A stretch of DNA of 64,000 nucleotides, taken from NCBI RefSeq assembly GCF_036588685.1, contig NC_086380.1, forward strand, positions 58,156,001-58,220,000, read 5' to 3'. Source of the stretch: Mytilus trossulus. Its lineage: Eukaryota. This document shows positions 1 to 64,000 of the stretch, piece by piece. Numbering within the stretch: position 1 is the first letter of the stretch; every line of letters starts with the position of its first letter. Made by a program: the position numbers and the translations under genes. The notes beneath the pieces are model-generated. The model saw only the letters and a list, made by a program, of their open reading frames with translations. It made no database searches and was not told the origin of the DNA.

Positions 1-1255
1 CAATGGTATAAAGCATTGAACAACTAGAACAGAAGAAAGACGTTGGCAATCTCGGAAATCAAGCTTATGAATTAAAAACAAATCATGTTCACATTTCGAC
101 CAGCTCGTGACTTTGTATAAAACTACAAACAGACATCCCCTCTAAAATCCCCATCCCGAGACTGTACTAAGCGACCATGATTGTGACACTCATGTGACCA
201 CACAATTTCACTTTCTCTTCTCATGAAATAAACTTCACTCTTAGGGGATAGGAAGGGAGTTAAAATTATATTAATATTTTTTTTGAATAATAACAAACAC
301 CCACGTAGTAATTTTGTAGAGAAAAAATCTGATTATGTAGCAATTAAGTCGGAGGTTCTATCGTTTTCATTTCCTAGACAGCTCACAGCAAAGCAATGTT
401 GGTATTTAAATCTAATTCTGACTCATTTTCCATTACAACAAGAACTTGACAAATTGGTAACATGGGACTGAACTAACATGCACAAGGACATAGCACCCGG
501 ATAAATTCAATGCAATTTCAGTCATTAACAAAAAACACATTCAATTATACATTTCATGATCACTCTTTTAAAACAGCAAGATATCTCGTGGTCATAATCA
601 TATGTTACCCTACAGAACATGGACATAAGCTCAACATCACGTTTCTTTGAAAGACGATCACTAGAGTGTGCTTACAACAAGACATAGACAGCATTGATGG
701 AGTTCAAATGATGGCTCCCAGTTTTCTTTGTAACCACTAAATACAGAAATGACATCTTAACATGGAATGACGTAGTCTCTCTGATATTTTAAGAAACGAT
801 TCCGGATTCGTGATTAATTAGGTTATACACAATATAATATGAAAGTTGCAATTAGCATAACAAATGAATTTTGCCATAAAAAGACAAACTGTAAATCAAA
901 ATTAAAACAGCTTTCTTATTCCATTTTGTATAGCACCAAACAGATTTTTTTTTCTCTCTTTCAAATTACAATTTATTTCCGACTAAAACAAACTGCTAAA
1001 CAACACCATAAACAGTACTCAGTAGAATCTTCAAATTCAAATATTCAATCTCAAAACATCAATGTTAAATTCAACTATAAATAGCATATTGAACCAATTA
1101 TACAATAGTATATTGAACCAATTATAGAATAGTATATTGAACCAATTATACATTTTTAACATTATTTCGTTATATATTAGAAATTGTATCTAATATGAAT
1201 TCAATACACATCTTGTCAGGAATTCTAGGACATCATCCTCAAAGAACAGAGATTA

Positions 1256-1362
1256 TTTTGAATTTAACCGCGTAATGATACTTATCAGAAAGTACGTACA
1301 GGTCACGTGTCAAATCACTGCATTAGATCAAGGGATAGACATTTTCTGGATCTCAGGTAAAA
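1256..1362 (+). promoter_or_regulatory. Putative core promoter and non-coding exon 1 of copy 1 (intron 1357..5176)
   Basis: Module conserved once per gene; GGTCACGTG at 1301; tctcag|GTAAAA donor at 1357. Confidence 0.65.
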
Positions 1363-1497
1363 CAAAGTTGTGAAGAATACTTACAATAACATGATTGATA
1401 AGTAGTTGATTTGTTTCTTGCATATTGAATCAATTATTATCAGTTTTAATTTTCATATTGAATCGAAGTCAATAAAAAATCATTGACTTTAAAGTTT

Positions 1498-1511
1498 ACT
1501 TTCGTTTTCGC
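1498..1511 (-). promoter_or_regulatory. ISRE/IRF-E-like motif GAAAACGAAAGT (representative; also at 3926, 12295, 18671, 30963, 32111, 38511; variants at 39261, 48098, 58195)
   Basis: ACTTTCGTTTTC on + is GAAA-AC-GAAA-GT on -, matching the GAAANNGAAA IRF consensus; about 130-145 bp downstream of each exon-1 donor. Confidence 0.45.
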
Positions 1512-1949
1512 CTTGCATATAAGGTTAAAATATCCAAACATTAGGTATGTAAAAATTAGCACAAATAAATAAAAAAAAAGCAAAACCAAAAACATTTAGC
1601 ATTGACAATTAATTCTCTTTCTTTTTTATCTTATTCTAAATGAAAATTCGAAATTGTTAACATCACCAATAATATTTTGAGTACAAACAAGTATGCTAGC
1701 CTGACAAATATAAATACTTTGTATTGAATGAATGAATACTACATATGCTATAGCAACGAAAAACATATTTACAACATGACAAATGATAAACAGCAGAGAA
1801 CAATACTTATAAATCATTACAAGAAAGCAAATTTTATTAAGTAACAATATGTGATCTGATTGACCACGCAGATTTTATGTAGTTACACAATTTTTTAATA
1901 TGTAAAACAGACTTTGATTTAAATAGATACTGTAATTAAGTAATTTAAT

Positions 1950-2135
1950 AGTTTTTCCTTTTGAATGGTTTTACACTAGTAATTTTGGGGTCCTTTATAG
2001 CTTGTTGTTCAGTGTGAGCCAAGGCTCTATGTTGAAGGCCGTACATTGACTTATAATGGTTTACTTTTTTAAATTGTTATTTGGATGGAGAGTTGTCTCA
2101 TTGGCACTCACACAACATCTTCCTATACCTATTTG
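1950..2135 (+). repeat. SINE-like interspersed repeat 3' part (also ~30195-30392, ~31760-31950, ~51155-51345)
   Basis: Near-identical ~190-bp blocks (tttgaatggttttacactag...ggatggagagttgtctcattggcactcacaccacatcttcc) at four positions. Confidence 0.7.
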
Positions 2136-2187
2136 AACACAAACACATGCGATGAGCATATTTCAATACGTAACCGAAGGCTGTGTA

Positions 2188-3799
2188 TGAGACAATATCT
2201 GAAAAAGTCGATTTTCCATGTCCCCAACTTCACCAGCAATTATTTTTTTATTTAACCATCTTTTTTGAAAATTTCAAGTTTCAGTATAAACTAAATTATA
2301 TAATGCACCAACCCCTGACAATTAAACACTCATTCTTATATTTCTTCCAATAAAATATTGTAATTTAAATGTTCAACCCCCCTAAAATCATGTTGTCCCC
2401 TGTGTTTTTTGGAAAACTAAATCATTCAAATAATATCCAAATTTATTAAACAGGCGTCCGATTCTCACATATATGATAAATTATATAATAAACTTGCCCC
2501 TAATTTGTCTTTTTATATTATAACTAGAGCATGTAATAAAATTTTGCAAATTTTAAGAGAACAAAAATTTGTCCCCAGGGGTGATTTCCCTCCTGTTACC
2601 ACTAGGTCTTTTTTACCAGTGGAAACGTTTACAAGACCAAGAGTTATTTTCCCATTATGTATTTTGAAGAGCATCATTTTCTGAATGCATTAGTACAAAG
2701 AAATAGATGGAAAGGCGGCCAGGTTTGAAAATTCAAGCCCATCCAAGGTACGAATTTATAGGAAAATACTTTATGGTGTTCTATCCTGTTATAACCTTTT
2801 TTTACACTTTCTGAGAATAATTTTAAGTGTGCACCACAACATGAGGTGTGTTTTTATGTCATCTTTTTAAATGTTATATGTCACAGGAAATACACTTACA
2901 TTTAATGTGATAAAAAGTACAAAAACTATCGCGTAATTCCTTTCTGTTACGTTCTGTCATATTACCTGATAAAAAGTAACAGCATAACCATCATCAGTAA
3001 CAGGAAGGATGCTAAAGACAATTTCACTAAAGAATCAAAAAGTTTATCTACTATATGCCAACCATTTCATTTAATTTATGTTATCACCACCTTATCAAAT
3101 AAATTTCAAAATAATATACAGTATATTGAATAAATAAATAGGGTTTTTCCCTTTGATAACAGCAGAGAACATTGTGCAATTCTAGTATAGTAGATAGTAA
3201 CAGCAAGGAATTTATTTTAGAATTTTTCATTACCTAGGCAGATTTTTCATCTTGCAAATACAGTTTCAAAGGATAAATGACATTGTTTGCTGTTATCTTC
3301 CAATTGTGACCAATCTATAATGATGTTTTTTTCTTAAACTTTAAAATAAAGCAGAAAAATCCTTTCTGTTACCAACTCTATCCTGTTACCGTTGTCCTGT
3401 TACTCAAGACTCTTTCATGTTACCGACATATTTGACTATATTTAAGTATATTTCTAAACCTTTTGTATTGCAAATGCTAAAATCAATAATTGGCATTTGA
3501 TAAACTATTGCAGGATATACTAGTAAACCACAAATAATGTCTTAAACTTATTCCTTATTCCCATTAGAAACTTTTTAAAATTGGTTCACTTTGGTAACAG
3601 GAAAGAACTGGATTTTTTTTTTAACCATTTTTAAAATAGCCATTGTTTTCTTATTAAACAATTGTTTGAATTACAGACAACAGTTCCTAGATCTACAATG
3701 TGTGTTCTTCGATTCGTGCTATTAAAATACCGGGTCTAAAAAATTTTTTTTGGGTTTTTTCTCATTGCCAAAAAATCGACTTTTTCAGATATTGTCTCG
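2188..3799. mobile_element. Non-autonomous Tc1/mariner-type DNA transposon in the copy-1 intron
   Basis: 28-bp TIRs (T/C)GAGACAATATCTGAAAAAGTCGATTTT; TA duplication; empty site ctgtg-ta-tatgactgc present in the copy-4 intron at ~31980. Confidence 0.85.
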
Positions 3800-5177
3800 T
3801 ATATGACTGCAATGCTTTGAACACTAACACATGATTGATGAGTTCCTAGCATATGAAATTAATTATAATGAGTTTTAATTTTTCATATTTAATGCAAGTC
3901 AATAAAAACAATAACTTTGTATTCTACTTTCGTTTTCGCTTCGCATATAATGTTAAAATATTCAAACATTGGATATGTGAATAAAAAACACAGATTATTG
4001 ATAAAAATAAACCACGAAGTTTCACTTAATTTTTAAAATGTTTAAGGACCTTTAGATCTGCATATATCATCATTCACAATTACATTGTTAATTAAGAACA
4101 CTGATTATACAGTATGTATCTCCTATTCAATTTGATGTTTTACCAAATTCGAAATACTTTCATCCTTCAAAAAGTATGCACTCAGTAAATACAGAAAAAC
4201 AAAACAAGTAATGAATAAATTACAAACTTGAGATCACTTGAGTATTGTGTTGCGTGGTTGATATTTCATGCTTAACCATGTTTATAGTGGAAGGGTAAAC
4301 AAATACAATAGATATGTACATTCGCTATCAATGACAGGACATTTGAAATGTCACATGAACATGATAGTTTAGTAGAGGGATTGAAGTAACAGATTTGGTC
4401 TTGTAACAAGCCACCTAAAGTCCCTTCAGAGAGTTTTTGAAAGCGTTGAATAATGTGCCGAGAGCTTTACATTCGCCTTAACATAGTCATCAGATTTAGT
4501 GCACTCATTCAGACCGGCAGTTGTCAGTCGATGTAAATTTGTATTTATAAACACTCTAGTATTAACACTACACAGCCAAGCCTTAATAGTGAATGAGTTA
4601 TTAATTGAACGGGAGAGGCCATGGAATGATCATATTTTCATGCATAGTCAAACCCTTTTAGTATGCCTTTTGACCTTGCTTCTAATTGTACTTTTGTTGA
4701 TCTAAGACCCTTCTTGGTTTAATTCCGTGATAGTACGAACAAAGTTTTACTTGTTTCATAAGTAACAATATGTGTTGCATGACACTTGAAATGGCACAGT
4801 TCTATGCGAAATATCAATGTTATATTTATCTTGTCAAATTAACTTTTTTACCTGTATTTCTAAAATTATCGTGACAGTGAAGCAGAAACTTGTGTTCAAG
4901 AAAAAAAGGAGATTTTAAATGATAATTAAAAAAAACGCAACAATATTTTTTAGTCGACAGTATTACATGCAAATATGCAACCTAAGCACGCACATTGTGT
5001 GCCAAGAATAATTATGCTTACATGACTTGCGACAGCAAGACTTTATAGAACCTTTATTTTCATTTACATAATTAAGGTAACAACCGGTGAATGAAAAACA
5101 TATCTAATGATTTGTCTTACATAAGACAAATTTTGGTTAAAAGCAATTTTATTCTTTTGAAATTTCTTTTTTGTAGC

Positions 5178-6866
5178 ATGTCGAGTAAATTAACTGTATG
5201 TGGAGTATGTGATTATCAGAACATTAACAAACCATCAGTTGCCTGGTGTTCAGAATGTGACGAAGGACTTTGTGAAGAATGTAAAGTGCATCATGCAGCT
5301 TCAAAGGCGACCAGAAACCATAGCATTGTCCTACAATCCGATTTCCAAAATCTACCTTCTAATGTATTGGAAATTACTCAAACATGTCCAAAGCACGAAG
5401 AAAAATACCAGATATTTTGTAGGAAGCACGATTGTCCATGTTGTAGGCTATGTGTTGTTGAAACACACAACGATTGCAAAGATTTGAACGCGATAGAGGA
5501 TGTAATTAAGAATGTAAAATCTTCAAGTGCATTCTTAGAGATGGAACAATTATTGAAAGAACTTTCCGAAAATTTGCAGAATATAAGAAAAGATAGACAG
5601 AAAAACATTAAAAGTCTGACGGAGAACAAAACAATCATAGAAAAGGAAGTTCAGCAGGCACGAATATTGATTAATAATCATTTGGATAAAATACAGGAAA
5701 GTCTGATGAAAGAGCTTTTTACCGCAGAGGAAAAGGAAAAAAAGAAAATAAGCAATTTAATATCATCAATACAAGAGAAAGAAAAAGAGATTACAGACTA
5801 TCAAACTACTCTTGATAGAATAAAAAAGCATGCCTCAGACCTCCAGACATTTTTGGTTATGAAGCACATTCATCGAGATGTCACGAACAAAGAGCAATTT
5901 CTGGAATCTCTAATAAAAGAAGAGAAACTGAACCATATTTCAATAACTTGGAAAAACGAAAATATTACGGAGACCCTACCAACTACAATCAAGAAGATAG
6001 GAACCATAATATTAGAAACCAGGGCAGGTGAAGCAATATCAACAAGTAGGAAGTTAAAACAAGCACAGATAATGGCGCTTACTGCACCTATTCCTATTAT
6101 TGATGACATCAAACTTACTTTAGGACAAACCGTGAAAACAATTGGAAATGATATCAAAAGCTGTTGCTTATTAGCTGATGGAAGAATGATTTTTTCATGC
6201 TATCTCAGTTGCAAAATTCACGTGTTCAAAACCAGCGGGATTTTGGATTTTACACTTGAGACAGGATCCATGACATCTCATATCCACTTTATCGAACAAA
6301 GTCAAAAACTTGTCGTAACAACTGGGCCTTACAACCAATGCATTAAGATTATCGACATGAAAAACAGAAAAACTGAGAAATCTATTGTTGTTGGATCAGA
6401 GATTTATGGAATTGTTCATAAAGACGGACAATTGTTCTATAATGGATATCATGGTGGGTTGCGTGTTGTAAGTGTAGATGGCCAATTGAGTAAACGGTTG
6501 GTAAATGTTACTTTGAAACAAAATAGCAGCATTGCAATATGTTTACATCAACTTTATTATATAGGCGAAGATGATTCAATATCATGCTGTGATCTTGAAG
6601 GTGGTGTTAAATGGAAATTAGAGCAGAAACCATTCCTTTCAAACATACGAGGCATAACAGTGGACAATTACGGACGTGTTTACGTATCAGGATTTTGGTC
6701 TCACAATGTAGTCGTAATTTCACCAGATGGAAACAAACATCGATTACTGCTGTCAGAGAAGGATGGTCTTCAGAGTCCACAGTCTTTGTTCTTCGACCAA
6801 ATAAATAACAAATTACTTATTACAAATCAACAAACTAACGCATTTGTTTATGACGTTTCAAAATGA
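5178..6866 (+). CDS. RING-less TRIM-like protein (B-box1, B-box2, coiled coil, NHL-like propeller), copy 1, 562 aa
   Basis: ORF 5091..6866 trimmed to the conserved MSSK start, which follows a polypyrimidine tract and TAG acceptor (ttttttgtag c ATG). CGVC..WCSECDEGLCEEC..HH..H = B-box1; CPKH..FCRKHDCPCCRLC..H..C = B-box2; E/K/Q-rich heptads; RGITVDNYGRVYVS / PQSLFFD propeller repeats. Confidence 0.9.
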   Translation: MSSKLTVCGVCDYQNINKPSVAWCSECDEGLCEECKVHHAASKATRNHSIVLQSDFQNLPSNVLEITQTCPKHEEKYQIFCRKHDCPCCRLCVVETHNDCKDLNAIEDVIKNVKSSSAFLEMEQLLKELSENLQNIRKDRQKNIKSLTENKTIIEKEVQQARILINNHLDKIQESLMKELFTAEEKEKKKISNLISSIQEKEKEITDYQTTLDRIKKHASDLQTFLVMKHIHRDVTNKEQFLESLIKEEKLNHISITWKNENITETLPTTIKKIGTIILETRAGEAISTSRKLKQAQIMALTAPIPIIDDIKLTLGQTVKTIGNDIKSCCLLADGRMIFSCYLSCKIHVFKTSGILDFTLETGSMTSHIHFIEQSQKLVVTTGPYNQCIKIIDMKNRKTEKSIVVGSEIYGIVHKDGQLFYNGYHGGLRVVSVDGQLSKRLVNVTLKQNSSIAICLHQLYYIGEDDSISCCDLEGGVKWKLEQKPFLSNIRGITVDNYGRVYVSGFWSHNVVVISPDGNKHRLLLSEKDGLQSPQSLFFDQINNKLLITNQQTNAFVYDVSK

Positions 6867-7376
6867 TCAGCAAGACCAGCTCTACAATTGAGACGAATAG
6901 TGGAAATCGTGCGGCGACTTTTGCGTTTTTTTTTATATATGATAAAATCATCTTAGATCAAAAATTTAAATAAATAAAAATTATCATAAAGACAAAATCT
7001 ATTGACAGGTCGATAGTTAGAAGACTGTCAATCTTTATCCGAGTACCTGTCATTAAGTCAGGTTATTGTTCCTCTCTTTTGTATGTTTTGAGCAGAAACC
7101 AAAGAAGATAGATAGAAACTAAACAGACCAAATTATCATCAATACAAACTAAACAAAGCAGAGATTTTTCTTTTGAAATATTTTCTCGTCTACAATGCTG
7201 AAGGAAGGACGGATATACATATAGACCGATGATTTTTTTATCATATGGCTTTTATTTTTTTCAAATCATGAGTCAGTGATCAAGGTTACGTTTTCTTGAT
7301 AAGTATCGAATCTCAGATACTTATTGACTTATATCAATATCTCAAATGTATTTTGTGTAAACCAAGACAACAATGA

Positions 7377-7740
7377 ATAAAATTGAGAATGGAAATGGGG
7401 AATGTGTCAAAGAGACAACAACCCGACCAAATAAAAAAACAACAGCAGAAGGTAACCAACAGGTCTTCAATGTAGCGAGAAATTCCCGCACCTGGAGGCG
7501 TCCTTCAGATGGCCCCTAAACAGATATATACTAGTTCAGTGATAATGAACGCCATACTAATTTCCAAATTGTACACAAGAAACTAAAATTAAAATAATAC
7601 AAGACTAACAAAGGCCAGAGGCTCCTGACTTGGGACAGGCGCAAAAATGCGGCGGGGTTAAACATATTTGTGAGATCTCAACCCTCCCCTATACATCTAA
7701 CCAATGTAGAAAAGTACTGTAAACGCATAACAATACGCAC
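7377..7740 (-). repeat. SINE-like interspersed repeat (also ~19617-19903, ~22010-22140)
   Basis: Shared aaaattgagaatggaaatggggaatgtgtcaaaga... block; the 19617 copy interrupts intron sequence that is contiguous in paralogs. Confidence 0.65.
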
Positions 7741-9374
7741 CTGAATACTTTAAATAAGAGAGTTTTCCTGATCTCGAACTAATTTCAGATTCAATCCACC
7801 ATTTTCAACATTATAAAATGCCTGTAATAAGTCAGGAATATGGCAGTTGTTATCCATTCGTTTGAACTTTTGATTTTGTCATTTTGATTTTTTTTATTTC
7901 GATGTAAAAACAAATATAATTAACTATAAATAAAATTAAAATCTTATCAAATGGAAAATCAAAAGCCTTAACCCATCAAACAAATGGAAAACACCTGTCA
8001 AATGTCTGACTTGGCACAGACATTTACGTATGTAACAAATGGTACACACCTTGGCTCAACACTATATGGCTATTATATAATGATTGTAAGGTGTAAACAT
8101 ACAGTGGACATTAACATTAAACACTGAGATTTGTGCACATTTTTTATTAGCATTCTTATCCTTAATCTATTACAAGCTCAAAACCACTTATGTACAGAAC
8201 ATGTAAATCCTATACTGTGCGCCAAATGCTTATTTAAAACAGTAAAAATACAACGGAGAGCAAAAATACGTAATTATTTACCAATAGAACAAGAAAAATA
8301 CCTCTCTACTCTCATTACACATGCTACAAGATACAACCAAATGGGGAAAATTTTAAAAAAGTTTGAAACAATCTGTCAAATGGATTGAAATATTTCCTAA
8401 GTGCCTATTATAGCATATAACGTAACAAAAGTATAAATAAAAATACCTAGCGAAATCAGGGTAACAGCTGAAAAAACCCTTAATACAGATTTTTGAAAAA
8501 AGACCAATGCTTAAGCAGTTTAAAGCAAAAAATAATGATAATAATTAATAAATACACTGTTAGTAATAATCTGAATTGTAGACATCAAACTTATGTATAC
8601 ATGTATATGATCAAGCTAAATTCGATGTTAAGTTTTGAAATTTATTAGAATTTTTTTGTTGGAAAAAAACGCTTTTCATATAAACGTCGAGATTTCTTGA
8701 GACATCGATATTAATCGGTTGAATTTCTCATCTCATGAATGATCATTAGTTATGTGCATAATAATCTCAGTGTGTATATTTTTTTCTGCACGGAGTGTAT
8801 TTCGAAACTCTGCGTTAATTGCATTGGCTCATCCCGTTTCATAAGATTATTTGAATAATTGGTTAGGTCACTGATGACGTTTTTAGGAAAGTGGTAAAGT
8901 GGCAAACGACAGTTGTGATTTCAAAAATAATATACAAAGATACAGATCTTTTATTTGTCACATTTTAGTACATTCTGAGGAGTATAAAAAGATTTTAAAT
9001 GTCTGCTGATAAAGAGATTCGCTGCATTTTCCTTAAACACAATGAGAGTGTTGACAACCAGAGTAATAAGTAACAACTTGTGAAAATCTGATATTAAATG
9101 ATATCAACTCATTTAATTACAGTAGTAAAGGGTCGTTTATCATTGAAAAATTAAAGAACTCGAGTTGAGATGAAGCGATACCCAATTCTTACTCGTAATG
9201 AAACCTATTAAATAGGAACGAAAAAAATTACCAGAGGTAGTCAAAGTCAAAACCGAAAATAACCGACTATGCCATGGTTAAAAAAAATATTTTCGGTATT
9301 CGAACAAGTTGTTACCTAATACTCTGGTGGTCAACACTCCAATATTCCAGATTTAGGGATAAAAGGAAAATCAC

Positions 9375-9600
9375 AACAATACTGAACTCCGAGTAAAATT
9401 AAAAACGGAAAGTCCCTAATCAAATGAAAAATTCAAATGATTAAACGCATCAAACGAATGGACAACAACTGTCATATTCCTGACTTGGTTCAAGCATTTT
9501 CAAATGTAGAAAATGATGTATTGAACCTGGTTTTAAAGTGCCAAAACTCTCACTTGTATGACAGTCGTATCCAATTCCGTTATACTTAAAACGATGCGAG
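9375..9600 (-). repeat. SINE-like repeat with cctgacttgg core (related pieces at ~7790-7880, ~59240-59350, ~62634-62800)
   Basis: aatggacaacaactgtcatattcctgacttgg..gcattttcaaatgtagaaaa found in both orientations at several sites. Confidence 0.6.
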
Positions 9601-12057
9601 AACAAAACAGACATAATAGGTCAAATTGCAAAAATCAGGGTACAGCAGTTATTACCATGTCACAATCTCAATTAAAAAAACAAACAATATTTAAATAAGA
9701 AGTAAAGTTAACAACCACGTTCATAGCTTACTTATTTCTGAATATTAAATCGACCCATAAAGGATTGAAATATTTGGAGTCCTGTGAATAAATGTCTAGG
9801 TTCACATCAACTCTGGTATAGAATCGCATAACTACAAACGTCACACAGGTAGAAATATCAAATAATTTTGTCGTTCAAAGAATTTTCAAAATTATAATAG
9901 AACAATAACATAATGGCGGGATGTTTAAAAGAACAGAGCCACGTCATACGTACCAAAGAAACACATAAAGTCACACATACAAAGCACACCGGCAGAAATG
10001 AAAGATAGTACAAACATCAAATTGACAGGATGCATCATTACCGAGCCAGGTCAAATGGATATCATAAAAAAACACAAACAGTAAAAGTAATATTAATAAT
10101 AGAACAAGGACATCTTTAGAGAAATTTAATACAGCAAATCATTGACAACTGTTAAGTAATAGTCTAAATAGCAAATGGGAACAGATGGAAAATATAAAAA
10201 CAAATGGCATGGCTCATTCAGTTCACTTATCTGTCACACTTTAAAAGTGCTCTGTATCTATTGTTTATCATTGTCACGATCTGGTAAACTTTGACAAAAA
10301 ACTCCAGATTTGATAAGCTTGAGATCAACAACCACTAAATGACATATTATATGTCAATGATACGTTACAGATGTGTAATAAATATAAAAAAAATATGCAT
10401 GCAAGAATTAGTTAAGTATAAATGCATGCATTAGTTCAATAATTTCGATAACACTAAAATTTCCAGGAAATCGTTTCATATGTTTTCAAAGTAATGATTG
10501 TCATTATGGGGCAGAATTTAATTGTGGACCGTATTCGTTCATGACGGTTTTCTCTGTTCAAATAAATAAAATTGATTAAGAAGTCTCCATGACACAAAAC
10601 AGACTCATTTATCTGGCAAAGTGGAAATGTTGGTTGATAATGTTAAACGTTTGATTTAATCAGTTTTTACGAACTTCATTCCCCTTTTCGAATTTACATT
10701 AAAAATTGTTCTTTGTTAATACCTTTTTATTACATTCTGACTGCAATGACCCGACGCTGTTGCAATTGCATTTAACACAACTTGTGGATTTGGATCTTTT
10801 CACGAAATCCACTTTCCTATCTTATGATAATTATGTCACCCATATGTTAATAGGGGTGAATAAACTCATCATAGATACCCGGCTTAAATTTTGTATTAAC
10901 GCCAGACGCATGTTTCGTCTACAAAAGACTCATCAGTGACGCTCGAATCTGAAAAAAGTTCAAAAGGCCAAATAAAGTACGAAGTTGAAGAGCATTGAAT
11001 ACCAATATTCCTAAAAGTTTGATATATTATTGTTTTTGGTCCGATTTTACATTCCACTTTTTTGTCCAGCTTAGTTCTCGGAGATTACTTGACACACATG
11101 GATAAAAATACGCCATTAAGACATACCCCATCTGTAGAGGTGCACATAGACTTTTGAATTTTCAAGATAACCGTCGTTACCATGGAAACCGTCTAAATGT
11201 GAAAAAATGAAAGAAAAAAAAATCCTTATAAACTCATCGTTAATCAACCCAACCGTAACAGATACAACCCAAACCTTCCCCGCCGTAATAATAATATGAA
11301 CTGTAGAACTGGTTTCCGTTTGAATTTTGAAGATTGCTGCTTTACCATGGAGATTAGGCTAAAAGTGTAATATTGACCCATATCAGATAAAACGTCAAAT
11401 GAACATTTTCTAGCAAATTTTAAGTTCGACCCCGGTTAAATGTTATTGAAATGTTATCTGTCTTTGAAACATTTAGAGTAGCCGTTGTTTACATGGAAAC
11501 AGCAACAACAAAAAATTCATAAAAATAAAGTTCTGTAATCAAGTTTATGTGTATGAGATTAAATACAACTATGTACTACTAAAATCTTCTAGTATGTGCT
11601 AGAAGAAGCCAAAAAAATATGTAAACCTGCTTTTATTCTATACAAAATAGTGATTGATTTCATTTTCTGACTTGAGCAATTTAACTATCCGTTAGGGTTT
11701 CAAGTAAATAGAGGTATGCTTAATAATATATGAAGGCCTTGAGCAACACAGCTGAGCAATGAAAACACACTAAAATCTGGGGGTGATTTGAAAGTAGATT
11801 CTTTTTCATATATACCATCGTATGTAGGAATAAACAGACAGGGCGTATAAACTACTATCACTGTAACAGCATATAAAAAATGGCACACATCAGAAAGTAA
11901 AGATGCATTTGAATATTAAAAATAGTTAATCTAATCTTAAACTTAAATTAAACACCACGAAAAGTGTTCGGCCAAAAATCCCTTTTAAATGTACATTTGT
12001 ATAGCGTCAAGTTTTTACTCGAAACAGAACAGAGAATGATCACGGATAAGGTTGTTA

Positions 12058-12164
12058 TTTTGAATTTACCCGCGATATAATACTGATCAGGAGGTACATA
12101 CTGGTCACGTGTCAAATACCTGCATTGGATCAGTTGATAGACATTTTCTGGATCTCAGGTAAAA
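12058..12164 (+). promoter_or_regulatory. Putative core promoter and non-coding exon 1 of copy 2 (intron 12159..13596)
   Basis: GGTCACGTG at 12103, TCAGTT Inr-like, tctcag|GTAAAA at 12159. Confidence 0.65.
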
Positions 12165-13597
12165 CAATGTTTAAACACTTACAATGAAATGTTTGATAAG
12201 AAAATTATTTGTTTCTAGCAAATAGAATGATTTATTATTATTTTTTAATTTTCATTTTTGATGCAAGTCAATAAAATCAAGGATTTTAAATTCTACTTTC
12301 GTTTTCCCCTTTCATATAAGGTTAAAATATCCAAACATAGTGTATGTAAATAAATAGCACAAATAAATAACAAAAAACAAAACCACGAAGATGTAGCATT
12401 GACAAAATCATTTTCATATCTTATTCTTAATGAAAATTCGACATTTGTTAATACCACCAATGTTTTTTGGAGTACAGACAAGTATGTCCACAACTATGTT
12501 GACAATTATAAATACTTTGTATAGACACTGATTGAACCCTTTGTGTCTCCTACCGCTTTTTACCCAAAAACGAATTTCTTCAAAAAATATTCCAGGTAAA
12601 GCCTCAAAAATAAAAATAAAACAAGTCATGAATAAATATACTTGAGTATTGTGGTACTTGACCATGAAAAAGTGGAAGGGCACATGGGTTCTTCAAGGTC
12701 GGCTTATCGCTATCAATGACAGGACATTTGAAATGTAACGTACACATGATAGTTTGGAAAAGGGATAAAGTGACAGATTAAGTGGTGTAACATGCCACCT
12801 ATAATTCTTCAAGAGAGTTTTTATAAGGATACGATAACATGCCGAGAACTTAACAGTCGCCTTACACGCGTCATCTGATATCATAATAGCTCATACAGTT
12901 GCCAGTGTATTTATAGACACTCTAGTAAACACTGCACGGACAAATGGAGTTTCCTCATAAACAAGGACGTTACTACATGAACGAGAGTAGTCATGGGATA
13001 AGCATATTTCTATACCTAGTCAAAGGCTTCTAATATGTCATTTGACCTGGATTTTTAATGTTGATCTTTAACCATTCCTCAGTTAAAGACCATGATGATA
13101 CGAACACATTTTTACTTGTACAAAAGGTAAAAATATTTGTACCATGGCACTGGAAAAGTACAGTCAGTTATATGTTACAGATGTATCTTGTCAAACTAAC
13201 TTTGTTTTCTTCTCTTTTCATACTTTTTTAAATACTGTTACAAATAGTTGAAGCAGGAACTTCGATCTAGAAATAAAATGACGGTTTTCAGTGATAATGA
13301 ATTAACGCCCGCCACATTATTTTTCTAGTTGGCAGTTTCTGTTTGATCGCCCATTGTGTGGCAATCATTTGCTTACGTGACTTGCACAAACAAAATTCCA
13401 TAGAACTTTAATTTGCATTTACTTAAATAATGTTAATCGGTCCTTTTATGAAACACGATAGTATGTATATCCAGCATCCGTTGAATATTGATAAGAATGG
13501 ATTAAAATCATATCTGAAAATTTGTCTAACCATGCTAACCTAAGACAGACTTTTTAAAATGCAATTTTATGTTTTTTTAAATTTTCTTTTTTGTAGT

Positions 13598-15286
13598 ATG
13601 TCGAGTAATCTGACTGTGTGTGGAGTATGTGAATACCGAAACATCAGCAAACCTTCAGTGGTCTGGTGTTCAGAATGTGATGAAGGACTTTGTGAGGGAT
13701 GTAGAGAGCATCATGCTGCTTCGAAGGCGACTAGAATTCATAGTATTGTTCTACAATCCGATTACCAGAATTTACCTTCTGATATATTGAAAATCACCAA
13801 CACATGTTCAGAACACGATGAAAAATACGTTATATTTTGTAAGAAGCATGATAGTCCATGTTGTAGTCGATGTGTCGTTGAAACACATAACGATTGCAAA
13901 GATTTAAACGCGATAGATGACGTCATTAAGGATGTAAAATCTTCAAGTGCATTCTTAGAGATGGAACAAATGTTGACAGAACTTTCAGAAAATTTACAGA
14001 GAATAAGAAAAGATCGACAAGAAAACATTAAAATTTTACGAGAGAACAGGACAAACATAGAAAAAGAAGTCCAGCAGACAAGAAGCCTGATTAACAATCA
14101 TCTTGATAGGTTACAGGAAAATTTGATAAAAGAGTTGTATGACGTTGAGAAAAATGAAAACAAAATCATCACAAACATAATATCATTAATAGAAGAGAAA
14201 GAAAGAGAAATTATCAAAAGTCAAACTAATTTAGATAAAGTTAAAAAGCATGCATCAGACCTCCAGACGTTTCTGGCTTTGAAGCACATCCAACGAGATG
14301 TCAGTAACAACGAACAATTTATGGAATCGTTGATAAAGGAAGAGAAATTGAACAATGCATCTATTTCTTGGAAAAATGAAAATGCTTTAGAGATTTTACC
14401 TAACCAAATCAAGAAGATGGGAACCATAATTCTAGATACGAAGGCAGGTGAAGCAACATTAACAAACAGGAAAAACCAACAAGCTCAGATAATGCTGCCA
14501 AATACATATGTTCCTACCATTGATGATATAACACTTACTTTAAAACAGACCATGAAGACAATAGGAATTGATATCACAAGTTGCTGCTTGTATGATGGCA
14601 GGATGATTTTCTCCTGTTTTAATAGTGAACAAATTTACGTCCTGAAAACCAACGGGTCTTTAGATTTTACATTGAATCCTGGATCGCATACTTCGCATAT
14701 ATACTATATTGAAGAAAGCCAAAAACTCCTTGTAGCACCTGGTCATGACTTCACCTGCATTACAATTATTAACATGAAAAATAGAAAAACTGAGAAATCT
14801 ATTAAAGTTGGATCAGAGATTTATGGAATTGTTCACAAAGATGGAAATGTGTTCTATAATGGAGGCAGTCGTGGATTATGTGTTGTAGGTTTATATGACG
14901 ACGACTCTATAACACAGCTAGTTAACGTTAGATTGTCTACATATAGTAGCATTGTCATGTGGTCAGATAATCTTTACTTTATAACCTATGATGATACAGT
15001 ATCATGCTGTGATCTCCAAGGGACATTGAAATGGAAATTAGAGCAGAAAAATATTTTTACAAAGGCTCGAGGTATAACAGTGGACAATTATGGACGTGTT
15101 TACGTATCGTGCTATGGATCTAACATGGTCGTCGTTATTTCACCAGATGGAACCAAACACAGGGTGTTGCTGTCAAAGAAAGATGGTATTAAAAACCCAC
15201 AAGCTTTGTGCTTCGATCAAAAAAGTAACAAGTTACTTATTGCAAACAAATGCAATGACGCATTTCTTTATAACGTTTCAAAATGA
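13598..15286 (+). CDS. RING-less TRIM-like protein, copy 2, 562 aa
   Basis: Same architecture; ORF 13559..15286 trimmed to MSSN after ttttttgtag t ATG. Confidence 0.9.
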   Translation: MSSNLTVCGVCEYRNISKPSVVWCSECDEGLCEGCREHHAASKATRIHSIVLQSDYQNLPSDILKITNTCSEHDEKYVIFCKKHDSPCCSRCVVETHNDCKDLNAIDDVIKDVKSSSAFLEMEQMLTELSENLQRIRKDRQENIKILRENRTNIEKEVQQTRSLINNHLDRLQENLIKELYDVEKNENKIITNIISLIEEKEREIIKSQTNLDKVKKHASDLQTFLALKHIQRDVSNNEQFMESLIKEEKLNNASISWKNENALEILPNQIKKMGTIILDTKAGEATLTNRKNQQAQIMLPNTYVPTIDDITLTLKQTMKTIGIDITSCCLYDGRMIFSCFNSEQIYVLKTNGSLDFTLNPGSHTSHIYYIEESQKLLVAPGHDFTCITIINMKNRKTEKSIKVGSEIYGIVHKDGNVFYNGGSRGLCVVGLYDDDSITQLVNVRLSTYSSIVMWSDNLYFITYDDTVSCCDLQGTLKWKLEQKNIFTKARGITVDNYGRVYVSCYGSNMVVVISPDGTKHRVLLSKKDGIKNPQALCFDQKSNKLLIANKCNDAFLYNVSK

Positions 15287-16239
15287 GTTGATACACTATC
15301 TCTCAGATAAGCTTATCTGTCATGAATATGTTTATATTGTTAAACTTGGAAATATGCTTTTTGTGTTCTTTTTAATGAAAAATCTCAAATACTGACCAGA
15401 TTTATGATGTAACCACTGCATTTGTCATCGCTACAGTCAATGTGTCCCCGGTATTGAGCATGGGCAATATATGCAAAACGTGCTTGCAAAGTTTAGTGAT
15501 TCATATGATTAACTAATTTGTATAAAAAAAAAGATTGCACATTTACAATACAAACCTTGCTCATAAAAAATTAACTTGCATAGTTGTTTGCCAAAACAGA
15601 TGGTAAAGTTGTAGCTCGATCAAGTTTAACATTAGTCCAATATCATAATAGTTTACAATTCATAAAAGGAAACAAGAAATCAACAATATGAAAGTAAAAG
15701 TAACTTTAAAGTGAAAGTGAAAGTACAATCAAGGTAAAATGAAAATAAAAATAATAAAAAAAGAAACAGAACAAATCTACTGACATATTCACTAGCTTAT
15801 AAATTCGAAAGTCGTGTGTGGTGTTTCTCTTAGCTCATATCTTTTTTTGATGTCGTTAGTTTTTGTTTCGAGAAAATAATCTATGATATCAAGATATTGT
15901 TAAACTTATTTTACAACGTTTACTTCGTGTCTACTTTTATTTATATCCAACTTTAAATGGTCCTTCAAATAAATAACTTCGGCTTTGCATGAGATTTTAA
16001 AATCTCGTGAACTATTGATATGTAAATAATACGAACCAATGATTCGATCAAGGAACAATGGCAAAGAATGTTAACTTTCCACATTAGTTCAAGTGCAATT
16101 TTCAGAACATTAGAATAACACTATTTTGTATTTCTACCACATCAGAAAATAAAATTAAGAATGGATACTTACTAACATTCATAAAATTGATGATTAACGG
16201 TCAAATAATTGCAATGCTTTTGTGCACGTTTATTTCACG

Positions 16240-16915
16240 GTATATAAAGGCAACAGTTGTATACCGCTGTTCGAAATTCATAAATCGATTGAGAAAAAAA
16301 CAAATCCGGGTTACAAACAAAAACTGAGGGAAACACATCAAATATAGGAGGAGAACAAAGACACAACAGAAACACTAAAATACAACACACACAGAAATAA
16401 TTTATAAGATAACAATAGCCATTTTCGTAACTTGGTACAGGACATTTTAAGAAAAATGGTAGGCTGTACCTGGTTTTGTGGCTAGCCAAGCCTCCCGCTT
16501 TTATGGCTAAATATAACACTGAAATGACAACATTACATGACAGGACTACATTACAAATAAATAGAAGAACATACAGGACAGATAAACACACACATAAACA
16601 ATACAATAGAACATTACGACAAGCTAATAGTTATTAAAGGTACCAGGCTTATAATTTAAAACGCCAGACTCGTTTTACGTCTACATAAGGCTCATCGATG
16701 ACGTTCATGTCAAAATAGCAAAGAAAGTCAAACAAATTAAGATGAAGAGCATTGATAACCCAAAATTCCAAAAAGTTCTGCCAAATTCGGCTAAGGTTAT
16801 CTGACTGTGATAAGAAAATCCTTAGTATTTAGAATAATTCATATTTTTGCAAACAGTAAATTTATCAGTAGAATTACCATATAATTGATATATTTGTTAA
16901 CAACGAAGTGGGGAC
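16240..16915 (-). repeat. Interspersed repeat, same family as 44082-44782
   Basis: ggcaacagt.gtataccgctgttc.aaa.tcataaat... and downstream blocks align between the two copies. Confidence 0.7.
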
Positions 16916-16988
16916 TAATTCCAGAATAAAAAAGAATACATAAAACAACTTAGATTAGCACATAGAAACCGCACAGCCGAACAACGCA

Positions 16989-17840
16989 TTGTATGTCTTA
17001 CAAAACAATTTGTCAATAGAATGTCAACTTGATTTATTTGACAAAATGGTTTTACCAATACTGTTATATGGATCAGAAATATGGGGTTTTGAAAATATAG
17101 ATATACTTGAACGTGTACATTTACAATTTTGTAAAATGATTTTACATTTAAAACAGTCTACTCCAAATTGCATGATGTATGCAGAACTTAGCAGATATCC
17201 CATTACTGTGTCTGTAAAACTGCGAATGATTATTTTCTGGAGTAGACTACTTAATGGAAAAGAAAGTCAAATTTGTGCTGTATTACATATATACTTGTAT
17301 TTTTATATTATAATGATAACGGAATAGAAACTAAGTAGATATCATATATCAAAAATATTCATTGATAGTTGTGGTATGTCCAATATATGGAATGCACAGT
17401 TTGCTCATAAATGGGTGACTGAATGTATTGAACAAAAACTCAAAGACCAGTTTCAACAAGAATGAAAGCTTTTGTTGCAGAATCACTTAAAACTTTATGT
17501 TATCGTATTTTGAAAATTTAAAAAATATTTTTCTGTTTTACCTTACAAATCCATTTTTACATTATTCAAATATATATGTGGTAGTCACCACTTGCCGGTT
17601 GAGTCTGCATGGAAGGTGACAAGATTTAGCGAAAGAAGACAGAATCTGCCGTCTCTGTGACTCAAACGACATTGGTGACGAGTACCATTATACTGGTACA
17701 TGAATTGTGAATTTTTTAAGTTTGAAAGAAAGTTTTTCTGGCCGTCATTCAAAATGTTTACTGGAAAAACAGAAAAATAAAAAACGTTACTTCTTCTATC
17801 GGACAGAAAATTAAAAAAAAAACGAATGAGGTTGTCGTCC
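16989..17840 (+). mobile_element. Decayed 3' fragment of a non-LTR retrotransposon (CR1/L2/Crack group) ORF2
   Basis: LFDKMVLPILLYGSEIWGF..LERVHLQFCK..LKQSTPN..YAEL post-RT motif; downstream HHLPVE..RICRLCDSNDIGDEYHY Cys/His motif; stops and frameshifts. Confidence 0.8.
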
Positions 17841-18436
17841 AAATTGCTAGATTACCAATATACGGTATTATGCTATAAATATATAATGATATAGAAATGA
17901 CATCTCCTTGAATGACGCAGCCTCTCTGATATTTAAGGAAAAAAAATGATTTTTCAAGTTATACACAACAGAACCTAAAAAATTCCAATACCTATGAGAA
18001 CAACAGATGAATTTCCCCCATAAAAAGACAAACTTGACATTTAAATTCAAACAACTTTCTAATTCCATCTTGTTTAGCAAAATACAGAAAATATGTTTCT
18101 CTCTCTCAAATTACAAATTATTTCTTTTCTCTTTCAAAAATTACAATTTATTTCTGACTGAAACAAACTACTAGACAACATCATAAATAGTACCTCAGTA
18201 GACTCTTCAAGTTCAAATGTTCAATCTCAAAACATCAATGTTAAATGAAATTTATCATATTATATTAAACCAATTTTACATTTGTAACATTAATTCTATT
18301 TATATTTGAAAATGAATATAATATGAATTCAATGTACGTCCTGTCAGAAATTTTAGTACATAATCAGTAATTTGCTAAAGGTAGTAACTATGTCTAATAT
18401 ATAAAACAAAAAGAATTATCAAGGATATGCTTGTTA

Positions 18437-18538
18437 TTTTGAATTTAATTGCGATATTTCACTTATCAAATAGTACGGACTGGTCACATGTGCAAATACC
18501 TGCATTGGATCAGTTAGACAATTTCAGATAAAGTAATG
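18437..18538 (+). promoter_or_regulatory. Degenerate promoter/exon-1 module of copy 3
   Basis: GGTCACATG at 18482; short deletion; donor position reads cag|ATAAAG (18528). Confidence 0.5.
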
Positions 18539-19976
18539 TTTTGAACACTTACAATGGCATGCTTGTAATACAAGTAGTTGATTTGTTTCTAACAAATATG
18601 ATTATCATAATTATGTTTTTTAAATTTCATATTAAATGCAAGTCAATAAAATCAATGACTTTTAAATTCTACTTTCGTTTTCGCTTCGCGTTTAATGTTA
18701 AAGTATCCAAACATTGGGTTTGTAAATAAAAAGCACAAAATTAATGATAAAAAAGACCAAGAACATAGTTTTTAACACCACTAATTTTATTTTGAGTACA
18801 GACAAATATGTCCACCTGGAAAATGTTAGGATCTTAAGATCTGCATAATTATACAATCATTCACAATTAAAAATACATTGTATAACACTGATTATACAGT
18901 ATGTATCTCCTACTGCTTTTTACCGAAATTCGAAATTCTTTCAGTAAATACGCAAAAACACAAGTAATGAATGCATTATATACTTGAGATCACTTGAGTA
19001 TTGTTTTGATTGATTGATTATTTCATGCTTTATCATGTTAACGTGGAAGGGCAAATACATACAATAGATAGATGCATTCGCTAGCAAGCTTTACATTACT
19101 ACTTGAACGGGAGAAGTCATAGGATGAGCATATTTCTATACCTAGTCAAACACTTTTAGTATGCCCTTTGACCTTGCTTTAAAATGTACTTCTAATGACC
19201 TTTGATCCGTTCTCAGTTTAATCCCGTGATAAAACAAATAAATGTTTACATGTATCATATTAAGTAATGATATTTGTAGCACACCACTGTGCACAAGTAC
19301 AGTTTCATGTAAAATATCAATAATTGTCTTGTAAAATAACTTTATTTACTTGTCTTTTTCATACTTTTCAACATGTTTAATTGTTGGTTTTTCTTTGAAT
19401 ACTGTTACAAATAGTTGGAGGAGGAACTTCTATTCCGTAAATAAAGGAAGATCAATGAAGATAAATCAAAGATCGTCACACTAATTTTCCAGTCGACAGT
19501 ACTAACATAAAGTTTGAAACAGAAAAAAAATGTAGTGCCACGGAAACAATACTATTTGTTCGTTAATTGTGTGGCAAGCATATGCATACATGACTTGCAA
19601 CAACAAGATTAAATAGATAAAATTCAGAATGGAAATGGGGAATGTGTCAAAGATACAACAATCCGACCAAAGAGCAGATAACAGTCGAAGGCCTTCAATG
19701 GATCTTCAATACAGCAAGAGAATCCCGCACCTGGAGGCGTGCTTCAATTGGCCCCTTAACAAAATGTGTAATAGTTCAATTATAATGGACATCATACTTA
19801 ACTCCGAAAAACATCAAAGAAATTAAAATTAAAAATCATTCAAGAATAACAAACGCCAGAGGATTCTAATTTGGTGCAAGCACGCAAAAATGCAGCGGGG
19901 TTTAACCTTAATTTGCATTTACTTTAAAGAAAAAAAAAAAAAAAAAACTCTTATGAAGTATATTTTTTTTTGTAGC

Positions 19977-21662
19977 ATGTCGAGTAAATATACTGTTTGT
20001 GGAGTATGCAGTTATCAGCACATTAACAAGCCATCAGTGGTCTGGTGTTCGGAATGTGACGAAGGACTTTGTGAAGAATGTAAAGTGCATCATACAGCTT
20101 CAAAGGCGACCAGAGACCATAGTATTGTACTACGATCCGTCTACCATAATTTACCTTCTATTATATTGGAAATCACTCAAACTTGTCCAAAGCACGAAGA
20201 AAAATACGTTATATTTTGTAAGAAGCATGATATTCCATGTTGTAGTCGATGTGTTGTTGAAACACATAACGATTGCAAAGATTTAAACGCGATAAATGAC
20301 GTCATTAAGAATGTAAAATCGTCAAGTGCATTCTTAGAGATGGAACAAGTGTTGAAAGAACTTTCAGAAAATTTGCAGAGAGTAAGAAAAGATCGAGAAG
20401 TAAACACTGAAAGTCTAAGGGAGAACATAACAAACATAAAAAAAGAAGTTCAGCATACACGAGTATTGATTAACAATCATTTGGATAAGATACAGGAAAG
20501 TCTGATGAAAGAGCTGTTTTCGGCCAAGGAAAATGAAAACAAGAAAATAAGCAATTTAATATCATCAATACAAGAGAAAGAAAAAGAGATAACAGAATTT
20601 CGAACCACTCTAGATAAAATAAAACAGCATGCTTCAGACCTGCAAACATTTTTAGCTTTGAAACACATCCAACAAGATGTCAGGAGCAACGAACAATTTC
20701 TGGAATCTTTAATAAAAGACGAGAAAATAAAACATGTGTCCATTTCTTTGAGAAACGAAACATCTGTTGAGAACCTATTTACCACTATGAAGAAGATGGG
20801 AACCATTGTCTTGGAAACCAAGTCACGTGATGCAACATTAACAAACCGTAAGCATCAACAAGCACAGATACTGATGCCTGCTACACCCGTTCCTACTATT
20901 GATGATATAAAACTTACTTTGAGACAGACTGTAAAAACTATTGGAACATATATCTCTTGTTGCTTCTTACTTCCTGATGGCAGAATGATTTTTTCCTGCT
21001 GCACAAGCGGACACATAAGCGTACTAAAAAGTGACGGGACTTTGGATTTTACATTAAGGACTGAACAACGTACATCTCATATATTCTTCATTGAGGAAAG
21101 CCAAAAGCTTGTCGTAACATCAGGCAATGCTTACTGCATTCAAATGATCGATATGAAAACCAGAATAACTGAGAAATCGATTGATGTTGGATTACGGAAT
21201 TATGGAATAGCTCACAAAGATGGGAAATTGATTTATAATGGCTATTACGATGGATTAAACGTTGTAAATTTAGATAACAACTCTGTTTCCCAGTTAGTAA
21301 AAGTTTCATTATCAAAATATGCCAGCATTGCAATTTGGTCAGATAATCTTTATTTCATTAACAATGATGATTCAGTAACATGTTGTGATATCCAAGGGAC
21401 CTTGAAATGGAAATTAGGACCTGTAGCTGTTCTTAAGACGGCACGAGGTATTACAGTAGACACTTTTGGGCGTGTTTACGTATCAGGCTATACAACTTCC
21501 AATGTCGTCGTAATTTCACCAGATGGAAAGGTCCACAAATTATTGCTGTCAGAGAAGGATGGTTTGGAACATCCGCAAGCTGTTTGCTTTGATCGAACAA
21601 ATAACCAGTTACTAATTGCGAACCATCGAAATGACGCATTTATTTATGACGTTTCAAAATAA
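19977..21662 (+). CDS. RING-less TRIM-like protein, copy 3, 561 aa
   Basis: Same architecture; ORF 19890..21662 trimmed to MSSK after tttttgtag c ATG. Confidence 0.88.
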   Translation: MSSKYTVCGVCSYQHINKPSVVWCSECDEGLCEECKVHHTASKATRDHSIVLRSVYHNLPSIILEITQTCPKHEEKYVIFCKKHDIPCCSRCVVETHNDCKDLNAINDVIKNVKSSSAFLEMEQVLKELSENLQRVRKDREVNTESLRENITNIKKEVQHTRVLINNHLDKIQESLMKELFSAKENENKKISNLISSIQEKEKEITEFRTTLDKIKQHASDLQTFLALKHIQQDVRSNEQFLESLIKDEKIKHVSISLRNETSVENLFTTMKKMGTIVLETKSRDATLTNRKHQQAQILMPATPVPTIDDIKLTLRQTVKTIGTYISCCFLLPDGRMIFSCCTSGHISVLKSDGTLDFTLRTEQRTSHIFFIEESQKLVVTSGNAYCIQMIDMKTRITEKSIDVGLRNYGIAHKDGKLIYNGYYDGLNVVNLDNNSVSQLVKVSLSKYASIAIWSDNLYFINNDDSVTCCDIQGTLKWKLGPVAVLKTARGITVDTFGRVYVSGYTTSNVVVISPDGKVHKLLLSEKDGLEHPQAVCFDRTNNQLLIANHRNDAFIYDVSK

Positions 21663-22671
21663 ATTGTTACAATATCAACCTCAACACTGTTATAAATTTC
21701 TCTCGAACAAGTTATTAATTGTGAAAGAACAAAATCACGCATTTCGTAATGACGTTTCAATAAAAATTAAGATGAGCTTCTCTGTTATCTAGACATAAAT
21801 CTGTTCTTATTGAGAAAAAAAAATGAATTGCACTCTTTTTTAATGCACATAATTATAAATGAGTTTAAATTGAGGCTATGGTACATCCACACATTATACG
21901 GATTCAATATGCTATCACTTCAGTTTAGGTCGCTACAATTTTTTGTACAAGTAAAGGTAGATTGGTTAAAAAAACACATCATGTTATGTTTAAAATTGTT
22001 TTAAAATTATAAAATTGGGACTGGAATCGGGGAATGTGTCTCAAAGAGACATTAAACCAATCAAAGAGCAGAAAGCATCCAAAGGCCACTGATCGGTCTC
22101 AATACAACAAGAACATCCCTGTAGATCTGCAGCTGACCCATTATGCTGGTTTTAAAGTTTAACTATGTCATACAGTGTAGAAGTAGTGCACAGGATCGTG
22201 CCTTCCTGCATTTAAAGCATCTATATATATAAATATGTATAAAAAAGGAAGATTTGTTGTGATAGCCTATGAGACAACTCTCCACAAAAGACCACGGGAC
22301 ACAGAAATAAACAACTTTCTTAATCAAAGATCATACCGAATAGTCGGTTATTAAAGGCCAGAAATGACAAATGTATAACAATTCATACAAGAAAACTAAT
22401 AACCTAATTTAAGTAAAATATAATGAAAGAAAAACAAAAACTTAACACGGCAACAAATGGACTTGTGACAGAAACAGGCAGAATGTGGGTTGCTTTAACA
22501 AATAAAGTTTTGCTAATCTATCATGTTCTTATATTTCCTTTCTCAATTTTATTGATCATGTTAATTATTTACTCAAAATTGTCTGCTTTGCTCATTTAAT
22601 CTCCTGTATGCACATATTCTAATTTAACTGAAGTCGACATACAAGGGTATTTTTTTTAATAACAAGCTTAA

Positions 22672-23010
22672 CAGAGGGGCGAAAGTTACCAGAGGGACAG
22701 TCAAACTCATAAATCGAAAATAAACTGACAACGCCATGGCTAAAAATGAAAAGACAAACAGACAAAAAATAACACACATGATACAATATATAAAACTAAA
22801 GAATAAGTAACACGAACTCCACCAAAAACTGGGGGTTATATCAGGTGCTCCGGAAGGGTAAACAGATCCTGCTCCACTTGTGGCAACCGTCGTGTTGTTC
22901 ATGTTCTAAAAAATCCGGCAAATAGTCTTATTCGGTAAGTCACATTGATGAAAGGGAAGGGGGTTGTTGTTTCGACGTAAGGAACATATCCGATATCATC
23001 TGTGAAGCGG
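22672..23010 (-). repeat. SINE-like repeat (also ~52497-52840 on -, ~58840-59080 on +)
   Basis: Shared gtggagcaggatctg.ttacccttccggagcacctga...gagtttgactgtccct block. Confidence 0.7.
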
Positions 23011-24493
23011 TTATTCTATCATTAACATATCCACATGTTCACCAGTAACTATAGTCACGACATCTCGTGAACTATTGATACACAAATTATAACGAGATGT
23101 GATATAAATGTTCAATGTTTCGATCAAAGTACAATGGTAAGGAATGTTAACAACTTTAAATCTTGACATAAGTATTAAGTTCAATTGCAATCTGTCAAAA
23201 CCTGATAATACCATGTTTTTGTAATTCTACCACAACAACAGAAAACTAATTTAACTTGCATTCATATAGCATTGAACTAGCGCAGCGACTTTGCAAGTTT
23301 TCCTGTATACTCCCTTTGGAGTACAAATACACATATTCTTTTTATTCACTAATCACAGTGCCAGTACTAGGGCAGAATACAGTTAAATTATGACTACAAG
23401 ACAAAACATACAATACTTTGAACATGATTTGAATGATTTAGTTGTTTCAATCATGGAACAGATATACATTATTTTAGGCAAAGAATTGCATAAAATATAC
23501 AAAACTGACTAATTAAACCCAGACATGTGGATTTCACCTGGAACATAAAAATTTCCAACAAAATAGAAATATAATAAAAGGGGGCAGCTATCAAGTAATT
23601 TTTTCAATAATAGTGGCTCTCTTTGTTTTGACATTTGTTTTTAAAGTTTATTAAAACATAAATGATATATATATATATCTTCGTTGCATAACATCCAAAT
23701 TAATTTCTTTTCATCTGAAAGTGTATAAGAATTTATATTAACTTTTGATTGCTTAAAATATGGTTTGCGTACTGTTGCTAAGCATAGGCATTCAGTAAAT
23801 AAAGGATTTTATCTTCGTCAGATTTTTTAACAGTGACCAAAATAAGGTTTCAAACGGCCATGTGCTAAAACAAACCAGAGACATAAATACATGTGTATAT
23901 ATGTATATGTTAAAACTGCTGACATACTTTAAACTCAGAACCAAAGATCTAACGATCGACCAAGACATGATCGCAACGAAAAACATTGTTGCTGTTTATC
24001 TTATTTCTACGTTCATTGTTAAGAAATATCTCATCAAAATTTAGTTCGCAGGTATATTTTACAGTATTTCAATTTTGTAGGCTAATTATGTGGGCACAAG
24101 GGTAAGAATCAAACAACTAGAAAAAGAGAAAGGGGCTGACAATCTCGAAAATCAAGCTTATGAATTGAAACAAATCATGTTCACATTCCGACCAGCTCAT
24201 GACTTTGTGTAAAACAACAAACAGACATCCCCTCGAAAATAACCTTCCTTTTAAACTAGTCTAAGCGATCATGATTGCCATGTAACCACTCATCTTCACT
24301 TTATCTTCTCATGAATAAACTTTACCATTACGGAATCGGAAGGATTTTTCTTTTCAAGTAATCACAATGAAGCAAGTAGTAATTCATTGTAGTTCTGGAG
24401 AGGAAAATTCTGATTATGTAGCAATTAAGTCGGAGGTTCCATCGGGTTCATTCCCTAGACAGATAATTTTCTTGTATTCAATAACATGTACAA

Positions 24494-24860
24494 ATGATCA
24501 GGTGGTTATTTGCTGATGACAACAAAGCAATGTTGGTACAAAAATCCAATTCTGACTCATTTACATTGCAAAAAGAATTTGACAAATTGGTAACATGGGA
24601 CTTAACATGCACAATGACATTTTACCCGGATAAATTCAATGCAATTTCAGTCACTAGAAAATTCAATTATACACTACATTATCACTCTTTTGAAGCAGCA
24701 AGATTAATCGTGGTAATAATCATAATTAATGGACATAAGCTCAACATCAGGGTTCAACAGCCATTTACCAGCAAGGATACGATCACTAGAGTGTGCTTAC
24801 AACAACACATAGACAGTATTGGCAGAGTTCAAATGGTTGTTCCACTTTTTCGTTTGTAAC
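24494..24860 (+). mobile_element. Ancient LINE RT remnant embedded in the upstream region of the array unit (homologs ~385-740, ~35260-35350, ~53230-53300)
   Basis: LFADD..LQKEFDKLVTW..MTFYPDK matches the RT catalytic and following motifs of CR1/L2-type elements. Confidence 0.6.
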
Positions 24861-27332
24861 CACTAAATACAGACATGACATCTCAGCCTTGATTGACTCT
24901 CTGATATTTAAAGAACATATTCATGATTAAATAGGTTATATGATACTATATGTAATGCTTTTTGTTATTTTATGTTTATAAAGAGCGTGTCTATATACCA
25001 GCTTTGAATTACTACCAATTTTCACTTCTTCGTACTATGAACATCAACATTATTTCCTTTCTCCTCAAATACTGTTCTTGCACCTGTACAGGAAGTTTTA
25101 TCTAGCTCTAATTGTATAGTTTTATTGTTGATATTCACCCCATATGTACCAAGTGTTAGATTAGTTTTATTGATATTACAGAAATATCTTGGTATTTCTC
25201 TGGTATTTCTAAACGAAAGATGTTATACACACAGACAATTAAGTATACGTAATGACAAAATTAATTATTTTCATTTACCTGTGTAGGATATGACGCAGCT
25301 GTTTTCAAAAGTGATGGTTTTCTATAAATTGTTTACTATTTCACAGTGATATTTTACTTTAACTTTGTTTAAACCTGTTTATTTACTTTTGATATATTTT
25401 TTATCCCTTATAAATTTTATTAACTATGAGTTAGCATTCAGGTATCGTAGATCAAATTAATCGTTTATTGTGTGATATATCGCGTTTTTTTTTATTGAGT
25501 TAGCCTTCCAACTGATATTTTATATGCCAGCTATGCTGGCACTTATGGTAGAAGCATCGTTTTGGGACAAAGAACGATAACTCTTGCTAGACGACCCATC
25601 TGAAAAGTTTCGTCACTCTCGTTAAATCTCGTACGATTATTTTTTTTTAATGGCTGCCAAAATTCTCGTTTCAACGCGATCTTGAAAAAACGGGACAGAT
25701 CGGAATAATTTCGATGTTAATTACGTCATGAATTTTTATTTGTTTGCAAAAACAAGAATTCAGAAATTTTGGTAACTTTTGTAGTTTATTTAAAGTTTAT
25801 CGTACCACGGAAATTACCGAAGTTAGGACAACAACATCTGACGCCATGTTTCGTCTGCTACAACATTCCATTATCAGTGAGGTCAAAACAAATCACCTAA
25901 ATAAGAACAGGTACTGCATTTAAAAGTCACAAAATCATAGTAAACGATAACATATTTAGTGTAAAAGTTCCGTCCAGTCATGGGAACACAGTAAAAAACT
26001 CTGCAAGTAATACATTTCGGATTTTTTTTTTATAATGGCCATGCGGCATGCGGGGTAGACTCCAGTGCACCGGTTGTGGTTGACCATGACTACTTATGTT
26101 CACCTGCCACATAATTCCCCATACCAAAGAACAGTGATAATGACGTTGGTTATACTGTTGATCACGGTAAGTCATGAAACCCACAGACTAATTTAAAACT
26201 AATGATTAGCCCCCCCCCTAATTCACAATTTGTAATTTGGGTACTCTCATGTTAGCAACTTCACAGCTACAAATTTATTTTCATAACTTCCTTTGGCAAA
26301 CTCTCAACAAATCTTTTCACTGATTATGTCACATAGATCCCTTTAATAGATACAGTCCCAGGAGATGGAAACTGTTTTGTTTTCTCTTTCTAAGTTCAAT
26401 CATAAAAGGAGACTTGGAGACTTGAGTCTGAGTAGTACATTTAAGTACAAACTATATATTGTATGCTCTCATATTGTCCAAAATTGGATTTATGGGAAGA
26501 TGGGAGTTAATTTCATAATATAACCCATGATAATACCATGACTTTGATAGGTATATACATGTACAGGGCATACATTACTTTGGAGATTATCATATTTGTG
26601 GGCTACATCCTTAAACATTCAAGCTGCAACAGTCACCTGTATATTTTATGCATCAGTTTAAACCTGATCAAAAAACATTTTCACTCTACCAAGTACTTTA
26701 TCACTATCTGTATCAGGTTCACATTTGAACCTATTTAGCAATACACACTTATGGTTATATAACATTACAGTACCAAAACTGTACTCTGTCTCAGTAACTA
26801 AAATTGCACCTATTCAACAAAAAAACCTGGAAATCTTACAAGTTTTCTTTCACCATGTGAAGTTATCTAATTATCATCTTCTTATAATGAGTAAATTAAA
26901 TTTGTTACCAGCATCCTTTTCTTCAAAACATAAAGTTTAAGCATGGTATAATGTCAAATTTATTGAAATATTTGAAGAAATAAATTAATAAAACAAAATA
27001 TTTGTTTAATTCCAGTTTTAAGGATTTGAAATAAAATGTAATGATGTATGAAATTTGGGTACTGACCTCATTACAGAATCATGGAATGTTTGGAGGTCAG
27101 TCGGAACCCATTTTTCTATGACTCTGGATGAACTTAAAATTAAATTGGTGACCGTGTAACTATATTGTAAAAATATAGATGCAATGTGTGTACTTTCATG
27201 TTAGCAACTTCACAACAGAACTGCAAATTTATTTTTATGACCAAAACAAACAAAAAAGTACAAACTTAAAGGCAATAAAATGCTTTGCCATGCACAGCCT
27301 GATACGACCGCAGATGTATATTGAGCATATAA

Positions 27333-27561
27333 GGGAGTCGACATCAAAAGATCAATGAAGGATAAAAAACTGAATTCAAATAGTTTGGGGGTGGGGGGTT
27401 AAACTTGCTGCAAGTTTTGTTTAACCTACATTGATTTTACATATATCCATATGGGTCAATCAATTTTTACCAAATTAAGTTAAGAGGGGGGATGGGGGGT
27501 CAGTAAATAAAACTATCTGAATTTAGTTTTTTATCCTACATTAAACTTTTGATGTTGTCCC
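27333..27561. mobile_element. PIF/Harbinger-type MITE
   Basis: Imperfect TIRs ggga..gacatcaaaagatcaatgaaggataaaaaac / gttttttatcctacattaaacttttgatgttgtccc; TAA on both sides. Confidence 0.65.
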
Positions 27562-28952
27562 TAAATAACACAATTTTTTTTGTCAGTTGAAATCAAACAT
27601 ATTTTAATTTTGGATCCTTTAAACTTCAATATGGACTAATTTGAAAACAGTTAGCAGGTAGACCCAAATATTTCTATTCAGCAGAAGTCTCTAACTACAT
27701 ATCTCCTTAATTTCATATGATAATAAGTCCTACAAAAATATTGAAAATGTGTACATTTAATTTTTTTTGTAGCTTCTCTCATGTGAAAGCAGTACCTTTT
27801 TGGTCACTATTTATGTGTTGCGTCTAAATAAGAATTGTAACACTTCATAGTGACCGAACAGGTTAAACAAATACTTCTGAAGAAACCGAAAAAGGGGCAA
27901 CTTGAAACAGCACCAGCCATGCCAGTATACATGTATGTATGAATAAAAACTCAGATCAGAATAGCATGGACAATACAGGGGCGGATCCAGCAATTTTTAA
28001 AAAGGGGGGTTCCCAACACAGGACAAAGGGGGGAGGGGGGCCCATTCAAATGCATTGATTGGCCAAAAAAGGGGGGTTCTGACCCCTGGAACCCCCCTTT
28101 CAATTTCAATACAATATGTTAGTTCTATGTCCTTGTGAATATATCTTGAGGAAAGTAATTATCAATAAATCTGCAGATAATGCAATTTTATCAAGAGTTT
28201 TGTACATTTTCTGTTATAATTTTCATACAATCAGTGAAACATTTAAACAGGCTAAACTAAATTTTTATTGCTGAAAGTGTCAAACAATGACAAGTGTTTT
28301 ATTTACCACTCGTGTGTTTTTTGTGAGAGAAAAAAATCTTGTGCAATATTTGGAATTAAAGGGAAAGAAGATCCTTTTTGCCTTGCACTGGCGCATGTCA
28401 ATTGTGAATATATACTTACCAAATATATTTTCTTTATCTTGATACTCACAGAGACATTATCAAGAAGTACATATCATAGGAAAAATACACAAATTACAGA
28501 TAAAATATTAAAAACACCCTATTTTAAGTGCATCTCCTGCCAAATCAGTATTTGTTGTATCTATATATATACTAGATAAGTATAATCAATGTAAATAAGG
28601 TAATTTTTGGAAGAAAATCCCGAAATAAAAAAATAAAATACCCCCAATAATAATGTACCATAACCCCAAAATCAATTCTAATCTTCCTTTTGTGTATTGA
28701 ACCTCCTAGTGAAATTTCATGGAGATCCATTATCTTATACTCAAGTTATTGTCTAAAACCAAATGTGTCTTCTTGAAAACAACTATGACATGATTAAGCA
28801 TTACTGGAAAGCAAATTTTTGACATACTTGTATATCCCATTTCCATTCTCAATTTTATTTTGCTGTCATATAAGAACTTGAAAAGTAAGCTACATCATGT
28901 ACATGTATAAACAAAAACAAATATATGCAAGAAAGGACATAAAACCATATTG

Positions 28953-29365
28953 GGCCATAGGTTTTTTATTATTAGTTTTACGAACCCTCCTACCCTAATT
29001 TTTGCCAAATAGGAAAAAAAAAAAAATTAAAAATATTGATTTTTATTTTTTTTTCTCCTCTGACCCAGTGTTTTTCATGCAAAAAAAGTTCATAACTGCA
29101 TGAAAGAATCTTAATTTATGCTCTTGGTGATTTAGTAAGTTGTTGCACATTGATTTTCAATTCAAACTTTGTCAAGAAAAGAAAAAAATAGTTGTTACAC
29201 TAGTAGAAAATCTCCTGGTGAAATAAAAAAAAAATTTTTTTGATATTGACGGTTGGTATTAAAAAAAAAATCAGCAGCAGCATTTTTTTTTTTTTTTTTT
29301 TCGTCCTCCTACCCATTGGTTTTGTCAAAAAATTTCGTAAAACTAAAAATATAATAACTATGGCC
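28953..29365. mobile_element. MITE with GGCCATAG termini
   Basis: ggccatagg..ttagtttttacgaa / ttcgtaaaactaa..ctatggcc imperfect TIRs; TSD not clean. Confidence 0.5.
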
Positions 29366-30725
29366 TAAAACCGACTCAGAATTTAATAGTACATGATATT
29401 TATGTAGAACTCACAAACTTGAGATGATCAGAAATACAAATGGTTTTTATTCGAGTCAGATTTTTATTACCGAAACCCTTCAGCGATATCAATTAAAATT
29501 ATTTAGTCAAAATTTAACACTAGTATTAAGGTTTATCATAACAGTCAAATTGGCAAATATGACCTTAATAATAATAATCACCTAAAAAAATACTGTGTAC
29601 AAACTGACATATGTGCAGTTTGGGAAGTTTTTATGTTTTTAGATACATAAAAGTTAAATTTATTTTGCATACCTGATAGATAAAATCATTTTTGGTAATT
29701 ATCTGGATTCAAAATATTTTTTTTGTCCTATGCTTGAACAGATTTTTTATTCATCAATTTTGGAATCAGAATATTTTTTCAGGAAAAATAGCATAACCCC
29801 TCATGCCTTTTCAAGTTCTATGTTTGTTCCCTAAACATTTTCCATCTGAACTTTCTTTTAGACATAAACAATACGTTAATGTAGCCTTCGACATTCGTTC
29901 TGAACATGCATCATATATTTGCCACTGGACGTTAAACAACAAACCACCATCAATACATAGGACATTGTCTTAGTATAAAGCTGGCATTTAAGGTAGCGCC
30001 TTCCTCATATTAGTGTATGTTTCTATGTTGTGATATTATGCTATTGTTTCAGAAAAGGGAGACTATTTGGTACCATTAATCTATTTATTCCCGCTGCCGC
30101 ATCTGTCCTAAGTCAGAAATCTGATGTACAGTAGTTGTCGTCTGTTTATGCAGTTCATACGTGTTTCTCGTTTCTTTTTTATATAGCTTAGACTGTTGGT
30201 TTTACCGGTACCGTTTGAATGGGTTTACATTTTTACTCATTTTTGGGGCCCTTTGTAGCTTGTTGTTCGGTGTGAGCCAAGGCTCCGTGTTGAAGGCAGT
30301 ACCTTGACCTATAATGGTTTACTTTTATAAATTGTTATTTGGATGGAGAGTAGTCTCATTGGCACTCACACCACGTACATCTTCCTATATCTAACAAATG
30401 AATTTCCCAATGAAAAGACATACTAAACATCAAAAATCAAACAGTTTCCTCATTCCATCTTGTATAGCACAATCTGAGAGCACAATACAGAATTTTTGTT
30501 TTCTCTCCCAAATTACAATTTATTTCCGACCATATTGAACCAATTTTACATAGTACTAGCTGGTATATTGAACCAATTATCCATAGTATATTGAAGCAAT
30601 TATACATAGTATATTGAACCAATTATACATTTGTAACATTATTTCTTTATATATTAGAAATTGTATCTAATATGAATTCAATACACGTCTTGTCAGAAAT
30701 TCTAGTACATAATCGTCAGAGACTA

Positions 30726-30832
30726 TTTTGAATTTAACCGCGATATTATACTTATCAGGAAGTACGTACTGGTCACGTGTGCCAATAACTGCATTGGATC
30801 AGAGATAGACATTTTCTGGAGTTCAGGTAAAG
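30726..30832 (+). promoter_or_regulatory. Putative core promoter and non-coding exon 1 of copy 4 (intron 30827..32792)
   Basis: GGTCACGTG at 30771, gttcag|GTAAAG at 30827. Confidence 0.65.
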
Positions 30833-31177
30833 CAATGTTTTGAACACTTATAATGACATGCTTGATTAGTAGTTGATTTATTTTTCGCATATTAAATCAC
30901 ATGATATTAGTTTTAATTTCTATATTTAATCGAAGTCAATAAAACCATTGACGTTAAAGTTTACTTTCGTTTTCGCCTAGCATATAAGGTTAAAATATTC
31001 AAACATTAGGTATGTAAAAAAAAAAAAAGCACAAATAAATAACAAAAGCAAAACCACAAACATTTAGCATTGACCAAATAATTCTTGTTCTTCTCTTATT
31101 TTAAATGAAAATTCGAAATTGTTAACATCATCAATAATATTTTGAGCACAGGCAGGTATGCTCAGCTGACAATTATA

Positions 31178-31337
31178 TTCAATTCAATTCAATATTTTAT
31201 TGGAAAGAGCACAATAGAGGCGTGATCCAAATACAGACAATTATAATATTAAAACAACATATAAATGAAATAAAGATTCATGTAACAAGTCATGAGCCAA
31301 TTCTATGTATACAAATACATTATAGACTGATATTGAT
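31178..31337 (-). mobile_element. 160-bp retroelement 3' tail inserted in the copy-4 intron
   Basis: 9-bp TSD ACAATTATA (31169-31177, 31338-31346); AATAAA plus (TTGAA)n tail on the - strand. Confidence 0.65.
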
Positions 31338-32793
31338 ACAATTATAAGTACTTTGTATTACACTGAGTAAACACTTTGTATCTTCTACCGCTTTTTACGG
31401 TACCAAAATACGAATGTCTTCCTTCGAAACATATACAAGGTAAAGACTAATAATAAACAGATTAAGTGTTTTAACAGAACACATATAGTTCTTCGGGGAG
31501 TTTTCGAAAGGGTCCAATAACATATGCCGAGAGCTTGACAGTTTCCTTATACATGTTATACCCGTCATCGGATGTTGTACCTTCAGCTGCCATTGTATTT
31601 ATAAACACTGTGCATGCTCTAGTAATCACTTCATAACCAAGTGGACTTTCATCATAAGCAAGAATGTATTGCTTGAAAGGGAGGTGTCATGGGATGAGCA
31701 TATTTCAATACCTTTTCGATGGCTTTTTATATGAAAGCCATGGTTTTTTATATTGATTTGACCGTTGGTTTTCCTGTTTGAATGGTTTTACACTAGTAAT
31801 TTTGAGGCCCTTTATAACTTGTTGTTCGTTGTGAGCCAAGGCTCTGTGTTGAAGGCCGTACATTGACTTATAATGGTTTACTTTTTTAAATTGTTATTTG
31901 GATGGAGAGTTGTCTCATTGGCACTCACACCACATCTTCCTATATCTATTTGCGATGAGCATATATTCATAACCGAAGGCTGTGTATATGACTGCAATGC
32001 TTTGAACACTAACACATGCTTGATGAGTTTCTAGCATATGCAATTAATTATAATGCGTTTTAATTTTTCATATAAAATGAAAGTCAATAAAAACAATGAC
32101 TTTTTATTCTACTTTCGTTTTCGCTTCGCATATAATGTTAAAATATTTAAACATTGGATAGTTATTACTTGACCGGGAGAGGCCATGGAATAATCATGTT
32201 TTCATGCATAGTCAAACCCTTTTAGTATGCCTTTTGATCTTGCTTCTAATTGTACTTTTGTTGATCTAAGACCCTTAATCCTCAGTTTAATTCCGTGATA
32301 ATACGAAGAAATTTTTACTTGTTTCATAAGTAACAATATTTGTTGCATGACACTTGAAATGGCACAATTCTATGTGAAATATCAATGTTAGATTTATCTT
32401 GTCAAATTAACTGATGATACTTATTAATTACCTGTATTTTTAAAATTACCGTGACAGTGGAACAGAAACTTGTGTTTAAGAAAAAAGGGTGATTTTAAAT
32501 GATAATTAAAAAACGCAACAATATATTTTAGTCGACAGTATTACATCCAAATTTGCAACCTAACAGAAAAAAATATCAACTACATGGGAAAAAATATGTT
32601 TGCACGCACATTGTGTGCCAAGCATAATTATGCTTACATGACTTGCGACAGCAAGATTTCATAGAACCTTTATTTGCATTTACCTATTTAAGGTAACAAC
32701 TGGTGAATGAAAAACATATCTAAGGATTTGTCTTACATAAGACAGATTTTTGTTAAAAGCAATTTTATTCTTTTAAAATGTCTTTTTTGTAGC

Positions 32794-34479
32794 ATGTCGA
32801 GTAAATATACTGTATGTGGAGTATGTGATTATCAGAACATTAACACACAATCAGTTGTCTGGTGTTCAGAATGCGACGAAGGACTTTGTGAAGAATGTAA
32901 AGTGCATCATGCAGCGTCAAAGGCGACCAGAAACCATAGTATCGTTCAAATCTCGGAGTACCAGAGGCTTCCTTCCAATATATTGGAAATCACTCAAACA
33001 TGTTCAAAACATGATGAAAAATTCCAAATATTCTGTAAGAAACATGATATTCCATATTGTAGACGATGCGTTGTTGAAACACATAACGATTGCAAAGATT
33101 TAAACGCGATAGAGGATGTCATAAAGAATGTAAAATCTTCAAGTGCATTTTCAGAGATGGAACAAGTGCTGAAAGAACTTTCAGAAAATTTGCAGAATAT
33201 AATAAAAGATAGACAAGAAAACATTACAAGTATAAGGGAGAACAGAATACAAATAGAAAAGGAAGTTCAGCAGACACGAAGCCTGATTAACAATCACCTT
33301 GATAGGCTACAGGAAATTTTGATAAAAGAGTTGTATGACGTTGAGAAAAAGGAAAGCACAAAAATTAAAAACATAATATCATCCATTCAAGAAAGTGAAA
33401 GAAAGATTACCGAATGCAAAAGTACTTTATATACAATAAAACAACATGCATCAGACCTCCAGACGTTTCTTGCAATGAAACACATCCAGAAAGATGTCAG
33501 AAACAACGAAAACTTTTTGGAATCCTTGATTAAAGAAACCAAAATGAACAATGTTTCCATTACCTGGAAAAACGAAACTGCCTTGAAGATCTTACCTGTC
33601 CAAACTAAAAAGATGGGGACCATAATACTAAATACCAGGGCAGGTGATGCAACACTAACAAACAAAAAGAACAAACAAGCGCAGATGATGATGCCTACTA
33701 CACCTGTTTCTACCATTGATGATATAAAACTTACTTTAAGACAAACCGTGAACACAATTGGACAGGATATCAAAAGTTGTTGCTTATTACCTGGTGGCAG
33801 AATGATTTTTTCCTGCTATAGAAGTAACAAAATTCACGTGCTCAAATCAAGCGGGACTTCAGATTTTACACTTGAGACAGGATCCACAACATCTCATATC
33901 CACTTTATCGAAAAAAGTCAAAAACTTGTCGTAACAACTGGGGAAAACAACCAACGCATTGAGATAATCGACATGAAAAGTAGAAAATCTGAGAAATCTA
34001 TTGGAGTTGGAACAAGGACTTTTGGGATAATTAACAAAGAAGGGAAATTATTTTATAATGGAGAAAGAGCTGGATTATGTTTTGTAAATTTAAATGACGA
34101 CTCTTTAACACAGTTAGTTGACGTTGCATTGTCTACATGTAGCAGCATTGCAACATGGTCAGATCAACTATATTTTATAGGCGAAGATGATTCAGTAACA
34201 TGCAGTAATCTACAAGGAGGAATTAAATGGAAATTTAAGTTGAAAACATTTACAGTTCCACGAGGTATAACAGTGGACAATAACGGACGTGTTTACGTAT
34301 CAGGCTATTGGACGAGTAATGTCATTGTAATTTCACCAGATGGAAGCAAACATAGAGTGTTGCTGTCACAACAAAATGGTATTAATAAACCACAGTCTTT
34401 GTTCTTCGATCGAATAAATAACAAGTTACTTGTTGCGAATACATGCAATTACGCATTTCTTTATGACATTTCAAATTGA
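32794..34479 (+). CDS. RING-less TRIM-like protein, copy 4, 561 aa
   Basis: Same architecture; ORF 32707..34479 trimmed to MSSK after ttttttgtag c ATG. Confidence 0.9.
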   Translation: MSSKYTVCGVCDYQNINTQSVVWCSECDEGLCEECKVHHAASKATRNHSIVQISEYQRLPSNILEITQTCSKHDEKFQIFCKKHDIPYCRRCVVETHNDCKDLNAIEDVIKNVKSSSAFSEMEQVLKELSENLQNIIKDRQENITSIRENRIQIEKEVQQTRSLINNHLDRLQEILIKELYDVEKKESTKIKNIISSIQESERKITECKSTLYTIKQHASDLQTFLAMKHIQKDVRNNENFLESLIKETKMNNVSITWKNETALKILPVQTKKMGTIILNTRAGDATLTNKKNKQAQMMMPTTPVSTIDDIKLTLRQTVNTIGQDIKSCCLLPGGRMIFSCYRSNKIHVLKSSGTSDFTLETGSTTSHIHFIEKSQKLVVTTGENNQRIEIIDMKSRKSEKSIGVGTRTFGIINKEGKLFYNGERAGLCFVNLNDDSLTQLVDVALSTCSSIATWSDQLYFIGEDDSVTCSNLQGGIKWKFKLKTFTVPRGITVDNNGRVYVSGYWTSNVIVISPDGSKHRVLLSQQNGINKPQSLFFDRINNKLLVANTCNYAFLYDISN

Positions 34480-34904
34480 ATAGATACACTATCCCTGGGA
34501 TGATCTTAGCTGTGATAAATGTTTTTGTTATGAAAACACGTACTTTTTGTGAGAATCTAAAATACTATACAGATCGATTTATTACGAAACAACTGCATTT
34601 GTAATCGCTACAGTCATTTTTGTTGTTGTATTAAACATAAAAAATATACGTTAATTAAGATTCAAAGAAAGGACTAGCCATACGTGTTAATATGATTGAA
34701 AATGTTAAATAAAATAGGCATTAGTGTTTTAAGTCAGGTTATTATTACTCCAACAGAGACGAACTCAGGATCTCAAAAAGTAAACAATGATGCGAGTCTA
34801 ACCTATCCCCTCTTATTGCAGTTTTATTCATTAACAGTTATGAATAAGAGTGTACAACTGGTTATGTTATCATGTTATAAAAAGTTTTCATGTAAACAAT
34901 TCAA

Positions 34905-35245
34905 TACTATAAAAAAGAAGATATGGTATGATTGTCAATGAGACAACTCTACATAAGAGACTAAAATAACACAGAAATTAACAACTATAGATCACCATAC
35001 GACCTTCAACAATTAGCAAAGCCCATATCGCATAGTCAGCTATAAAGGCCCCGAAATGACAATGCAAAATAATTTAAACGAGAAAACTACCAGCCTAATT
35101 TTTGTACAAAAATACAAGTGGACGTAGACGGGTACTTATATATTCTCACCACAAAAAGACACTAGGTACAGATCTAAGAGTACTCGCAGTTAATTGAGAG
35201 CTAGTGCAAAGCATCTAACAACTAATAAAAAAATCATGCGTCTGA
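34905..35245 (-). repeat. SINE-like repeat (also ~22240-22460; opposite orientation ~35820-36120)
   Basis: Shared atgagacaactct...aaagcccata.cgcatagtcagctataaaggccccgaaatgacaatg block. Confidence 0.6.
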
Positions 35246-35701
35246 TTAAGTTCCTTGAAAGATGATCACTAGAGTGTGCTTACAAAAAAACAAAGACAGC
35301 ATTGGTAGAGTTTAAATGATAGCTCCCTGTTTTCGTTTGTAACCACTAAATACAGAAATGGCAGATCAGCCTTGAATGGCGTAGTCTCTCTAATATTTGA
35401 AGAAAGGAATCAGGATTAATTAGGTTATACATTATATGTCATAGAAAAGTTGCAATCAGAACAACAAATGAATTTCCCCATAAAAAGACAAACTGATACA
35501 GAAATTTTTTTTTCTTCCCAAATAACAATTTATTTCCGCCTGAAACAAACAACTAGACAATATCAATAAAAGTACTTTCGTAGACTCTTCAAGTTCAATT
35601 CTTCAATCTCAAAACATCAATATCAAATTCAATTATACATAGTACATGTATAATTTAAACCAATTATGTTACATTATCTATTTACATATGAGAAATTGTA
35701 T

Positions 35702-38214
35702 GACGTTACGCGCGATGTTCATACCTATAGGCGTAACAGACGTTATCGGTAAAATATAACGTTTTTCATGTTTTAGACGCTACAAAAATATTTCTAGAAT
35801 AACTTAAGTTAGCCGTGTACCTGTCTGGTTAGGGGGAGGGTTGGTATCCCGCTAGCATCTTTAACCCTACCACATTATGTATGCATTTGCCTGTCCCAAG
35901 TTAGGAGCCTGTAATTCAGTGGTTTTCATTTGTTTATGTCTATTTGTTTTTCGTTCATTCTAAATATGGATGTTAGCTTTCCCGTTTGAATTGTTGTACA
36001 TTGTCATTGCGGGGTCTTTTAAAGCTAACTATGCGGTATGGGCTTTGCTCGTTATTGAAGGCCATACGTTGACCAATAAATATTAATTTCTGTGTTGTTG
36101 GTTTTTTTTTGTCTCTTGTGCGGGACCCGAATGGCGGAATAAGTTGTTCTCGACAACTATCGATATGGTCCCCTTAAACTTGAAATGAAATTATTTATGT
36201 AGTCTTTGTAAGTACCAATCAAAGCATTTTCACAAGAATAGCATGACAGGTACAAAACTGTCAAATGAGCATCTTCAAAGAAGAAAACGCCTGGTGTTGA
36301 CTTCTAATACCAGGAATGATTTGAAAGATATTGTGTCACGATCTATACTCCCGACATCCTACCATGTCTACTTGATTCTTTAAAAAGCCCCTGCCTGCGT
36401 CCTGAGGTCCCTTTCACGAAGTTTCGAAATAATTTCATATCCGTGTTTGAAAACAATTTCGTGACTTATATATACTGAACCGGGCAACCGTCAGTTATCT
36501 CATGAATACTTTTACATCATCGAATCTTAATACTCCTTGACTAGGATTTGAACTTTTTGTGTAAACAATTGGTCATTTTTCTCATCCGGGCTTATAACAA
36601 AGAAATGTTAAGTGATCATACACGAAATATCTGGAAAACTTTCCACTCCGTCTACCTCCAGCATTGCTTGTCGATAAATTACGGACACATGTATAGGTAC
36701 CTCGGTGTGCTGAAAATAAGTTTGTTGAAGTTCAAACTTTTCTTTGCAACTGTATACTTTTCGGAACAGTCATCCATTTTAATACACTTATTAGATAATA
36801 AGTTTTCTTTCAAACATTCAAGTTGTGCATTTTGCCAATATGCACGGAAATGATGTCTGGTGAATTGTCTAAAAGTTCTCCAAAGTAATTAAACACTTCA
36901 CTCGGTTTAGTGCTTTTTCTGACAACCGTAAGTTTTTTCTTAAATTTCACAGTAATATATTAGTACCGTTCCAAAGATACATGTAGTCTAGAACATCATC
37001 CAAAACATTTAACTCATCGTCCGTAAATTTTAAAGACGCCTGTTTAGCGCTATAAGATTAAAATGCATAAAAGAAATGCTCGTACAATTACGCACCAAAG
37101 TTTTACTCGTTTTAAAACTTTGAAAGCTCTGCACTTAATTTAAAAGTTTCGAGTAAAAATAACACATACAATCTGTTCCGGGTTGAGGGCAACACTTATA
37201 AATTTCACGGAATAACAAAAAGAATCATCCGAAAAATCAGTAACAAATAGATAAATCAAATCGTAGTTCAAAAGGTCTCTCTCTATATATGAAGTTGAAC
37301 AATGCATGCACCGACAATCGAATAAGTTTTCTTTGTGTTTTTCTGTTGCCGCCTTTTTTGTTGTTTTGACTTTTCGAAACGACGTCAGGTTGCCGCCGTA
37401 AGAAATTTTATGCGTGGGACATCTTTTTCACCATTTTTTAAACATTCTGTTTTTGGAAAGTACGAATGCTGTGGAGAACAATATAGATTTTTTGAAAAGA
37501 CTAGACAAATAACATGTCTATATTAGATTTTCATTGTCGACAACCAAGTGCAAAACTAAACATAGTTTACTTTAATTACGACTGTACGCAACGTTTTTGC
37601 AAAAAAAATAACGTGTGACATTGTATTCACCAAATTTAAAGATTAAGAATCTTTTTTGTTTTTGTGTTTGATAGATTTTGTCTTTGAAATTAATTAATTA
37701 TAGAAAAACAACATTATACTAGCCAAATCATTTTCTCACATAATAACATCAGTTATCCGTATTTTTTATTTGTTTTCGTTTAAGTATTTTCGAAAATGGA
37801 GATGGGACACACTGATATTTTGAAGATTTGCCTGGTGTAACAGAATAAGACGACATTAACCATCAAACTAATACATCATAATGTGTTGTCATTTCATGGC
37901 AATACGCGGCAAACAAAAAATAACAATAAAAATCGGTAAAAAAAGGTCGAAAAGAGGGTATATACTTCAGTTTTCATCAGCAAATGTTACCCGGGACAGC
38001 CCATTATTTCTCCAAAATCCAGAATGAAATGATTATCAACTCGAACTAATGCGTTTTAAATCATTTTAATGGAGATAAATGAACAAGGACATTTATATCC
38101 ATCACATTGATATCTTTGTTTTCATTAAAATACGTTTTTTCCTGCACCTGCAGCGCAGTTTTAACAACGAAACATACAAAAAACGTAAACGATACGAACA
38201 TCGCGCGTAACGTC
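35702..38214 (-). mobile_element. Decayed DDE DNA transposon (Sola-like transposase remnant)
   Basis: 19-bp perfect TIRs GACGTTACGCGCGATGTTC; apparent TAT duplication; interrupts agaaattgtat.taatatgaat, which is contiguous in paralogs. The - strand at ~36870-36450 reads HHFRAYWQ..LKENL..DDCSEKY..ELQQTYF..IH..ISPDEKND..TDGCPVQY with stops and frameshifts. Superfamily call is from motif recall only. Confidence 0.75.
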
Positions 38215-38278
38215 TATATAATATGAATCCATTGCACGTCTTGTCAGAAATTCCAGGACATAATCATTAAACACAGAT

Positions 38279-38385
38279 CTTGAATTTAACCGCGTTTTAA
38301 TACTTATCAGAAAGTACGTACTGATCACGTGTGCAAATACTTACATTAGATCAGGCGATAGACATTTTCTGGATCTCAGGTAAAG
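38279..38385 (+). promoter_or_regulatory. Putative core promoter and non-coding exon 1 of copy 5 (intron 38380..41237)
   Basis: GATCACGTG at 38323, tctcag|GTAAAG at 38380. Confidence 0.65.
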
Positions 38386-39388
38386 CAACGTTTTGAACAC
38401 TTACAATAACATGCAAGTACTTGATTTGTTTCTAGCATATTAAAGCAATTATAATAAGTTTTAATTTTCATATTTAATCGAAGTCAATAAAATCATTGAC
38501 TTTAAAGTTTACTTTCGTTTTCGCCTAGCATATAAGGTTAAAATATTCAAACTTTAGGCATGTAAAAAAAATAGCACAAATAAATTACAAAAGTAAAACC
38601 ACAAACATGTAGCATTGACCAAATAATTCTCGTTCTCCTTGATCTTATTTGAGTTGAAAATTCGAAATTGTTAACATCACCAATACTATTTTGAGTATAG
38701 ACTAGACTAAGTATGTTGACAATTATTAATACTCTGTATAAACACTGATTGAACACTTTGTATCTGCTACCGCTTTTTACCAAAATACGAATTTCTTTCC
38801 TTCAAAAAATATACAAGGTAAAGATTAAAAACAAGTTACAGATTAAGTGTTGTAACAGACCACCTACCGTTCTACAGAGAGTTTTCGAAAGGGTTCAATA
38901 GCTTGCAGCGAGCTTGGCAGTCTCTTTATACGCGTCATCAAATATAGCGCCTTCAGTTGCCAATGTATTTATAAATACTTTAGTAATCACTGCACGACCA
39001 TGTGGACTTTCCTCATAAGAAGGGAAGTTAATACTTTAACCGGAGTAGTCATGGCATATTTCAAATACTCAGTCAAAGAAGTAACGATTTTATCCCTAAC
39101 AACAAGGAATTGTATATATTAAATATACAATTCCTTGCTAACAATGACATGCTTGATGAGTAGTTGATTTCTTTCTAGCACATTGGATCAATTATTATAT
39201 GTTTTAATTTTCATGTTCAACGCAATTAAGTCGTCAATAAAATGAATTACTTTAAAATCTACTTTCGTCTCCGCCTCCCATATAAGGTTAAAATATTCTA
39301 ACATTTGGTATGTAAATAAATAGAACAAATGAATAACAAAAACAAAACCACGAACATTTAGCATTGACAAAATCATTTTCGTTCTCCT

Positions 39389-40194
39389 TTTTTATGCCCA
39401 CCTACGACCCACCTACGATAGTAGAGGGGCATTATGTTTTCTGGTCTGTGCCTCCGTTCGTCCGTCCGTCCGTCCGTCTGTGCGTCCGTTCAGGTTAAAG
39501 TTTTTGGTCAAGGTAGTTTTCGATGAAGTCGAAGTCCAATCAACTTGAAACCTAGTACACGTGTTGCTTATGATATGATCTTTTTAATTTTAAAGCCAAA
39601 TTAGACTTTTGACCCCAATTTCACGGTCCACTGAACATAGAAAATGAAAGTGGGAGTTTCAGGTTAAAGTTTTTGGTCAAGGTTGTTTTTGATGAAGCTG
39701 AAGTCCAATCAACTTGAAACTTAGTACACTTGTTGCTTATGACATGATCTTTCTAATTTTAAAGCCAAATTAGACTTTTGACCCCAATTTTACGGTCCAC
39801 AGAACATAGAAAATGAATGTGGGAGTTTCAGGTTAAAGTTTTTGGTCAAGGTAGCTTTTGATGAAGCTGAAGTCCAATCAACTTGAAACTTAGTACACTT
39901 GTCGCTTATGATATGATCTTTCTAATTTTAAGCCAAATTAGACTTTTGACCCCAATTTTACCGTCCACTGAACACAGAAAATGAAAGTGGGAGTTTCAGG
40001 TTAAAGTTTTTGGTCAAGGTAGTTTTTGATGAAATTGAAGTCCAATCAACTTGAAACTTAGTACATATGTTCCCTATAGTATAATCTTTCTAATTTTAAT
40101 GCCAAATTAGATTATTACCCAATTTCACGGTCCTTGGAACATGGTAAAGGATAGTGCGAGTGGGGCATCCGTGCACTTTGGACACATTCTTGTT
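39389..40194 (+). mobile_element. Helentron/HINE (DINE-1/pearl-like) non-autonomous element with four ~169-bp internal tandem repeats, in the copy-5 intron
   Basis: T-rich insertion site; subterminal IR atgcccac / gtggggcat; (GTCC)n microsatellite; repeat units start at 39491, 39660, 39829, 39997. Confidence 0.8.
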
Positions 40195-41238
40195 TTCTTT
40201 TCTTTTCTTTTTTTATCTTATTTCAAATAAAAATCCAACTTGTTAACACCACCAATGTTACATGTATTTTGAGTTGAGAAAAATATGGCCACCTTGAAAA
40301 TGTTACTGCATATATAAAATCATTGACAATTAAAAATACATTGTATAACACTGACTGAACATCTCCTATCCATTTTTACCCAAAATACGAAATTCTTTAC
40401 TCCTTCAAAAGGTAAAGATGCAAAATTAAAATAATTCAAGTCATGAATATATTAATAAATTAATTGTATATTTGAGTATTGTGTTGCTTTATTATTTATT
40501 TCACGCTTTTTAATGTTAACGTGGAAGGCCAAATAATTTCAATAGATAAATGCATTCCTTAGCAAGAGCAGGAATTTGAAAGACCTTTGGATGATAGTTT
40601 GGAAAGGGAATTAAAGTGACAGCTTTAATGATGTATAAACAGCTGCAGGCCACCCATAGTCCCTTTAGAGAGTTTTTGCAAGGGTTCAATGACGTGCTAC
40701 AGGCATACAATTCGCCTTTCACGAGTCATCGGACTTAGCGCCATCATTGACCTGAAGTTGTCAGTGTATTTATAAACTAATTAGATATAGGAAGATGTGG
40801 TGTTCGTGCTAGTAAACACTGGACAGCCAATTGGGCTTTCATCATTAGAGAGGATGCTACTTATTGAACGGGAGTAGTAAAGGGATGGGCATATTTCTAT
40901 ACCTAGGCAAATGCTTTTGGTATGCCCTTTAACCTTGCTTTAAAATGTACTTTTGTTGACCTTTGATCCGTCTTCAATCTAATCCCGTGATAAAAACTAA
41001 CAAAGGTTTACTTGTATCATAAGTAATCATATTTGTAACATGGCACTTGGGTTCCATGTAAATGATCAATGTTAGATTTATTATGTCAAATTTACTGTGT
41101 TTACGTGTATTTTCATACTTACTAATTGTATTTTTTAACTCACTATTAGAAATAGTTGAAGCCGGATCTTTTCTTTCAAAAATAAAAGGAGATTTTCAAT
41201 GACAATTTTTTTACTTTTGAATTATTCTTTTTTGCAGC

Positions 41239-42927
41239 ATGTCGAGTAAATATACTGTTTGTGGAGTATGCAACTATCAGAACATTAACACACCATCAGT
41301 GGTCTGGTGTTCGGAATGTGACGAAGGACTTTGTGAAAAATGTAAAGTGCACCATACAGCTTCAAAAGGGTCGAGAAACCATAGTATCGTTCAAATCTCG
41401 GAGTACCAGAAGCTTCCTTCCAATTTATTGGAAATTACTCAAACATGTTCAAAACATGATGAAAAATACCAAATATTTTGTAAGAAACATGATATTCCAT
41501 GTTGTAGACGATGCGTTATTGAAACACATAACGATTGCAAAGATTTAAACGCGATAGAGGATGTCATTAAGAATGTAAAATCTTCAAGTGCATTTTTAGA
41601 GATGGAACACGTGTTGAAAGAACTTTCAGAAAATTTGCAGAGAATAAGAATAGATAGACAAGAAAACATTAAAAGTCTAACTGAGAACAGGACAAAAATC
41701 GAAAAAGAAGTTCAGCAGACACGAAGCCTGATTGACAATCATCTGAATAGGCTACAAGAAAAATTGATTAAAGAGTTGTATGACGTTGAGGAAAAGGAAA
41801 ACGAAAGCATCACAAACTTAATAACATTAATCAAAGAGAAAGAAAGAGAAATTATCGAATGTCAAACTACTTTAGATAAAGTAAAACAACATGCATCTGA
41901 CCTCCAGTCGTTTTTGGCTATAAAACACATCCAACGCGATGTCACGATCAACCAACGATTTCTGGAATCGTTGATAAAAGAAAAGAAAATGAACCATGCA
42001 TTTATTTCTTGGAAAAACGAAAATGCTTTGGACATCTTCCCTGTCCAAACCAAGAAGATGGGCACCATAATATTAGATACCAGGTCAGTAGATACAATAT
42101 TAACCAACAGAAAGAACAAACAAGCACAGATAAAAGTGCCTACTACACATGTTCCTACCATTAATGATATCAAACTTACTTTAAAACAGACGGTGAAAAC
42201 ACACGGACAAGATATCACAGATTGCTCCTTACTTCCTGATGGCAGAATGATTTTTCCCTGCAGTACTCGTCAACAAATCCACGTACTGAAAACCGACGGG
42301 TCATTAGATTTTACATTGAATTCAGAATTCCGTATATCGCATATATACTTTATCGAGGAAAGTCAAAAACTTGTCGTAACAACTGGGATGATCCCCAAGT
42401 GTGTTATGGTTATTAATATGAAGAGTAGAAACACAGAGAAATCGATTGAAGTTGAATCAGAGATTTATGGAATAGTTCATAAAGATGGAGAATTGTTCTA
42501 TAATGGATATAAAAGAGGATTATGTGTTGTAAGTTTAGATGACGACTCTGATACCCAGTTAGTAAAAGTTTCCTTGGCTCGCTATAGCAACATTGCAATA
42601 TGGTCAGAACAACTTTATTTTATATGTAATGATGATTCAGTAACATGCTGTGATCTTAAAGGGACATTGAAATGGAAATTAGAGCAGAAAACATTTCTCA
42701 CAAGCGCACGAGGTATAACAGTGGACAATTACGGACGTGTTTACGTATCAGGATTTGCATCTAACAATGTCGTCGTGATTCCACCGGATGGAAACAAACA
42801 CAGAGTGTTGCTGTCAGAAAAAGATGTTCTTATAAAACCACAGTCTCTTTTCTTCGATCGAAAAAATAACAAGCTACTAATTACAAATCAACGCAATGAA
42901 GCATTTCTTTATGACGTCTCAAACTGA
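41239..42927 (+). CDS. RING-less TRIM-like protein, copy 5, 562 aa
   Basis: Intact ORF starting MSSK after ttttttgcag c ATG; same domains. Confidence 0.9.
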   Translation: MSSKYTVCGVCNYQNINTPSVVWCSECDEGLCEKCKVHHTASKGSRNHSIVQISEYQKLPSNLLEITQTCSKHDEKYQIFCKKHDIPCCRRCVIETHNDCKDLNAIEDVIKNVKSSSAFLEMEHVLKELSENLQRIRIDRQENIKSLTENRTKIEKEVQQTRSLIDNHLNRLQEKLIKELYDVEEKENESITNLITLIKEKEREIIECQTTLDKVKQHASDLQSFLAIKHIQRDVTINQRFLESLIKEKKMNHAFISWKNENALDIFPVQTKKMGTIILDTRSVDTILTNRKNKQAQIKVPTTHVPTINDIKLTLKQTVKTHGQDITDCSLLPDGRMIFPCSTRQQIHVLKTDGSLDFTLNSEFRISHIYFIEESQKLVVTTGMIPKCVMVINMKSRNTEKSIEVESEIYGIVHKDGELFYNGYKRGLCVVSLDDDSDTQLVKVSLARYSNIAIWSEQLYFICNDDSVTCCDLKGTLKWKLEQKTFLTSARGITVDNYGRVYVSGFASNNVVVIPPDGNKHRVLLSEKDVLIKPQSLFFDRKNNKLLITNQRNEAFLYDVSN

Positions 42928-43289
42928 ATTAATACACTATTCTTGAGATGGGCTGTTTTAGTATGTTTTATCAACGATTAACGTTGAACTGTTCTCTGTG
43001 TGTTCTTATAAATGAAACATGTGAAATACGGTACAAATTTGGTATGTTCTAATTACATTTGTAATCGCAACAATTATTTTTATATAAACATAAAAACTTA
43101 CGCTAATTGTGGACTAGTCATTAGTGTTGATTTGATTGAAAATGTTATGAAAAATGTTTTAAAGTGATTGACAGTTCAAAAGGCTTTCAGGACGACCACA
43201 ACACGTTTCCTCTCTTACTGCATATTTGTTCCTAACCATTTATAAATGATAGTTTATAACATGTTATGTTTATGGTAATGCATTATTGA

Positions 43290-44933
43290 TCTGATTTGCA
43301 GTAATTAATTCTCCATGGTAATCTTTGATGCGATATAACGATGTCATGCTTCTCCAGAATCGTCCGAATATCGTGAATATATTCACCCTTCCATTTTTTG
43401 TCATATTCCCGAGAAAAAATATTTCTCAAATATATAAGTCTATCTCCACCTCCAAGTTTAAACCTGAAGTGGTAGTGTTTCTTTAACTTTCAAGAATGCG
43501 GTCTTGAAAAATATGTCGATAAGCTTATAGCTTCTTCATTTTCCTTTTTCACTTCTAGAGGTGACATGTCGATAGTGCTATGAAAAGTATGGTTATATCC
43601 ATTTGCAAAGCTTTGAAGCTTGTCTATGTATCTGTAAGACTGATTGTACGAAAAGTAGCGAAATATTTTCGTTTTTATTGATTTTATAACACGCTCGAAC
43701 ACTGATGCTTTTACCTCATTAAACGCATAAAAATGATTAATCTCTTCCTTTTTAAAAACTGTCTAAATTCTCTTTGCCTTGAACTCCTGTCCTATATCCG
43801 TTCTTATTCTATTTAAGATTCGGCCTGTTTTAAATATGTCTTGAAATGCAGTTGCCACGGACTCTCCTTTTTTGTCTTTTAGTTTACGTATCTATAAATA
43901 CTTTGAAAACACATCAATGACTACTAATACGTATTTATATTTTTTATTGTATTTTGAAAATTTCACTATATCAATAAGGTCAGCAGACCATTGGTCATCT
44001 ATGCCGGCAACAACGATTTCCGTTCTATTCTGTGGTTTCCTAAATGTTCGTTGTAAACTGTATGGTTCCTGGCTTTGTGAATACAGGCAACAGTAGTATA
44101 CCGCTGTTCAAAACTCATAAATTCATGGACAAAACACAAAATCGGAGTAACAAACTAAAACCGAGGGAAACGCATTAAATATAAGAGGAGAACAACGACA
44201 CAACACTGAAATGTAACACACACAGAAACGGACCAAGCATCAGACCAAATCCCACGGGAATAACAAATATAACATCAAACCCAAATACATGAATTTGGGA
44301 TAAACAAGTACCGGGACACGTCTTATTGCCATGTGAATTTACACTAAAAAAAAAAGAGAAAACAAACGACCCAACGTCAAAATGTAACACACACAGAAAC
44401 GAACAGTAATATAACAATGGCCATCTTCCTGACTTGGTACAGAATGTTTTTAAAGCGGAAAAAATGGTGGGTTGAACCTAGTTTTGTGGCATGCCAAACC
44501 TCGCACTTTAATGGTCATGTTAAATATAACATTGAAATGACAACATAATATTACAGGACTACAATACAAATAAATAGGAGAACATATTAGACAAAGAAAC
44601 ACATGATTAATAGATAACAAAAAGCATCAGGTTTAAAATTCAATACGCCAAAAACGCGCTTCGTCCACACAAGATTAACCAGTGACATCCAGATATAAAA
44701 GATCGAAAGTGAAAAAAGTACAAAGTTGTACAAAGTTGTACAGCACTGAAGATCAAAAGTTGAAAAAGGTTGTGTCAAATACGGCTATGTAACCATTTTC
44801 TTATCTTATATTTACTAATTTTGAATTTCCCATCTTTTTGTATATAATTATAAAATTTGTCTTGTCCCGAAAAACTAGCAGGATTTGATGGAATATAGTA
44901 GATTTCCTTTAGATGTTTCTCCAATGCAGACAT
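43290..44933 (-). pseudogene. Polinton-type integrase, disrupted by stops/frameshifts and a repeat insertion at ~44082-44782
   Basis: MSALEKHLKEIYYIPSNPASFSG..KWLHS / QEPYSL..GIDDQWSADL..VIDVFSKY..IRTDIGQEF..ERVIKSIK..YNHTFHSTIDMSP (D,D,E triad). Confidence 0.85.
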
Positions 44934-45506
44934 GTTGTCAATACAAATATTGAAATGGTCATAATGAAATCCGTGTGATACAGTATGTTTTAAAGGATTA
45001 GTCTTTCTCCTGTACATCTTTGTCAGTGTCCTCTTCATCGTCCTCATCGTCTTTATCCTCAGTGTCACTATACGTTTCAAGGTAATCATCATCAAATAAT
45101 TCATTAAATTGATGTCGATTTTTAATGAGAATACGCCGAATTTGAATTTCGTTATCTGTATTGTTTTCAACAACATCCTTAATTTGTCGTACAATGTCAG
45201 AGCGCACATTGCTTTTATCTAGGGGAACAATCAGTTTCAACAATTCAGTATAGCGTTTAAAAAACTGACCTTGAACTATAGGGCTTATTTTTTTATTGCT
45301 TTGTCATGTTTGTTGAATTGCGTCTTCCTCATTCATACCCTCTTTCTCGTACTTTTCGTATTTTTTATCCCAAGTACGGTATCTTTCGCTGTATCAATGG
45401 CTGCATGTAATATGGTTTTGTATCCTTCATTGTCGTCTATATTAACATATTCACTACTATCGTCTGAACCACTATCATATTCAATCCATTCTAAGGCTGA
45501 CTTTTT

Positions 45507-46530
45507 TTAAGGATTTTCGTTATCTAGGTCTTCGTTGTCTCTTTTTCTTTTGAAAGATTCGTTTTCTGAACACCAATGTTTGATATGTCTTTGTAAATCG
45601 CGCATGCTGTCAAGCACTACTCCACAATCGTCACAAGAGGGCATATTGTCATACGTCTGTTTACCAGGGTTGTCTTCGTAATAAGTAGCGGCTGAAAGTT
45701 GCTCTGTATTTATATTATTTGAAGAAGGAATTACATCATTGGTCTTTGTTAATTGTTGCTCTAAAACGTTTCCAAGCAATCGGTTCGATTCTGATGTCGT
45801 TGGTTTTAAATTCACAAGAAGATATCCAAATGATTTACTAGTTGATTCTTCAATTTTTTCTAAAAAGTATAATACTTTTCCCGGATACATTTGTCTGTCT
45901 AGAGTCATTATCTGTTGTTTATCTACAGGTTTGTTAAATAATACCAAGTAATGACAATTTCTTCTTTGTGTAGGATCTTTACTGAAGTAAAGATTCTGAT
46001 TTAATACTACAACTGATAACTTCCTATTATGGCTACCTTCCGTAAACAAGTCAGTGATTCTAGGATCTTTTGCTGATGTTGACATTAAATCGTCGAAAAC
46101 TATCATATTTCTTACACTTGGATCAATAAAGCTATTCTTCTCTAACTCAACTGGTATCCCATGTATAAATTCGATATACGGTCTAACTGTCTTTTGAATT
46201 TCGTTGTAGAGTGGTTGCCAACGTCTGTATAGCCATATTATTCTCTGAATAGTAGGCTGAATAAATCTTGAATTTTGGAGAAGTTATTTCAATGTTTTGC
46301 CACATGATGTTGGTCCACTTACTGTCATTGTGAATGGATGCTTAAAAACCAAGTGTTCTGTTTCCTCCTCCTGGGGCGGCGGCGGAGGAGGTGATATTCT
46401 TTCCCTCTGCGGCGGCGGCGGGTCCGCATGACTGGTCAGCGGATATGGTTCAGTGATTCCATGTTTGTTTCTATGATGCCGCATCATAACGTCTTTTCTA
46501 GAAATTTAAGTTTACATACGGGACACATTT
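45507..46530 (-). pseudogene. A32/FtsK-like packaging ATPase with flanking zinc-finger motifs, frameshifted
   Basis: HPFTMTVSGPTSCGKT (Walker A), MIVFDDLM (Walker B), FTEGSHNRKLSVVVLNQNLY, RRNCHYLVLF. Confidence 0.85.
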
Positions 46531-46649
46531 TATCATCAATCTATTCTCGTACGAAGGCAGCTGTTAACTGATATATCTTTCCAGTGTTTCAATTTATATA
46601 GGCAATAACTGGTTAGTGTCTTTAAAAATCAGCTGTATGTGTATGAGGC

Positions 46650-46755
46650 TACGAAAGTGGTGTTATGTGAGCTGTTGCGATCCCAACACAGGAATGGCTC
46701 GCAACAGCTCACATTACACCTGTTTCGTATATTGATTAAAATTTAATCAATATAC
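46650..46755. repeat. Two adjacent inverted repeats
   Basis: 31-bp arms 46650-46680 / 46699-46729 (28/31 paired, 18-nt loop); perfect 14-bp arms 46727-46740 / 46742-46755. Confidence 0.85.
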
Positions 46756-47675
46756 TTAATTATTTTATTTATTGTCATAATATATTATTAATTAAGAAAA
46801 CACAACATTTCCTTAATTTTTAACTAATTTAAAAAAAATGACCACTCTACCCTTGTCGAAAATTCCCTCCTCCAAACAAAATGGCGGCTTTAGCATTGGG
46901 TCAATGGGGAATAAGTGGTATAGTCTTACAAGGATGACTATTATTTTCAGCTCATAATAAATATTTTGGATATTCAAAGTTGAGAACGAACGTTTAATGG
47001 TCTATTGGTCAACGACAAGTTTTCGTGATACAATTCTTTTCTTTGACACTATACCCAAAACGTCAACTACATTTGGTGTCAAGGGTTCATTTAACTTTTG
47101 ATCCTTATGAGCTTTATGATGAATAAATTCATCAAAAGTAAAATAACAAAATATCGAACTCGAAGGATAATTCGACACGGACAATTTTGTATTAAATGGC
47201 AGTCATTAGTTTTCTGAAATGTGTTTTGTGTACAATTGTTTGTCTGTATGTCTTTTTCTTTTTGAATCATGGCGTAATCAGATCAATTCCATGTTAGAGT
47301 TTAGAGGTCCCGTTGGTATCTTTAATCTATCTTAGACTCAATTTCAGGACGCCCAAAGAACAAAACATTAATGTCTTTAATATATAATTTATCAACGCGA
47401 TAAATCATATTTCGCTACCTGTAAATTCTTGACCTTCATTAAAACCAGAAATGCTGCAAATGGTGTCTTCATTTTTTTTTCAGTTCGCTTTCAAAAACCT
47501 GGAACAAACGTTGCTTATCATGTAAAACATATTTAGAATTTTGTAATTATTTTCAAAATCATTGGAGAGTTCAGTCCACAAATTTATATACTAGTATATG
47601 TTCATTGCCAATAACTTTTTGACAATGAAATATCGTCAGTGATGATTGAGGTAAACACATTTCATTATAAAAATA

Positions 47676-47782
47676 CATACTACAATAGATATAAACGAAC
47701 TGTTCAAAAACATACTACAGTAGAAATAAACGAACTGTTCAAAAACATACTACAGTAGAAATAAACGAACTGTTCAAAAACA
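47676..47782. repeat. 35-bp tandem repeat x3
   Basis: catactacagtagaaataaacgaactgttcaaaaa at 47676 (two mismatches), 47711, 47746. Confidence 0.9.
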
Positions 47783-47858
47783 AAAAGAACACAAAGATCT
47801 AGATTAGAATGCATATTTCAAATCGCTCATAGTCGAAGTATCATAGATTAGCTTGTCA

Positions 47859-47966
47859 TTTTGAATTTAACCGCGATATTATACTCATCAGAAAGTATGT
47901 ACTGGTCACGTGTGCAAATATCTGCATTGGATCAATTGATAGACATTTTCTGGATCTCAGGTAAAA
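47859..47966 (+). promoter_or_regulatory. Putative core promoter and non-coding exon 1 of copy 6 (intron 47961..48885)
   Basis: GGTCACGTG at 47904, tctcag|GTAAAA at 47961. Confidence 0.62.
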
Positions 47967-48886
47967 CAACATTTTGAACACTTACAATGACATGATTGAT
48001 AAGTAGTAGATTTGTTTTTCGCAAATAGAATCAAGTTTTATAATTTTTGATTTTCATATTTAATGCAAGTCAAGTAAATCAAAGACTTAAAGATTCCTCT
48101 TTCGTTTTCGCTTAGCAAATAACATGTATACGGTTTAAATAGTTTATATTACTTATCACATATCTAAACATTGGGTGTGCGAAAGAATAGTAGAAATAAC
48201 TACTTAAAAAACCACGAACATGTAGTATTGATAAAATCATTTTCATTTTTCTTGTATTTCATGTATCTTCTTTTAAATGAAAATTTGAATTTGTTCAAAC
48301 GACTTATTTGAATGTTATTTTGAGTACACACTAAACTGTTCATCTTGAAAATGTTAAAATCTTAAAAGCTGCATTGACAATTGATAATTGACCTTGCCTC
48401 AAAATGTACTTCTGTTGGTCTTTACCCTATCCCCAGTTTAATCCTGTGATTATACAAACAAATGTTTACTTGTATCATAAGTAATGATATTTGTAGTTTG
48501 GCACACGAAAAAGTACATTTCTATGTCAAAGATAAATGTTCCAGATTTATCTTGTCAAATTAACTTTGTATACTTGTCTTAATATACTTGTTTACTTGGT
48601 GTTTTATTTACATACTGTGACAAATAGTTGATGCAGGAACTTCTGTTACAGAAATAAAAGGATGACAATTAGTTAACGCCTGCCACAATAATTATTTAGT
48701 CAGCAGTATTACCTGACATTTCACAACTTACTCCTGTTCTGAAAAAATAATGAATATGTATATCAAGCATTCGTTGATTGTTTATAAAAAATGGGGAAAA
48801 AATCATATGTAAGGATTTGTGTAACCTCGAGCTCTGTCAAACTTTAAAGGCAATATTTACTCTTTAAATTTCTTTTTTTTTGCAGC

Positions 48887-50574
48887 ATGTCGAGTAGATT
48901 AACTGTATGTGGTGTATGCGACTACCGCAACATTAGACAACTATCAGTGTGTTGGTGTTCAGAATGCGACGAAGGACTTTGTGAGGGGTGTAAAGATCAT
49001 CATGCAGCTTCAGAGGGGACCAGAGATCATGGTATTGTTTAATCTCTGAGTACCAGAAGCTTCCTACCAATATATTGGAAATTACTCAGACATGTCCAAA
49101 ACACAGTGAAAAATACGTTATATTCTGTAAGAAACATGATATTCCATGTTGTAGACGATGCGTTGTTGAAACACATAACGATTGCAAAGATTTGAACACG
49201 ATAGAGGATGTCATTAAGAATGTAAAATCATCAAATGCATTTTCAGAGATGGAACAAGTGTTGAAAGAACTTTCAGGAAATTTGCAGAATGTAAGAAAAG
49301 ATAGACAAGAAAACATTCAAAGTATAAGGGAGAATAGAACACAAATAAAAAAAGTTCAGCAGACACGAAGCCTGATTAACAATCATCTAGATAAACTGCA
49401 GGAAATTTTGATAAATTTTAAAGAGTTGTATGACGTTGAGGAAAAGGAAAACAAAAGCATCATAAACATAATATCATCAATAGAAGAGAAAGAAAGAGAA
49501 ATCACCGAAAGCCAAACTGTTTTAGATAAAGTGAAACAACACCCATCAGACCTCCAAACGTTTCTGGCTATGAAACATATCCAACGAGATGTCACAATCA
49601 ACGAACAATTTCTGGAATCGTTGATGAAAGAAGAGAAAATCAACAATGCATCTATTTCTTGGAAAAACGAAAATGCTGTGGAGATTTTATCTAACCAAAT
49701 CAAGAAGATTGGAACCATCATATTAGATACCAGGCCAGGTGATACGATATTGACAAGCAGGAAGAAGCAACAAGCACAGATAGTGCAACCTACATCACCT
49801 GTTCCTTCCATTGATGATATAAAACTTACTTTACGAAGGACCGTGAAAACATTTAGAGGTGATATCACTAGTTGCTGCTTTCTTCCTGATGGCAGAATGT
49901 TTTTTTCCTGTTACGCTAATGATCAAATCCACGTCTTGAAAACCGACGGATCATTAGATTTTACATTGAAGCCGGGATCGAAAACATCTCATATAGATTT
50001 TATCGAGAATAGTCAAACACTTGTCGTAACATCTGGCTGTGTCTACAATCACATTAAGATTATCAATGTGATAAACAGAAAAACCGAGAAATCTATTGCT
50101 GTTGGAACACAGATTTATGGAATAGTTCACAAAGATGAAAATTTTTTTTACAATGGGGAAAGTCGTGGATTACATGTTGTAAATTTAGATGATGGCTCTG
50201 ATACCCAGTTAGCAGACGTTTCCTTAACTCTCTGTAGCAGCATAACAACATGGTCAGATCAACTTTATTTTATAAACGCGGAGTCAGTAACATGCTGTGA
50301 CCTCCAAGGGACATTGAAATGGAAATTAGAACTTAACACTTTTCTTACAAACGCAATGGGTATAGCAGTGGACAATTATGGACGTGTTTACGTTTCGGGT
50401 TTTGAATCCAACAATGTTGTCGTGATTTCAACAGATGGAAGCAAACATAGAGTTTTGCTGTCAGGGAAAGATGGCCTTAAAAGACCACAGTCTGTGTGCT
50501 TCGATCGAAAAAACAACAACCTTCTTATTGCAAATCAACAGAATGACGCGTTTATTTATGACGTTTTAAAATGA
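48887..50574 (+). pseudogene. Frameshifted TRIM-like copy 6
   Basis: ATG at 48887 (MSSRLTVCGVCDY...) reads 51 codons to TAA at 49040-49042. gtttaatctctgagtac is 1 nt shorter than paralog gttcaaatctcggagtac. The rest continues in another frame (ORF 49075..50574). Confidence 0.85.
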
Positions 50575-51752
50575 ATTGATACAACATAACATAAATTAGC
50601 TTCTTAGTAGTTATAATATAATGATTGTAGTGAAAAGCGTTGGATTGGGCTCTTTGTTTTCTTACAAATGAACATCGGCAATTCTGTTGAATGAAAGATA
50701 TTATATATTTGAATACTTTATAGACGTATTATGTAATCAAGTCAGCTGTAGTCGCTCAAATTCCTTTTTATTTATTTATAAAAAGTTGTATAACTTGTTT
50801 TCCCATTCAACAACACAAAAAGATAAAGCCATTAGGGTTATGCTTAAAAATGTTTTAATAATTTATTTTATGCATCTTCTTTTTTATATTAATGATTTTA
50901 AGTTGATTATATCTGTCTGGCACGGCTGAATATTTGTGCACTTTTGTTTAGACATTAATTCATAAATTTCTCATACTAAAGTTCATGCCAAATTCATTTG
51001 TTCTCCTCTTTGTTTTTCATTGCTCTATTCTATTCTATTGCATCTTCCTTTCTTTTTTTCTTTGAGTGTTTTTTTTACATTAGTAGCAACATCGCAAATG
51101 GACGTTTCGTTGTATTAACATTGTATTCCTGCATTGATTTTTTTACCTAGATTATACCGTTGGTTTTCCCGTTCAAATGGTTTTGCACTAGTAATTGTGG
51201 GGCTCTTTATAGCTTGTTGTTCGGTGTGAGCCGAGGCTCCATGTTGAAGGCCGTACATTGACCTATAATGAGTCACTTTTATAAAGTATCATTTGGATGG
51301 AAAGTTGTCTCATTGGCACTCACACCACATCTTCTTATGTCTATTGAAAGGCTTCTTTATATCTATAATAATACCAAACTATAAAATGATCATTCAAAGA
51401 AATAGACATCGGCTTAGAGTAAGATTGCATATTTCGTGATCTATTGTTATAATAAAGAGGAGATGTGGATTATGACTGTCCAATAGTTTAATTAAAGTAA
51501 AACGGAGAAGAAGAGTGTTAACAAATTTTTATCCCAGTTCGGCTTTCCACATTAGTTTAATTGCATTGTGTCAGGACCATAGTTAGGATAACAGTTTAAT
51601 GTATTTCAAACGCAACCACAGAAAATTAAACTGAAAAAAAATGCGTTACATTGAACATTGTGCATGTTTATTCTGTTTACTCATTTTGGAGAATTCCGTC
51701 GGTATTTTATTGTTACCTGAATTTGTCTATTCGTTGTCGATTTGCGATATAA

Positions 51753-52041
51753 GGGAGCTATCATCTGATTTTTATGGAGCGGGTGGGGTGTGGGGGGGGG
51801 GGGGGGGGTCTGGGGGGCTAGGATGAAATTTGAAAAAATAGGCAAGACAGGAGTTTTGAGTAAAAAAAAAAGGCAGGATAAGATACTTGCAAAAAAAAGG
51901 CAGGTTAAACTAAAAAAAAAGGCAGGACTGAACAGAGAGAAAAATAAAAAGGCAGGACAGAAATTACAGCTAAAAAAATGCAGGACAAAATTTTTCAACC
52001 TAGCCAACCCCTTTCCCCTTAAAAATCAAATGGTAGCTCCC
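51753..52041. mobile_element. PIF/Harbinger-type MITE
   Basis: TIRs gggagctatcatctgattttta / taaaaatcaaatggtagctccc; TAA TSD; internal aaaaaggcagga repeats. Confidence 0.75.
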
Positions 52042-55000
52042 TAATAAGAACAAACTTAAATCAAAGAATGTATTTCGAGAATGTATTTTTCTGCAAATTT
52101 AAGATAGCAAACCTCGAAATACATTCATGAATTTAAAAATAGGTATGAAGGCAATAGTAGTTTGCCGTCGAATTACACGTTAGCGTATAGCTAAAAGTAA
52201 AAACACAAAAGTACTGAACTCCGAGGAAAATTCAAAAAGGAAAGTCCAAAATCATCGACGCTAGCATATTTCAACGTGTTTCAATTTTGGTAGGCACAAT
52301 GGTAAGAAATGGACATCTAGAACAGGAGAAGAGTAATCGGAAATTTCCGAACGCCAGCTTTACGAATTAAGACAACGTTCCCATTCCGACCAGACCATGA
52401 CTTTGTATAAAACAAACAGACACTCCCTCGCAATCAACTTTCTTACGAGACCGGCCATAATTGTTATGTGACTACCTATTTGTTTAAGAATGAATTAAGG
52501 ACAAAAGATACCGAAGGGACGGTCAAAATCATAGATCGAAAATAAACTGACAACGTCATGGATAAAAAAAAAAAAAAGACAAAAGGCAGATAAATAATAG
52601 ACTAGTACACAAGACACAACATAGAAAACTAAAGACTAAGCAACACGATCCCCACCAAAAATTAGGAGTGATCTCAGGAAGGGTTAGCAGATCCTGCTCC
52701 ACATGTGGCACTTACCGTGGTACTTATGTTATTGTTACAAATTCAGTATATAGTATAATTCGGTAAGTCACATTCGTGAAAACGGAAGGGGATTGTTGTT
52801 ACTACATAAGGAACATATCCGATATTATCTGTGAAACGGTAATTATAAATTACAATCGAGCAAGTGGAAGTTCTGGAGATGAAAACTCCGATTATGTTAC
52901 AATTAAATCAAGAGTTCCATGGCGTTCATTTCTTAGAAAGAGAGTTTTCTAGCTTGTATCATATAAAGTGATATTCCAGGTATGTTAACATCTTTCCTAT
53001 GTGTTTATTTACTGATGACCAACTTTTTGGTAGTTCATTTACATTATATTTACAACAATAATTTGACAAATAGGTAAGGTTGGGAAAAAAGTCACATTTA
53101 ATTATACATTGCATGAACACTCGATCTGTTGAAAATGATAAAACAGCAAAATATCGTGATAACTTATAATCAGAACATAGGCACAATCTCAACATCCATT
53201 TGTCTGCATGGATATATTTCCCTAGAAAGACGACCACTAGAGTGTGCCTGTTCAGTTTTGAAACCTTGCTTAGAACAAGACATAGAAAAATGTGCGCATG
53301 GTCAACCGACTTTTACAACTCTATGAAGTTACAAAAACATGCATTCAACTGCAAATTTCAAAGCGCTTAGACAATTCCAGTGCACCGTTACGATTCAAAT
53401 ATGATGTAATGGTATAGAAAAAAACTTGCAGCTGACCCAGCCTGAGTAACTATTGACCAAAACATGCAACATTTGAGAAAAATGACTGTAAAGATTTTAT
53501 ATATATATATATATATTTATATCTGCCGTCGCCATATTGGGATAGTCGTAATTTCAGTTACGATTATCTCTTTAATTATGTCCTATTTTTTCGACAGCAA
53601 CATTAGTGAATGGTCAAAACGGCTAAATCATAGCACAGACAGCGTATGACTCTCTTAACACACACCATGTGGACTGCACCTTGTACTTTGCTCAAAGTTG
53701 ATTGTCGTACGATACATTAAGAATGCAAAAAGAACAAATACGAAACTATTCATATTAATGCAAAAATACTCACCGTTTTCTTTTAGTCGCTATTTAAAAA
53801 AAAAGCGGATTTAAGGGGCCACCGACCCCAAACGGAGCTACGATACTAGTATATGGATAAATGGATCCTTTTTACATGCATATGTCCTAACGTTTTCTGA
53901 CTAGGCCCCAGGCAGCATTTTCAAATCATCCGTCAATTTACCATCATTGAAGCCCCTCTTGGAGGTATCAACATCAAACATAATGTCACCCAAGTGACAA
54001 TATTTATATCTCCGGTTCCAAAATAGACTACCATCTCGATTGGTTACTTCAACTTGATCCTTTTTATCGTTGACATAAAAAAAAATGTTCGTCTGGCGTA
54101 GATACAAAATTTAATTCTGGTATATATGATCAATTATAAAAGGCAGTATATGATCGGCATGCAATCACTAAAAAATAAAAAAACAAAACGTTAAAAATGG
54201 CAAGTGCCCGAAGCGTGTTTGGGGATCTACCTTTCAGTGCAGAAACAGTTAAAGCAGAATATTAGAAGGCCATCAATTTATAAAAAAACGAAATAGTTGA
54301 TTAAAGTTTAAACCAAAAAATTGAAATCAAATTTGAGATATAATTACATCTTATGTAATAATCCTGGGTTTTAAGTGGTTGATAGTCAGTGTATTTTTCA
54401 CCAATGTACTGTTATCAAATGAAAATCGTTCATTTCTTAACGCTACCTGGGTATATGCAAAAACGATATTGCCTTTTTTACTCTCTCTCTGCTGTGGTAT
54501 GTGCCAAAAACAAGGATCGTCAAGCGTTTTTGAAAGTTAACATTCGGTGTAATTTATTAACAGATATTGCATGTTCTTGATTACGGCGAGGGAAATTTAA
54601 CATTCTCTCGGCCTGAATTTTTCGCAAATACCACTCATTGTCATTGAGACCAAACGAAACACATATCCTAAAGATTTTGAACATTCTAAAATTTGATTGG
54701 TTAATAAATAGTCGAATTTTAACCAGGTTGAAAAACAATAGTTATATACATTATGATAACATGCTAATGTGTTATGGAATGTTCTGATTAGTACTTTATC
54801 GGTAAGATTGGTCATTTTTGGGCACCTAAAGCTTTTCAGTTATATCTGTCCATGTTTTACAGAAACGTATTTTGTTCAAACCAAGTTTTGTAAAGACTCG
54901 TTTTAAGTACGTTAACATATCCGTCAATTTTATGTGTTCAAACATTCTTCTCTAGATAAAACAAAAATGATCAATGATGTATATAAATAAGACGAAAGAT

Positions 55001-57370
55001 ACCAAAAGGACTTTAAAAATAATATATATAAGACAGATGTAAATTATGGTATGAGGAATTTGTCAATAAGAACAAACCACAAAACCAACCAATAGATATT
55101 GAACATTTAAACATTTGATTAGTTAATTGATAGTGGGAAACTGACAACGTCATTCCCCAAAAAGTGAAAAAGAGGTCATGCAACTCCCAAGCATATCACT
55201 TCTTAGCTGTGCAGATTTTCGTGAGACTTTTCTAATCAGACTTAGTAATGTCGTAGATTCAAAATTACACATCAGTTCCATTGTTATATTTCATTGTTTC
55301 TATTTCTGAAACAAACAAAATAGATCTATTGTTCAGATAACAATGCATTTTTACTTCAGGGTGTTACAAGGGGGTTTCTTGGTTCGAAAACCCGAAAAAA
55401 ACAGTCCATTGTTATTCATATCAATATCAAATCCAGTGGGCGTATAGTCTTGAATGAAACGAAACATTAAAAATACTGAAAGAGACGGTAACCGATCGAC
55501 AAAAAACATTTCGTAGATAGATACAGTTTACAACAACACTGTTTGAATGAAACCAAAGGTTCATCAACAAGGGACACTCTGCTGCATGTGTATTATATGG
55601 TTAGCAATGTGCCTGTTATCAGGGAAAAACTCCAGAGATAATTTCTCCAAATGTCTGTGTTTGACATAAGAAATCACAAGTAGAAATATAATCATCAAAC
55701 AGATAGCTGTTAACTAGTCTCCTTGATAATGTGTTAATACCAGTTTATTGATAATGAAGTGAAACAGCTTAGTACTCTGTATTTCTTTTTGCCTATTTTT
55801 TTTTTTTTTTAACTTTTAAGGAATTTTATAAAAATTAAAAAAAACAATATGTGGCCCAATTCATCAGGTTAAAAAGCAATCCAGTTGAGATAACCAAATC
55901 TGTTAATCGCTATTTTCCCAATGATTACGTTGTTAATTTCAATTTCAATGAAAACTACAGGTGCGCAATTAGTTTCTAGCAATCTTTTTTCAAATCACTC
56001 ATCTGTGCTGAGGAAAGAAATAATCAAAAAGTAAGATAAAAGGAAATTTTCGAAAAATTGCAATAATTGTAAATCATGCAGAGCTGTTACTGTTTTGATG
56101 TTTGTCTGCTGAATTCAACCTGTCCAGGTAGGAACTATTAGTGTAAGATAGATGATACATACACATCACGGTTATATAGTAAACAGACAGGTAAAACAAC
56201 TGCTGAAAATGTTGAAACAGGAAATGAAAGCCTAGTAGAGTTTTAAAAAGACATATCTATTTTGACCAATATGATTTTTTAATAAAATTGATAAAAAATT
56301 GTTTTTTTTTGCTTATATCTTTCTTTCGTGACAATTTTTGATGATATTTATCTATATTTATCTATACTTAGACATATGTTCCTGATTCACATTTCAATCC
56401 CATATTGAATTTCAAATTATGATATTTAGCTAATATTTAGTAAAATTGTCCGTAATTCCTCGTATTACTATCTCGTTAGAAAAGAGGCAACATATCATAT
56501 TTTATCTATTAGTGTTTTACTTGTAAATGTAAGCTGCCTATCTCTCCATACGTGTATTCATTTCTATTTCATATCCATGCCACGCTCCTTATGTTTAAAC
56601 ATTACCTGTGGCCCATTTGATTTTATGAACTTTTTAAGTAGCCAATACAAGTCAGCATTTTGATCTTTCATAGTTCATTCTAGAACCAGTAGCTTTTTCG
56701 AACAAGGCCAAAGGATATTTTAAACAAAAAACTAGAAATATTGCATTCGGAATACAGAAACTTCATTTCAAAAATTAAATTTAAAAAAAAAGTTGTTTAA
56801 TCATAAAAGTACACGCTTCTGTCTATGATCGTGCGAATTTAAGATAAAAAAAATTGAAGAGCTTTTGAGAAATGTCCTAGTGTTAAAAAAAGGTGTTATA
56901 ATTTTTAATAACTTTCGGATTACCCTTACAGAACGTAGATATCATCCTTAGTTTCGTTTTATATGAATTCGTCATGCCCTTGCTTTAGAGTTCTTTGTGC
57001 TTTTATTTGTTCTACGTCTGTGATATTTATAATGATACAAGTTTTGTCTATCATTTGTGCTGAAAAGTCAGTTCTTTTACAACTTATCAGTTAGACTGTG
57101 CCTAATGTGTTTTTTGTCTCTCTTTTGAAAGATTTATTAATCCAATTTGTCAAAACTATAAACTAGTCTAACCATCTTATTTAAAGATTTTACTATGCCA
57201 TGGTGACAATTACAATTTCTATTCTTTCAATAAGTATTTGTTTTTATTTTCTGACTTGAACAATTTAATGATATAGCTTTCTTATAAGGGGCAAAGTGAT
57301 TCAGACACATTATGGATTAAATGAGTGTCTTTAAAACAATACAGCTGAGCATAACAAACGCACAAATATA

Positions 57371-57587
57371 CCGTATAGCGGGTTATTTTCGCGGGGTGTA
57401 AATTTTCGCTTATTTTCGCGGATAGAACAAAATCGCCAAAATAAATTCCGCCAATTTAAAAGTGTACATGCAAAGGTAATGTCAAAAATGTTGAATCCGC
57501 CAAAATAATAACCGCCAAAATATTTCGTATACCTTATTCAATGAAAATCGCGAAATTTTACACCCGCGAAAATAACCCGCTATACGG
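57371..57587. mobile_element. Tc1/mariner (pogo/Tigger-like) MITE
   Basis: Long TIRs ccgtatagcgggttattttcgcggg / cccgcgaaaataacccgctatacgg; TA TSD. Confidence 0.85.
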
Positions 57588-57958
57588 TATATTGGTGTGA
57601 TCTCAGTTGTTTCGAAAGTAAATTCTGATCCACATGTACCATTGTATGTAAGGGTCAACGGGCAGTACGTATTATAAACAACTATCACTGTAAGACTTTA
57701 AAATACGCACTCATTAAAAAGTAATGATCACAGACACGTGTCTCAGAAATTTTTCCCGATATATATAGTGAGAATTTTTTTCTGAGACAAGTGCCTGCAC
57801 TGAGATGCATTTAAATATCAAAAAATTATTAATCTAATCTCAAAATGAGATCACACATTTAAATAAGTATTCAGTGCAAAATTCCTATTTAATGTATAGC
57901 GAAAATTTACAGTTTTCACTCAAAACAGAATATAGAAGAATCACAGATAAGCTCGTTA

Positions 57959-58065
57959 TTTTGAATTTACCGCGGTATTATACTTAGGAGAAAGTATGTA
58001 CCGGTCACGTGTGCACATACCAACAAAAGATCAGTTGATAGACATATTCTGGATATCAGGTAAAG
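57959..58065 (+). promoter_or_regulatory. Putative core promoter and non-coding exon 1 of copy 7 (intron 58060..60390)
   Basis: GGTCACGTG at 58003, TCAGTT, tatcag|GTAAAG at 58060. Confidence 0.65.
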
Positions 58066-58217
58066 CGATGTTTTGAATACTTGCAATGGCATACTTGATA
58101 ATTAGTTGATTTTTTCTTGCATATTGAATCAGTTATTATATCTTTTCATTTTCATATCTAATGCAAGTCAATAAAAACAATGACTATAAATTCTACTTTC
58201 GTTATCGCATTGCATAC

Positions 58218-58705
58218 ACAAATACACAAATATTTTATTGGCACAAACACAATTACAATAATTGGCAAAGGCCCATATTACAGTGCATTACAACAATGAA
58301 TACAGCATACATTTACTAGTATTTAAATATGTTATAATTAAGAAGCTAAAATCTCGTTTCTATACATCAGACATTTATATATATAAGAACTAGTCACTTT
58401 TAGGACTTTTAAAGAATTACTATTAATACAACTATTAATATTTAGCTGATTTTCACTACAACATGTAGGAAGTATATTTAATATCTTATTTTTAAAGTTA
58501 AATCTATAGTTTGAAAAAAAAATCACATTTCAGTAAAAAGTGATTTTCATCTTCTACCTCACCTGATTTACATACATTACAAACTCGTTCGTCGGTGGCT
58601 AAACCTAAATATTGCCCCTTTTCAATAGCAAGATTGTGTGCACTCAATCTAATTTTACACAGAGATGACCTTTCTAATCTATTACTTAGAACATCAACAT
58701 AAGAA
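58218..58705 (-). mobile_element. 5'-truncated LINE 3' end inserted in the copy-7 intron
   Basis: - strand reads KIRLSAHNLAIEKG..ERVCNVCKSGEVEDENHFLLKC; AATAAA plus short repeat tail; splits ttgcata|taaggttaaaatatcc, which is contiguous in paralogs. Confidence 0.8.
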
Positions 58706-60391
58706 CATATAAGGTTAAAATATCCAAATATTGGGTACGTAATTTAATAGCACACATTGATAATTAAACAAAATCACGAACATAGTATATTATTGACAGT
58801 TTTGTTCGTCTTTATCTTATTTGAAACTTAATCTGTAATCACATAAACAACACGACGGGTGCCGCATGTGGAGCAGGATCTGCTTACCCTTCCGGAGCAC
58901 CTGAGATCACCCCTAGTTTTTGGTGGGTTCGTGTTGTTTATTCTTTAGTTTTCAATGTTGTGTCATGTGTACTATTGTTTTTTTCTGTTACTTTGTCTTT
59001 TTCAATGTGAGCCATGGCGTTGTCAGTTTGTTTTAGATTTATGAGTTTGACTGTCCCTTTGGTATCTTTCGTCCCTCTTTTTAATTGTTAACAACACCTA
59101 TATTTTTTGGATTTTTTAATGCATGTATTTGTAGATAGATCTTTTTGTGTTCTGTTAACATGGTTAAATTGTTCCTTTTAAAATTGTTACACGATGATGA
59201 CTGCTGTACCCATATTTTGACTATTTTATATAGTTTTATAGGTTTAATCCACAATTTTCTACATTTGAAAATGCCTGTACCAAGTCAGAAATATGACAGT
59301 TCTTGTCCATTCCTTTTTGATGTGTTTTGTCATTTGATTTTGCCATTTGAGTAGCATATACAATCATTATTTGGCAATTATAAATTCATTGTATTACATT
59401 GATGTATGTATCTCCTACAGCGTTTAACCAAATTAAGAGTTTTGGTTTCGTTTCAAGAAATATGCTGGTTAAAGACTTTAAAATGAAAGTAAAATACGTC
59501 ATTAATCATGTGACTATATTATATACTAGTACTTGAATATTGTGGTGCTTAACCATGTTTACAATAATTAAGTTCTTTAAGATTGGCTAATCGCTATCAA
59601 GGGCCGGACATTTGAAATGACGCAGCTAGGAACATGCTATGAGTGATTGAGGTGACTGATTTGGTGTTATAACAGGCCACATATAGTTCCTTTAGAGAGT
59701 TTTTTAATAACTTGCCGATAACTTAAAAATCGTCTTATACGATTCCATGGATTTAGCCCCCTTATTTCGACCTGAAGTTTTTTTTCAAACACTCATGTAT
59801 GCCCTTTGAACTTGCTTCAAAATGTACTTTTGAGATTTTTAACATGTTTTATCCCGTGATAATACAAAAAAAATGTTAACTTGAATCATAAGTTATGATA
59901 TTCGTAGGTTACACTTAAAAAGAACAGTCCAAGTGAAATATAGGCGATACAGATTTATATTGTAATAAGAATAATTTACGTTTTATGACAAAATGTTGTA
60001 GGAGGAACGACCGTTAAGGAAATTACAGTGGATTTTCAATGACGATAAATTAAAGCCCGCCAAAAGAATTTCCTAGTTGGCATAACTACCCATATCACCT
60101 GAGAGTTTGAAACAAACAGAGAAAATATCAGTGACACGGAAAAAACATGCTTTCTCATACATTTGGTGCAAAGCATAAGCTTAAATGACTGGCATCAACA
60201 ATATTTTATAGAATCTTAATTACATTTACTTAATATGTTAATCGGTCCTGTTATGAAATTTATTGGATATGTATAGCCAGCATCCGTAGAACGTTTATAA
60301 GAATGGGAAAAATCAAAGCCAAGGATTTGTCTAAGCTATTACAGAAATTTTAAAACAATATTTTACTTTTTACATTCCTTTTTTTTGCAGC

Positions 60392-62080
60392 ATGTCGAGT
60401 AAATATACTGTTTGTGGAGTATGCGATTATCAGCACATTAACAAACCATCAGTGGTCTGGTGTTCAGAATGTGACGAAGGACTTTGTGAAGAATGTAAAG
60501 TGCATCATGCAGCTTCAAAGGGGACCAGACACCATAGTATCGTTCAAATCTCGGAATACCAGAAGCTTCCTTCCAATTTATTAGAAATTACTCAAACATG
60601 TTCAAAACACGATAAAAAATACGTTATATTTTGTAATAAGCATGATAGTCCGTGCTGTAATCGATGTATTGTTGAAACCCATTACGATTGCAAAGATTTA
60701 AACGCGATAGATGACGTCATTAAGAATGTAAAATCTTCAAGTGCATTCTTAGAGATGGAACAAATGTTTACAGAACTTTCAGAAAATTTGCAAAGAATAC
60801 GAAAAGATCGACATGAAAACATTGAAAGCCTAAAGGAGAAAAGATCCAAAATAGAAAAAGAAGTTCAGCAAACGCGAATCCTGATTGACAAACATCTGGA
60901 TAAGTTGCAGGAAAGTCTGATAAAAGAGTTGTATGACACTGAGGAAAAGGAAAGCACAAAAATTAAAAACATAATATCATCCATTCAAGAAAATGAAAGA
61001 AAGGTAACCGAAGGCAAAACTACTTTAGATACAATAAAACAACATGCATCAGACCTCCAGACGTTTCTGGCAATGACACATATCCAGCAAGAAGTGAGAA
61101 ACAACGAACACTTTCTGGAATCCTTGATAAAGGAAAGGAAAATGAACAATGTTTCCATTACTTGGAAACACGAAACTGCCTTGGAAATCTTCCCTGTCCA
61201 AATCAAGAAGATGGGAACCATAATATTAGATACGACGGCAGGTGAAGTAACATTAATTAACAGGAAGAACCAACAAGCACAGATAAAGCTGCCTATGGTT
61301 CATGTCCCTACCATTGATGATATAAAACTTACTTTAAGACATACAGTGAAAACAACTGGAAAAGATATCACAGATTGCTGCTTTCTTCCCGATGGCAGGA
61401 TGATTTTTTCCTGTTACATTACTCAACTAATTTACGTCATTAAAACTGACCGATCATTAGATTTTACATTAACACCAGGATCGCGTACTTCACATATATA
61501 CTATATTGAAGAAAGCCAAAATCTCGCTGTATCATCTGGTCATAACCCCACTTGCATTACAATTATTAATATGAAAAATAGAAAAACTGAGAAATCTATT
61601 AGAGTTGGATCAGAGATATATGGAATAGTTCACAAAGATGGAAAATTGTATTATAATGGATATAATAAAGGATTATGCGTTGTATGCTTAGATGACGCCT
61701 CTATAACACAGCTAGTAAACGTTACCTTGAATCGATATAGCAGCATTGCAATATGTTCAGATCAACTTTATTTTATAGGCGAAGATGACTCAGTAGCATG
61801 CTGTGCTCTTAAAGGGACATTGAAATGGAAAGTAGAACTTAATACTATTCTTAAAACAGTACAAGGTATTACAGTAGACAACTATGGGCATGTTTACGTA
61901 TCGGGCTATGAATCTAACAAGGTCGTTGTGGTTTCACCAGATGGAAACAAACACAGATTGCTGCTGTCAGAGAATTGTGGTCTTAAAAATCCACAACCTT
62001 TGTACTTTGATCGAAAAAATAACAAGCTACTCATTGCAAACAAATGCAAAGGCGCATTTATTTATGACGTTTCAAAATGA
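60392..62080 (+). CDS. RING-less TRIM-like protein, copy 7, 562 aa
   Basis: Intact ORF starting MSSK after ttttttgcag c ATG; same domains. Confidence 0.9.
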   Translation: MSSKYTVCGVCDYQHINKPSVVWCSECDEGLCEECKVHHAASKGTRHHSIVQISEYQKLPSNLLEITQTCSKHDKKYVIFCNKHDSPCCNRCIVETHYDCKDLNAIDDVIKNVKSSSAFLEMEQMFTELSENLQRIRKDRHENIESLKEKRSKIEKEVQQTRILIDKHLDKLQESLIKELYDTEEKESTKIKNIISSIQENERKVTEGKTTLDTIKQHASDLQTFLAMTHIQQEVRNNEHFLESLIKERKMNNVSITWKHETALEIFPVQIKKMGTIILDTTAGEVTLINRKNQQAQIKLPMVHVPTIDDIKLTLRHTVKTTGKDITDCCFLPDGRMIFSCYITQLIYVIKTDRSLDFTLTPGSRTSHIYYIEESQNLAVSSGHNPTCITIINMKNRKTEKSIRVGSEIYGIVHKDGKLYYNGYNKGLCVVCLDDASITQLVNVTLNRYSSIAICSDQLYFIGEDDSVACCALKGTLKWKVELNTILKTVQGITVDNYGHVYVSGYESNKVVVVSPDGNKHRLLLSENCGLKNPQPLYFDRKNNKLLIANKCKGAFIYDVSK

Positions 62081-62859
62081 ATTAAGACACTGGCTCTGAG
62101 GTGAGCTTATCTGTAAAAAATATGCGTGTGCTAAAAAAAGTTGGACTGTGCTCTTTGAGTTCTTATAAATGTAACATATCAAAAACTATACAGATGTATT
62201 ATGTAATCACAACATTTGTTATCATACAATTATTCTTTCCCCAAAGTATTAAACATGAACAATATACGCTAATTGCACATCCAAAGAAAGGACTTGCCAT
62301 TTGTGATGATATGATTAAAAATGATAAAAAAAATATGAATTTGTGTTTTAAAAACAGGTGATTGTTAATCCAATAGATACAAACACAATCATGTCCTCGA
62401 GTGCAAGTCTAACTTATCCCTTGTATTGCAGTTAATTATTCCAAAGCAGTTACGAATAAAAGTTAAGAGCAGCATAGGTTATAATAGTAAGAATTAACAA
62501 TGAGACACATATTTAAACGACTGTTTTTATGTAAATAATCCATTTTTTTTCACATATAAAATTGTATCCATCTTAATACATTTTTTTTAATCGAACTTAA
62601 TTTATGTATGCTCTTCTTCCGAGAGGGTAAGCGATTTAGAACCAGGTTTAATCCACCATTTTCTACATTTGAAAATGCCTGTACCAAGTCAGGAATATGA
62701 CAGTTCTTGTCCATTCCTTTTTGATGTGTTTTGTCATTTGATTTTGCCATTTGATTATGGACCTTCCTGGGAGTTCAGTTTTTGTGATTTTACTTTTTTT
62801 ACCCTAACCACAAATGTTATTTTGAGTACAGACAAATATGTCAACATGTAAAATGTTAA

Positions 62860-63190
62860 GGTGAGGTTAGGTGCATCAAGGTGAGGTTAGGTGAAAATTA
62901 ATAAATTAAGAATTTGGAATTGATACTAAAAGCTGGAAGAGCATTCTTTAAGGATAAAACTAAGCTAAAGATATTAAAATGTCATCTCCTTTGGGATATA
63001 TCAGATTTAAAATATGGCGGGAAAAAGCTGAATATGAAGTTTACCTTATATTTGCATTGGTATTATTTAAGTCTCAAAAAAACCAAAGAAAATTAAGCAT
63101 CTTATAAATTTTTTGTGAATGAACTTTGATGAGCTATTAATACTTCTATGAAAAAATAAATGGGGTGTTATGGAGCACCTAAGTACATCC
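62860..63190. mobile_element. Possible TTAA-flanked MITE
   Basis: TTAA on both sides; imperfect TIR (ttaggtgc / gcacctaa); interrupts aaaatgtta..gatcttaaga seen in paralogous introns. Confidence 0.45.
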
Positions 63191-63204
63191 TTAATTAGAT
63201 CTTA

Positions 63205-64000
63205 AGAGTAGCATATACAATCATTATTTGACAATTATAAATTCATTGTGTTACATTGATGTATGTATCTCCTACAGCGTTTATACTAGTACTTGAATAT
63301 TGTGGAGCTTAACCATGTTTACAATAAATAAGTTCTTTAAGATTGGCTAATCGCTATCAAGGGCCGGACATTTGAAATGACGCAACTAGGAACATGCTAT
63401 GAGTGATTGGGGTGACTGATTTGGTGTTATAACAGGCCACATATAGTTTTTTTCAGAGAGTTTTTTTAATAACTTGCTGATAACTTAAAATTCGTCTTAT
63501 AGGTCCCTTATTTCGACCTGAAGTTGTCAGTGGACAATTTTTTTTCAAACACTCATGTATGCCCTTTGAACTTGCTTCAAAATGTACTTTTGAGATTTTT
63601 AACATGTTTTATCCCGTGATAATACCAAAAAATGTAAACTTGAATCATAAGTTATGATATTCGTAGGTTACACTTAAAAAGAACAGTCCATGTGAAATAT
63701 AGGCGATACAGATTTATCTTGTAATAAGAATAACTTACGTTTTTATGACAAAATATTGTAGGAGGAACGACCGTTAAGGAAATTACAGTGGATTTTCAAT
63801 GACGATAAATTAAAGCCCGCCAAAAGAATTTCCTAGTTGGCATAACTACCCATATCACCTGATAGTTTTAAACAAACAGAGAAAATATCAGTGACACGGA
63901 AAAACATGCTTTCTCACACATTTTGTGCAAAGCATATAAGCTTACATGACTGGCATCAACAAGATTTCATAGAACCTTTATTTGCATTTACTTAATTAGA
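63205..64000 (+). repeat. Near-identical duplicate of the copy-7 intron 3' half (~59350-60230); probable lead-in to an eighth gene copy beyond the window
   Basis: Long colinear identity with a few deletions; ends at the gaacctttatttgcatttac motif that lies roughly 110-200 bp before the ATG in copies 1, 2, 4 and 7. Confidence 0.8.

What the first reader, a model, noticed from the sequence alone, without database searches (positions are those of the whole stretch)
1256..64000. Tandem array of at least 7 RING-less B-box/coiled-coil/propeller genes: a candidate diversified innate-immune receptor locus
Seen: seven same-strand paralogs of 561-562 aa, each a self-contained unit of promoter module, intron and single coding exon. 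The B-box region is near-invariant (WCSECDEGLC, ETHNDCKDLNAI.DVIK.VKSSSAF) while the C-terminal propeller diverges. No RING is encoded. Known: TRIM-NHL proteins use B-box/coiled-coil for oligomerisation and the propeller for ligand (often RNA) binding, and TRIM-like families are expanded in bivalves. Inference: a constant oligomerisation scaffold with a variable recognition head, possibly forming hetero-oligomers or acting as substrate adaptors for a RING partner in trans.
Basis: partly seen in the sequence, partly recalled or inferred. Interest (0 to 1): 0.8.

Follow-up and report, generated by a model that had tools for sequence, protein, structure and literature searches.

The report
Mussel RING-less B-box/NHL gene array
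A mussel chromosome carries a tandem row of Brat-like genes (two B-boxes, coiled coil, six-bladed NHL propeller, no RING) whose scaffold is conserved. The loops on one face of the propeller are driven apart by positive selection, the signature of a variable binding repertoire, possibly for defence.

Summary
The array is real. The window (Mytilus trossulus, contig C8:58,156,001-58,220,000) holds seven same-strand paralogs. Six are intact (561-562 aa). One (c6) carries a 1-nt deletion. A promoterless, frameshifted eighth copy starts at 62,644.

Each protein has B-box1, B-box2, a roughly 130-residue coiled-coil hairpin and a six-bladed NHL propeller (VIA Z 29 to Thin, TRIM2 and LIN-41). No RING is found in any frame.

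The variable-head idea holds up:
- A codon site-class test finds about 8% of propeller codons at omega about 3.3 (LRT 78, p 1e-17).
- All 12 sites with posterior above 0.95 lie in every second loop, so on one face.
- The N-terminal 270 residues show no such class (LRT 1.1).

Contigs of two runs that the tool only guesses to be RNA cover only the c5 coding exon and 3' region, which fits transcription. The predicted 5' mini-exon was not seen.

The immune role, hetero-oligomers and a trans RING partner remain untested.

The family is huge: at least 77 matches were scored out of 2,545 first-look candidates in this genome. Its members are already auto-annotated as TRIM71/TRIM2-like. This scan reached the same reading on two other arrays of this genome (s1-820603, s1-820631).

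Verdict: a new variant of a known kind, of moderate interest.

The parts
1258..1356 (+). Unit 1 upstream module: conserved box TTGAATTTAACCGCG, E-box CACGTG at 1304, predicted non-coding mini-exon ending at 1356 (donor CAG|GTAAAA)
   Evidence: splice not seen in RNA
1357..5176 (+). Unit 1 predicted intron (3820 nt); ISRE-like CTTTCGTTTTC at 1499 and in a duplicated segment at 3927
5178..6866 (+). c1 coding exon, 562 aa, intact
12060..12158 (+). Unit 2 upstream module / predicted mini-exon (donor CAG|GTAAAA); intron 12159-13596
13598..15286 (+). c2 coding exon, 562 aa, intact
18440..18527 (+). Unit 3 upstream module, degenerate: E-box CACATG, donor CAG|ATAAAG; predicted intron 18528-19975
19977..21662 (+). 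c3 coding exon, 561 aa, intact
30728..30826 (+). Unit 4 upstream module / predicted mini-exon; intron 30827-32792 with ISRE-like motif at 30964 and 32112
32794..34479 (+). c4 coding exon, 561 aa, intact
38280..38379 (+). Unit 5 upstream module / predicted mini-exon; intron 38380-41237 holding a 169-bp x4 high-copy tandem repeat (39489-40161)
41239..42927 (+). c5 coding exon, 562 aa, intact. Covered together with its 3' region to beyond 43500 by near-identical contigs of two runs that the tool guesses to be RNA
47861..47960 (+). Unit 6 upstream module / predicted mini-exon; intron 47961-48885
48887..50574 (+). c6: the same gene with a 1-nt deletion near 49040 (codon ~52) that gives a premature stop; otherwise open. 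A young pseudogene or an assembly error
57961..58059 (+). Unit 7 upstream module / predicted mini-exon; intron 58060-60390
60392..62080 (+). c7 coding exon, 562 aa, intact
62644..64000 (+). Start of copy 8. It is a 91%-identical partial duplicate of unit 7 that begins inside the intron and has no upstream module. Its ATG lies 160 nt beyond the window and it is frameshifted at codon ~398

Best explanation
This is one block of a birth-and-death tandem array. The array belongs to a very large, mollusc-expanded family of RING-less, Brat-type TRIM-like proteins.

Shown:
- Each copy is B-box1 + B-box2 (all 16 Zn ligands kept) + a long coiled-coil hairpin + a disordered linker + a six-bladed NHL propeller.
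- The scaffold evolves under purifying selection.
- About 8% of propeller codons evolve at omega about 3. They all lie in every second loop (D-A and B-C), so on one face of the propeller.
- Copies are born by unequal duplication and die by frameshift (c6, copy 8, one degraded fragment).
- At least c5 appears to be transcribed.

Inferred:
- The proteins dimerise through the TRIM-type antiparallel coiled coil. Each paralog then presents propellers with a different binding face.
- The array therefore acts as a germline-encoded repertoire of intracellular binders for fast-changing ligands. The most likely ligands are proteins (or nucleic acids) of viruses, other pathogens or mobile elements.
- Lacking a RING, the proteins would act by sequestration or higher-order assembly, or by bringing the bound target to an E3 supplied in trans.
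- Transcription probably starts at a conserved module with an E-box and a ~60-70-nt non-coding mini-exon. An invariant ISRE/IRF-like element ~140 nt into the intron may make it inducible.
For: - Architecture: Pfam ANCHR-like_BBOX and zf-B_box above cut-off; 16 invariant Cys/His across 87 homologues. The AF2 model has pLDDT 80.6, with the propeller above 90, helices 117-218 and 221-247, and 287-304 disordered. PDB sequence match to the KAP1/TRIM28 RBCC, E 1.8e-8, over residues 11-193.
- NHL fold: Foldseek TMt 0.73-0.75 to TRIM2 NHL. VIA Z 29.3 to Thin, 29.2 to TRIM2, 29.0 to LIN-41 and 26.6 to Brat, rmsd 2.1-2.9 A over 245-250 residues.
- Selection by region: NG86 dN/dS is 0.16-0.25 for the B-boxes, 0.22-0.27 for the coiled coil and 0.39-0.40 for the propeller. 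Within the propeller, D-A/B-C loops give 0.80, against 0.28 for the other loops and 0.29 for strands.
- Site classes: M2a vs M1a LRT 78.2 (p 1e-17), p2 0.084, omega2 3.25. Sites 324, 343, 345, 365, 384, 386, 425, 448, 464, 507, 533 and 552 are all in D-A/B-C loops.
- Controls: N-terminal 1-270 LRT 1.08. Both propeller halves are significant with their own trees. The local 8 copies alone give LRT 31.6, against 0.48 for the N-terminus. Eight independent pairs give 0.90 vs 0.37, Fisher p 3.5e-8.
- Birth and death.
- Expression: contigs of runs X1 and X2 (labelled 'RNA?', a guess by the tool) match at 99-100% and lie only on 41303-43500+. None lies on unique intron or upstream DNA.
- Regulatory module.
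Against: - No functional, induction or ligand data exist for these genes.
- The 5' mini-exon and its splice were not seen in the laid contigs, and the runs are only guessed to be RNA.
- The codon test is my own implementation, with NEB posteriors, branch lengths fixed up to one scale factor, and 16 sequences.
- Domain trees are incongruent, and conversion tracts exist among relatives. This can inflate site tests, although the split-half and independent-pair controls agree.
- 'Top face' rests on strand order from a predicted model, not on coordinates.
- Overall propeller dN/dS is below 1.
- The family is so large that many members may have non-defence roles.
Confidence: 0.6

Rival explanations
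1. Diversified post-transcriptional regulators. Like Brat, LIN-41 and Mei-P26, the propellers bind RNA motifs. On this reading the array is a set of mRNA or transposon-RNA repressors (germline, development or genome defence), not pathogen sensors.
For: The closest folds are RNA-binding NHL domains, namely LIN-41 and Brat RNA complexes (Z 29.0 and 26.7). The RING-less B-box1/B-box2/CC/NHL architecture equals that of Brat. In those proteins the RNA-binding face is the top face (established knowledge), which is the face under selection here.
Against: Net charge of the selected-face loops is -5 to +2 and differs between copies, unlike the basic top face of Brat and LIN-41. Positive selection on a binding face is more typical of conflict than of housekeeping regulation. 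Identity to those NHL domains is only 9-14%.
Confidence: 0.2
2. Substrate adaptors or regulators of RING-bearing TRIMs. The copies hetero-oligomerise through the conserved coiled coil and B-boxes with RING-containing relatives and lend them variable specificity, or they act as dominant-negative decoys.
For: The coiled coil and B-boxes are conserved. Related mollusc clusters exist in which 40% of members carry zf-C3HC4 (rank 25). RING-less TRIMs that work with partners are known (established knowledge: TRIM14, 16, 29, 44).
Against: No RING gene lies in the window or in 40 kb of flanks. No interaction data exist. All 120 closest homologues are RING-less, so any partner would be a distant relative whose coiled coil need not pair with these.
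Confidence: 0.15
3. No adaptive repertoire. The propeller loops simply drift under relaxed constraint after duplication, and the omega>1 class is an artefact of recombination or gene conversion and of a small data set.
For: Incongruent domain trees. Conversion tracts of 313-484 nt among 67-68 Mb relatives. Pseudogenes in the array. Mean dN/dS of the selected-face loops is 0.8-0.9, not above 1.
Against: M1a already allows a neutral class, and M2a is better by 39 lnL units. The signal is repeated in both propeller halves with their own trees and in the local subset. The same method finds nothing in the N-terminal part. All 12 strong sites fall in 70 of 251 residues, on one face; that is about 2e-7 by chance (my arithmetic). 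Some independent pairs reach 1.1-1.8.
Confidence: 0.1
4. A conflict other than infection. The variable face could serve self/non-self or reproductive recognition in mussels, for example transmissible-cancer or allorecognition barriers, or handling of sperm mitochondria under doubly uniparental inheritance.
For: Only the generic signature of diversifying selection in a tandem array. Mytilus has these unusual biological conflicts (established knowledge).
Against: The proteins have no signal peptide or membrane segment in the model and so are cytosolic or nuclear. No tissue data are available. The intronic ISRE-like motif points rather to IRF-type control.
Confidence: 0.05

Closest known systems
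Drosophila Brain tumor (Brat), the RING-less member of the TRIM-NHL group
   Same: Same domain order: B-box1, B-box2, coiled coil and a six-bladed NHL propeller, with no RING. The propeller superposes on Brat NHL with Z 26.6, rmsd 2.9 A over 250 residues.
   Different: Brat is a single-copy, conserved developmental regulator that binds RNA through a basic top face. Here there are tens to thousands of paralogs in tandem arrays. One face is under positive selection and is not uniformly basic. NHL identity is only ~9%. Orthology was not tested.
TRIM-NHL E3 ligases TRIM2/TRIM3, TRIM32/Thin, TRIM71/LIN-41
   Same: These are the best structural matches of the propeller (Z 28-29, rmsd 1.9-2.3 A), with B-box/coiled-coil homology. 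NCBI names many Mytilus relatives 'TRIM71-like', 'TRIM2-like' or 'wech-like'.
   Different: The mussel genes have no RING and no filamin/Ig domain between coiled coil and NHL. Pfam NHL scores stay just below the cut-off (16.5-19 vs 20 bits). They form a lineage-specific expansion.
Fish finTRIM / primate TRIM5alpha type of diversified TRIMs (established knowledge, not tested here)
   Same: The logic is the same: a conserved RBCC scaffold, tandem lineage-specific expansion, and positive selection concentrated in surface loops of the C-terminal recognition domain.
   Different: Those proteins use a B30.2/PRY-SPRY head and keep the RING. Here the head is an NHL propeller and the RING is absent. 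Antiviral activity is shown for TRIM5alpha and not for these genes.
RING-less vertebrate TRIMs (TRIM14, TRIM16, TRIM29, TRIM44; PMC8720877 for TRIM29)
   Same: B-box/coiled-coil proteins that act without their own RING, several of them in innate immune signalling.
   Different: They have different C-terminal domains, are single genes, and form no diversified arrays.

Membership tests
TRIM / RBCC (tripartite motif) family | N-terminal RING finger | tested here: not met
   No RING Pfam hit in any copy. No C3HC4/C3H2C3 pattern in six frames of the window and L001-L004. No RING Pfam domain in the 120 closest homologues. The ATG lies 1 nt after a splice acceptor, and the predicted upstream exon is only ~60-70 nt.
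TRIM / RBCC (tripartite motif) family | B-box zinc-binding domain(s) with conserved Cys/His ligands | tested here: met
   PF22586 (27-32 bits, cut-off 27) at 7-49 and PF00643 (25-31 bits, cut-off 24.1) at 68-98. C8 C11 C24 C27 C32 C35 H39 H48 and C70 H73 C81 H84 C89 C92 H97 C100 are invariant in 87 sequences.
TRIM / RBCC (tripartite motif) family | Coiled coil directly after the B-boxes | tested here: met
   Predicted helices 117-218 and 221-247. phmmer match to the KAP1/TRIM28 RBCC structure 6h3a over residues 11-193, E 1.8e-8. Dimerisation itself was not tested.
TRIM-NHL group (class VII, with Brat as RING-less member) | C-terminal six-bladed NHL-repeat beta-propeller | tested here: met
   Six four-stranded blades at 312-562, pLDDT above 90. 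VIA Z 26-29 to NHL domains of Thin, TRIM2, TRIM3, TRIM71, LIN-41 and Brat. The Pfam NHL sequence score is sub-threshold.
TRIM-NHL group (class VII, with Brat as RING-less member) | Filamin/Ig domain between coiled coil and NHL (TRIM2/3/45/71 only) | tested here: not met
   Only two short low-confidence strands (253-260, 275-282) and a disordered linker 287-304. No filamin Pfam hit.
TRIM-NHL group (class VII, with Brat as RING-less member) | RNA binding by a basic top face of the propeller | tested here: inconclusive
   Net charge of D-A/B-C loop residues is -5 to +2 among 16 copies. This is a crude count from sequence; no electrostatics and no binding assay.
Diversified innate-immune receptor families (finTRIM / TRIM5-like logic) | Lineage-specific tandem expansion with birth and death | tested here: met
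   At least 77 matches scored of 2,545 candidates in the genome. About 22 subfamily members lie in clusters on C8. Pseudogenes c6, copy 8 and a degraded fragment.
Diversified innate-immune receptor families (finTRIM / TRIM5-like logic) | Positive selection focused on the ligand-binding surface | tested here: met
   M2a vs M1a LRT 78.2. Twelve sites have P>0.95, all on one face. Controls are negative for the scaffold.
Diversified innate-immune receptor families (finTRIM / TRIM5-like logic) | Induction by infection, or demonstrated restriction or recognition of a pathogen | not testable with these tools
   The only hints are a conserved ISRE-like motif in the intron and basal transcription of c5. 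'TRIM56'-named contigs rise after poly I:C in M. galloprovincialis hemocytes (PMC7773633), but their identity with this family is unknown.
Diversified innate-immune receptor families (finTRIM / TRIM5-like logic) | Copy-number or presence/absence polymorphism between individuals | not tested
No population data were examined.

The most novel reading that the evidence does not exclude
Mussels, and probably molluscs at large, run a germline-encoded intracellular recognition repertoire of hundreds of genes. It is built on a RING-less B-box/coiled-coil scaffold that carries an NHL propeller, and one face of that propeller is hypervariable. This would be an NHL-based counterpart of TRIM5/finTRIM or of plant NLR arrays, switched on through an IRF/ISRE-type element. 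It would be a class of invertebrate immune receptor that has not been characterised.
Probability: 0.3. Interest if true: 0.8.

Novelty: new variant of a known kind. Interest (0 to 1): 0.55.

Why it matters
Bivalves resist many pathogens without adaptive immunity, and their genomes are full of expanded, unexplained gene families.

These RING-less B-box/NHL genes are now filed as 'TRIM71-like' or 'uncharacterized'. If they are a variable binding repertoire, they would add a new structural solution (NHL propeller instead of SPRY, LRR or Ig) to the list of diversified innate receptors.

They would also give concrete handles for study: about 16 selected positions on one propeller face, and a conserved promoter/ISRE-like module. 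These could be used in work on mussel disease resistance, aquaculture breeding and the evolution of TRIM-based defence.

If instead they are RNA regulators, they would be the largest known radiation of Brat/LIN-41-type proteins.

Tried and rejected
- RNA proof of the two-exon structure. The one reads call showed contigs only on the coding exon and 3' region of c5, and no joint from the upstream module. The mini-exon therefore stays inferred.
- The look-up of encoding contigs, to read annotated gene ranges.
- iqtree2 -asr for a counting-type site test. I did no ancestral reconstruction by any other means. Instead I used pairwise NG86 counts and a site-class likelihood that sums over internal states and outputs no sequences.
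- A GENECONV-like run test. It is confounded by conserved blocks such as codons 93-107, so I treat conversion among the window copies as only weakly shown. Tracts among L007/L012 and L009/L010 are clear.
- Pfam scan of ten intergenic ORFs of 92-199 aa: no hits.
- Seven literature searches and reads of six papers. I found no dedicated description of this family. There is only a B-box orthogroup listed as expanded in bivalves (PMC8382680), and nothing in the main text of the M. galloprovincialis pan-genome paper (PMC7653742).
- I considered and rejected a hidden RING exon and a filamin domain.
- The large representative-protein search was not used, because the family was already clear.
- The gene model was searched by its single coding exon only.

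Full report
WHAT IS THERE

The window is G000:C8:58,156,001-58,220,000. It lies on an 80.7-Mb contig that the protein database links to Mytilus trossulus. It is AT-rich (30-35% GC) and has no N runs.

An ORF scan gives seven long same-strand ORFs of one family. Six are intact genes of 561-562 aa starting MSS(K/N): c1 5178-6866, c2 13598-15286, c3 19977-21662, c4 32794-34479, c5 41239-42927 and c7 60392-62080.

The seventh, c6, starts at 48887. It has a single 1-nt deletion near 49040 (AAA to AA, codon ~52) that gives a stop after 51 residues. The other ~510 codons remain open. It is a very young pseudogene or an assembly error, and I could not tell which.

An eighth copy begins at 62644. It is a 91%-identical duplicate of unit 7, but only from inside the intron onwards. 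It therefore has no upstream module, and it is frameshifted at codon ~398. A badly degraded fragment follows 5.5-6.8 kb beyond the window end.

Further subfamily members lie at 58,240,637 (+, intact) and 58,121,546 (-, intact), and in clusters at 64.4, 67.6-67.8 and 68.2-68.5 Mb of the same contig. One more, with a stop, lies on contig C2.

Genome-wide, the first look found 2,545 candidates, of which 77 were scored, all at E below 1e-120. The family is very large.

GENE STRUCTURE

Every ATG is preceded by a textbook acceptor, TTTTTTG(T/C)AG|(C/T)ATG. Between 0.98 and 3.9 kb upstream, each unit has one conserved module. Its parts, in order, are:
- a box TTGAATTTAACCGCG
- an AT-rich stretch
- GGTCACGTGTGC, which contains an E-box
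- about 50 nt ending in CAG|GTAAA(A/G), a good donor

The module is as conserved as the coding sequence (79-86% against ~80%), whereas the rest of the intron is at 65-73%. It is also present, at ~68% identity, upstream of the minus-strand copy L004 and of the C2 pseudogene L014.

The best-conserved intronic block is CTACTTTCGTTTTCG, ~140 nt after the donor. Its reverse complement, GAAAACGAAAG, resembles an ISRE/IRF site. The core occurs 13 times in the window against 0.34 expected.

Unit 3 has a degenerate module (CACATG, donor CAG|AT).

The two-exon model is thus well supported by sequence, but it was not seen in RNA. In the one reads call, contigs of two runs from different studies lie at 99-100% identity on 41303-43500+ only. 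The tool labels these runs 'RNA?' as a guess; they hold 60-88 Mb of contigs. Examples are a 774-nt contig with 0 differences and a 1205-nt contig that runs past 43500. Nothing lies on the unique intron or on the upstream module, and no joint from the module was reported. I read this as transcription of c5 with a 3' UTR of at least 570 nt. The 5' end is unresolved.

I searched the gene by its single coding exon only.

THE PROTEIN

Pfam finds ANCHR-like_BBOX (residues 7-49) and zf-B_box (68-98) above their cut-offs, only sub-threshold NHL/SGL/SBBP hits at the C-terminus, and no RING.

In an alignment of 87 Mytilus homologues, the eight ligands of B-box1 and the eight of B-box2 are invariant.

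AlphaFold2 with that alignment gives mean pLDDT 80.6:
- two small zinc-finger folds
- a helix 117-218 that folds back on 221-247
- a disordered linker 287-304
- a six-bladed propeller 312-562 at pLDDT above 90

The N-terminal part matches the KAP1/TRIM28 RBCC structure by sequence (E 1.8e-8). The propeller matches NHL domains best: Foldseek TMt 0.73-0.75 to TRIM2, and VIA Z 29.3 to Thin, 29.2 to TRIM2, 29.0 to LIN-41 and 26.6 to Brat, rmsd 2.1-2.9 A over ~245-250 residues.

There is no filamin domain. No RING-like Cys/His pattern exists in any frame of the window or of 40 kb of flanking DNA. None of the 120 listed homologues, all ~560 aa, carries a RING Pfam domain. The architecture is that of Drosophila Brat.

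IS THE HEAD VARIABLE BY SELECTION?

Amino-acid identity among the six intact copies is 81% in the B-boxes, 70% in the coiled coil and 64% in the propeller.

Synonymous divergence is similar along the gene (dS 0.43-0.62). The B-box conservation is therefore purifying selection (dN/dS 0.20-0.25) rather than homogenisation.

I added ten intact subfamily copies from the same genome and assigned loops from the strand order of the model. Blade 5 is anchored by the NHL motif GITVD..G.VYV. The D-A and B-C loops (70 residues) have dN/dS 0.80, against 0.28 for the A-B/C-D loops and 0.29 for strands. These loops hold 23 of the 36 most variable positions.

A site-class codon likelihood (my own implementation of M1a/M2a, with branch lengths from an ML tree and one scale factor) gives the following.

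| Data set | LRT (M2a vs M1a) | p |
|---|---|---|
| Propeller, 16 copies | 78.2 | 1e-17 |
| Blades 1-3, own tree | 48.8 | 2.5e-11 |
| Blades 4-6, own tree | 39.0 | 3.4e-9 |
| Propeller, 8 local copies | 31.6 | 1.4e-7 |
| N-terminal 1-270, 16 copies | 1.08 | 0.58 |
| N-terminal 1-270, 8 local copies | 0.48 | 0.78 |

For the 16-copy propeller test, 8.4% of codons sit at omega 3.25. The 12 sites with posterior above 0.95 are 324, 343, 345, 365, 384, 386, 425, 448, 464, 507, 533 and 552 (c5 numbering). All of them lie in D-A or B-C loops. They recur about every 20 residues, in every second loop, so they lie on one face whatever it is called. By the usual propeller convention this is the top face, which Brat and LIN-41 use to bind RNA (established knowledge).

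Eight phylogenetically independent pairs give dN/dS 0.90 on that face against 0.37 elsewhere (Fisher p 3.5e-8), with single pairs up to 1.8.

Caveats:
- The domain trees are incongruent with high support: N part c1+c3 and c4+c7; C part c2+c7, c3+L004 and c1/c4.
- Clear conversion tracts exist among the 67-68 Mb relatives: 484 nt for L007/L012 and 313 nt for L009/L010.
- Recombination can inflate such tests.
- My run test for conversion among the window copies is confounded by conserved blocks.

WHAT IT MOST LIKELY DOES

Shown: a conserved oligomerisation-type scaffold, one hypervariable positively selected propeller face, tandem birth and death, and apparent transcription of at least one copy.

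Inferred:
- Antiparallel coiled-coil dimers display paralog-specific binding faces to fast-evolving intracellular ligands. Pathogens or mobile elements are the most plausible source.
- Without a RING, the action would be by sequestration, by assembly, or by an E3 recruited in trans.

The selected-face loops are not uniformly basic (net charge -5 to +2). I therefore lean towards protein ligands rather than RNA, but only weakly.

The conserved ISRE-like element fits inducible, IRF-type control, though it is only a motif. The rivals are listed with odds in the Rival explanations section: RNA regulators, adaptors for RING TRIMs, drift plus artefact, and other conflicts.

COMPARISON AND NOVELTY

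These genes are not canonical TRIMs, because the RING test fails. They share architecture with Brat and fold with TRIM-NHL propellers. Their evolutionary logic matches finTRIM/TRIM5alpha, with NHL in place of SPRY.

Public annotation already holds hundreds of Mytilus relatives named 'TRIM71-like', 'TRIM2-like', 'wech-like' or 'uncharacterized'. The ESM Atlas shows many mollusc B-box+NHL clusters, including one related cluster with RING in 40% of members. A B-box orthogroup is listed as expanded in bivalves (PMC8382680).

I found no paper in the held library that describes selection on the NHL face of this family. The main text of the mussel pan-genome paper does not mention the family.

The scan itself reached the same reading on two other arrays ~18 Mb away in this genome (s1-820603 and s1-820631).

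VERDICT

The 'constant scaffold, variable head' reading is supported by my tests. The immune role, hetero-oligomers and a trans RING partner remain hypotheses. I class this as a new variant of a known kind, with interest 0.55.

Noticed in passing
window 39489-40161 (intron of unit 5): A 169-bp unit repeated 4 times (90% match). Contigs of all four laid runs pile up on 39288-40207 at summed depths of 3,000-50,000, with many joints and loose ends. It belongs to a very abundant repeat family (satellite or MITE-like) of the mussel genome or transcriptome.
   Followed up: partly
window 1499, 3927, 12296, 18672, 30964, 32112, 38512, 48099, 58196 (+ strand): An ISRE/IRF-like core CTTTCGTT(T/A)TC lies ~140 nt into the predicted intron of every unit, with second copies in duplicated intron segments of units 1 and 4. 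There are 13 matches against 0.34 expected. It is also kept in the 68%-identical modules of L004 and L014.
   Followed up: partly
window 18485-18533 (unit 3): Unit 3 keeps an intact 561-aa ORF, but its upstream module has CACATG instead of the E-box, an 11-nt deletion, and CAG|AT instead of the GT donor. c3 and c7 were also not among the proteins on record in the database. This may be regulatory decay ahead of coding decay.
   Followed up: no
L005-L012 (C8:67.68-68.29 Mb): The sister cluster of the same subfamily has no recognisable copy of the upstream module within 4 kb of the ATG, so it may use a different 5' exon or a longer intron. Within it, the N-terminal halves of L007/L012 and L009/L010 are almost identical while the propellers differ by ~15%. 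This points to gene conversion or segment exchange that spares the propeller.
   Followed up: partly
L005:3-2537: Two long ORFs (364 and 480 aa, + strand) lie just upstream of the paralog in L005. They were not examined and may be a mobile element.
   Followed up: no
window 45510-46106 (-) and 44778-45209 (-): ORFs of 199 and 144 aa lie between units 5 and 6, with no Pfam hit. Their nature is unknown.
   Followed up: partly
window 40760-40943: A short stretch of the unit 5 intron has low but consistent contig depth (8-20) in all four runs, while the surrounding intron has none. It is probably another dispersed repeat. The same segment (40920-41037) recurs at 59797-59906 and 63557-63665.
   Followed up: no

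Follow-up and report, generated by a model that had tools for sequence, protein, structure and literature searches.

Segment swapping between copies is well known in immune gene clusters, and the locus described here raises the question of whether such exchange has also shaped a tandem family of mussel genes. The window (the whole stretch of 64,000 nt of Mytilus trossulus DNA that was analysed) contains seven tandem genes, all on the + strand from 5178 to 62080, with pairwise identities of 75–82%. A preliminary description held that these copies are patchworks whose nearest neighbours switch along the coding sequence.

Architecture of the gene array

The single coding exon of each copy encodes a pair of B-boxes, then a coiled coil and a predicted six-bladed propeller of NHL-like fold, without a RING. 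Three further copies of the cluster (c0, c8 and c9) lie outside the window, and two of the ten copies are frameshifted. The copies in the window are:

Copy 1, 5178..6866, + strand: intact, 562 aa, with B-box1, B-box2, coiled coil and NHL-like propeller.
Copy 2, 13598..15286, + strand: intact, 562 aa.
Copy 3, 19977..21662, + strand: intact, 561 aa; clusters with c0 in its 3′ part and in the flank downstream.
Copy 4, 32794..34479, + strand: intact, 561 aa; successively 4/5-like, 4/7-like and 1/4-like, and spanned by contigs from other samples.
Copy 5, 41239..42927, + strand: intact, 562 aa.
Copy 6, 48887..50574, + strand: frameshifted by a 1-nt deletion near codon 52; its young partner is c9.
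Copy 7, 60392..62080, + strand: intact, 562 aa; resembles c9 at its 5′ end and c8 in its middle, but not c8 at its 3′ end.

A Pfam scan matched the B-boxes to PF22586 and PF00643 in all six intact copies, and their Cys/His residues are invariant across the 107 homologs compared. Helices of a coiled coil are predicted after the B-boxes at 117–218 and 221–247. Pfam scans of the copies returned no RING family and a six-frame search of the 64 kb found no C3HC4-type motif; a separate RING exon was thus not detected in the window. The deposited proteins of copies 1–5 begin at one common Met, and the genes encode at most a Brat-like 'incomplete TRIM'. One sequencing run, guessed to be RNA, tiles the coding sequence (CDS) of copy 4 but not the adjoining flanks, a weak hint of transcription.

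The propeller is predicted with 24 strands in six blades (pLDDT >90). The best matches in a structure search were the NHL domains of TRIM2/3 (E 4e-14, TM 0.74), many other propellers also scored, and identity to NHL structures is 13–16%; the Pfam NHL family was matched in none of the seven copies and in 3 of 120 among the homologs listed. These proteins are predicted to be RING-less TRIM-like scaffolds, with the top face of the propeller as the putative partner-binding surface.

Conflicting phylogenetic signal along the genes

Across the seven copies, 338 informative sites in 1673 ungapped columns gave a PHI z of -17.3 (p = 0.0002, the floor with 5000 permutations), and z stayed between -7.8 and -17.7 in all seven analyses that left one copy out. 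Site incompatibility climbs from 0.28–0.33 for sites at most 30 nt apart to 0.52–0.53 beyond 200 nt, and 30 of 210 triplets were significant at p <= 0.001 in the triplet test. Trees of equal sixths of the alignment group copies 1 with 3 and 4 with 7 at 567–849 (100% bootstrap), and copies 1 with 4 in the neighbouring 850–1132 (100%); the splits of these adjacent sixths are mutually incompatible. Constrained AU tests rejected 1+4 in the former (p 0.0002), and both 1+3 (p 0.005) and 4+7 (p 5e-5) in the latter. Segmentation over all 945 trees gained 68 steps, compared with at most 19 in 100 permutations. The switching of neighbours proposed at first is thus beyond chance by PHI, silent sites, triplets and segment trees alike, and the statement that no single tree fits is borne out by the rejection of a single topology in segment trees, constrained AU tests and segmentation.

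A false patchwork might arise if a star-like tree were combined with variable codons that change in parallel, with convergent selection or with rates that shift between regions. The whole-gene tree is indeed near-star with short inner branches, and simulated extreme heterotachy gave a mean PHI z of -2.2 and a minimum of -9.0. However, the minimum was -2.8 and -3.9 under no and moderate regional branch-rate change, and none of 180 clonal simulations attained the observed z of -17. Synonymous sites alone (n = 58) gave a PHI p of 0.001, four main tracts hold 8, 6, 3 and 4 exclusive silent sites, and tracts differing by 1.5% adjoin sequence differing by ~20% (both below). We consider this explanation largely refuted and highly improbable.

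Probable exchange tracts within the window

Five tracts were delimited in the window:

1/2/3 tract, 5334..5399 (also 13754–13819 and 20133–20198), + strand: between the B-boxes; 6 exclusive shared sites, 2 silent.
1/3 tract, 5636..6017 (partner 20435–20816), + strand: coiled coil; 315/382 nt identical; 24 exclusive sites, 8 silent.
4/7 tract, 33346..33633 (partner 60944–61231), + strand: coiled coil; 258/288 nt identical; 16 exclusive sites, 6 silent.
1/4 tract, 33740..33972 (partner 6124–6356), + strand: propeller blades 1–2; 204/233 nt identical; 13 exclusive sites, 3 silent.
2/7 tract, 14678..14813 (partner 61475–61610), + strand: blade 2; 122/136 nt identical; 7 exclusive sites, 4 silent.

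Tract lengths are ~60–400 nt across all three domains, with two of the three strongest tracts in the coiled coil, and those of copies 4 and 7 (nt 559–846) and of copies 1 and 4 (nt 953–1185) are bounded on both sides in an A-B-A pattern. Tract limits were picked after the data had been seen, so that binomial p-values for them are optimistic. In our own version of a GENECONV-like test, 4 of 21 pairs passed the Bonferroni cut, three of them in the B-box region, which is conserved and whose low rates may mimic tracts. Candidate tracts shared by copies 2 and 6 (dS 0.87) and by copies 4 and 6 (p 0.24) were set aside, as silent sites do not back the grouping.

Most motifs that had first suggested a patchwork were recovered: HSIVLQSD is common to copies 1 and 2, HLDKIQESLMKELF and KKISNLISSIQEKEKEIT to copies 1 and 3, DIKSCCLL and FTLETGS.TSHIHFIE to copies 1 and 4, and HIYYIEESQ and TCITIINMKNRKTEKSI to copies 2 and 7. 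HSIVQISEYQ, also ascribed to copy 6, is present in copies 4, 5 and 7, but the frameshifted copy 6 has ISEYQ only. Copy 4 reads KKESTK, so that the DNA stretch described as identical in copies 4 and 7 is in fact KESTKIKNIISSIQE, a 48-nt exact run. IGEDDS does occur in copies 1, 4 and 7; it is a weak example, with two shared codons (GGC GAA), too short for a test of its own, and such short motifs are indistinguishable from parallel change.

Probable young exchanges and flanking sequence

Young exchanges, in which segments differing by 1.5% lie beside others differing by ~20%, involve the copies outside the window and include both bounded patches and ends that follow their flank. A young patch and three related flanks map to the window as follows:

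Copy 7, young bounded patch, 60392..60582, + strand: 3 of the first 191 nt differ from c9, and 19 of the first 223 from its twin c8.
Copy 4, upstream flank, 32160..32793, + strand: nearest to that of copy 1 (4596–5177); of the 1.5-kb flanks, 853 nt align with 8.1% mismatch, whereas the CDS differs by 20%.
Copy 7, upstream flank, 59522..60391, + strand: common with that of c8 (63282–64000); 4.1% mismatch over 1028 aligned nt.
Copy 6, downstream flank, 50575..52254, + strand: common with c9; 8.0% mismatch over 1429 aligned nt.

Copies 7 and c8 differ at 19 sites in nt 1–223, at 12 in nt 224–1030 and by ~20% beyond nt 1380. Copies 6 and c9 differ at 44 sites in nt 1–257, 29 in 258–777, 35 in 778–907 and 40 in 908–1683. 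Two young patches are bounded on both sides, namely nt 778–907 in the latter pair and nt 21–223 in the former, where c9 is the match. A terminal segment is shared together with its flank, with the opposite end unshared, in copies 7 and c8, 1 and 4, 6 and c9, and c0 and 3 (downstream flank mismatch 11.6% in the last pair). Exchanged ends carrying their own flank, as in unequal crossing-over or partial duplication, mean that conversion alone does not account for the pattern. The proposal of segmental conversion or recombination between paralogs is therefore upheld, except for a reading of conversion only. Flank-following ends may be chimeras of unequal crossing-over, and long conversion tracts fit them too; bounded tracts look alike under gene conversion or double crossover in a single haplotype. 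The layers of exchange range from 1.5% to 18% divergence.

Together, these results indicate tandem paralogs with segments of differing history, which very probably arose through repeated recombination of misaligned copies. Short patches would be exchanged between misaligned copies by gene conversion or double crossover, and crossovers would fuse the 5′ part of one copy to the 3′ part of a second. Such exchange would be meiotic and undirected, with the tandem layout as its putative driver.

Other animals, species and clusters

Contigs from two other samples, each with variants of its own, cover copy 4 through the 4/7 and 1/4 tracts, differing from it at 17/1652 nt (run X8, contig of 1652 nt) and 15/942 nt (run X4, 942 nt). 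Run X3 was excluded from the sample count, with zero differences to copy 4 and possibly being the source sample. The mosaic of copy 4 is thus unchanged in other animals, hence germline and stable.

The preliminary description had allowed for mosaics that are assembly chimeras, built from reads of more than one copy or haplotype. Passages of PMC7653742 describe mussel genomes as very heterozygous and hemizygous, and copies 7 and c8, 98.5% identical across 807 nt and 3.8 kb apart, are a pair known from the assembly alone. However, the tracts within the window are 82–90% identical (10–18% diverged), with a longest exact run of 65 nt between any two of the seven copies, and are therefore too old to be assembler products. 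As the copy 4 switch is also bridged in two other samples and a separate species carries its own mosaic, we regard chimerism as extremely unlikely. That mosaic, M. edulis P0002, has a new order (75/81 aa to copy 2, 98/111 to copy 7 and 216/247 to copy 1; triplet p 0.0002), and the remaining cross-species triplets are weak (p 0.009–0.08, 6 tests).

Segment types are also found across species: the 1/4 type of blades 1–2 occurs in M. edulis (44/53 aa) and M. californianus (43/53), and the 4/7 type in M. edulis (28/32 aa). Together with the short inner branches of the near-star tree and the Mytilus hybridisation discussed in parts of PMC7653742, this would suit a history in which alleles recombined at a single, highly polymorphic ancestral locus, or among hybridising Mytilus species, and were then duplicated with little later exchange. 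However, the copy 4 alleles differ far less than the 20% between copies, and the young patch of copies 7 and c9 (3/191 nt) joins genes 24 kb apart that differ by ~20% over the rest of their length and have no alignable flanks. This history appears unlikely.

A second cluster (67.6–68.5 Mb) is likewise mosaic, with 118 of 504 triplets at p <= 0.005, and its gene b67705 switches near nt 1105, inside the propeller. Candidate exchanges between the present cluster and other loci are suggested by 124 of 900 triplets (67.6–68.5 Mb cluster) and 35 of 792 (contig 2) at the same threshold, although a recombinant major parent accounts for most of these.

Loop variability and selection

Variation is concentrated on the propeller top loops, with a dN/dS of 0.80 versus 0.27–0.39 (1.21 for top loops in the second cluster). 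The 64 codons of these loops include 14 of the 23 hypervariable codons, and a comparison of top with bottom loops gave p 0.004. With variability greatest there, exchange would assemble new top-loop sets. The new loop combinations anticipated at the outset do follow from exchange, but the propeller (PHI z -5.0) shows no higher density of it than the B-boxes (-6.5) or coiled coil (-8.3), so that shuffling targeted at loops is unsupported.

A directed diversifying system, aiming exchange at the loops as in templated antibody gene conversion, could draw on the frameshifted copies and relics in the array as donors, and would accord with the hypervariable loops and with crossovers inside the propeller (copies 7 and c8; b67705). 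Against it stand the equally strong PHI signal in the other domains, tracts extending into non-coding flanks and the stable germline mosaic of copy 4, and we judge it very improbable.

Evidence for positive selection weakens as recombination is modelled more finely. In site tests run with our own code rather than PAML, the M1a/M2a statistic (2dL) fell from 47.5 with one tree to 18.0 with 6 segments and 6.7 with 12, so that selection tests on these genes are inflated; for the six intact copies the signal with 12 segments was nil, the optimiser returning negative values. The second cluster keeps its signal (2dL 18.6, 5 of 8 sites on top loops). The gene family may have an immune function. We tentatively propose, at somewhat less than an even chance, that selection retains new loop sets and that a pathogen molecule is the partner bound.

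While the process is textbook, the family is large and unstudied in the literature found. Trees built from entire genes are misleading for its members, as are orthology calls. Should the top face recognise pathogens, the array would offer a clean single-exon model of binding diversity without adaptive immunity and would tie that diversity to mussel presence/absence variation.

Comparison with known systems

Passages of PMC4852459 describe the zebrafish NLR-B30.2/finTRIM genes as a large clustered family whose domains have different trees, and its authors suggest that substitutions within the variable recognition domain are brought together by short conversion tracts. The mussel genes resemble it in clustering and in segment-wise different trees. 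In zebrafish, however, conversion is not the same for every domain and makes NACHT uniform within groups, whereas in the mussel all domains of one exon exchange and the variable domain is a propeller of putative function. Sea urchin SpTransformer (PMC5491942, PMC8634487) is likewise a tight invertebrate immune-gene cluster with mosaic sequences, the mussel immune role being putative; there the mosaic consists of repeats or elements with large gaps, in contrast to gap-free homologous patches in a folded multi-domain protein.

The TRIM-NHL proteins of class C-VII or subfamily C (TRIM2, TRIM3, TRIM71, Brat and Mei-P26) number three to five per species, as parts of PMC3503706, PMC4015489 and PMC9634614 report, with the top face (b-c and d-a loops) as ligand site and Brat also without a RING. 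The mussel genes share two B-boxes and the coiled coil, and have a predicted six-bladed propeller whose fold is nearest the TRIM2/3 NHL domain, but form a large, fast-changing family with no RING. Their coil leads to the propeller without an intervening domain, and the top face is hypervariable. In M. galloprovincialis, according to Table S52 of PMC7653742, dispensable genes are enriched (FDR 3e-13) for the B-box, with 1133 in the genome, and for the six-bladed TolB-like propeller, with 1410; 'B-box', 'NHL' and 'gene conversion' give no match in its main text, and mosaicism of the family was not seen in its passages. A search of the openly accessible literature turned up no paper describing mosaic or converted B-box/propeller genes in bivalves. 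The process described here is already known, for instance from the NLR-B30.2 genes of zebrafish, but no earlier report of it was found for this family.

In plant NBS-LRR clusters and the vertebrate MHC, tandem paralogs with variable binding residues are re-assorted by conversion and unequal crossing-over. The MHC is also named in passages of PMC4852459. In those systems ligands and selection are proven, whereas for the mussel array we infer them. More speculatively, the RING-less B-box/coiled-coil/propeller repertoire might provide inherited combinatorial intracellular recognition, in which a pool of segments predating the species is re-assorted between tandem copies, swapping blades, so that loop sets differ per species or haplotype. 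This reading, possible but doubtful, would make the array the animal equivalent of the resistance-gene clusters of plants, with TRIM as its scaffold.

Array and predicted protein

The window (58,156,001-58,220,000 of its contig) carries a head-to-tail array of seven + strand genes, each with a single coding exon of ~1,689 nt; copy 6 has lost 1 nt near codon 52. Elsewhere on this contig, the products of two neighbouring genes show 100% identity to proteins assigned to M. trossulus. In 9/9 copies inspected, a pyrimidine tract ending in YAG (TAG/CAG) stands one base 5' of the ATG, suggesting an intron in the 5' leader; judging by sequence, the tract probably serves as a splice acceptor, the first exon being non-coding and located farther upstream. 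A related repeat found a few kb 5' of every copy in the window may belong to the duplicated unit and provide additional homology for mispairing. A search of the 1.3-Gb genome scored at least 77 matches among 2,625 candidates, and the named homologs were all Mytilus proteins among the 120 matches listed.

Copies and upstream repeats (window coordinates)
5178, 13598, 19977, 32794, 41239, 48887, 60392 (+): ATG positions with upstream pyrimidine tract-TAG/CAG
1086-1712, 3835-4014, 12055-12525, 18412-18950, 30565-31177, 38215-38739, 47835-48331, 57935-58216: upstream related repeat
33 kb before window (minus strand): extra copy c0
start 160 nt past window end: extra copy c8, frameshifted
window +69.5-70.8 kb and +75.9-76.4 kb: relics L036/L037, each a degraded part of the gene, between c8 and c9
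window +84.6 kb: extra copy c9

The window also holds a 169-bp unit repeated four times with 90% matches (39489-40161) and a stretch, probably a young mobile-element copy, with 90-94% identity to sequence 7-11 kb before the window start (53577-57358). Broken ORFs at 44778-46283 (-), with a weak match to the Pox_A32 packaging ATPase (E 0.014, under the cut-off), have the look of a Polinton/Maverick-type remnant, and short ORFs at 16959-17324 (+) and 24485-24856 (+), which have no Pfam matches, resemble non-LTR retrotransposon fragments.

Pfam identifies two B-boxes in all six intact copies; no RING was found by Pfam in these copies or by a motif scan of the window. An AlphaFold2 model based on an alignment of 107 sequences (mean pLDDT 85) comprises the B-boxes, a long helix pair and a propeller of 24 strands; in structural comparison the propeller scored best against the NHL domains of TRIM2, TRIM3, Thin and Mei-P26 (13-16% identity). 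The architecture resembles that of TRIM-NHL proteins lacking a RING, Brat among them (PMC4015489). Because a RING is absent and the Pfam NHL model matches 0/7 copies, the family was not assigned to class C-VII.

Mosaic structure of copies 1-7

The preliminary description held that the paralogs are patchwork mosaics, and the motifs it quoted are present in the named copies, bar one residue of the stretch shared by copies 4 and 7 and a looser match in copy 6. The patchwork is confirmed. Pairwise identity among the copies is 75.5-82.3%, and PHI gave z = -17.3 (338 informative sites), z = -8.8 at third positions, p = 0.001 on 58 synonymous sites and z from -7.8 to -17.7 with any six copies. Clonal evolution was simulated on the best tree, keeping the fitted site rates, under no, moderate or extreme branch-by-region rate change (60 runs per setting); the minimum z was -2.8, -3.9 and -9.0, respectively, and the observed value was reached in 0/180 simulations.

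For tree comparison the gene was split a priori into six equal parts. Groupings (1,3) and (4,7) each had 100% bootstrap at nt 567-849, as did (1,4) at nt 850-1132, and constrained AU tests rejected every grouping in the opposite part (p = 0.0002, 0.005 and 5e-5). A 7-segment segmentation over all 945 trees saved 68 steps, against ≤19 in 100 codon permutations, and 30 of the 210 triplets reached p ≤ 0.001; our own GENECONV-like pair test was weaker, with 4/21 pairs surviving Bonferroni correction.

Age of the tracts and mode of exchange

Identity across the four main tracts inside the window is 82-90%, and dS is 0.14-0.48 against medians of 0.70-0.83 for the remaining pairs over the same stretch; the tracts are old exchanges that have diverged since, and not something an assembler could build from a partner's reads. 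The possibility of an assembly chimera was evaluated for copy 4 against contigs of four sequencing runs, these being short-read contigs rather than long reads. The coiled-coil tract that copy 4 shares with copy 7 and its blade 1-2 tract shared with copy 1 are both spanned by a single 1652-nt contig of run X8 (33286-34937, 17 differences) and by a single 942-nt contig of run X4 (33286-34227, 15 differences). Run X3, in which copy 4 is identical where listed and which may be the source sample, was left out of the count, and contigs of run X1, perhaps an RNA sample, cover the copy 4 CDS but not the adjacent flanks.

Younger exchanges involve copies beyond the window. In the assembly alone, copy 7 and c8 show 19 differences in nt 1-223, 12 in 224-1030 (1.5%) and ~20% divergence past 1380; the upstream flanks of the pair differ by 4.1%, and no alignment was obtained between the downstream ones. 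The 5' patch of copy 7 resembles c9 instead (3 differences in 191 nt), and the upstream flanks of these two gave no alignment past the putative splice acceptor. Copy 6 and c9 have >3 kb downstream in common and differ at 44 (nt 1-257), 29 (258-777), 35 (778-907) and 40 (908-1683) positions; within one propeller part (nt 1278-1542, 4 differences) the two are more alike than in the non-coding flank (8.0%), suggesting subsequent homogenization there. Patches bounded on both sides are as conversion or double crossover would leave them, and flank-carrying ends (c7/c8, c6/c9, c1/c4 upstream, c0/c3 downstream) as would unequal crossing-over, partial duplication or long conversion.

Other species and a second cluster

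Cross-species comparisons used protein sequences only, no DNA. The M. edulis protein P0002 is copy 2-like at aa 45-125 (75/81), copy 7-like at 160-270 (98/111) and copy 1-like at 315-561 (216/247), a mosaic with triplet p = 0.0002; at this protein level, it is the same segment types in another order in an independent assembly. M. californianus P0007 carries the blade 1-2 type of copies 1 and 4 as well (43/53 aa), and the remaining six cross-species triplets were weak (p = 0.009-0.08). M. edulis may have an array of different composition. P0002 and a second M. edulis homolog, P0123, have consecutive accession numbers and lie on the same 93.9-Mb contig.

A second cluster of the subfamily, at 67.6-68.5 Mb of the same M. 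trossulus contig (L007, L009, L011-L017; at least nine genes, 79-93% identical), is mosaic too, with p ≤ 0.005 in 118/504 triplets.

Propeller loops and selection

PMC4015489 describes the b-c and d-a loops as the top, ligand-binding face of the NHL propeller, and we defined the mussel top loops accordingly. Their dN/dS was 0.80, every other class falling at 0.27-0.39, and they contain 14/23 hypervariable codons in 64/561 positions (p = 0.004 in a comparison with the bottom loops); in the second cluster top-loop dN/dS was 1.21. Relaxed constraint may lie behind the variable top loops. In positive-selection site tests (M1a/M2a, our own implementation), 2dL fell from 47.5 under a single tree to 18.0 under 6 segment trees and 6.7 under 12; the six intact copies with 12 segments gave no signal, the values being negative and the optimizer not converged. 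Since 2dL shrinks with more segment trees and the second cluster retains 18.6 (5/8 sites on top loops), diversifying selection is suggestive.

By domain, PHI z was -5.0 in the propeller, -6.5 in the B-boxes and -8.3 in the coiled coil; with B-boxes and coiled coil at least as mosaic as the propeller, exchange is not loop-directed. Segmental recombination between paralogs, proposed as the source of the mosaics, is supported with qualifications. The idea that it yields new loop combinations holds in that exchange is detectable in the propeller and copy 4 joins copy 1-like loops in blades 1-2 to loops that differ from those of copy 1 in blades 3, 5 and 6, but not as loop targeting.

Relation to known systems

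Segmental exchange among clustered recognition genes is already known, as in plant NBS-LRR genes and the MHC. Within the literature searched, we found no paper describing mosaicism in the mussel B-box/coiled-coil/propeller family. Mussel dispensable genes are enriched in B-box and six-bladed propeller domains, as tabulated in PMC7653742 (Table S52). Segmental exchange has been proposed for zebrafish B30.2 domains in PMC4852459, and SpTransformer is reported to be a mosaic invertebrate cluster.

What the first reader, a model, noticed from the sequence alone, without database searches (positions are those of the whole stretch)
6190..6845. Hypervariable short loops at equivalent positions of the propeller blades
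Conserved strands alternate with 3-5 residue patches that differ in almost every copy (order 1-7). After IF(S/P)C: YLSCK / FNSEQ / CTSGH / YRSNK / STRQQ / YANDQ / YITQL. After V..G: PYNQC / HDFTC / NAYC / ENNQR / MIPKC / CVYNH / HNPTC. After YNG: YHG / GSR / YYD / ERA / YKR / ESR / YNK. After YVS: GFWSH / CYGSN / GYTTS / GYWTS / GFASN / GFESN / GYESN. After I.N: QQT / KCN / HRN / TCN / QRN / QQN / KCK. Inference: these follow the same strand in successive blades, so they should map to one face, like the variable loops of TRIM5 PRYSPRY. Coordinates given are for copy 1.
Basis: partly seen in the sequence, partly recalled or inferred. Interest (0 to 1): 0.78.

Follow-up and report, generated by a model that had tools for sequence, protein, structure and literature searches.

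The report
Hypervariable binding face of mussel NHL propellers
Seven neighbouring mussel genes encode B-box proteins ending in a six-bladed propeller whose loops on one face differ in every copy while the rest is conserved, as expected of a family of receptors that each recognise a different target, though proof of positive selection is incomplete.

Summary
The window (Mytilus, apparently M. trossulus) holds seven tandem genes: two B-boxes, a presumed coiled coil and a six-bladed NHL-type propeller, with no RING. Its five patches are the B-C loops of blades 1, 2, 3, 5 and 6 (AlphaFold pLDDT 94.7).

Patch identity among the seven copies is 0.245 against 0.674 elsewhere (permutation 0 of 20000). 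The D-A loops, which share a face with the B-C loops by strand topology, are variable too. The A-B and C-D loops are as constrained as the strands (omega 0.2-0.35).

Recombination among paralogs is strong. With partition-specific trees, standard site models favour positive selection (M1a/M2a 2dlnL 94; about 8.5% of codons at omega about 3). All 13-22 flagged codons lie in or beside B-C or D-A loops. The N-terminal half gives no signal in the same pipeline.

However, patch-average omega is about 1, and the signal weakens when the synonymous rate may vary between sites (dlnL 4-7; 3 of 35 null simulations reach the observed value).

Verdict: a real one-face hypervariable surface, probably a diversified ligand-binding face. 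Selection is likely but not proven.

The parts
1256..1356 (+). Non-coding 5' mini-exon of copy 1.
   Evidence: One contig of run X2 joins 1354 to 5175 with GT..AG ends. A homologous upstream module occurs once per gene.
5178..6866 (+). Copy 1 CDS (562 aa): B-box 1 at 5196-5324, B-box 2 at 5379-5471, presumed coiled coil, then propeller at 6111-6860.
   Evidence: ORF. Pfam PF22586 and PF00643. AlphaFold pLDDT 94.7. Contigs of 4 runs cover it.
6201..6212 (+). B-C loop of blade 1 (res 342-345); reader patch 1.
6321..6338 (+). B-C loop of blade 2 (res 382-387); reader patch 2. Sites 384-386 are flagged.
6444..6458 (+). B-C loop of blade 3 (res 423-427); reader patch 3. Site 425 is flagged.
6567..6578 (+). 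Site 464 is flagged; 466-467 are conserved.
6693..6704 (+). B-C loop of blade 5 (res 506-509); reader patch 4. Site 507 is flagged.
6828..6836 (+). B-C loop of blade 6 (res 551-553); reader patch 5. Sites 551-552 are flagged.
6138..6152 (+). D-A loop from closing strand to blade 1 (res 321-325). Site 324 is flagged.
6261..6281 (+). D-A loop between blades 1 and 2 (res 362-368). Sites 364 and 365 are flagged.
6390..6410 (+). D-A loop between blades 2 and 3 (res 405-411). Site 408 is flagged. Runs X4 and X5 carry an in-frame GAG insertion behind 6398.
6504..6533 (+). D-A loop between blades 3 and 4 (res 443-452). Sites 445 and 448 are flagged.
6621..6644 (+). D-A loop between blades 4 and 5 (res 482-489). 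Sites 484 and 489 are flagged.
6753..6776 (+). D-A loop between blades 5 and 6 (res 526-533). Site 533 is flagged.
13598..15286 (+). Copy 2 CDS (562 aa).
19977..21662 (+). Copy 3 CDS (561 aa).
32794..34479 (+). Copy 4 CDS (561 aa).
41239..42927 (+). Copy 5 CDS (562 aa).
49075..50574 (+). Copy 6: open frame lacking the ATG and B-box 1, with small indels in the coiled coil. Probably a pseudogene or truncated gene; the propeller is intact.
60392..62080 (+). Copy 7 CDS (562 aa).

Best explanation
What it is. The patches are the B-C loops of a six-bladed NHL-type beta-propeller. The propeller forms the C-terminal half of RING-less B-box/B-box/coiled-coil proteins. These are encoded by a tandem, Mytilus-specific gene family whose whole CDS lies on one exon behind a small 5' non-coding exon.

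How it most likely works. Together with the D-A loops, the B-C loops build one face of the propeller. In solved TRIM-NHL domains this is the macromolecule-binding 'top' face. The strands and the opposite face are a conserved scaffold. One to three exposed positions per top-face loop, flanked by conserved anchor residues, differ in every paralog, so each gene presents its own binding surface.

The most likely cause is selection for different or changing ligands. A repertoire of intracellular recognition proteins, possibly immune, is the best guess. Frequent recombination and gene conversion among the tandem paralogs re-assort N-terminal halves and propeller segments.

Shown: the gene structure, the fold, the loop identity, the one-face restriction of variability, the recombination and the presence in expression-type contigs.

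Inferred: that the face binds ligands, that the variability is driven by positive selection rather than mere tolerance, and any immune role.
For: Fold and family:
- AlphaFold of res 302-562 with 64 paralogs gives pLDDT 94.7, pTM 0.92 and 24 strands; the N-terminal strand closes blade 6.
- The best solved folds are NHL domains of Thin, TRIM2, Mei-P26 (TMq 0.81), TRIM3 and Brat.
- The family profile hits TRIM3 at 1e-14, TRIM2 at 2e-12, TRIM71 at 1e-10 and Brat at 1e-9.

One-face variability:
- Omega by class: B-C 1.0-1.2, D-A 0.85, A-B 0.2, C-D 0.35, strands 0.3.
- Mean entropy in 19 close and 45 distant paralogs: B-C 1.72/2.44 bits and D-A 1.39/2.25, against A-B 0.59/1.44, C-D 0.72/1.68 and strands 0.73/1.43; top versus bottom loops p = 3.6e-7 and 2e-5.

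Site models with four partition trees:
- M1a/M2a 2dlnL = 94, M7/M8 133, M8a/M8 85; 8.5% of codons at omega 3.2.

Flagged sites:
- 13-22 sites reach P >= 0.95 in five set-ups. All are in B-C or D-A loops or in strand residues next to them.

Cross-validation:
- Sites that are fast in one clade run at 1.5-2.2 times the mean synonymous rate in the other clade (p = 1e-6 to 1e-9).

Control:
- The N-terminal 301 codons of the same genes give dlnL 0.2-0.7 and 0 sites, even on a single tree.

Other features of the top face:
- 19 of 19 genes have a unique set of B-C loops.
- Top loops hold 6-13 aromatic/His residues against 0-2 in bottom loops, and Trp is 3.6-fold enriched at the flagged sites.
- Loop lengths are almost constant.

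Literature and expression:
- PMC9634614 (passages read) places the binding cavity of TRIM-NHL domains on the top surface and reports paralog diversity there.
- Contigs of 4 runs from 4 studies cover the CDS but not the adjacent 3858-5039, and one contig carries the GT..AG splice.
Against:
- In recent sister pairs the top loops have pN/pS 0.89-1.0, which is what neutral drift predicts.
- When the synonymous rate may vary among sites, the fast class has alpha 2.2 and beta 2.7. Allowing beta > alpha then gains only 4.0-7.3 log units.
- 3 of 35 simulations under the beta <= alpha null reach the observed 5.86. All 17 simulations under the fitted M2a model give more (6.8-32). Pure M2a is therefore also a poor description.
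- My codon engine fixes kappa and the branch-length proportions taken from nucleotide trees. It is not PAML or HyPhy.
- Partition trees of 100-330 nt are poorly resolved.
- No 3D coordinates were available, no ligand is known, and no expression response to challenge was examined.
- The runs laid are only guessed to be RNA.
Confidence: 0.6

Rival explanations
1. Relaxed constraint only. The top-face loops are simply tolerant of change and drift neutrally after duplication. No selection for new specificities is involved, and the face may have no ligand-specific role in most copies.
For: - Class-average omega is close to 1: B-C 1.0-1.2 and D-A 0.85.
- Sister pairs give pN/pS 0.89-1.0.
- The alpha-free test gains only 4-7 log units, and 3 of 35 null simulations reach it.
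- The closest pair, L002/L019, has dN/dS about 0.9 over the whole propeller.
Against: - Neutral sites cannot exceed the neutral rate, yet 8-10% of codons run at 2-3 times the domain's mean synonymous rate. The same positions do so in two independent clades.
- The loops keep their length and their conserved anchor residues, and they are rich in aromatic residues.
- 7 of 26 B-C sites are under clear purifying selection, so an average of 1 hides faster sites.
- The same positions vary in the 45 distant paralogs.
Confidence: 0.25
2. Artefact. The apparent rate excess comes from recombination or gene conversion among tandem paralogs (wrong trees), from multi-nucleotide changes, or from misalignment of short loops.
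For: - Trees of the N-terminal half and the propeller conflict with 92-100% support.
- A breakpoint scan improves AICc by 402 with three breakpoints inside the propeller.
- The local synonymous rate at the fast sites is estimated at 1.7-2.2.
- Many loop codons differ at 2-3 positions.
- Flank and CDS divergences disagree: L014/L016 has flank K2P 0.014 against propeller dS 0.18.
Against: - The signal is stable with 1, 4 or 8 partition trees and with 16 or 19 genes (dlnL 42-64).
- The equally recombining N-terminal half shows no signal, even on one wrong tree.
- Loops are unique to each gene rather than shared between non-sisters, which speaks against loop transfer.
- Only a few one-codon indels occur in the loops.
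- Raw amino-acid entropy, which needs no tree, shows the same one-face pattern.
Confidence: 0.1
3. Same structure, but the diversified face binds RNA, as in Brat, LIN-41 and Mei-P26. The family would then be a set of post-transcriptional regulators or viral-RNA sensors with different sequence preferences, not protein-binding receptors.
For: - The closest folds and profile hits are RNA-binding NHL domains: Mei-P26, Brat and TRIM71.
Against: - The net charge of the top-face loops is -5 to +2 in the 19 genes. The paper describes a strongly positive top face for TRIM71.
- Sequence identity to those domains is only 10-16%.
Confidence: 0.15

Closest known systems
TRIM-NHL proteins (TRIM2, TRIM3, TRIM32/Thin, TRIM71/LIN-41, Brat, Mei-P26)
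   Same: - B-box, coiled-coil, then C-terminal six-bladed NHL propeller closed by the N-terminal strand.
- The top surface is the interaction face, and it differs between paralogs (PMC9634614, passages read).
   Different: - No RING and no filamin domain.
- Only 10-16% identity in the propeller, and copy 1 itself does not reach Pfam NHL.
- It belongs to a large, tandem, lineage-specific expansion: at least 77 scored full-length matches in this genome, and the 120 listed database hits are named Mytilus or unnamed. TRIM-NHL proteins are a few conserved developmental genes.
TRIM5alpha and fish finTRIM/btr: variable loops of the PRYSPRY (B30.2) domain
   Same: B-box/coiled-coil scaffold carrying a C-terminal recognition domain whose surface loops vary between paralogs or species, in tandem gene clusters. 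(The TRIM5 and finTRIM facts are recalled, not from a call. PMC3845644 was seen only in a search listing.)
   Different: - The recognition domain is an NHL propeller, not SPRY.
- There is no RING.
- Positive selection is not yet robustly shown here.
- No virus or other target is known.
Fungal NLRs with hypervariable WD40 propellers (Podospora het-d/het-e, HNWD family)
   Same: A beta-propeller whose hypervariable positions lie on the interaction face, with diversification helped by recombination between repeats or paralogs. (Recalled. PMC4986451 and PMC11761791 were seen as listing and abstract start only.)
   Different: - That is a WD40 fold, not NHL, attached to a NACHT NLR rather than a B-box/coiled-coil.
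- In fungi the repeats within one gene are highly similar and exchange with each other. Here the exchange seen is between paralogous genes.
B-box gene expansions reported for bivalves
   Same: Regan et al. 2021 (PMC8382680, passage with the table read) list a B-box zinc-finger orthogroup with 8.9 genes per bivalve against 0.1 elsewhere, annotated 'interferon-beta production'.
   Different: The passages I read say nothing about the propeller, its loops or site-wise evolution. Supplements were closed.

Membership tests
TRIM-NHL (class VII TRIM) | N-terminal RING finger | tested here: not met
   - Pfam finds no RING in copies 1 and 5.
- B-box 1 starts at residue 7.
- The spliced 5' exon carries an in-frame stop and no ATG upstream of the start codon.
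TRIM-NHL (class VII TRIM) | One or two B-box zinc fingers | tested here: met
   PF22586 (res 7-49, E 1.8e-6 and 3.2e-7) and PF00643 (res 68-98, E 2.1e-7 and 4.1e-6), both above their curated cut-offs.
TRIM-NHL (class VII TRIM) | Coiled coil after the B-boxes | not tested
   Residues about 100-300 are Glu/Lys/Leu-rich and gap-poor. No coiled-coil predictor or full-length model was run.
TRIM-NHL (class VII TRIM) | Six-bladed NHL-repeat beta-propeller at the C-terminus | tested here: met
   - The fold has six four-stranded blades.
- The best PDB matches are NHL domains.
- The family profile hits TRIM3, TRIM2, TRIM71, Brat and Thin at 1e-14 to 4.5e-8.
- Pfam NHL matches 28 of 64 family members at E <= 0.01, but not copy 1's own domain.
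TRIM-NHL (class VII TRIM) | Filamin/ABP280 repeat before the NHL domain (TRIM2/3/71) | tested here: not met
   No filamin hit in Pfam at E <= 0.1.
TRIM5/finTRIM-type restriction factors | PRYSPRY (B30.2) recognition domain | tested here: not met
   The C-terminal domain is an NHL propeller and there is no SPRY hit.
TRIM5/finTRIM-type restriction factors | Recurrent positive selection in surface loops of the recognition domain | tested here: inconclusive
   - M1a/M2a, M7/M8 and M8a/M8 are significant.
- Patch-average omega is about 1.
- The test that allows synonymous-rate variation is weak.
TRIM5/finTRIM-type restriction factors | Binds and restricts a virus | not testable with these tools
   No ligand data.
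Fungal HNWD/NLR hypervariable propellers | NACHT/NB-ARC nucleotide-binding domain | tested here: not met
   No such Pfam hit.
Fungal HNWD/NLR hypervariable propellers | Highly similar WD40 repeats within one gene | not tested
   No internal-repeat comparison of the six blades was run. WD40 (PF00400) matches only 12 of 64 members.

The most novel reading that the evidence does not exclude
Mussels have turned the NHL propeller into a diversified recognition module. On this reading, a very large, lineage-specific, RING-less B-box/coiled-coil/NHL family acts as a germline-encoded repertoire of intracellular sensors or restriction-type factors.

Specificity would be set by one to three hypervariable positions in each of the twelve top-face loops. 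New combinations would be made continuously by recombination between tandem paralogs, which shuffles N-terminal halves and blades. Expression would be controlled by a conserved IRF/ISRE-like element in intron 1.

This would be an NHL-based counterpart of TRIM5/finTRIM SPRY loops and of fungal NLR WD40 propellers, in an animal without interferon or adaptive immunity.
Probability: 0.35. Interest if true: 0.8.

Novelty: new variant of a known kind. Interest (0 to 1): 0.55.

Why it matters
Bivalves resist many pathogens without adaptive immunity, and their genomes carry huge, fast-turning-over families of putative innate-immune genes whose recognition logic is mostly unknown.

This finding shows where the paralog-specific surface lies in one such family: about 15-20 positions in the twelve loops on one face of an NHL propeller. 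That gives a concrete, testable map for loop-swap, binding and challenge experiments.

It would also add the NHL propeller to the short list of folds (LRR, Ig, SPRY, WD40) used as diversified recognition scaffolds.

Finally, it is a worked example of how paralog recombination and synonymous-rate variation change the verdict of standard positive-selection tests.

Tried and rejected
Mapping on 3D coordinates. The structure tool returns only confidence and secondary structure, and no model file reached /data. I therefore assigned faces from strand topology.

PAML/HyPhy. Neither is installed. I wrote a GY94-F3x4 engine with kappa and relative branch lengths fixed, so the likelihood ratios are approximations of M1a/M2a, M7/M8 and FUBAR/FEL. 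The breakpoint scan is a FastTree/AICc dynamic programme with a 150-nt minimum segment. It is not GARD.

Calibrating the neutral rate on 3' flanks. Rejected because flanks and CDS have different histories. L002/L019 has flank K2P 0.086 against dS 0.054. L014/L016 has flank 0.014 against dS 0.18.

Cross-species orthologues. No relative above 83% overall identity in another Mytilus species was found for any of the 22 subfamily loci among the 120 listed hits. Nearest pairs are mosaics; copy 1 against P0006 differs at 9-10% of propeller strand and top-loop positions but at 29% of N-terminal positions. No clean orthologue dN/dS was therefore possible. Only the hits of one query (copy 5) were available.

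Per-site FEL-like tests. Few single sites are significant on their own (385, 386, 408, 484, 361), so power is low with 19 sequences.

Literature. Six searches found no paper describing hypervariable loops of NHL propellers in molluscs. In PMC7653742, PMC4346834 and PMC10514466 the hits for 'TRIM' were only 'trimmed'/'trimAl'. Supplementary tables of PMC8382680, PMC7653742 and PMC10514466 (lists of expanded or dispensable gene families) were closed and may name this family.

Rows dropped. L015, L021 and L022 (fragments or interrupted) were left out of all codon analyses. L005, L019 and L020 (interrupted or N-terminally truncated, propeller intact) were included in the 19-gene sets and excluded in the 16-gene sets. 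From alignment A2 I left out L021, L022, L030, L035 and L056. L030 and L035 appeared from their end residues to duplicate L028 and L034, and L056 has an aberrant C-terminus. L007 is the window's own copy 1 and enters A2 as the window reference.

The first iqtree call failed on a thread setting and was repeated with one thread.
Full report
**What is in the window.** The 64-kb window is AT-rich (GC 0.29-0.36). It carries seven open reading frames of 499-591 codons, all on the + strand and spaced 6-13 kb apart. Database relatives are named Mytilus (M. trossulus for identical proteins). The window lies on an 80.7-Mb contig of a 1.3-Gb genome.

Each protein has two B-boxes (PF22586 at residues 7-49, PF00643 at 68-98). 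A long Glu/Lys/Leu-rich stretch follows, which I take as a coiled coil but did not test. The last 250 residues are a C-terminal domain. The seven proteins are 67-69% identical to copy 1.

Its five 'patches' are five places in the C-terminal domain.

**Gene structure and expression.** Every start codon is preceded by a pyrimidine tract and an AG. A 400-bp upstream module occurs once per gene. A contig of run X2 joins 1354 to 5175 with GT..AG ends (a single contig, 24 letters on the short side).

Read across that joint, the frame has a stop and no ATG upstream of the start codon, so there is no RING. Pfam finds none either.

Contigs of four runs from four studies cover the CDS of copy 1. One 1164-nt contig has no difference from the window. 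None lies on 3858-5039. The runs are only guessed to be RNA, so expression is likely but not proven.

Copy 6 lacks the ATG and B-box 1 and is probably dead or truncated.

**The fold.** I aligned the C-terminal domains of 64 paralogs from this genome (19 close, 45 at about 30-40% identity) and folded copy 1's residues 302-562. The result has mean pLDDT 94.7 and pTM 0.92, with 24 strands in six four-stranded blades. The N-terminal strand (312-320) completes blade 6.

Foldseek's best solved matches are the NHL domains of Thin, TRIM2, Mei-P26 (TMq 0.81), TRIM3 and Brat at 10-16% identity. A profile of the 64 sequences hits TRIM3 (1e-14), TRIM2 (2e-12), TRIM71 (1e-10) and Brat (1e-9). Pfam NHL matches 28 of 64 members, though not copy 1 itself.

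The proteins are therefore RING-less, filamin-less relatives of the TRIM-NHL class.

**Checking the observation.** All quoted strings are present. Among the seven copies:
- the 21 patch columns have mean pairwise identity 0.245 against 0.674 for the other 240 propeller columns;
- no patch column is invariant (0 of 21 against 88 of 240);
- each patch has seven distinct strings;
- none of 20000 random sets of patches is as variable.

On the model, all five patches are loops between the second and third strand (B-C) of blades 1, 2, 3, 5 and 6. Within each loop only one to three positions are hypervariable, and they sit beside conserved anchors.

**One face.** In an antiparallel A-B-C-D meander, the B-C loops and the D-A (inter-blade) loops lie on one face and the A-B and C-D loops on the other. 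This follows from topology. That this face is the conventional 'top' is recalled. The position of the binding cavity on the top surface of TRIM-NHL domains is taken from PMC9634614 (passages read).

Variability follows this split exactly:
- Mean column entropy in the 19 close paralogs is 1.72 bits (B-C) and 1.39 (D-A), against 0.59 (A-B), 0.72 (C-D) and 0.73 (strands).
- The 45 distant paralogs show the same order: 2.44 and 2.25 against 1.44, 1.68 and 1.43.
- Top against bottom loops gives p = 3.6e-7 and 2e-5.

I could not check this on coordinates, because none are returned.

**Recombination.** The tree of the N-terminal half and that of the propeller conflict at nodes with 92-100% support. 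A breakpoint scan inside the propeller lowers AICc by 402 with three breakpoints. Flanks and coding parts have different ages. Copy 1's propeller is about 90% identical to a M. edulis protein whose N-terminal half differs at 29% of positions. Paralogs therefore exchange segments, and any site test needs segment-specific trees.

**Selection tests: for.** I used my own GY94-F3x4 engine and four partition trees for 19 genes. M0 gives omega 0.47. The site-model results are:
- M2a beats M1a by 2dlnL = 94, with 8.5% of codons at omega 3.2;
- M8 beats M7 by 133 and M8a by 85.

With 1, 4 or 8 partitions and with 16 or 19 genes, the gain from allowing beta > 1 is 42-64 log units. The 13-22 codons with posterior >= 0.95 are all in B-C or D-A loops or in strand residues touching them. 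None is in an A-B or C-D loop.

Positions picked as fast in the 67-68-Mb clade run at 1.5-1.8 times the mean synonymous rate in the window's clade. In the reverse direction the figure is 1.8-2.2 (p = 1e-6 to 1e-9).

The N-terminal 301 codons of the same genes, run through the same pipeline and even on one tree, give 0.2-0.7 log units and no site. Recombination alone therefore does not create the signal.

**Selection tests: against.**
The rest of the propeller has dN 0.19 and dS 0.53.
- By likelihood with a local synonymous rate it is 1.0 (alpha 1.5, beta 1.5).
- In sister pairs with nucleotide distance <= 0.2, top-face loops have pN/pS 0.89-1.0, strands about 0.4 and bottom loops about 0.4.
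- When each site may have its own synonymous rate, the fast class has alpha 2.2 and beta 2.7. Allowing beta > alpha gains only 4.0-7.3 log units.
- In a parametric bootstrap, 3 of 35 data sets simulated under the best beta <= alpha mixture reach the observed 5.86. All 17 simulated under the fitted M2a model exceed it (6.8-32) and give a lower synonymous rate for the fast class (0.39-1.39 against 1.68 observed).

The data lie between the two models. The fast sites change amino acid two to three times faster than an average synonymous site, but their own synonymous changes are also somewhat raised. I cannot say why. Multi-nucleotide changes, very short conversion tracts or estimation noise are all possible.

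**Other hints of function.**
- All 19 genes carry a unique combination of B-C loops.
- Loop lengths are nearly constant, with only occasional one-codon indels. The neutral 3' flank of the closest pair is full of gaps.
- Top-face loops hold 6-13 aromatic or His residues against 0-2 in bottom loops, and Trp is 3.6-fold enriched at the flagged sites.
- The net charge of the top loops is -5 to +2. This does not resemble the strongly basic RNA-binding face described for TRIM71, but it does not exclude RNA.
- An allele or close relative in runs X4 and X5 has an in-frame GAG insertion behind 6398, inside the D-A loop of blades 2-3 and next to flagged site 408.

**Interpretation.** The best reading is a conserved propeller scaffold with a paralog-specific binding face. 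This belongs to a very large, fast-turning-over, lineage-specific family:
- at least 77 scored near-full-length matches in this genome, 68 of them without stops, out of 2544 first-look candidates;
- no relative above 83% overall identity in other Mytilus species among them.

It works like the variable SPRY loops of TRIM5 or finTRIM and like the hypervariable WD40 propellers of fungal NLRs (both recalled), but it is a member of neither. An immune role is a guess. It is helped only by a bivalve-expanded B-box orthogroup annotated 'interferon-beta production' (PMC8382680, passage read) and by a conserved IRF/ISRE-like core in intron 1.

**Novelty.** Six full-text searches found no description of hypervariable NHL-propeller loops in molluscs. 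Supplements were closed and may list the family. I rate it a new variant of a known kind: a diversified recognition surface, here on an NHL propeller.

Noticed in passing
window 1200-1600; also 12055-12397, 18434-18766, 30677-31068, 38235-38613, 47858-48122, 57956-58216: An upstream module of about 400 bp occurs once per gene, 1.2-3.8 kb before each start codon (75-84% identity). For copy 1 it supplies a non-coding first exon, and a contig of run X2 joins 1354 to 5175 with GT..AG ends.
   Followed up: partly
window 1498-1511 and the equivalent place of the other six modules: The core CTTTCGTTTTCG (reverse complement GAAA-NN-GAAA type, IRF/ISRE-like) is identical in 6 of 7 units, with one mismatch in unit 7. 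It is an island of invariance in intron 1.
   Followed up: partly
window 48900-50574 (copy 6): Copy 6 has no ATG and lacks B-box 1. It also has a one-codon deletion and a two-codon insertion in the coiled coil, while the propeller frame is open. Its closest relative is L002, 24 kb beyond the window (dS 0.054, dN 0.049 in the propeller).
   Followed up: partly
L022 (G000:C8:58220160-58221356, just right of the window); L015 (contig C2); L021: Further fragments of the subfamily: a copy truncated after about 400 codons directly beyond the window's right end, a copy with a stop on another chromosome, and one truncated at about 500 codons.
   Followed up: no
window 1888-2281: Word depth of thousands in contigs of all four runs laid, with many loose ends. 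This looks like a highly repeated, probably mobile, element inside intron 1 of copy 1. Contigs on 2377-3800 carry about 5% differences, so they are likely copies from elsewhere.
   Followed up: no
window 16989-17327 (+): A 112-codon ORF between copies 2 and 3 whose translation looks like the C-terminal part of a retroelement reverse transcriptase. This is judged by eye and recall and was not searched.
   Followed up: no
window 6398 (copy 1, D-A loop of blades 2-3): Contigs of runs X4 and X5 carry an in-frame GAG insertion and about 1-3% other differences. This is an allele or a close relative's copy with a length change in a top-face loop.
   Followed up: no
copy 1 (5178-6866) against P0006 (M. 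edulis): Cross-species mosaic. Propeller strands differ at 9% and top loops at 10% of positions, but the N-terminal half differs at 29%. Propeller and N-terminal halves therefore have different histories across species too.
   Followed up: partly
L014 against L016 (G000:C8, 68.29 Mb and 67.71 Mb): The 3' flanks are 98.6% identical over 1015 nt (K2P 0.014), while their propellers have dS 0.18. This points to very recent exchange of part of the unit between loci 0.6 Mb apart.
   Followed up: no
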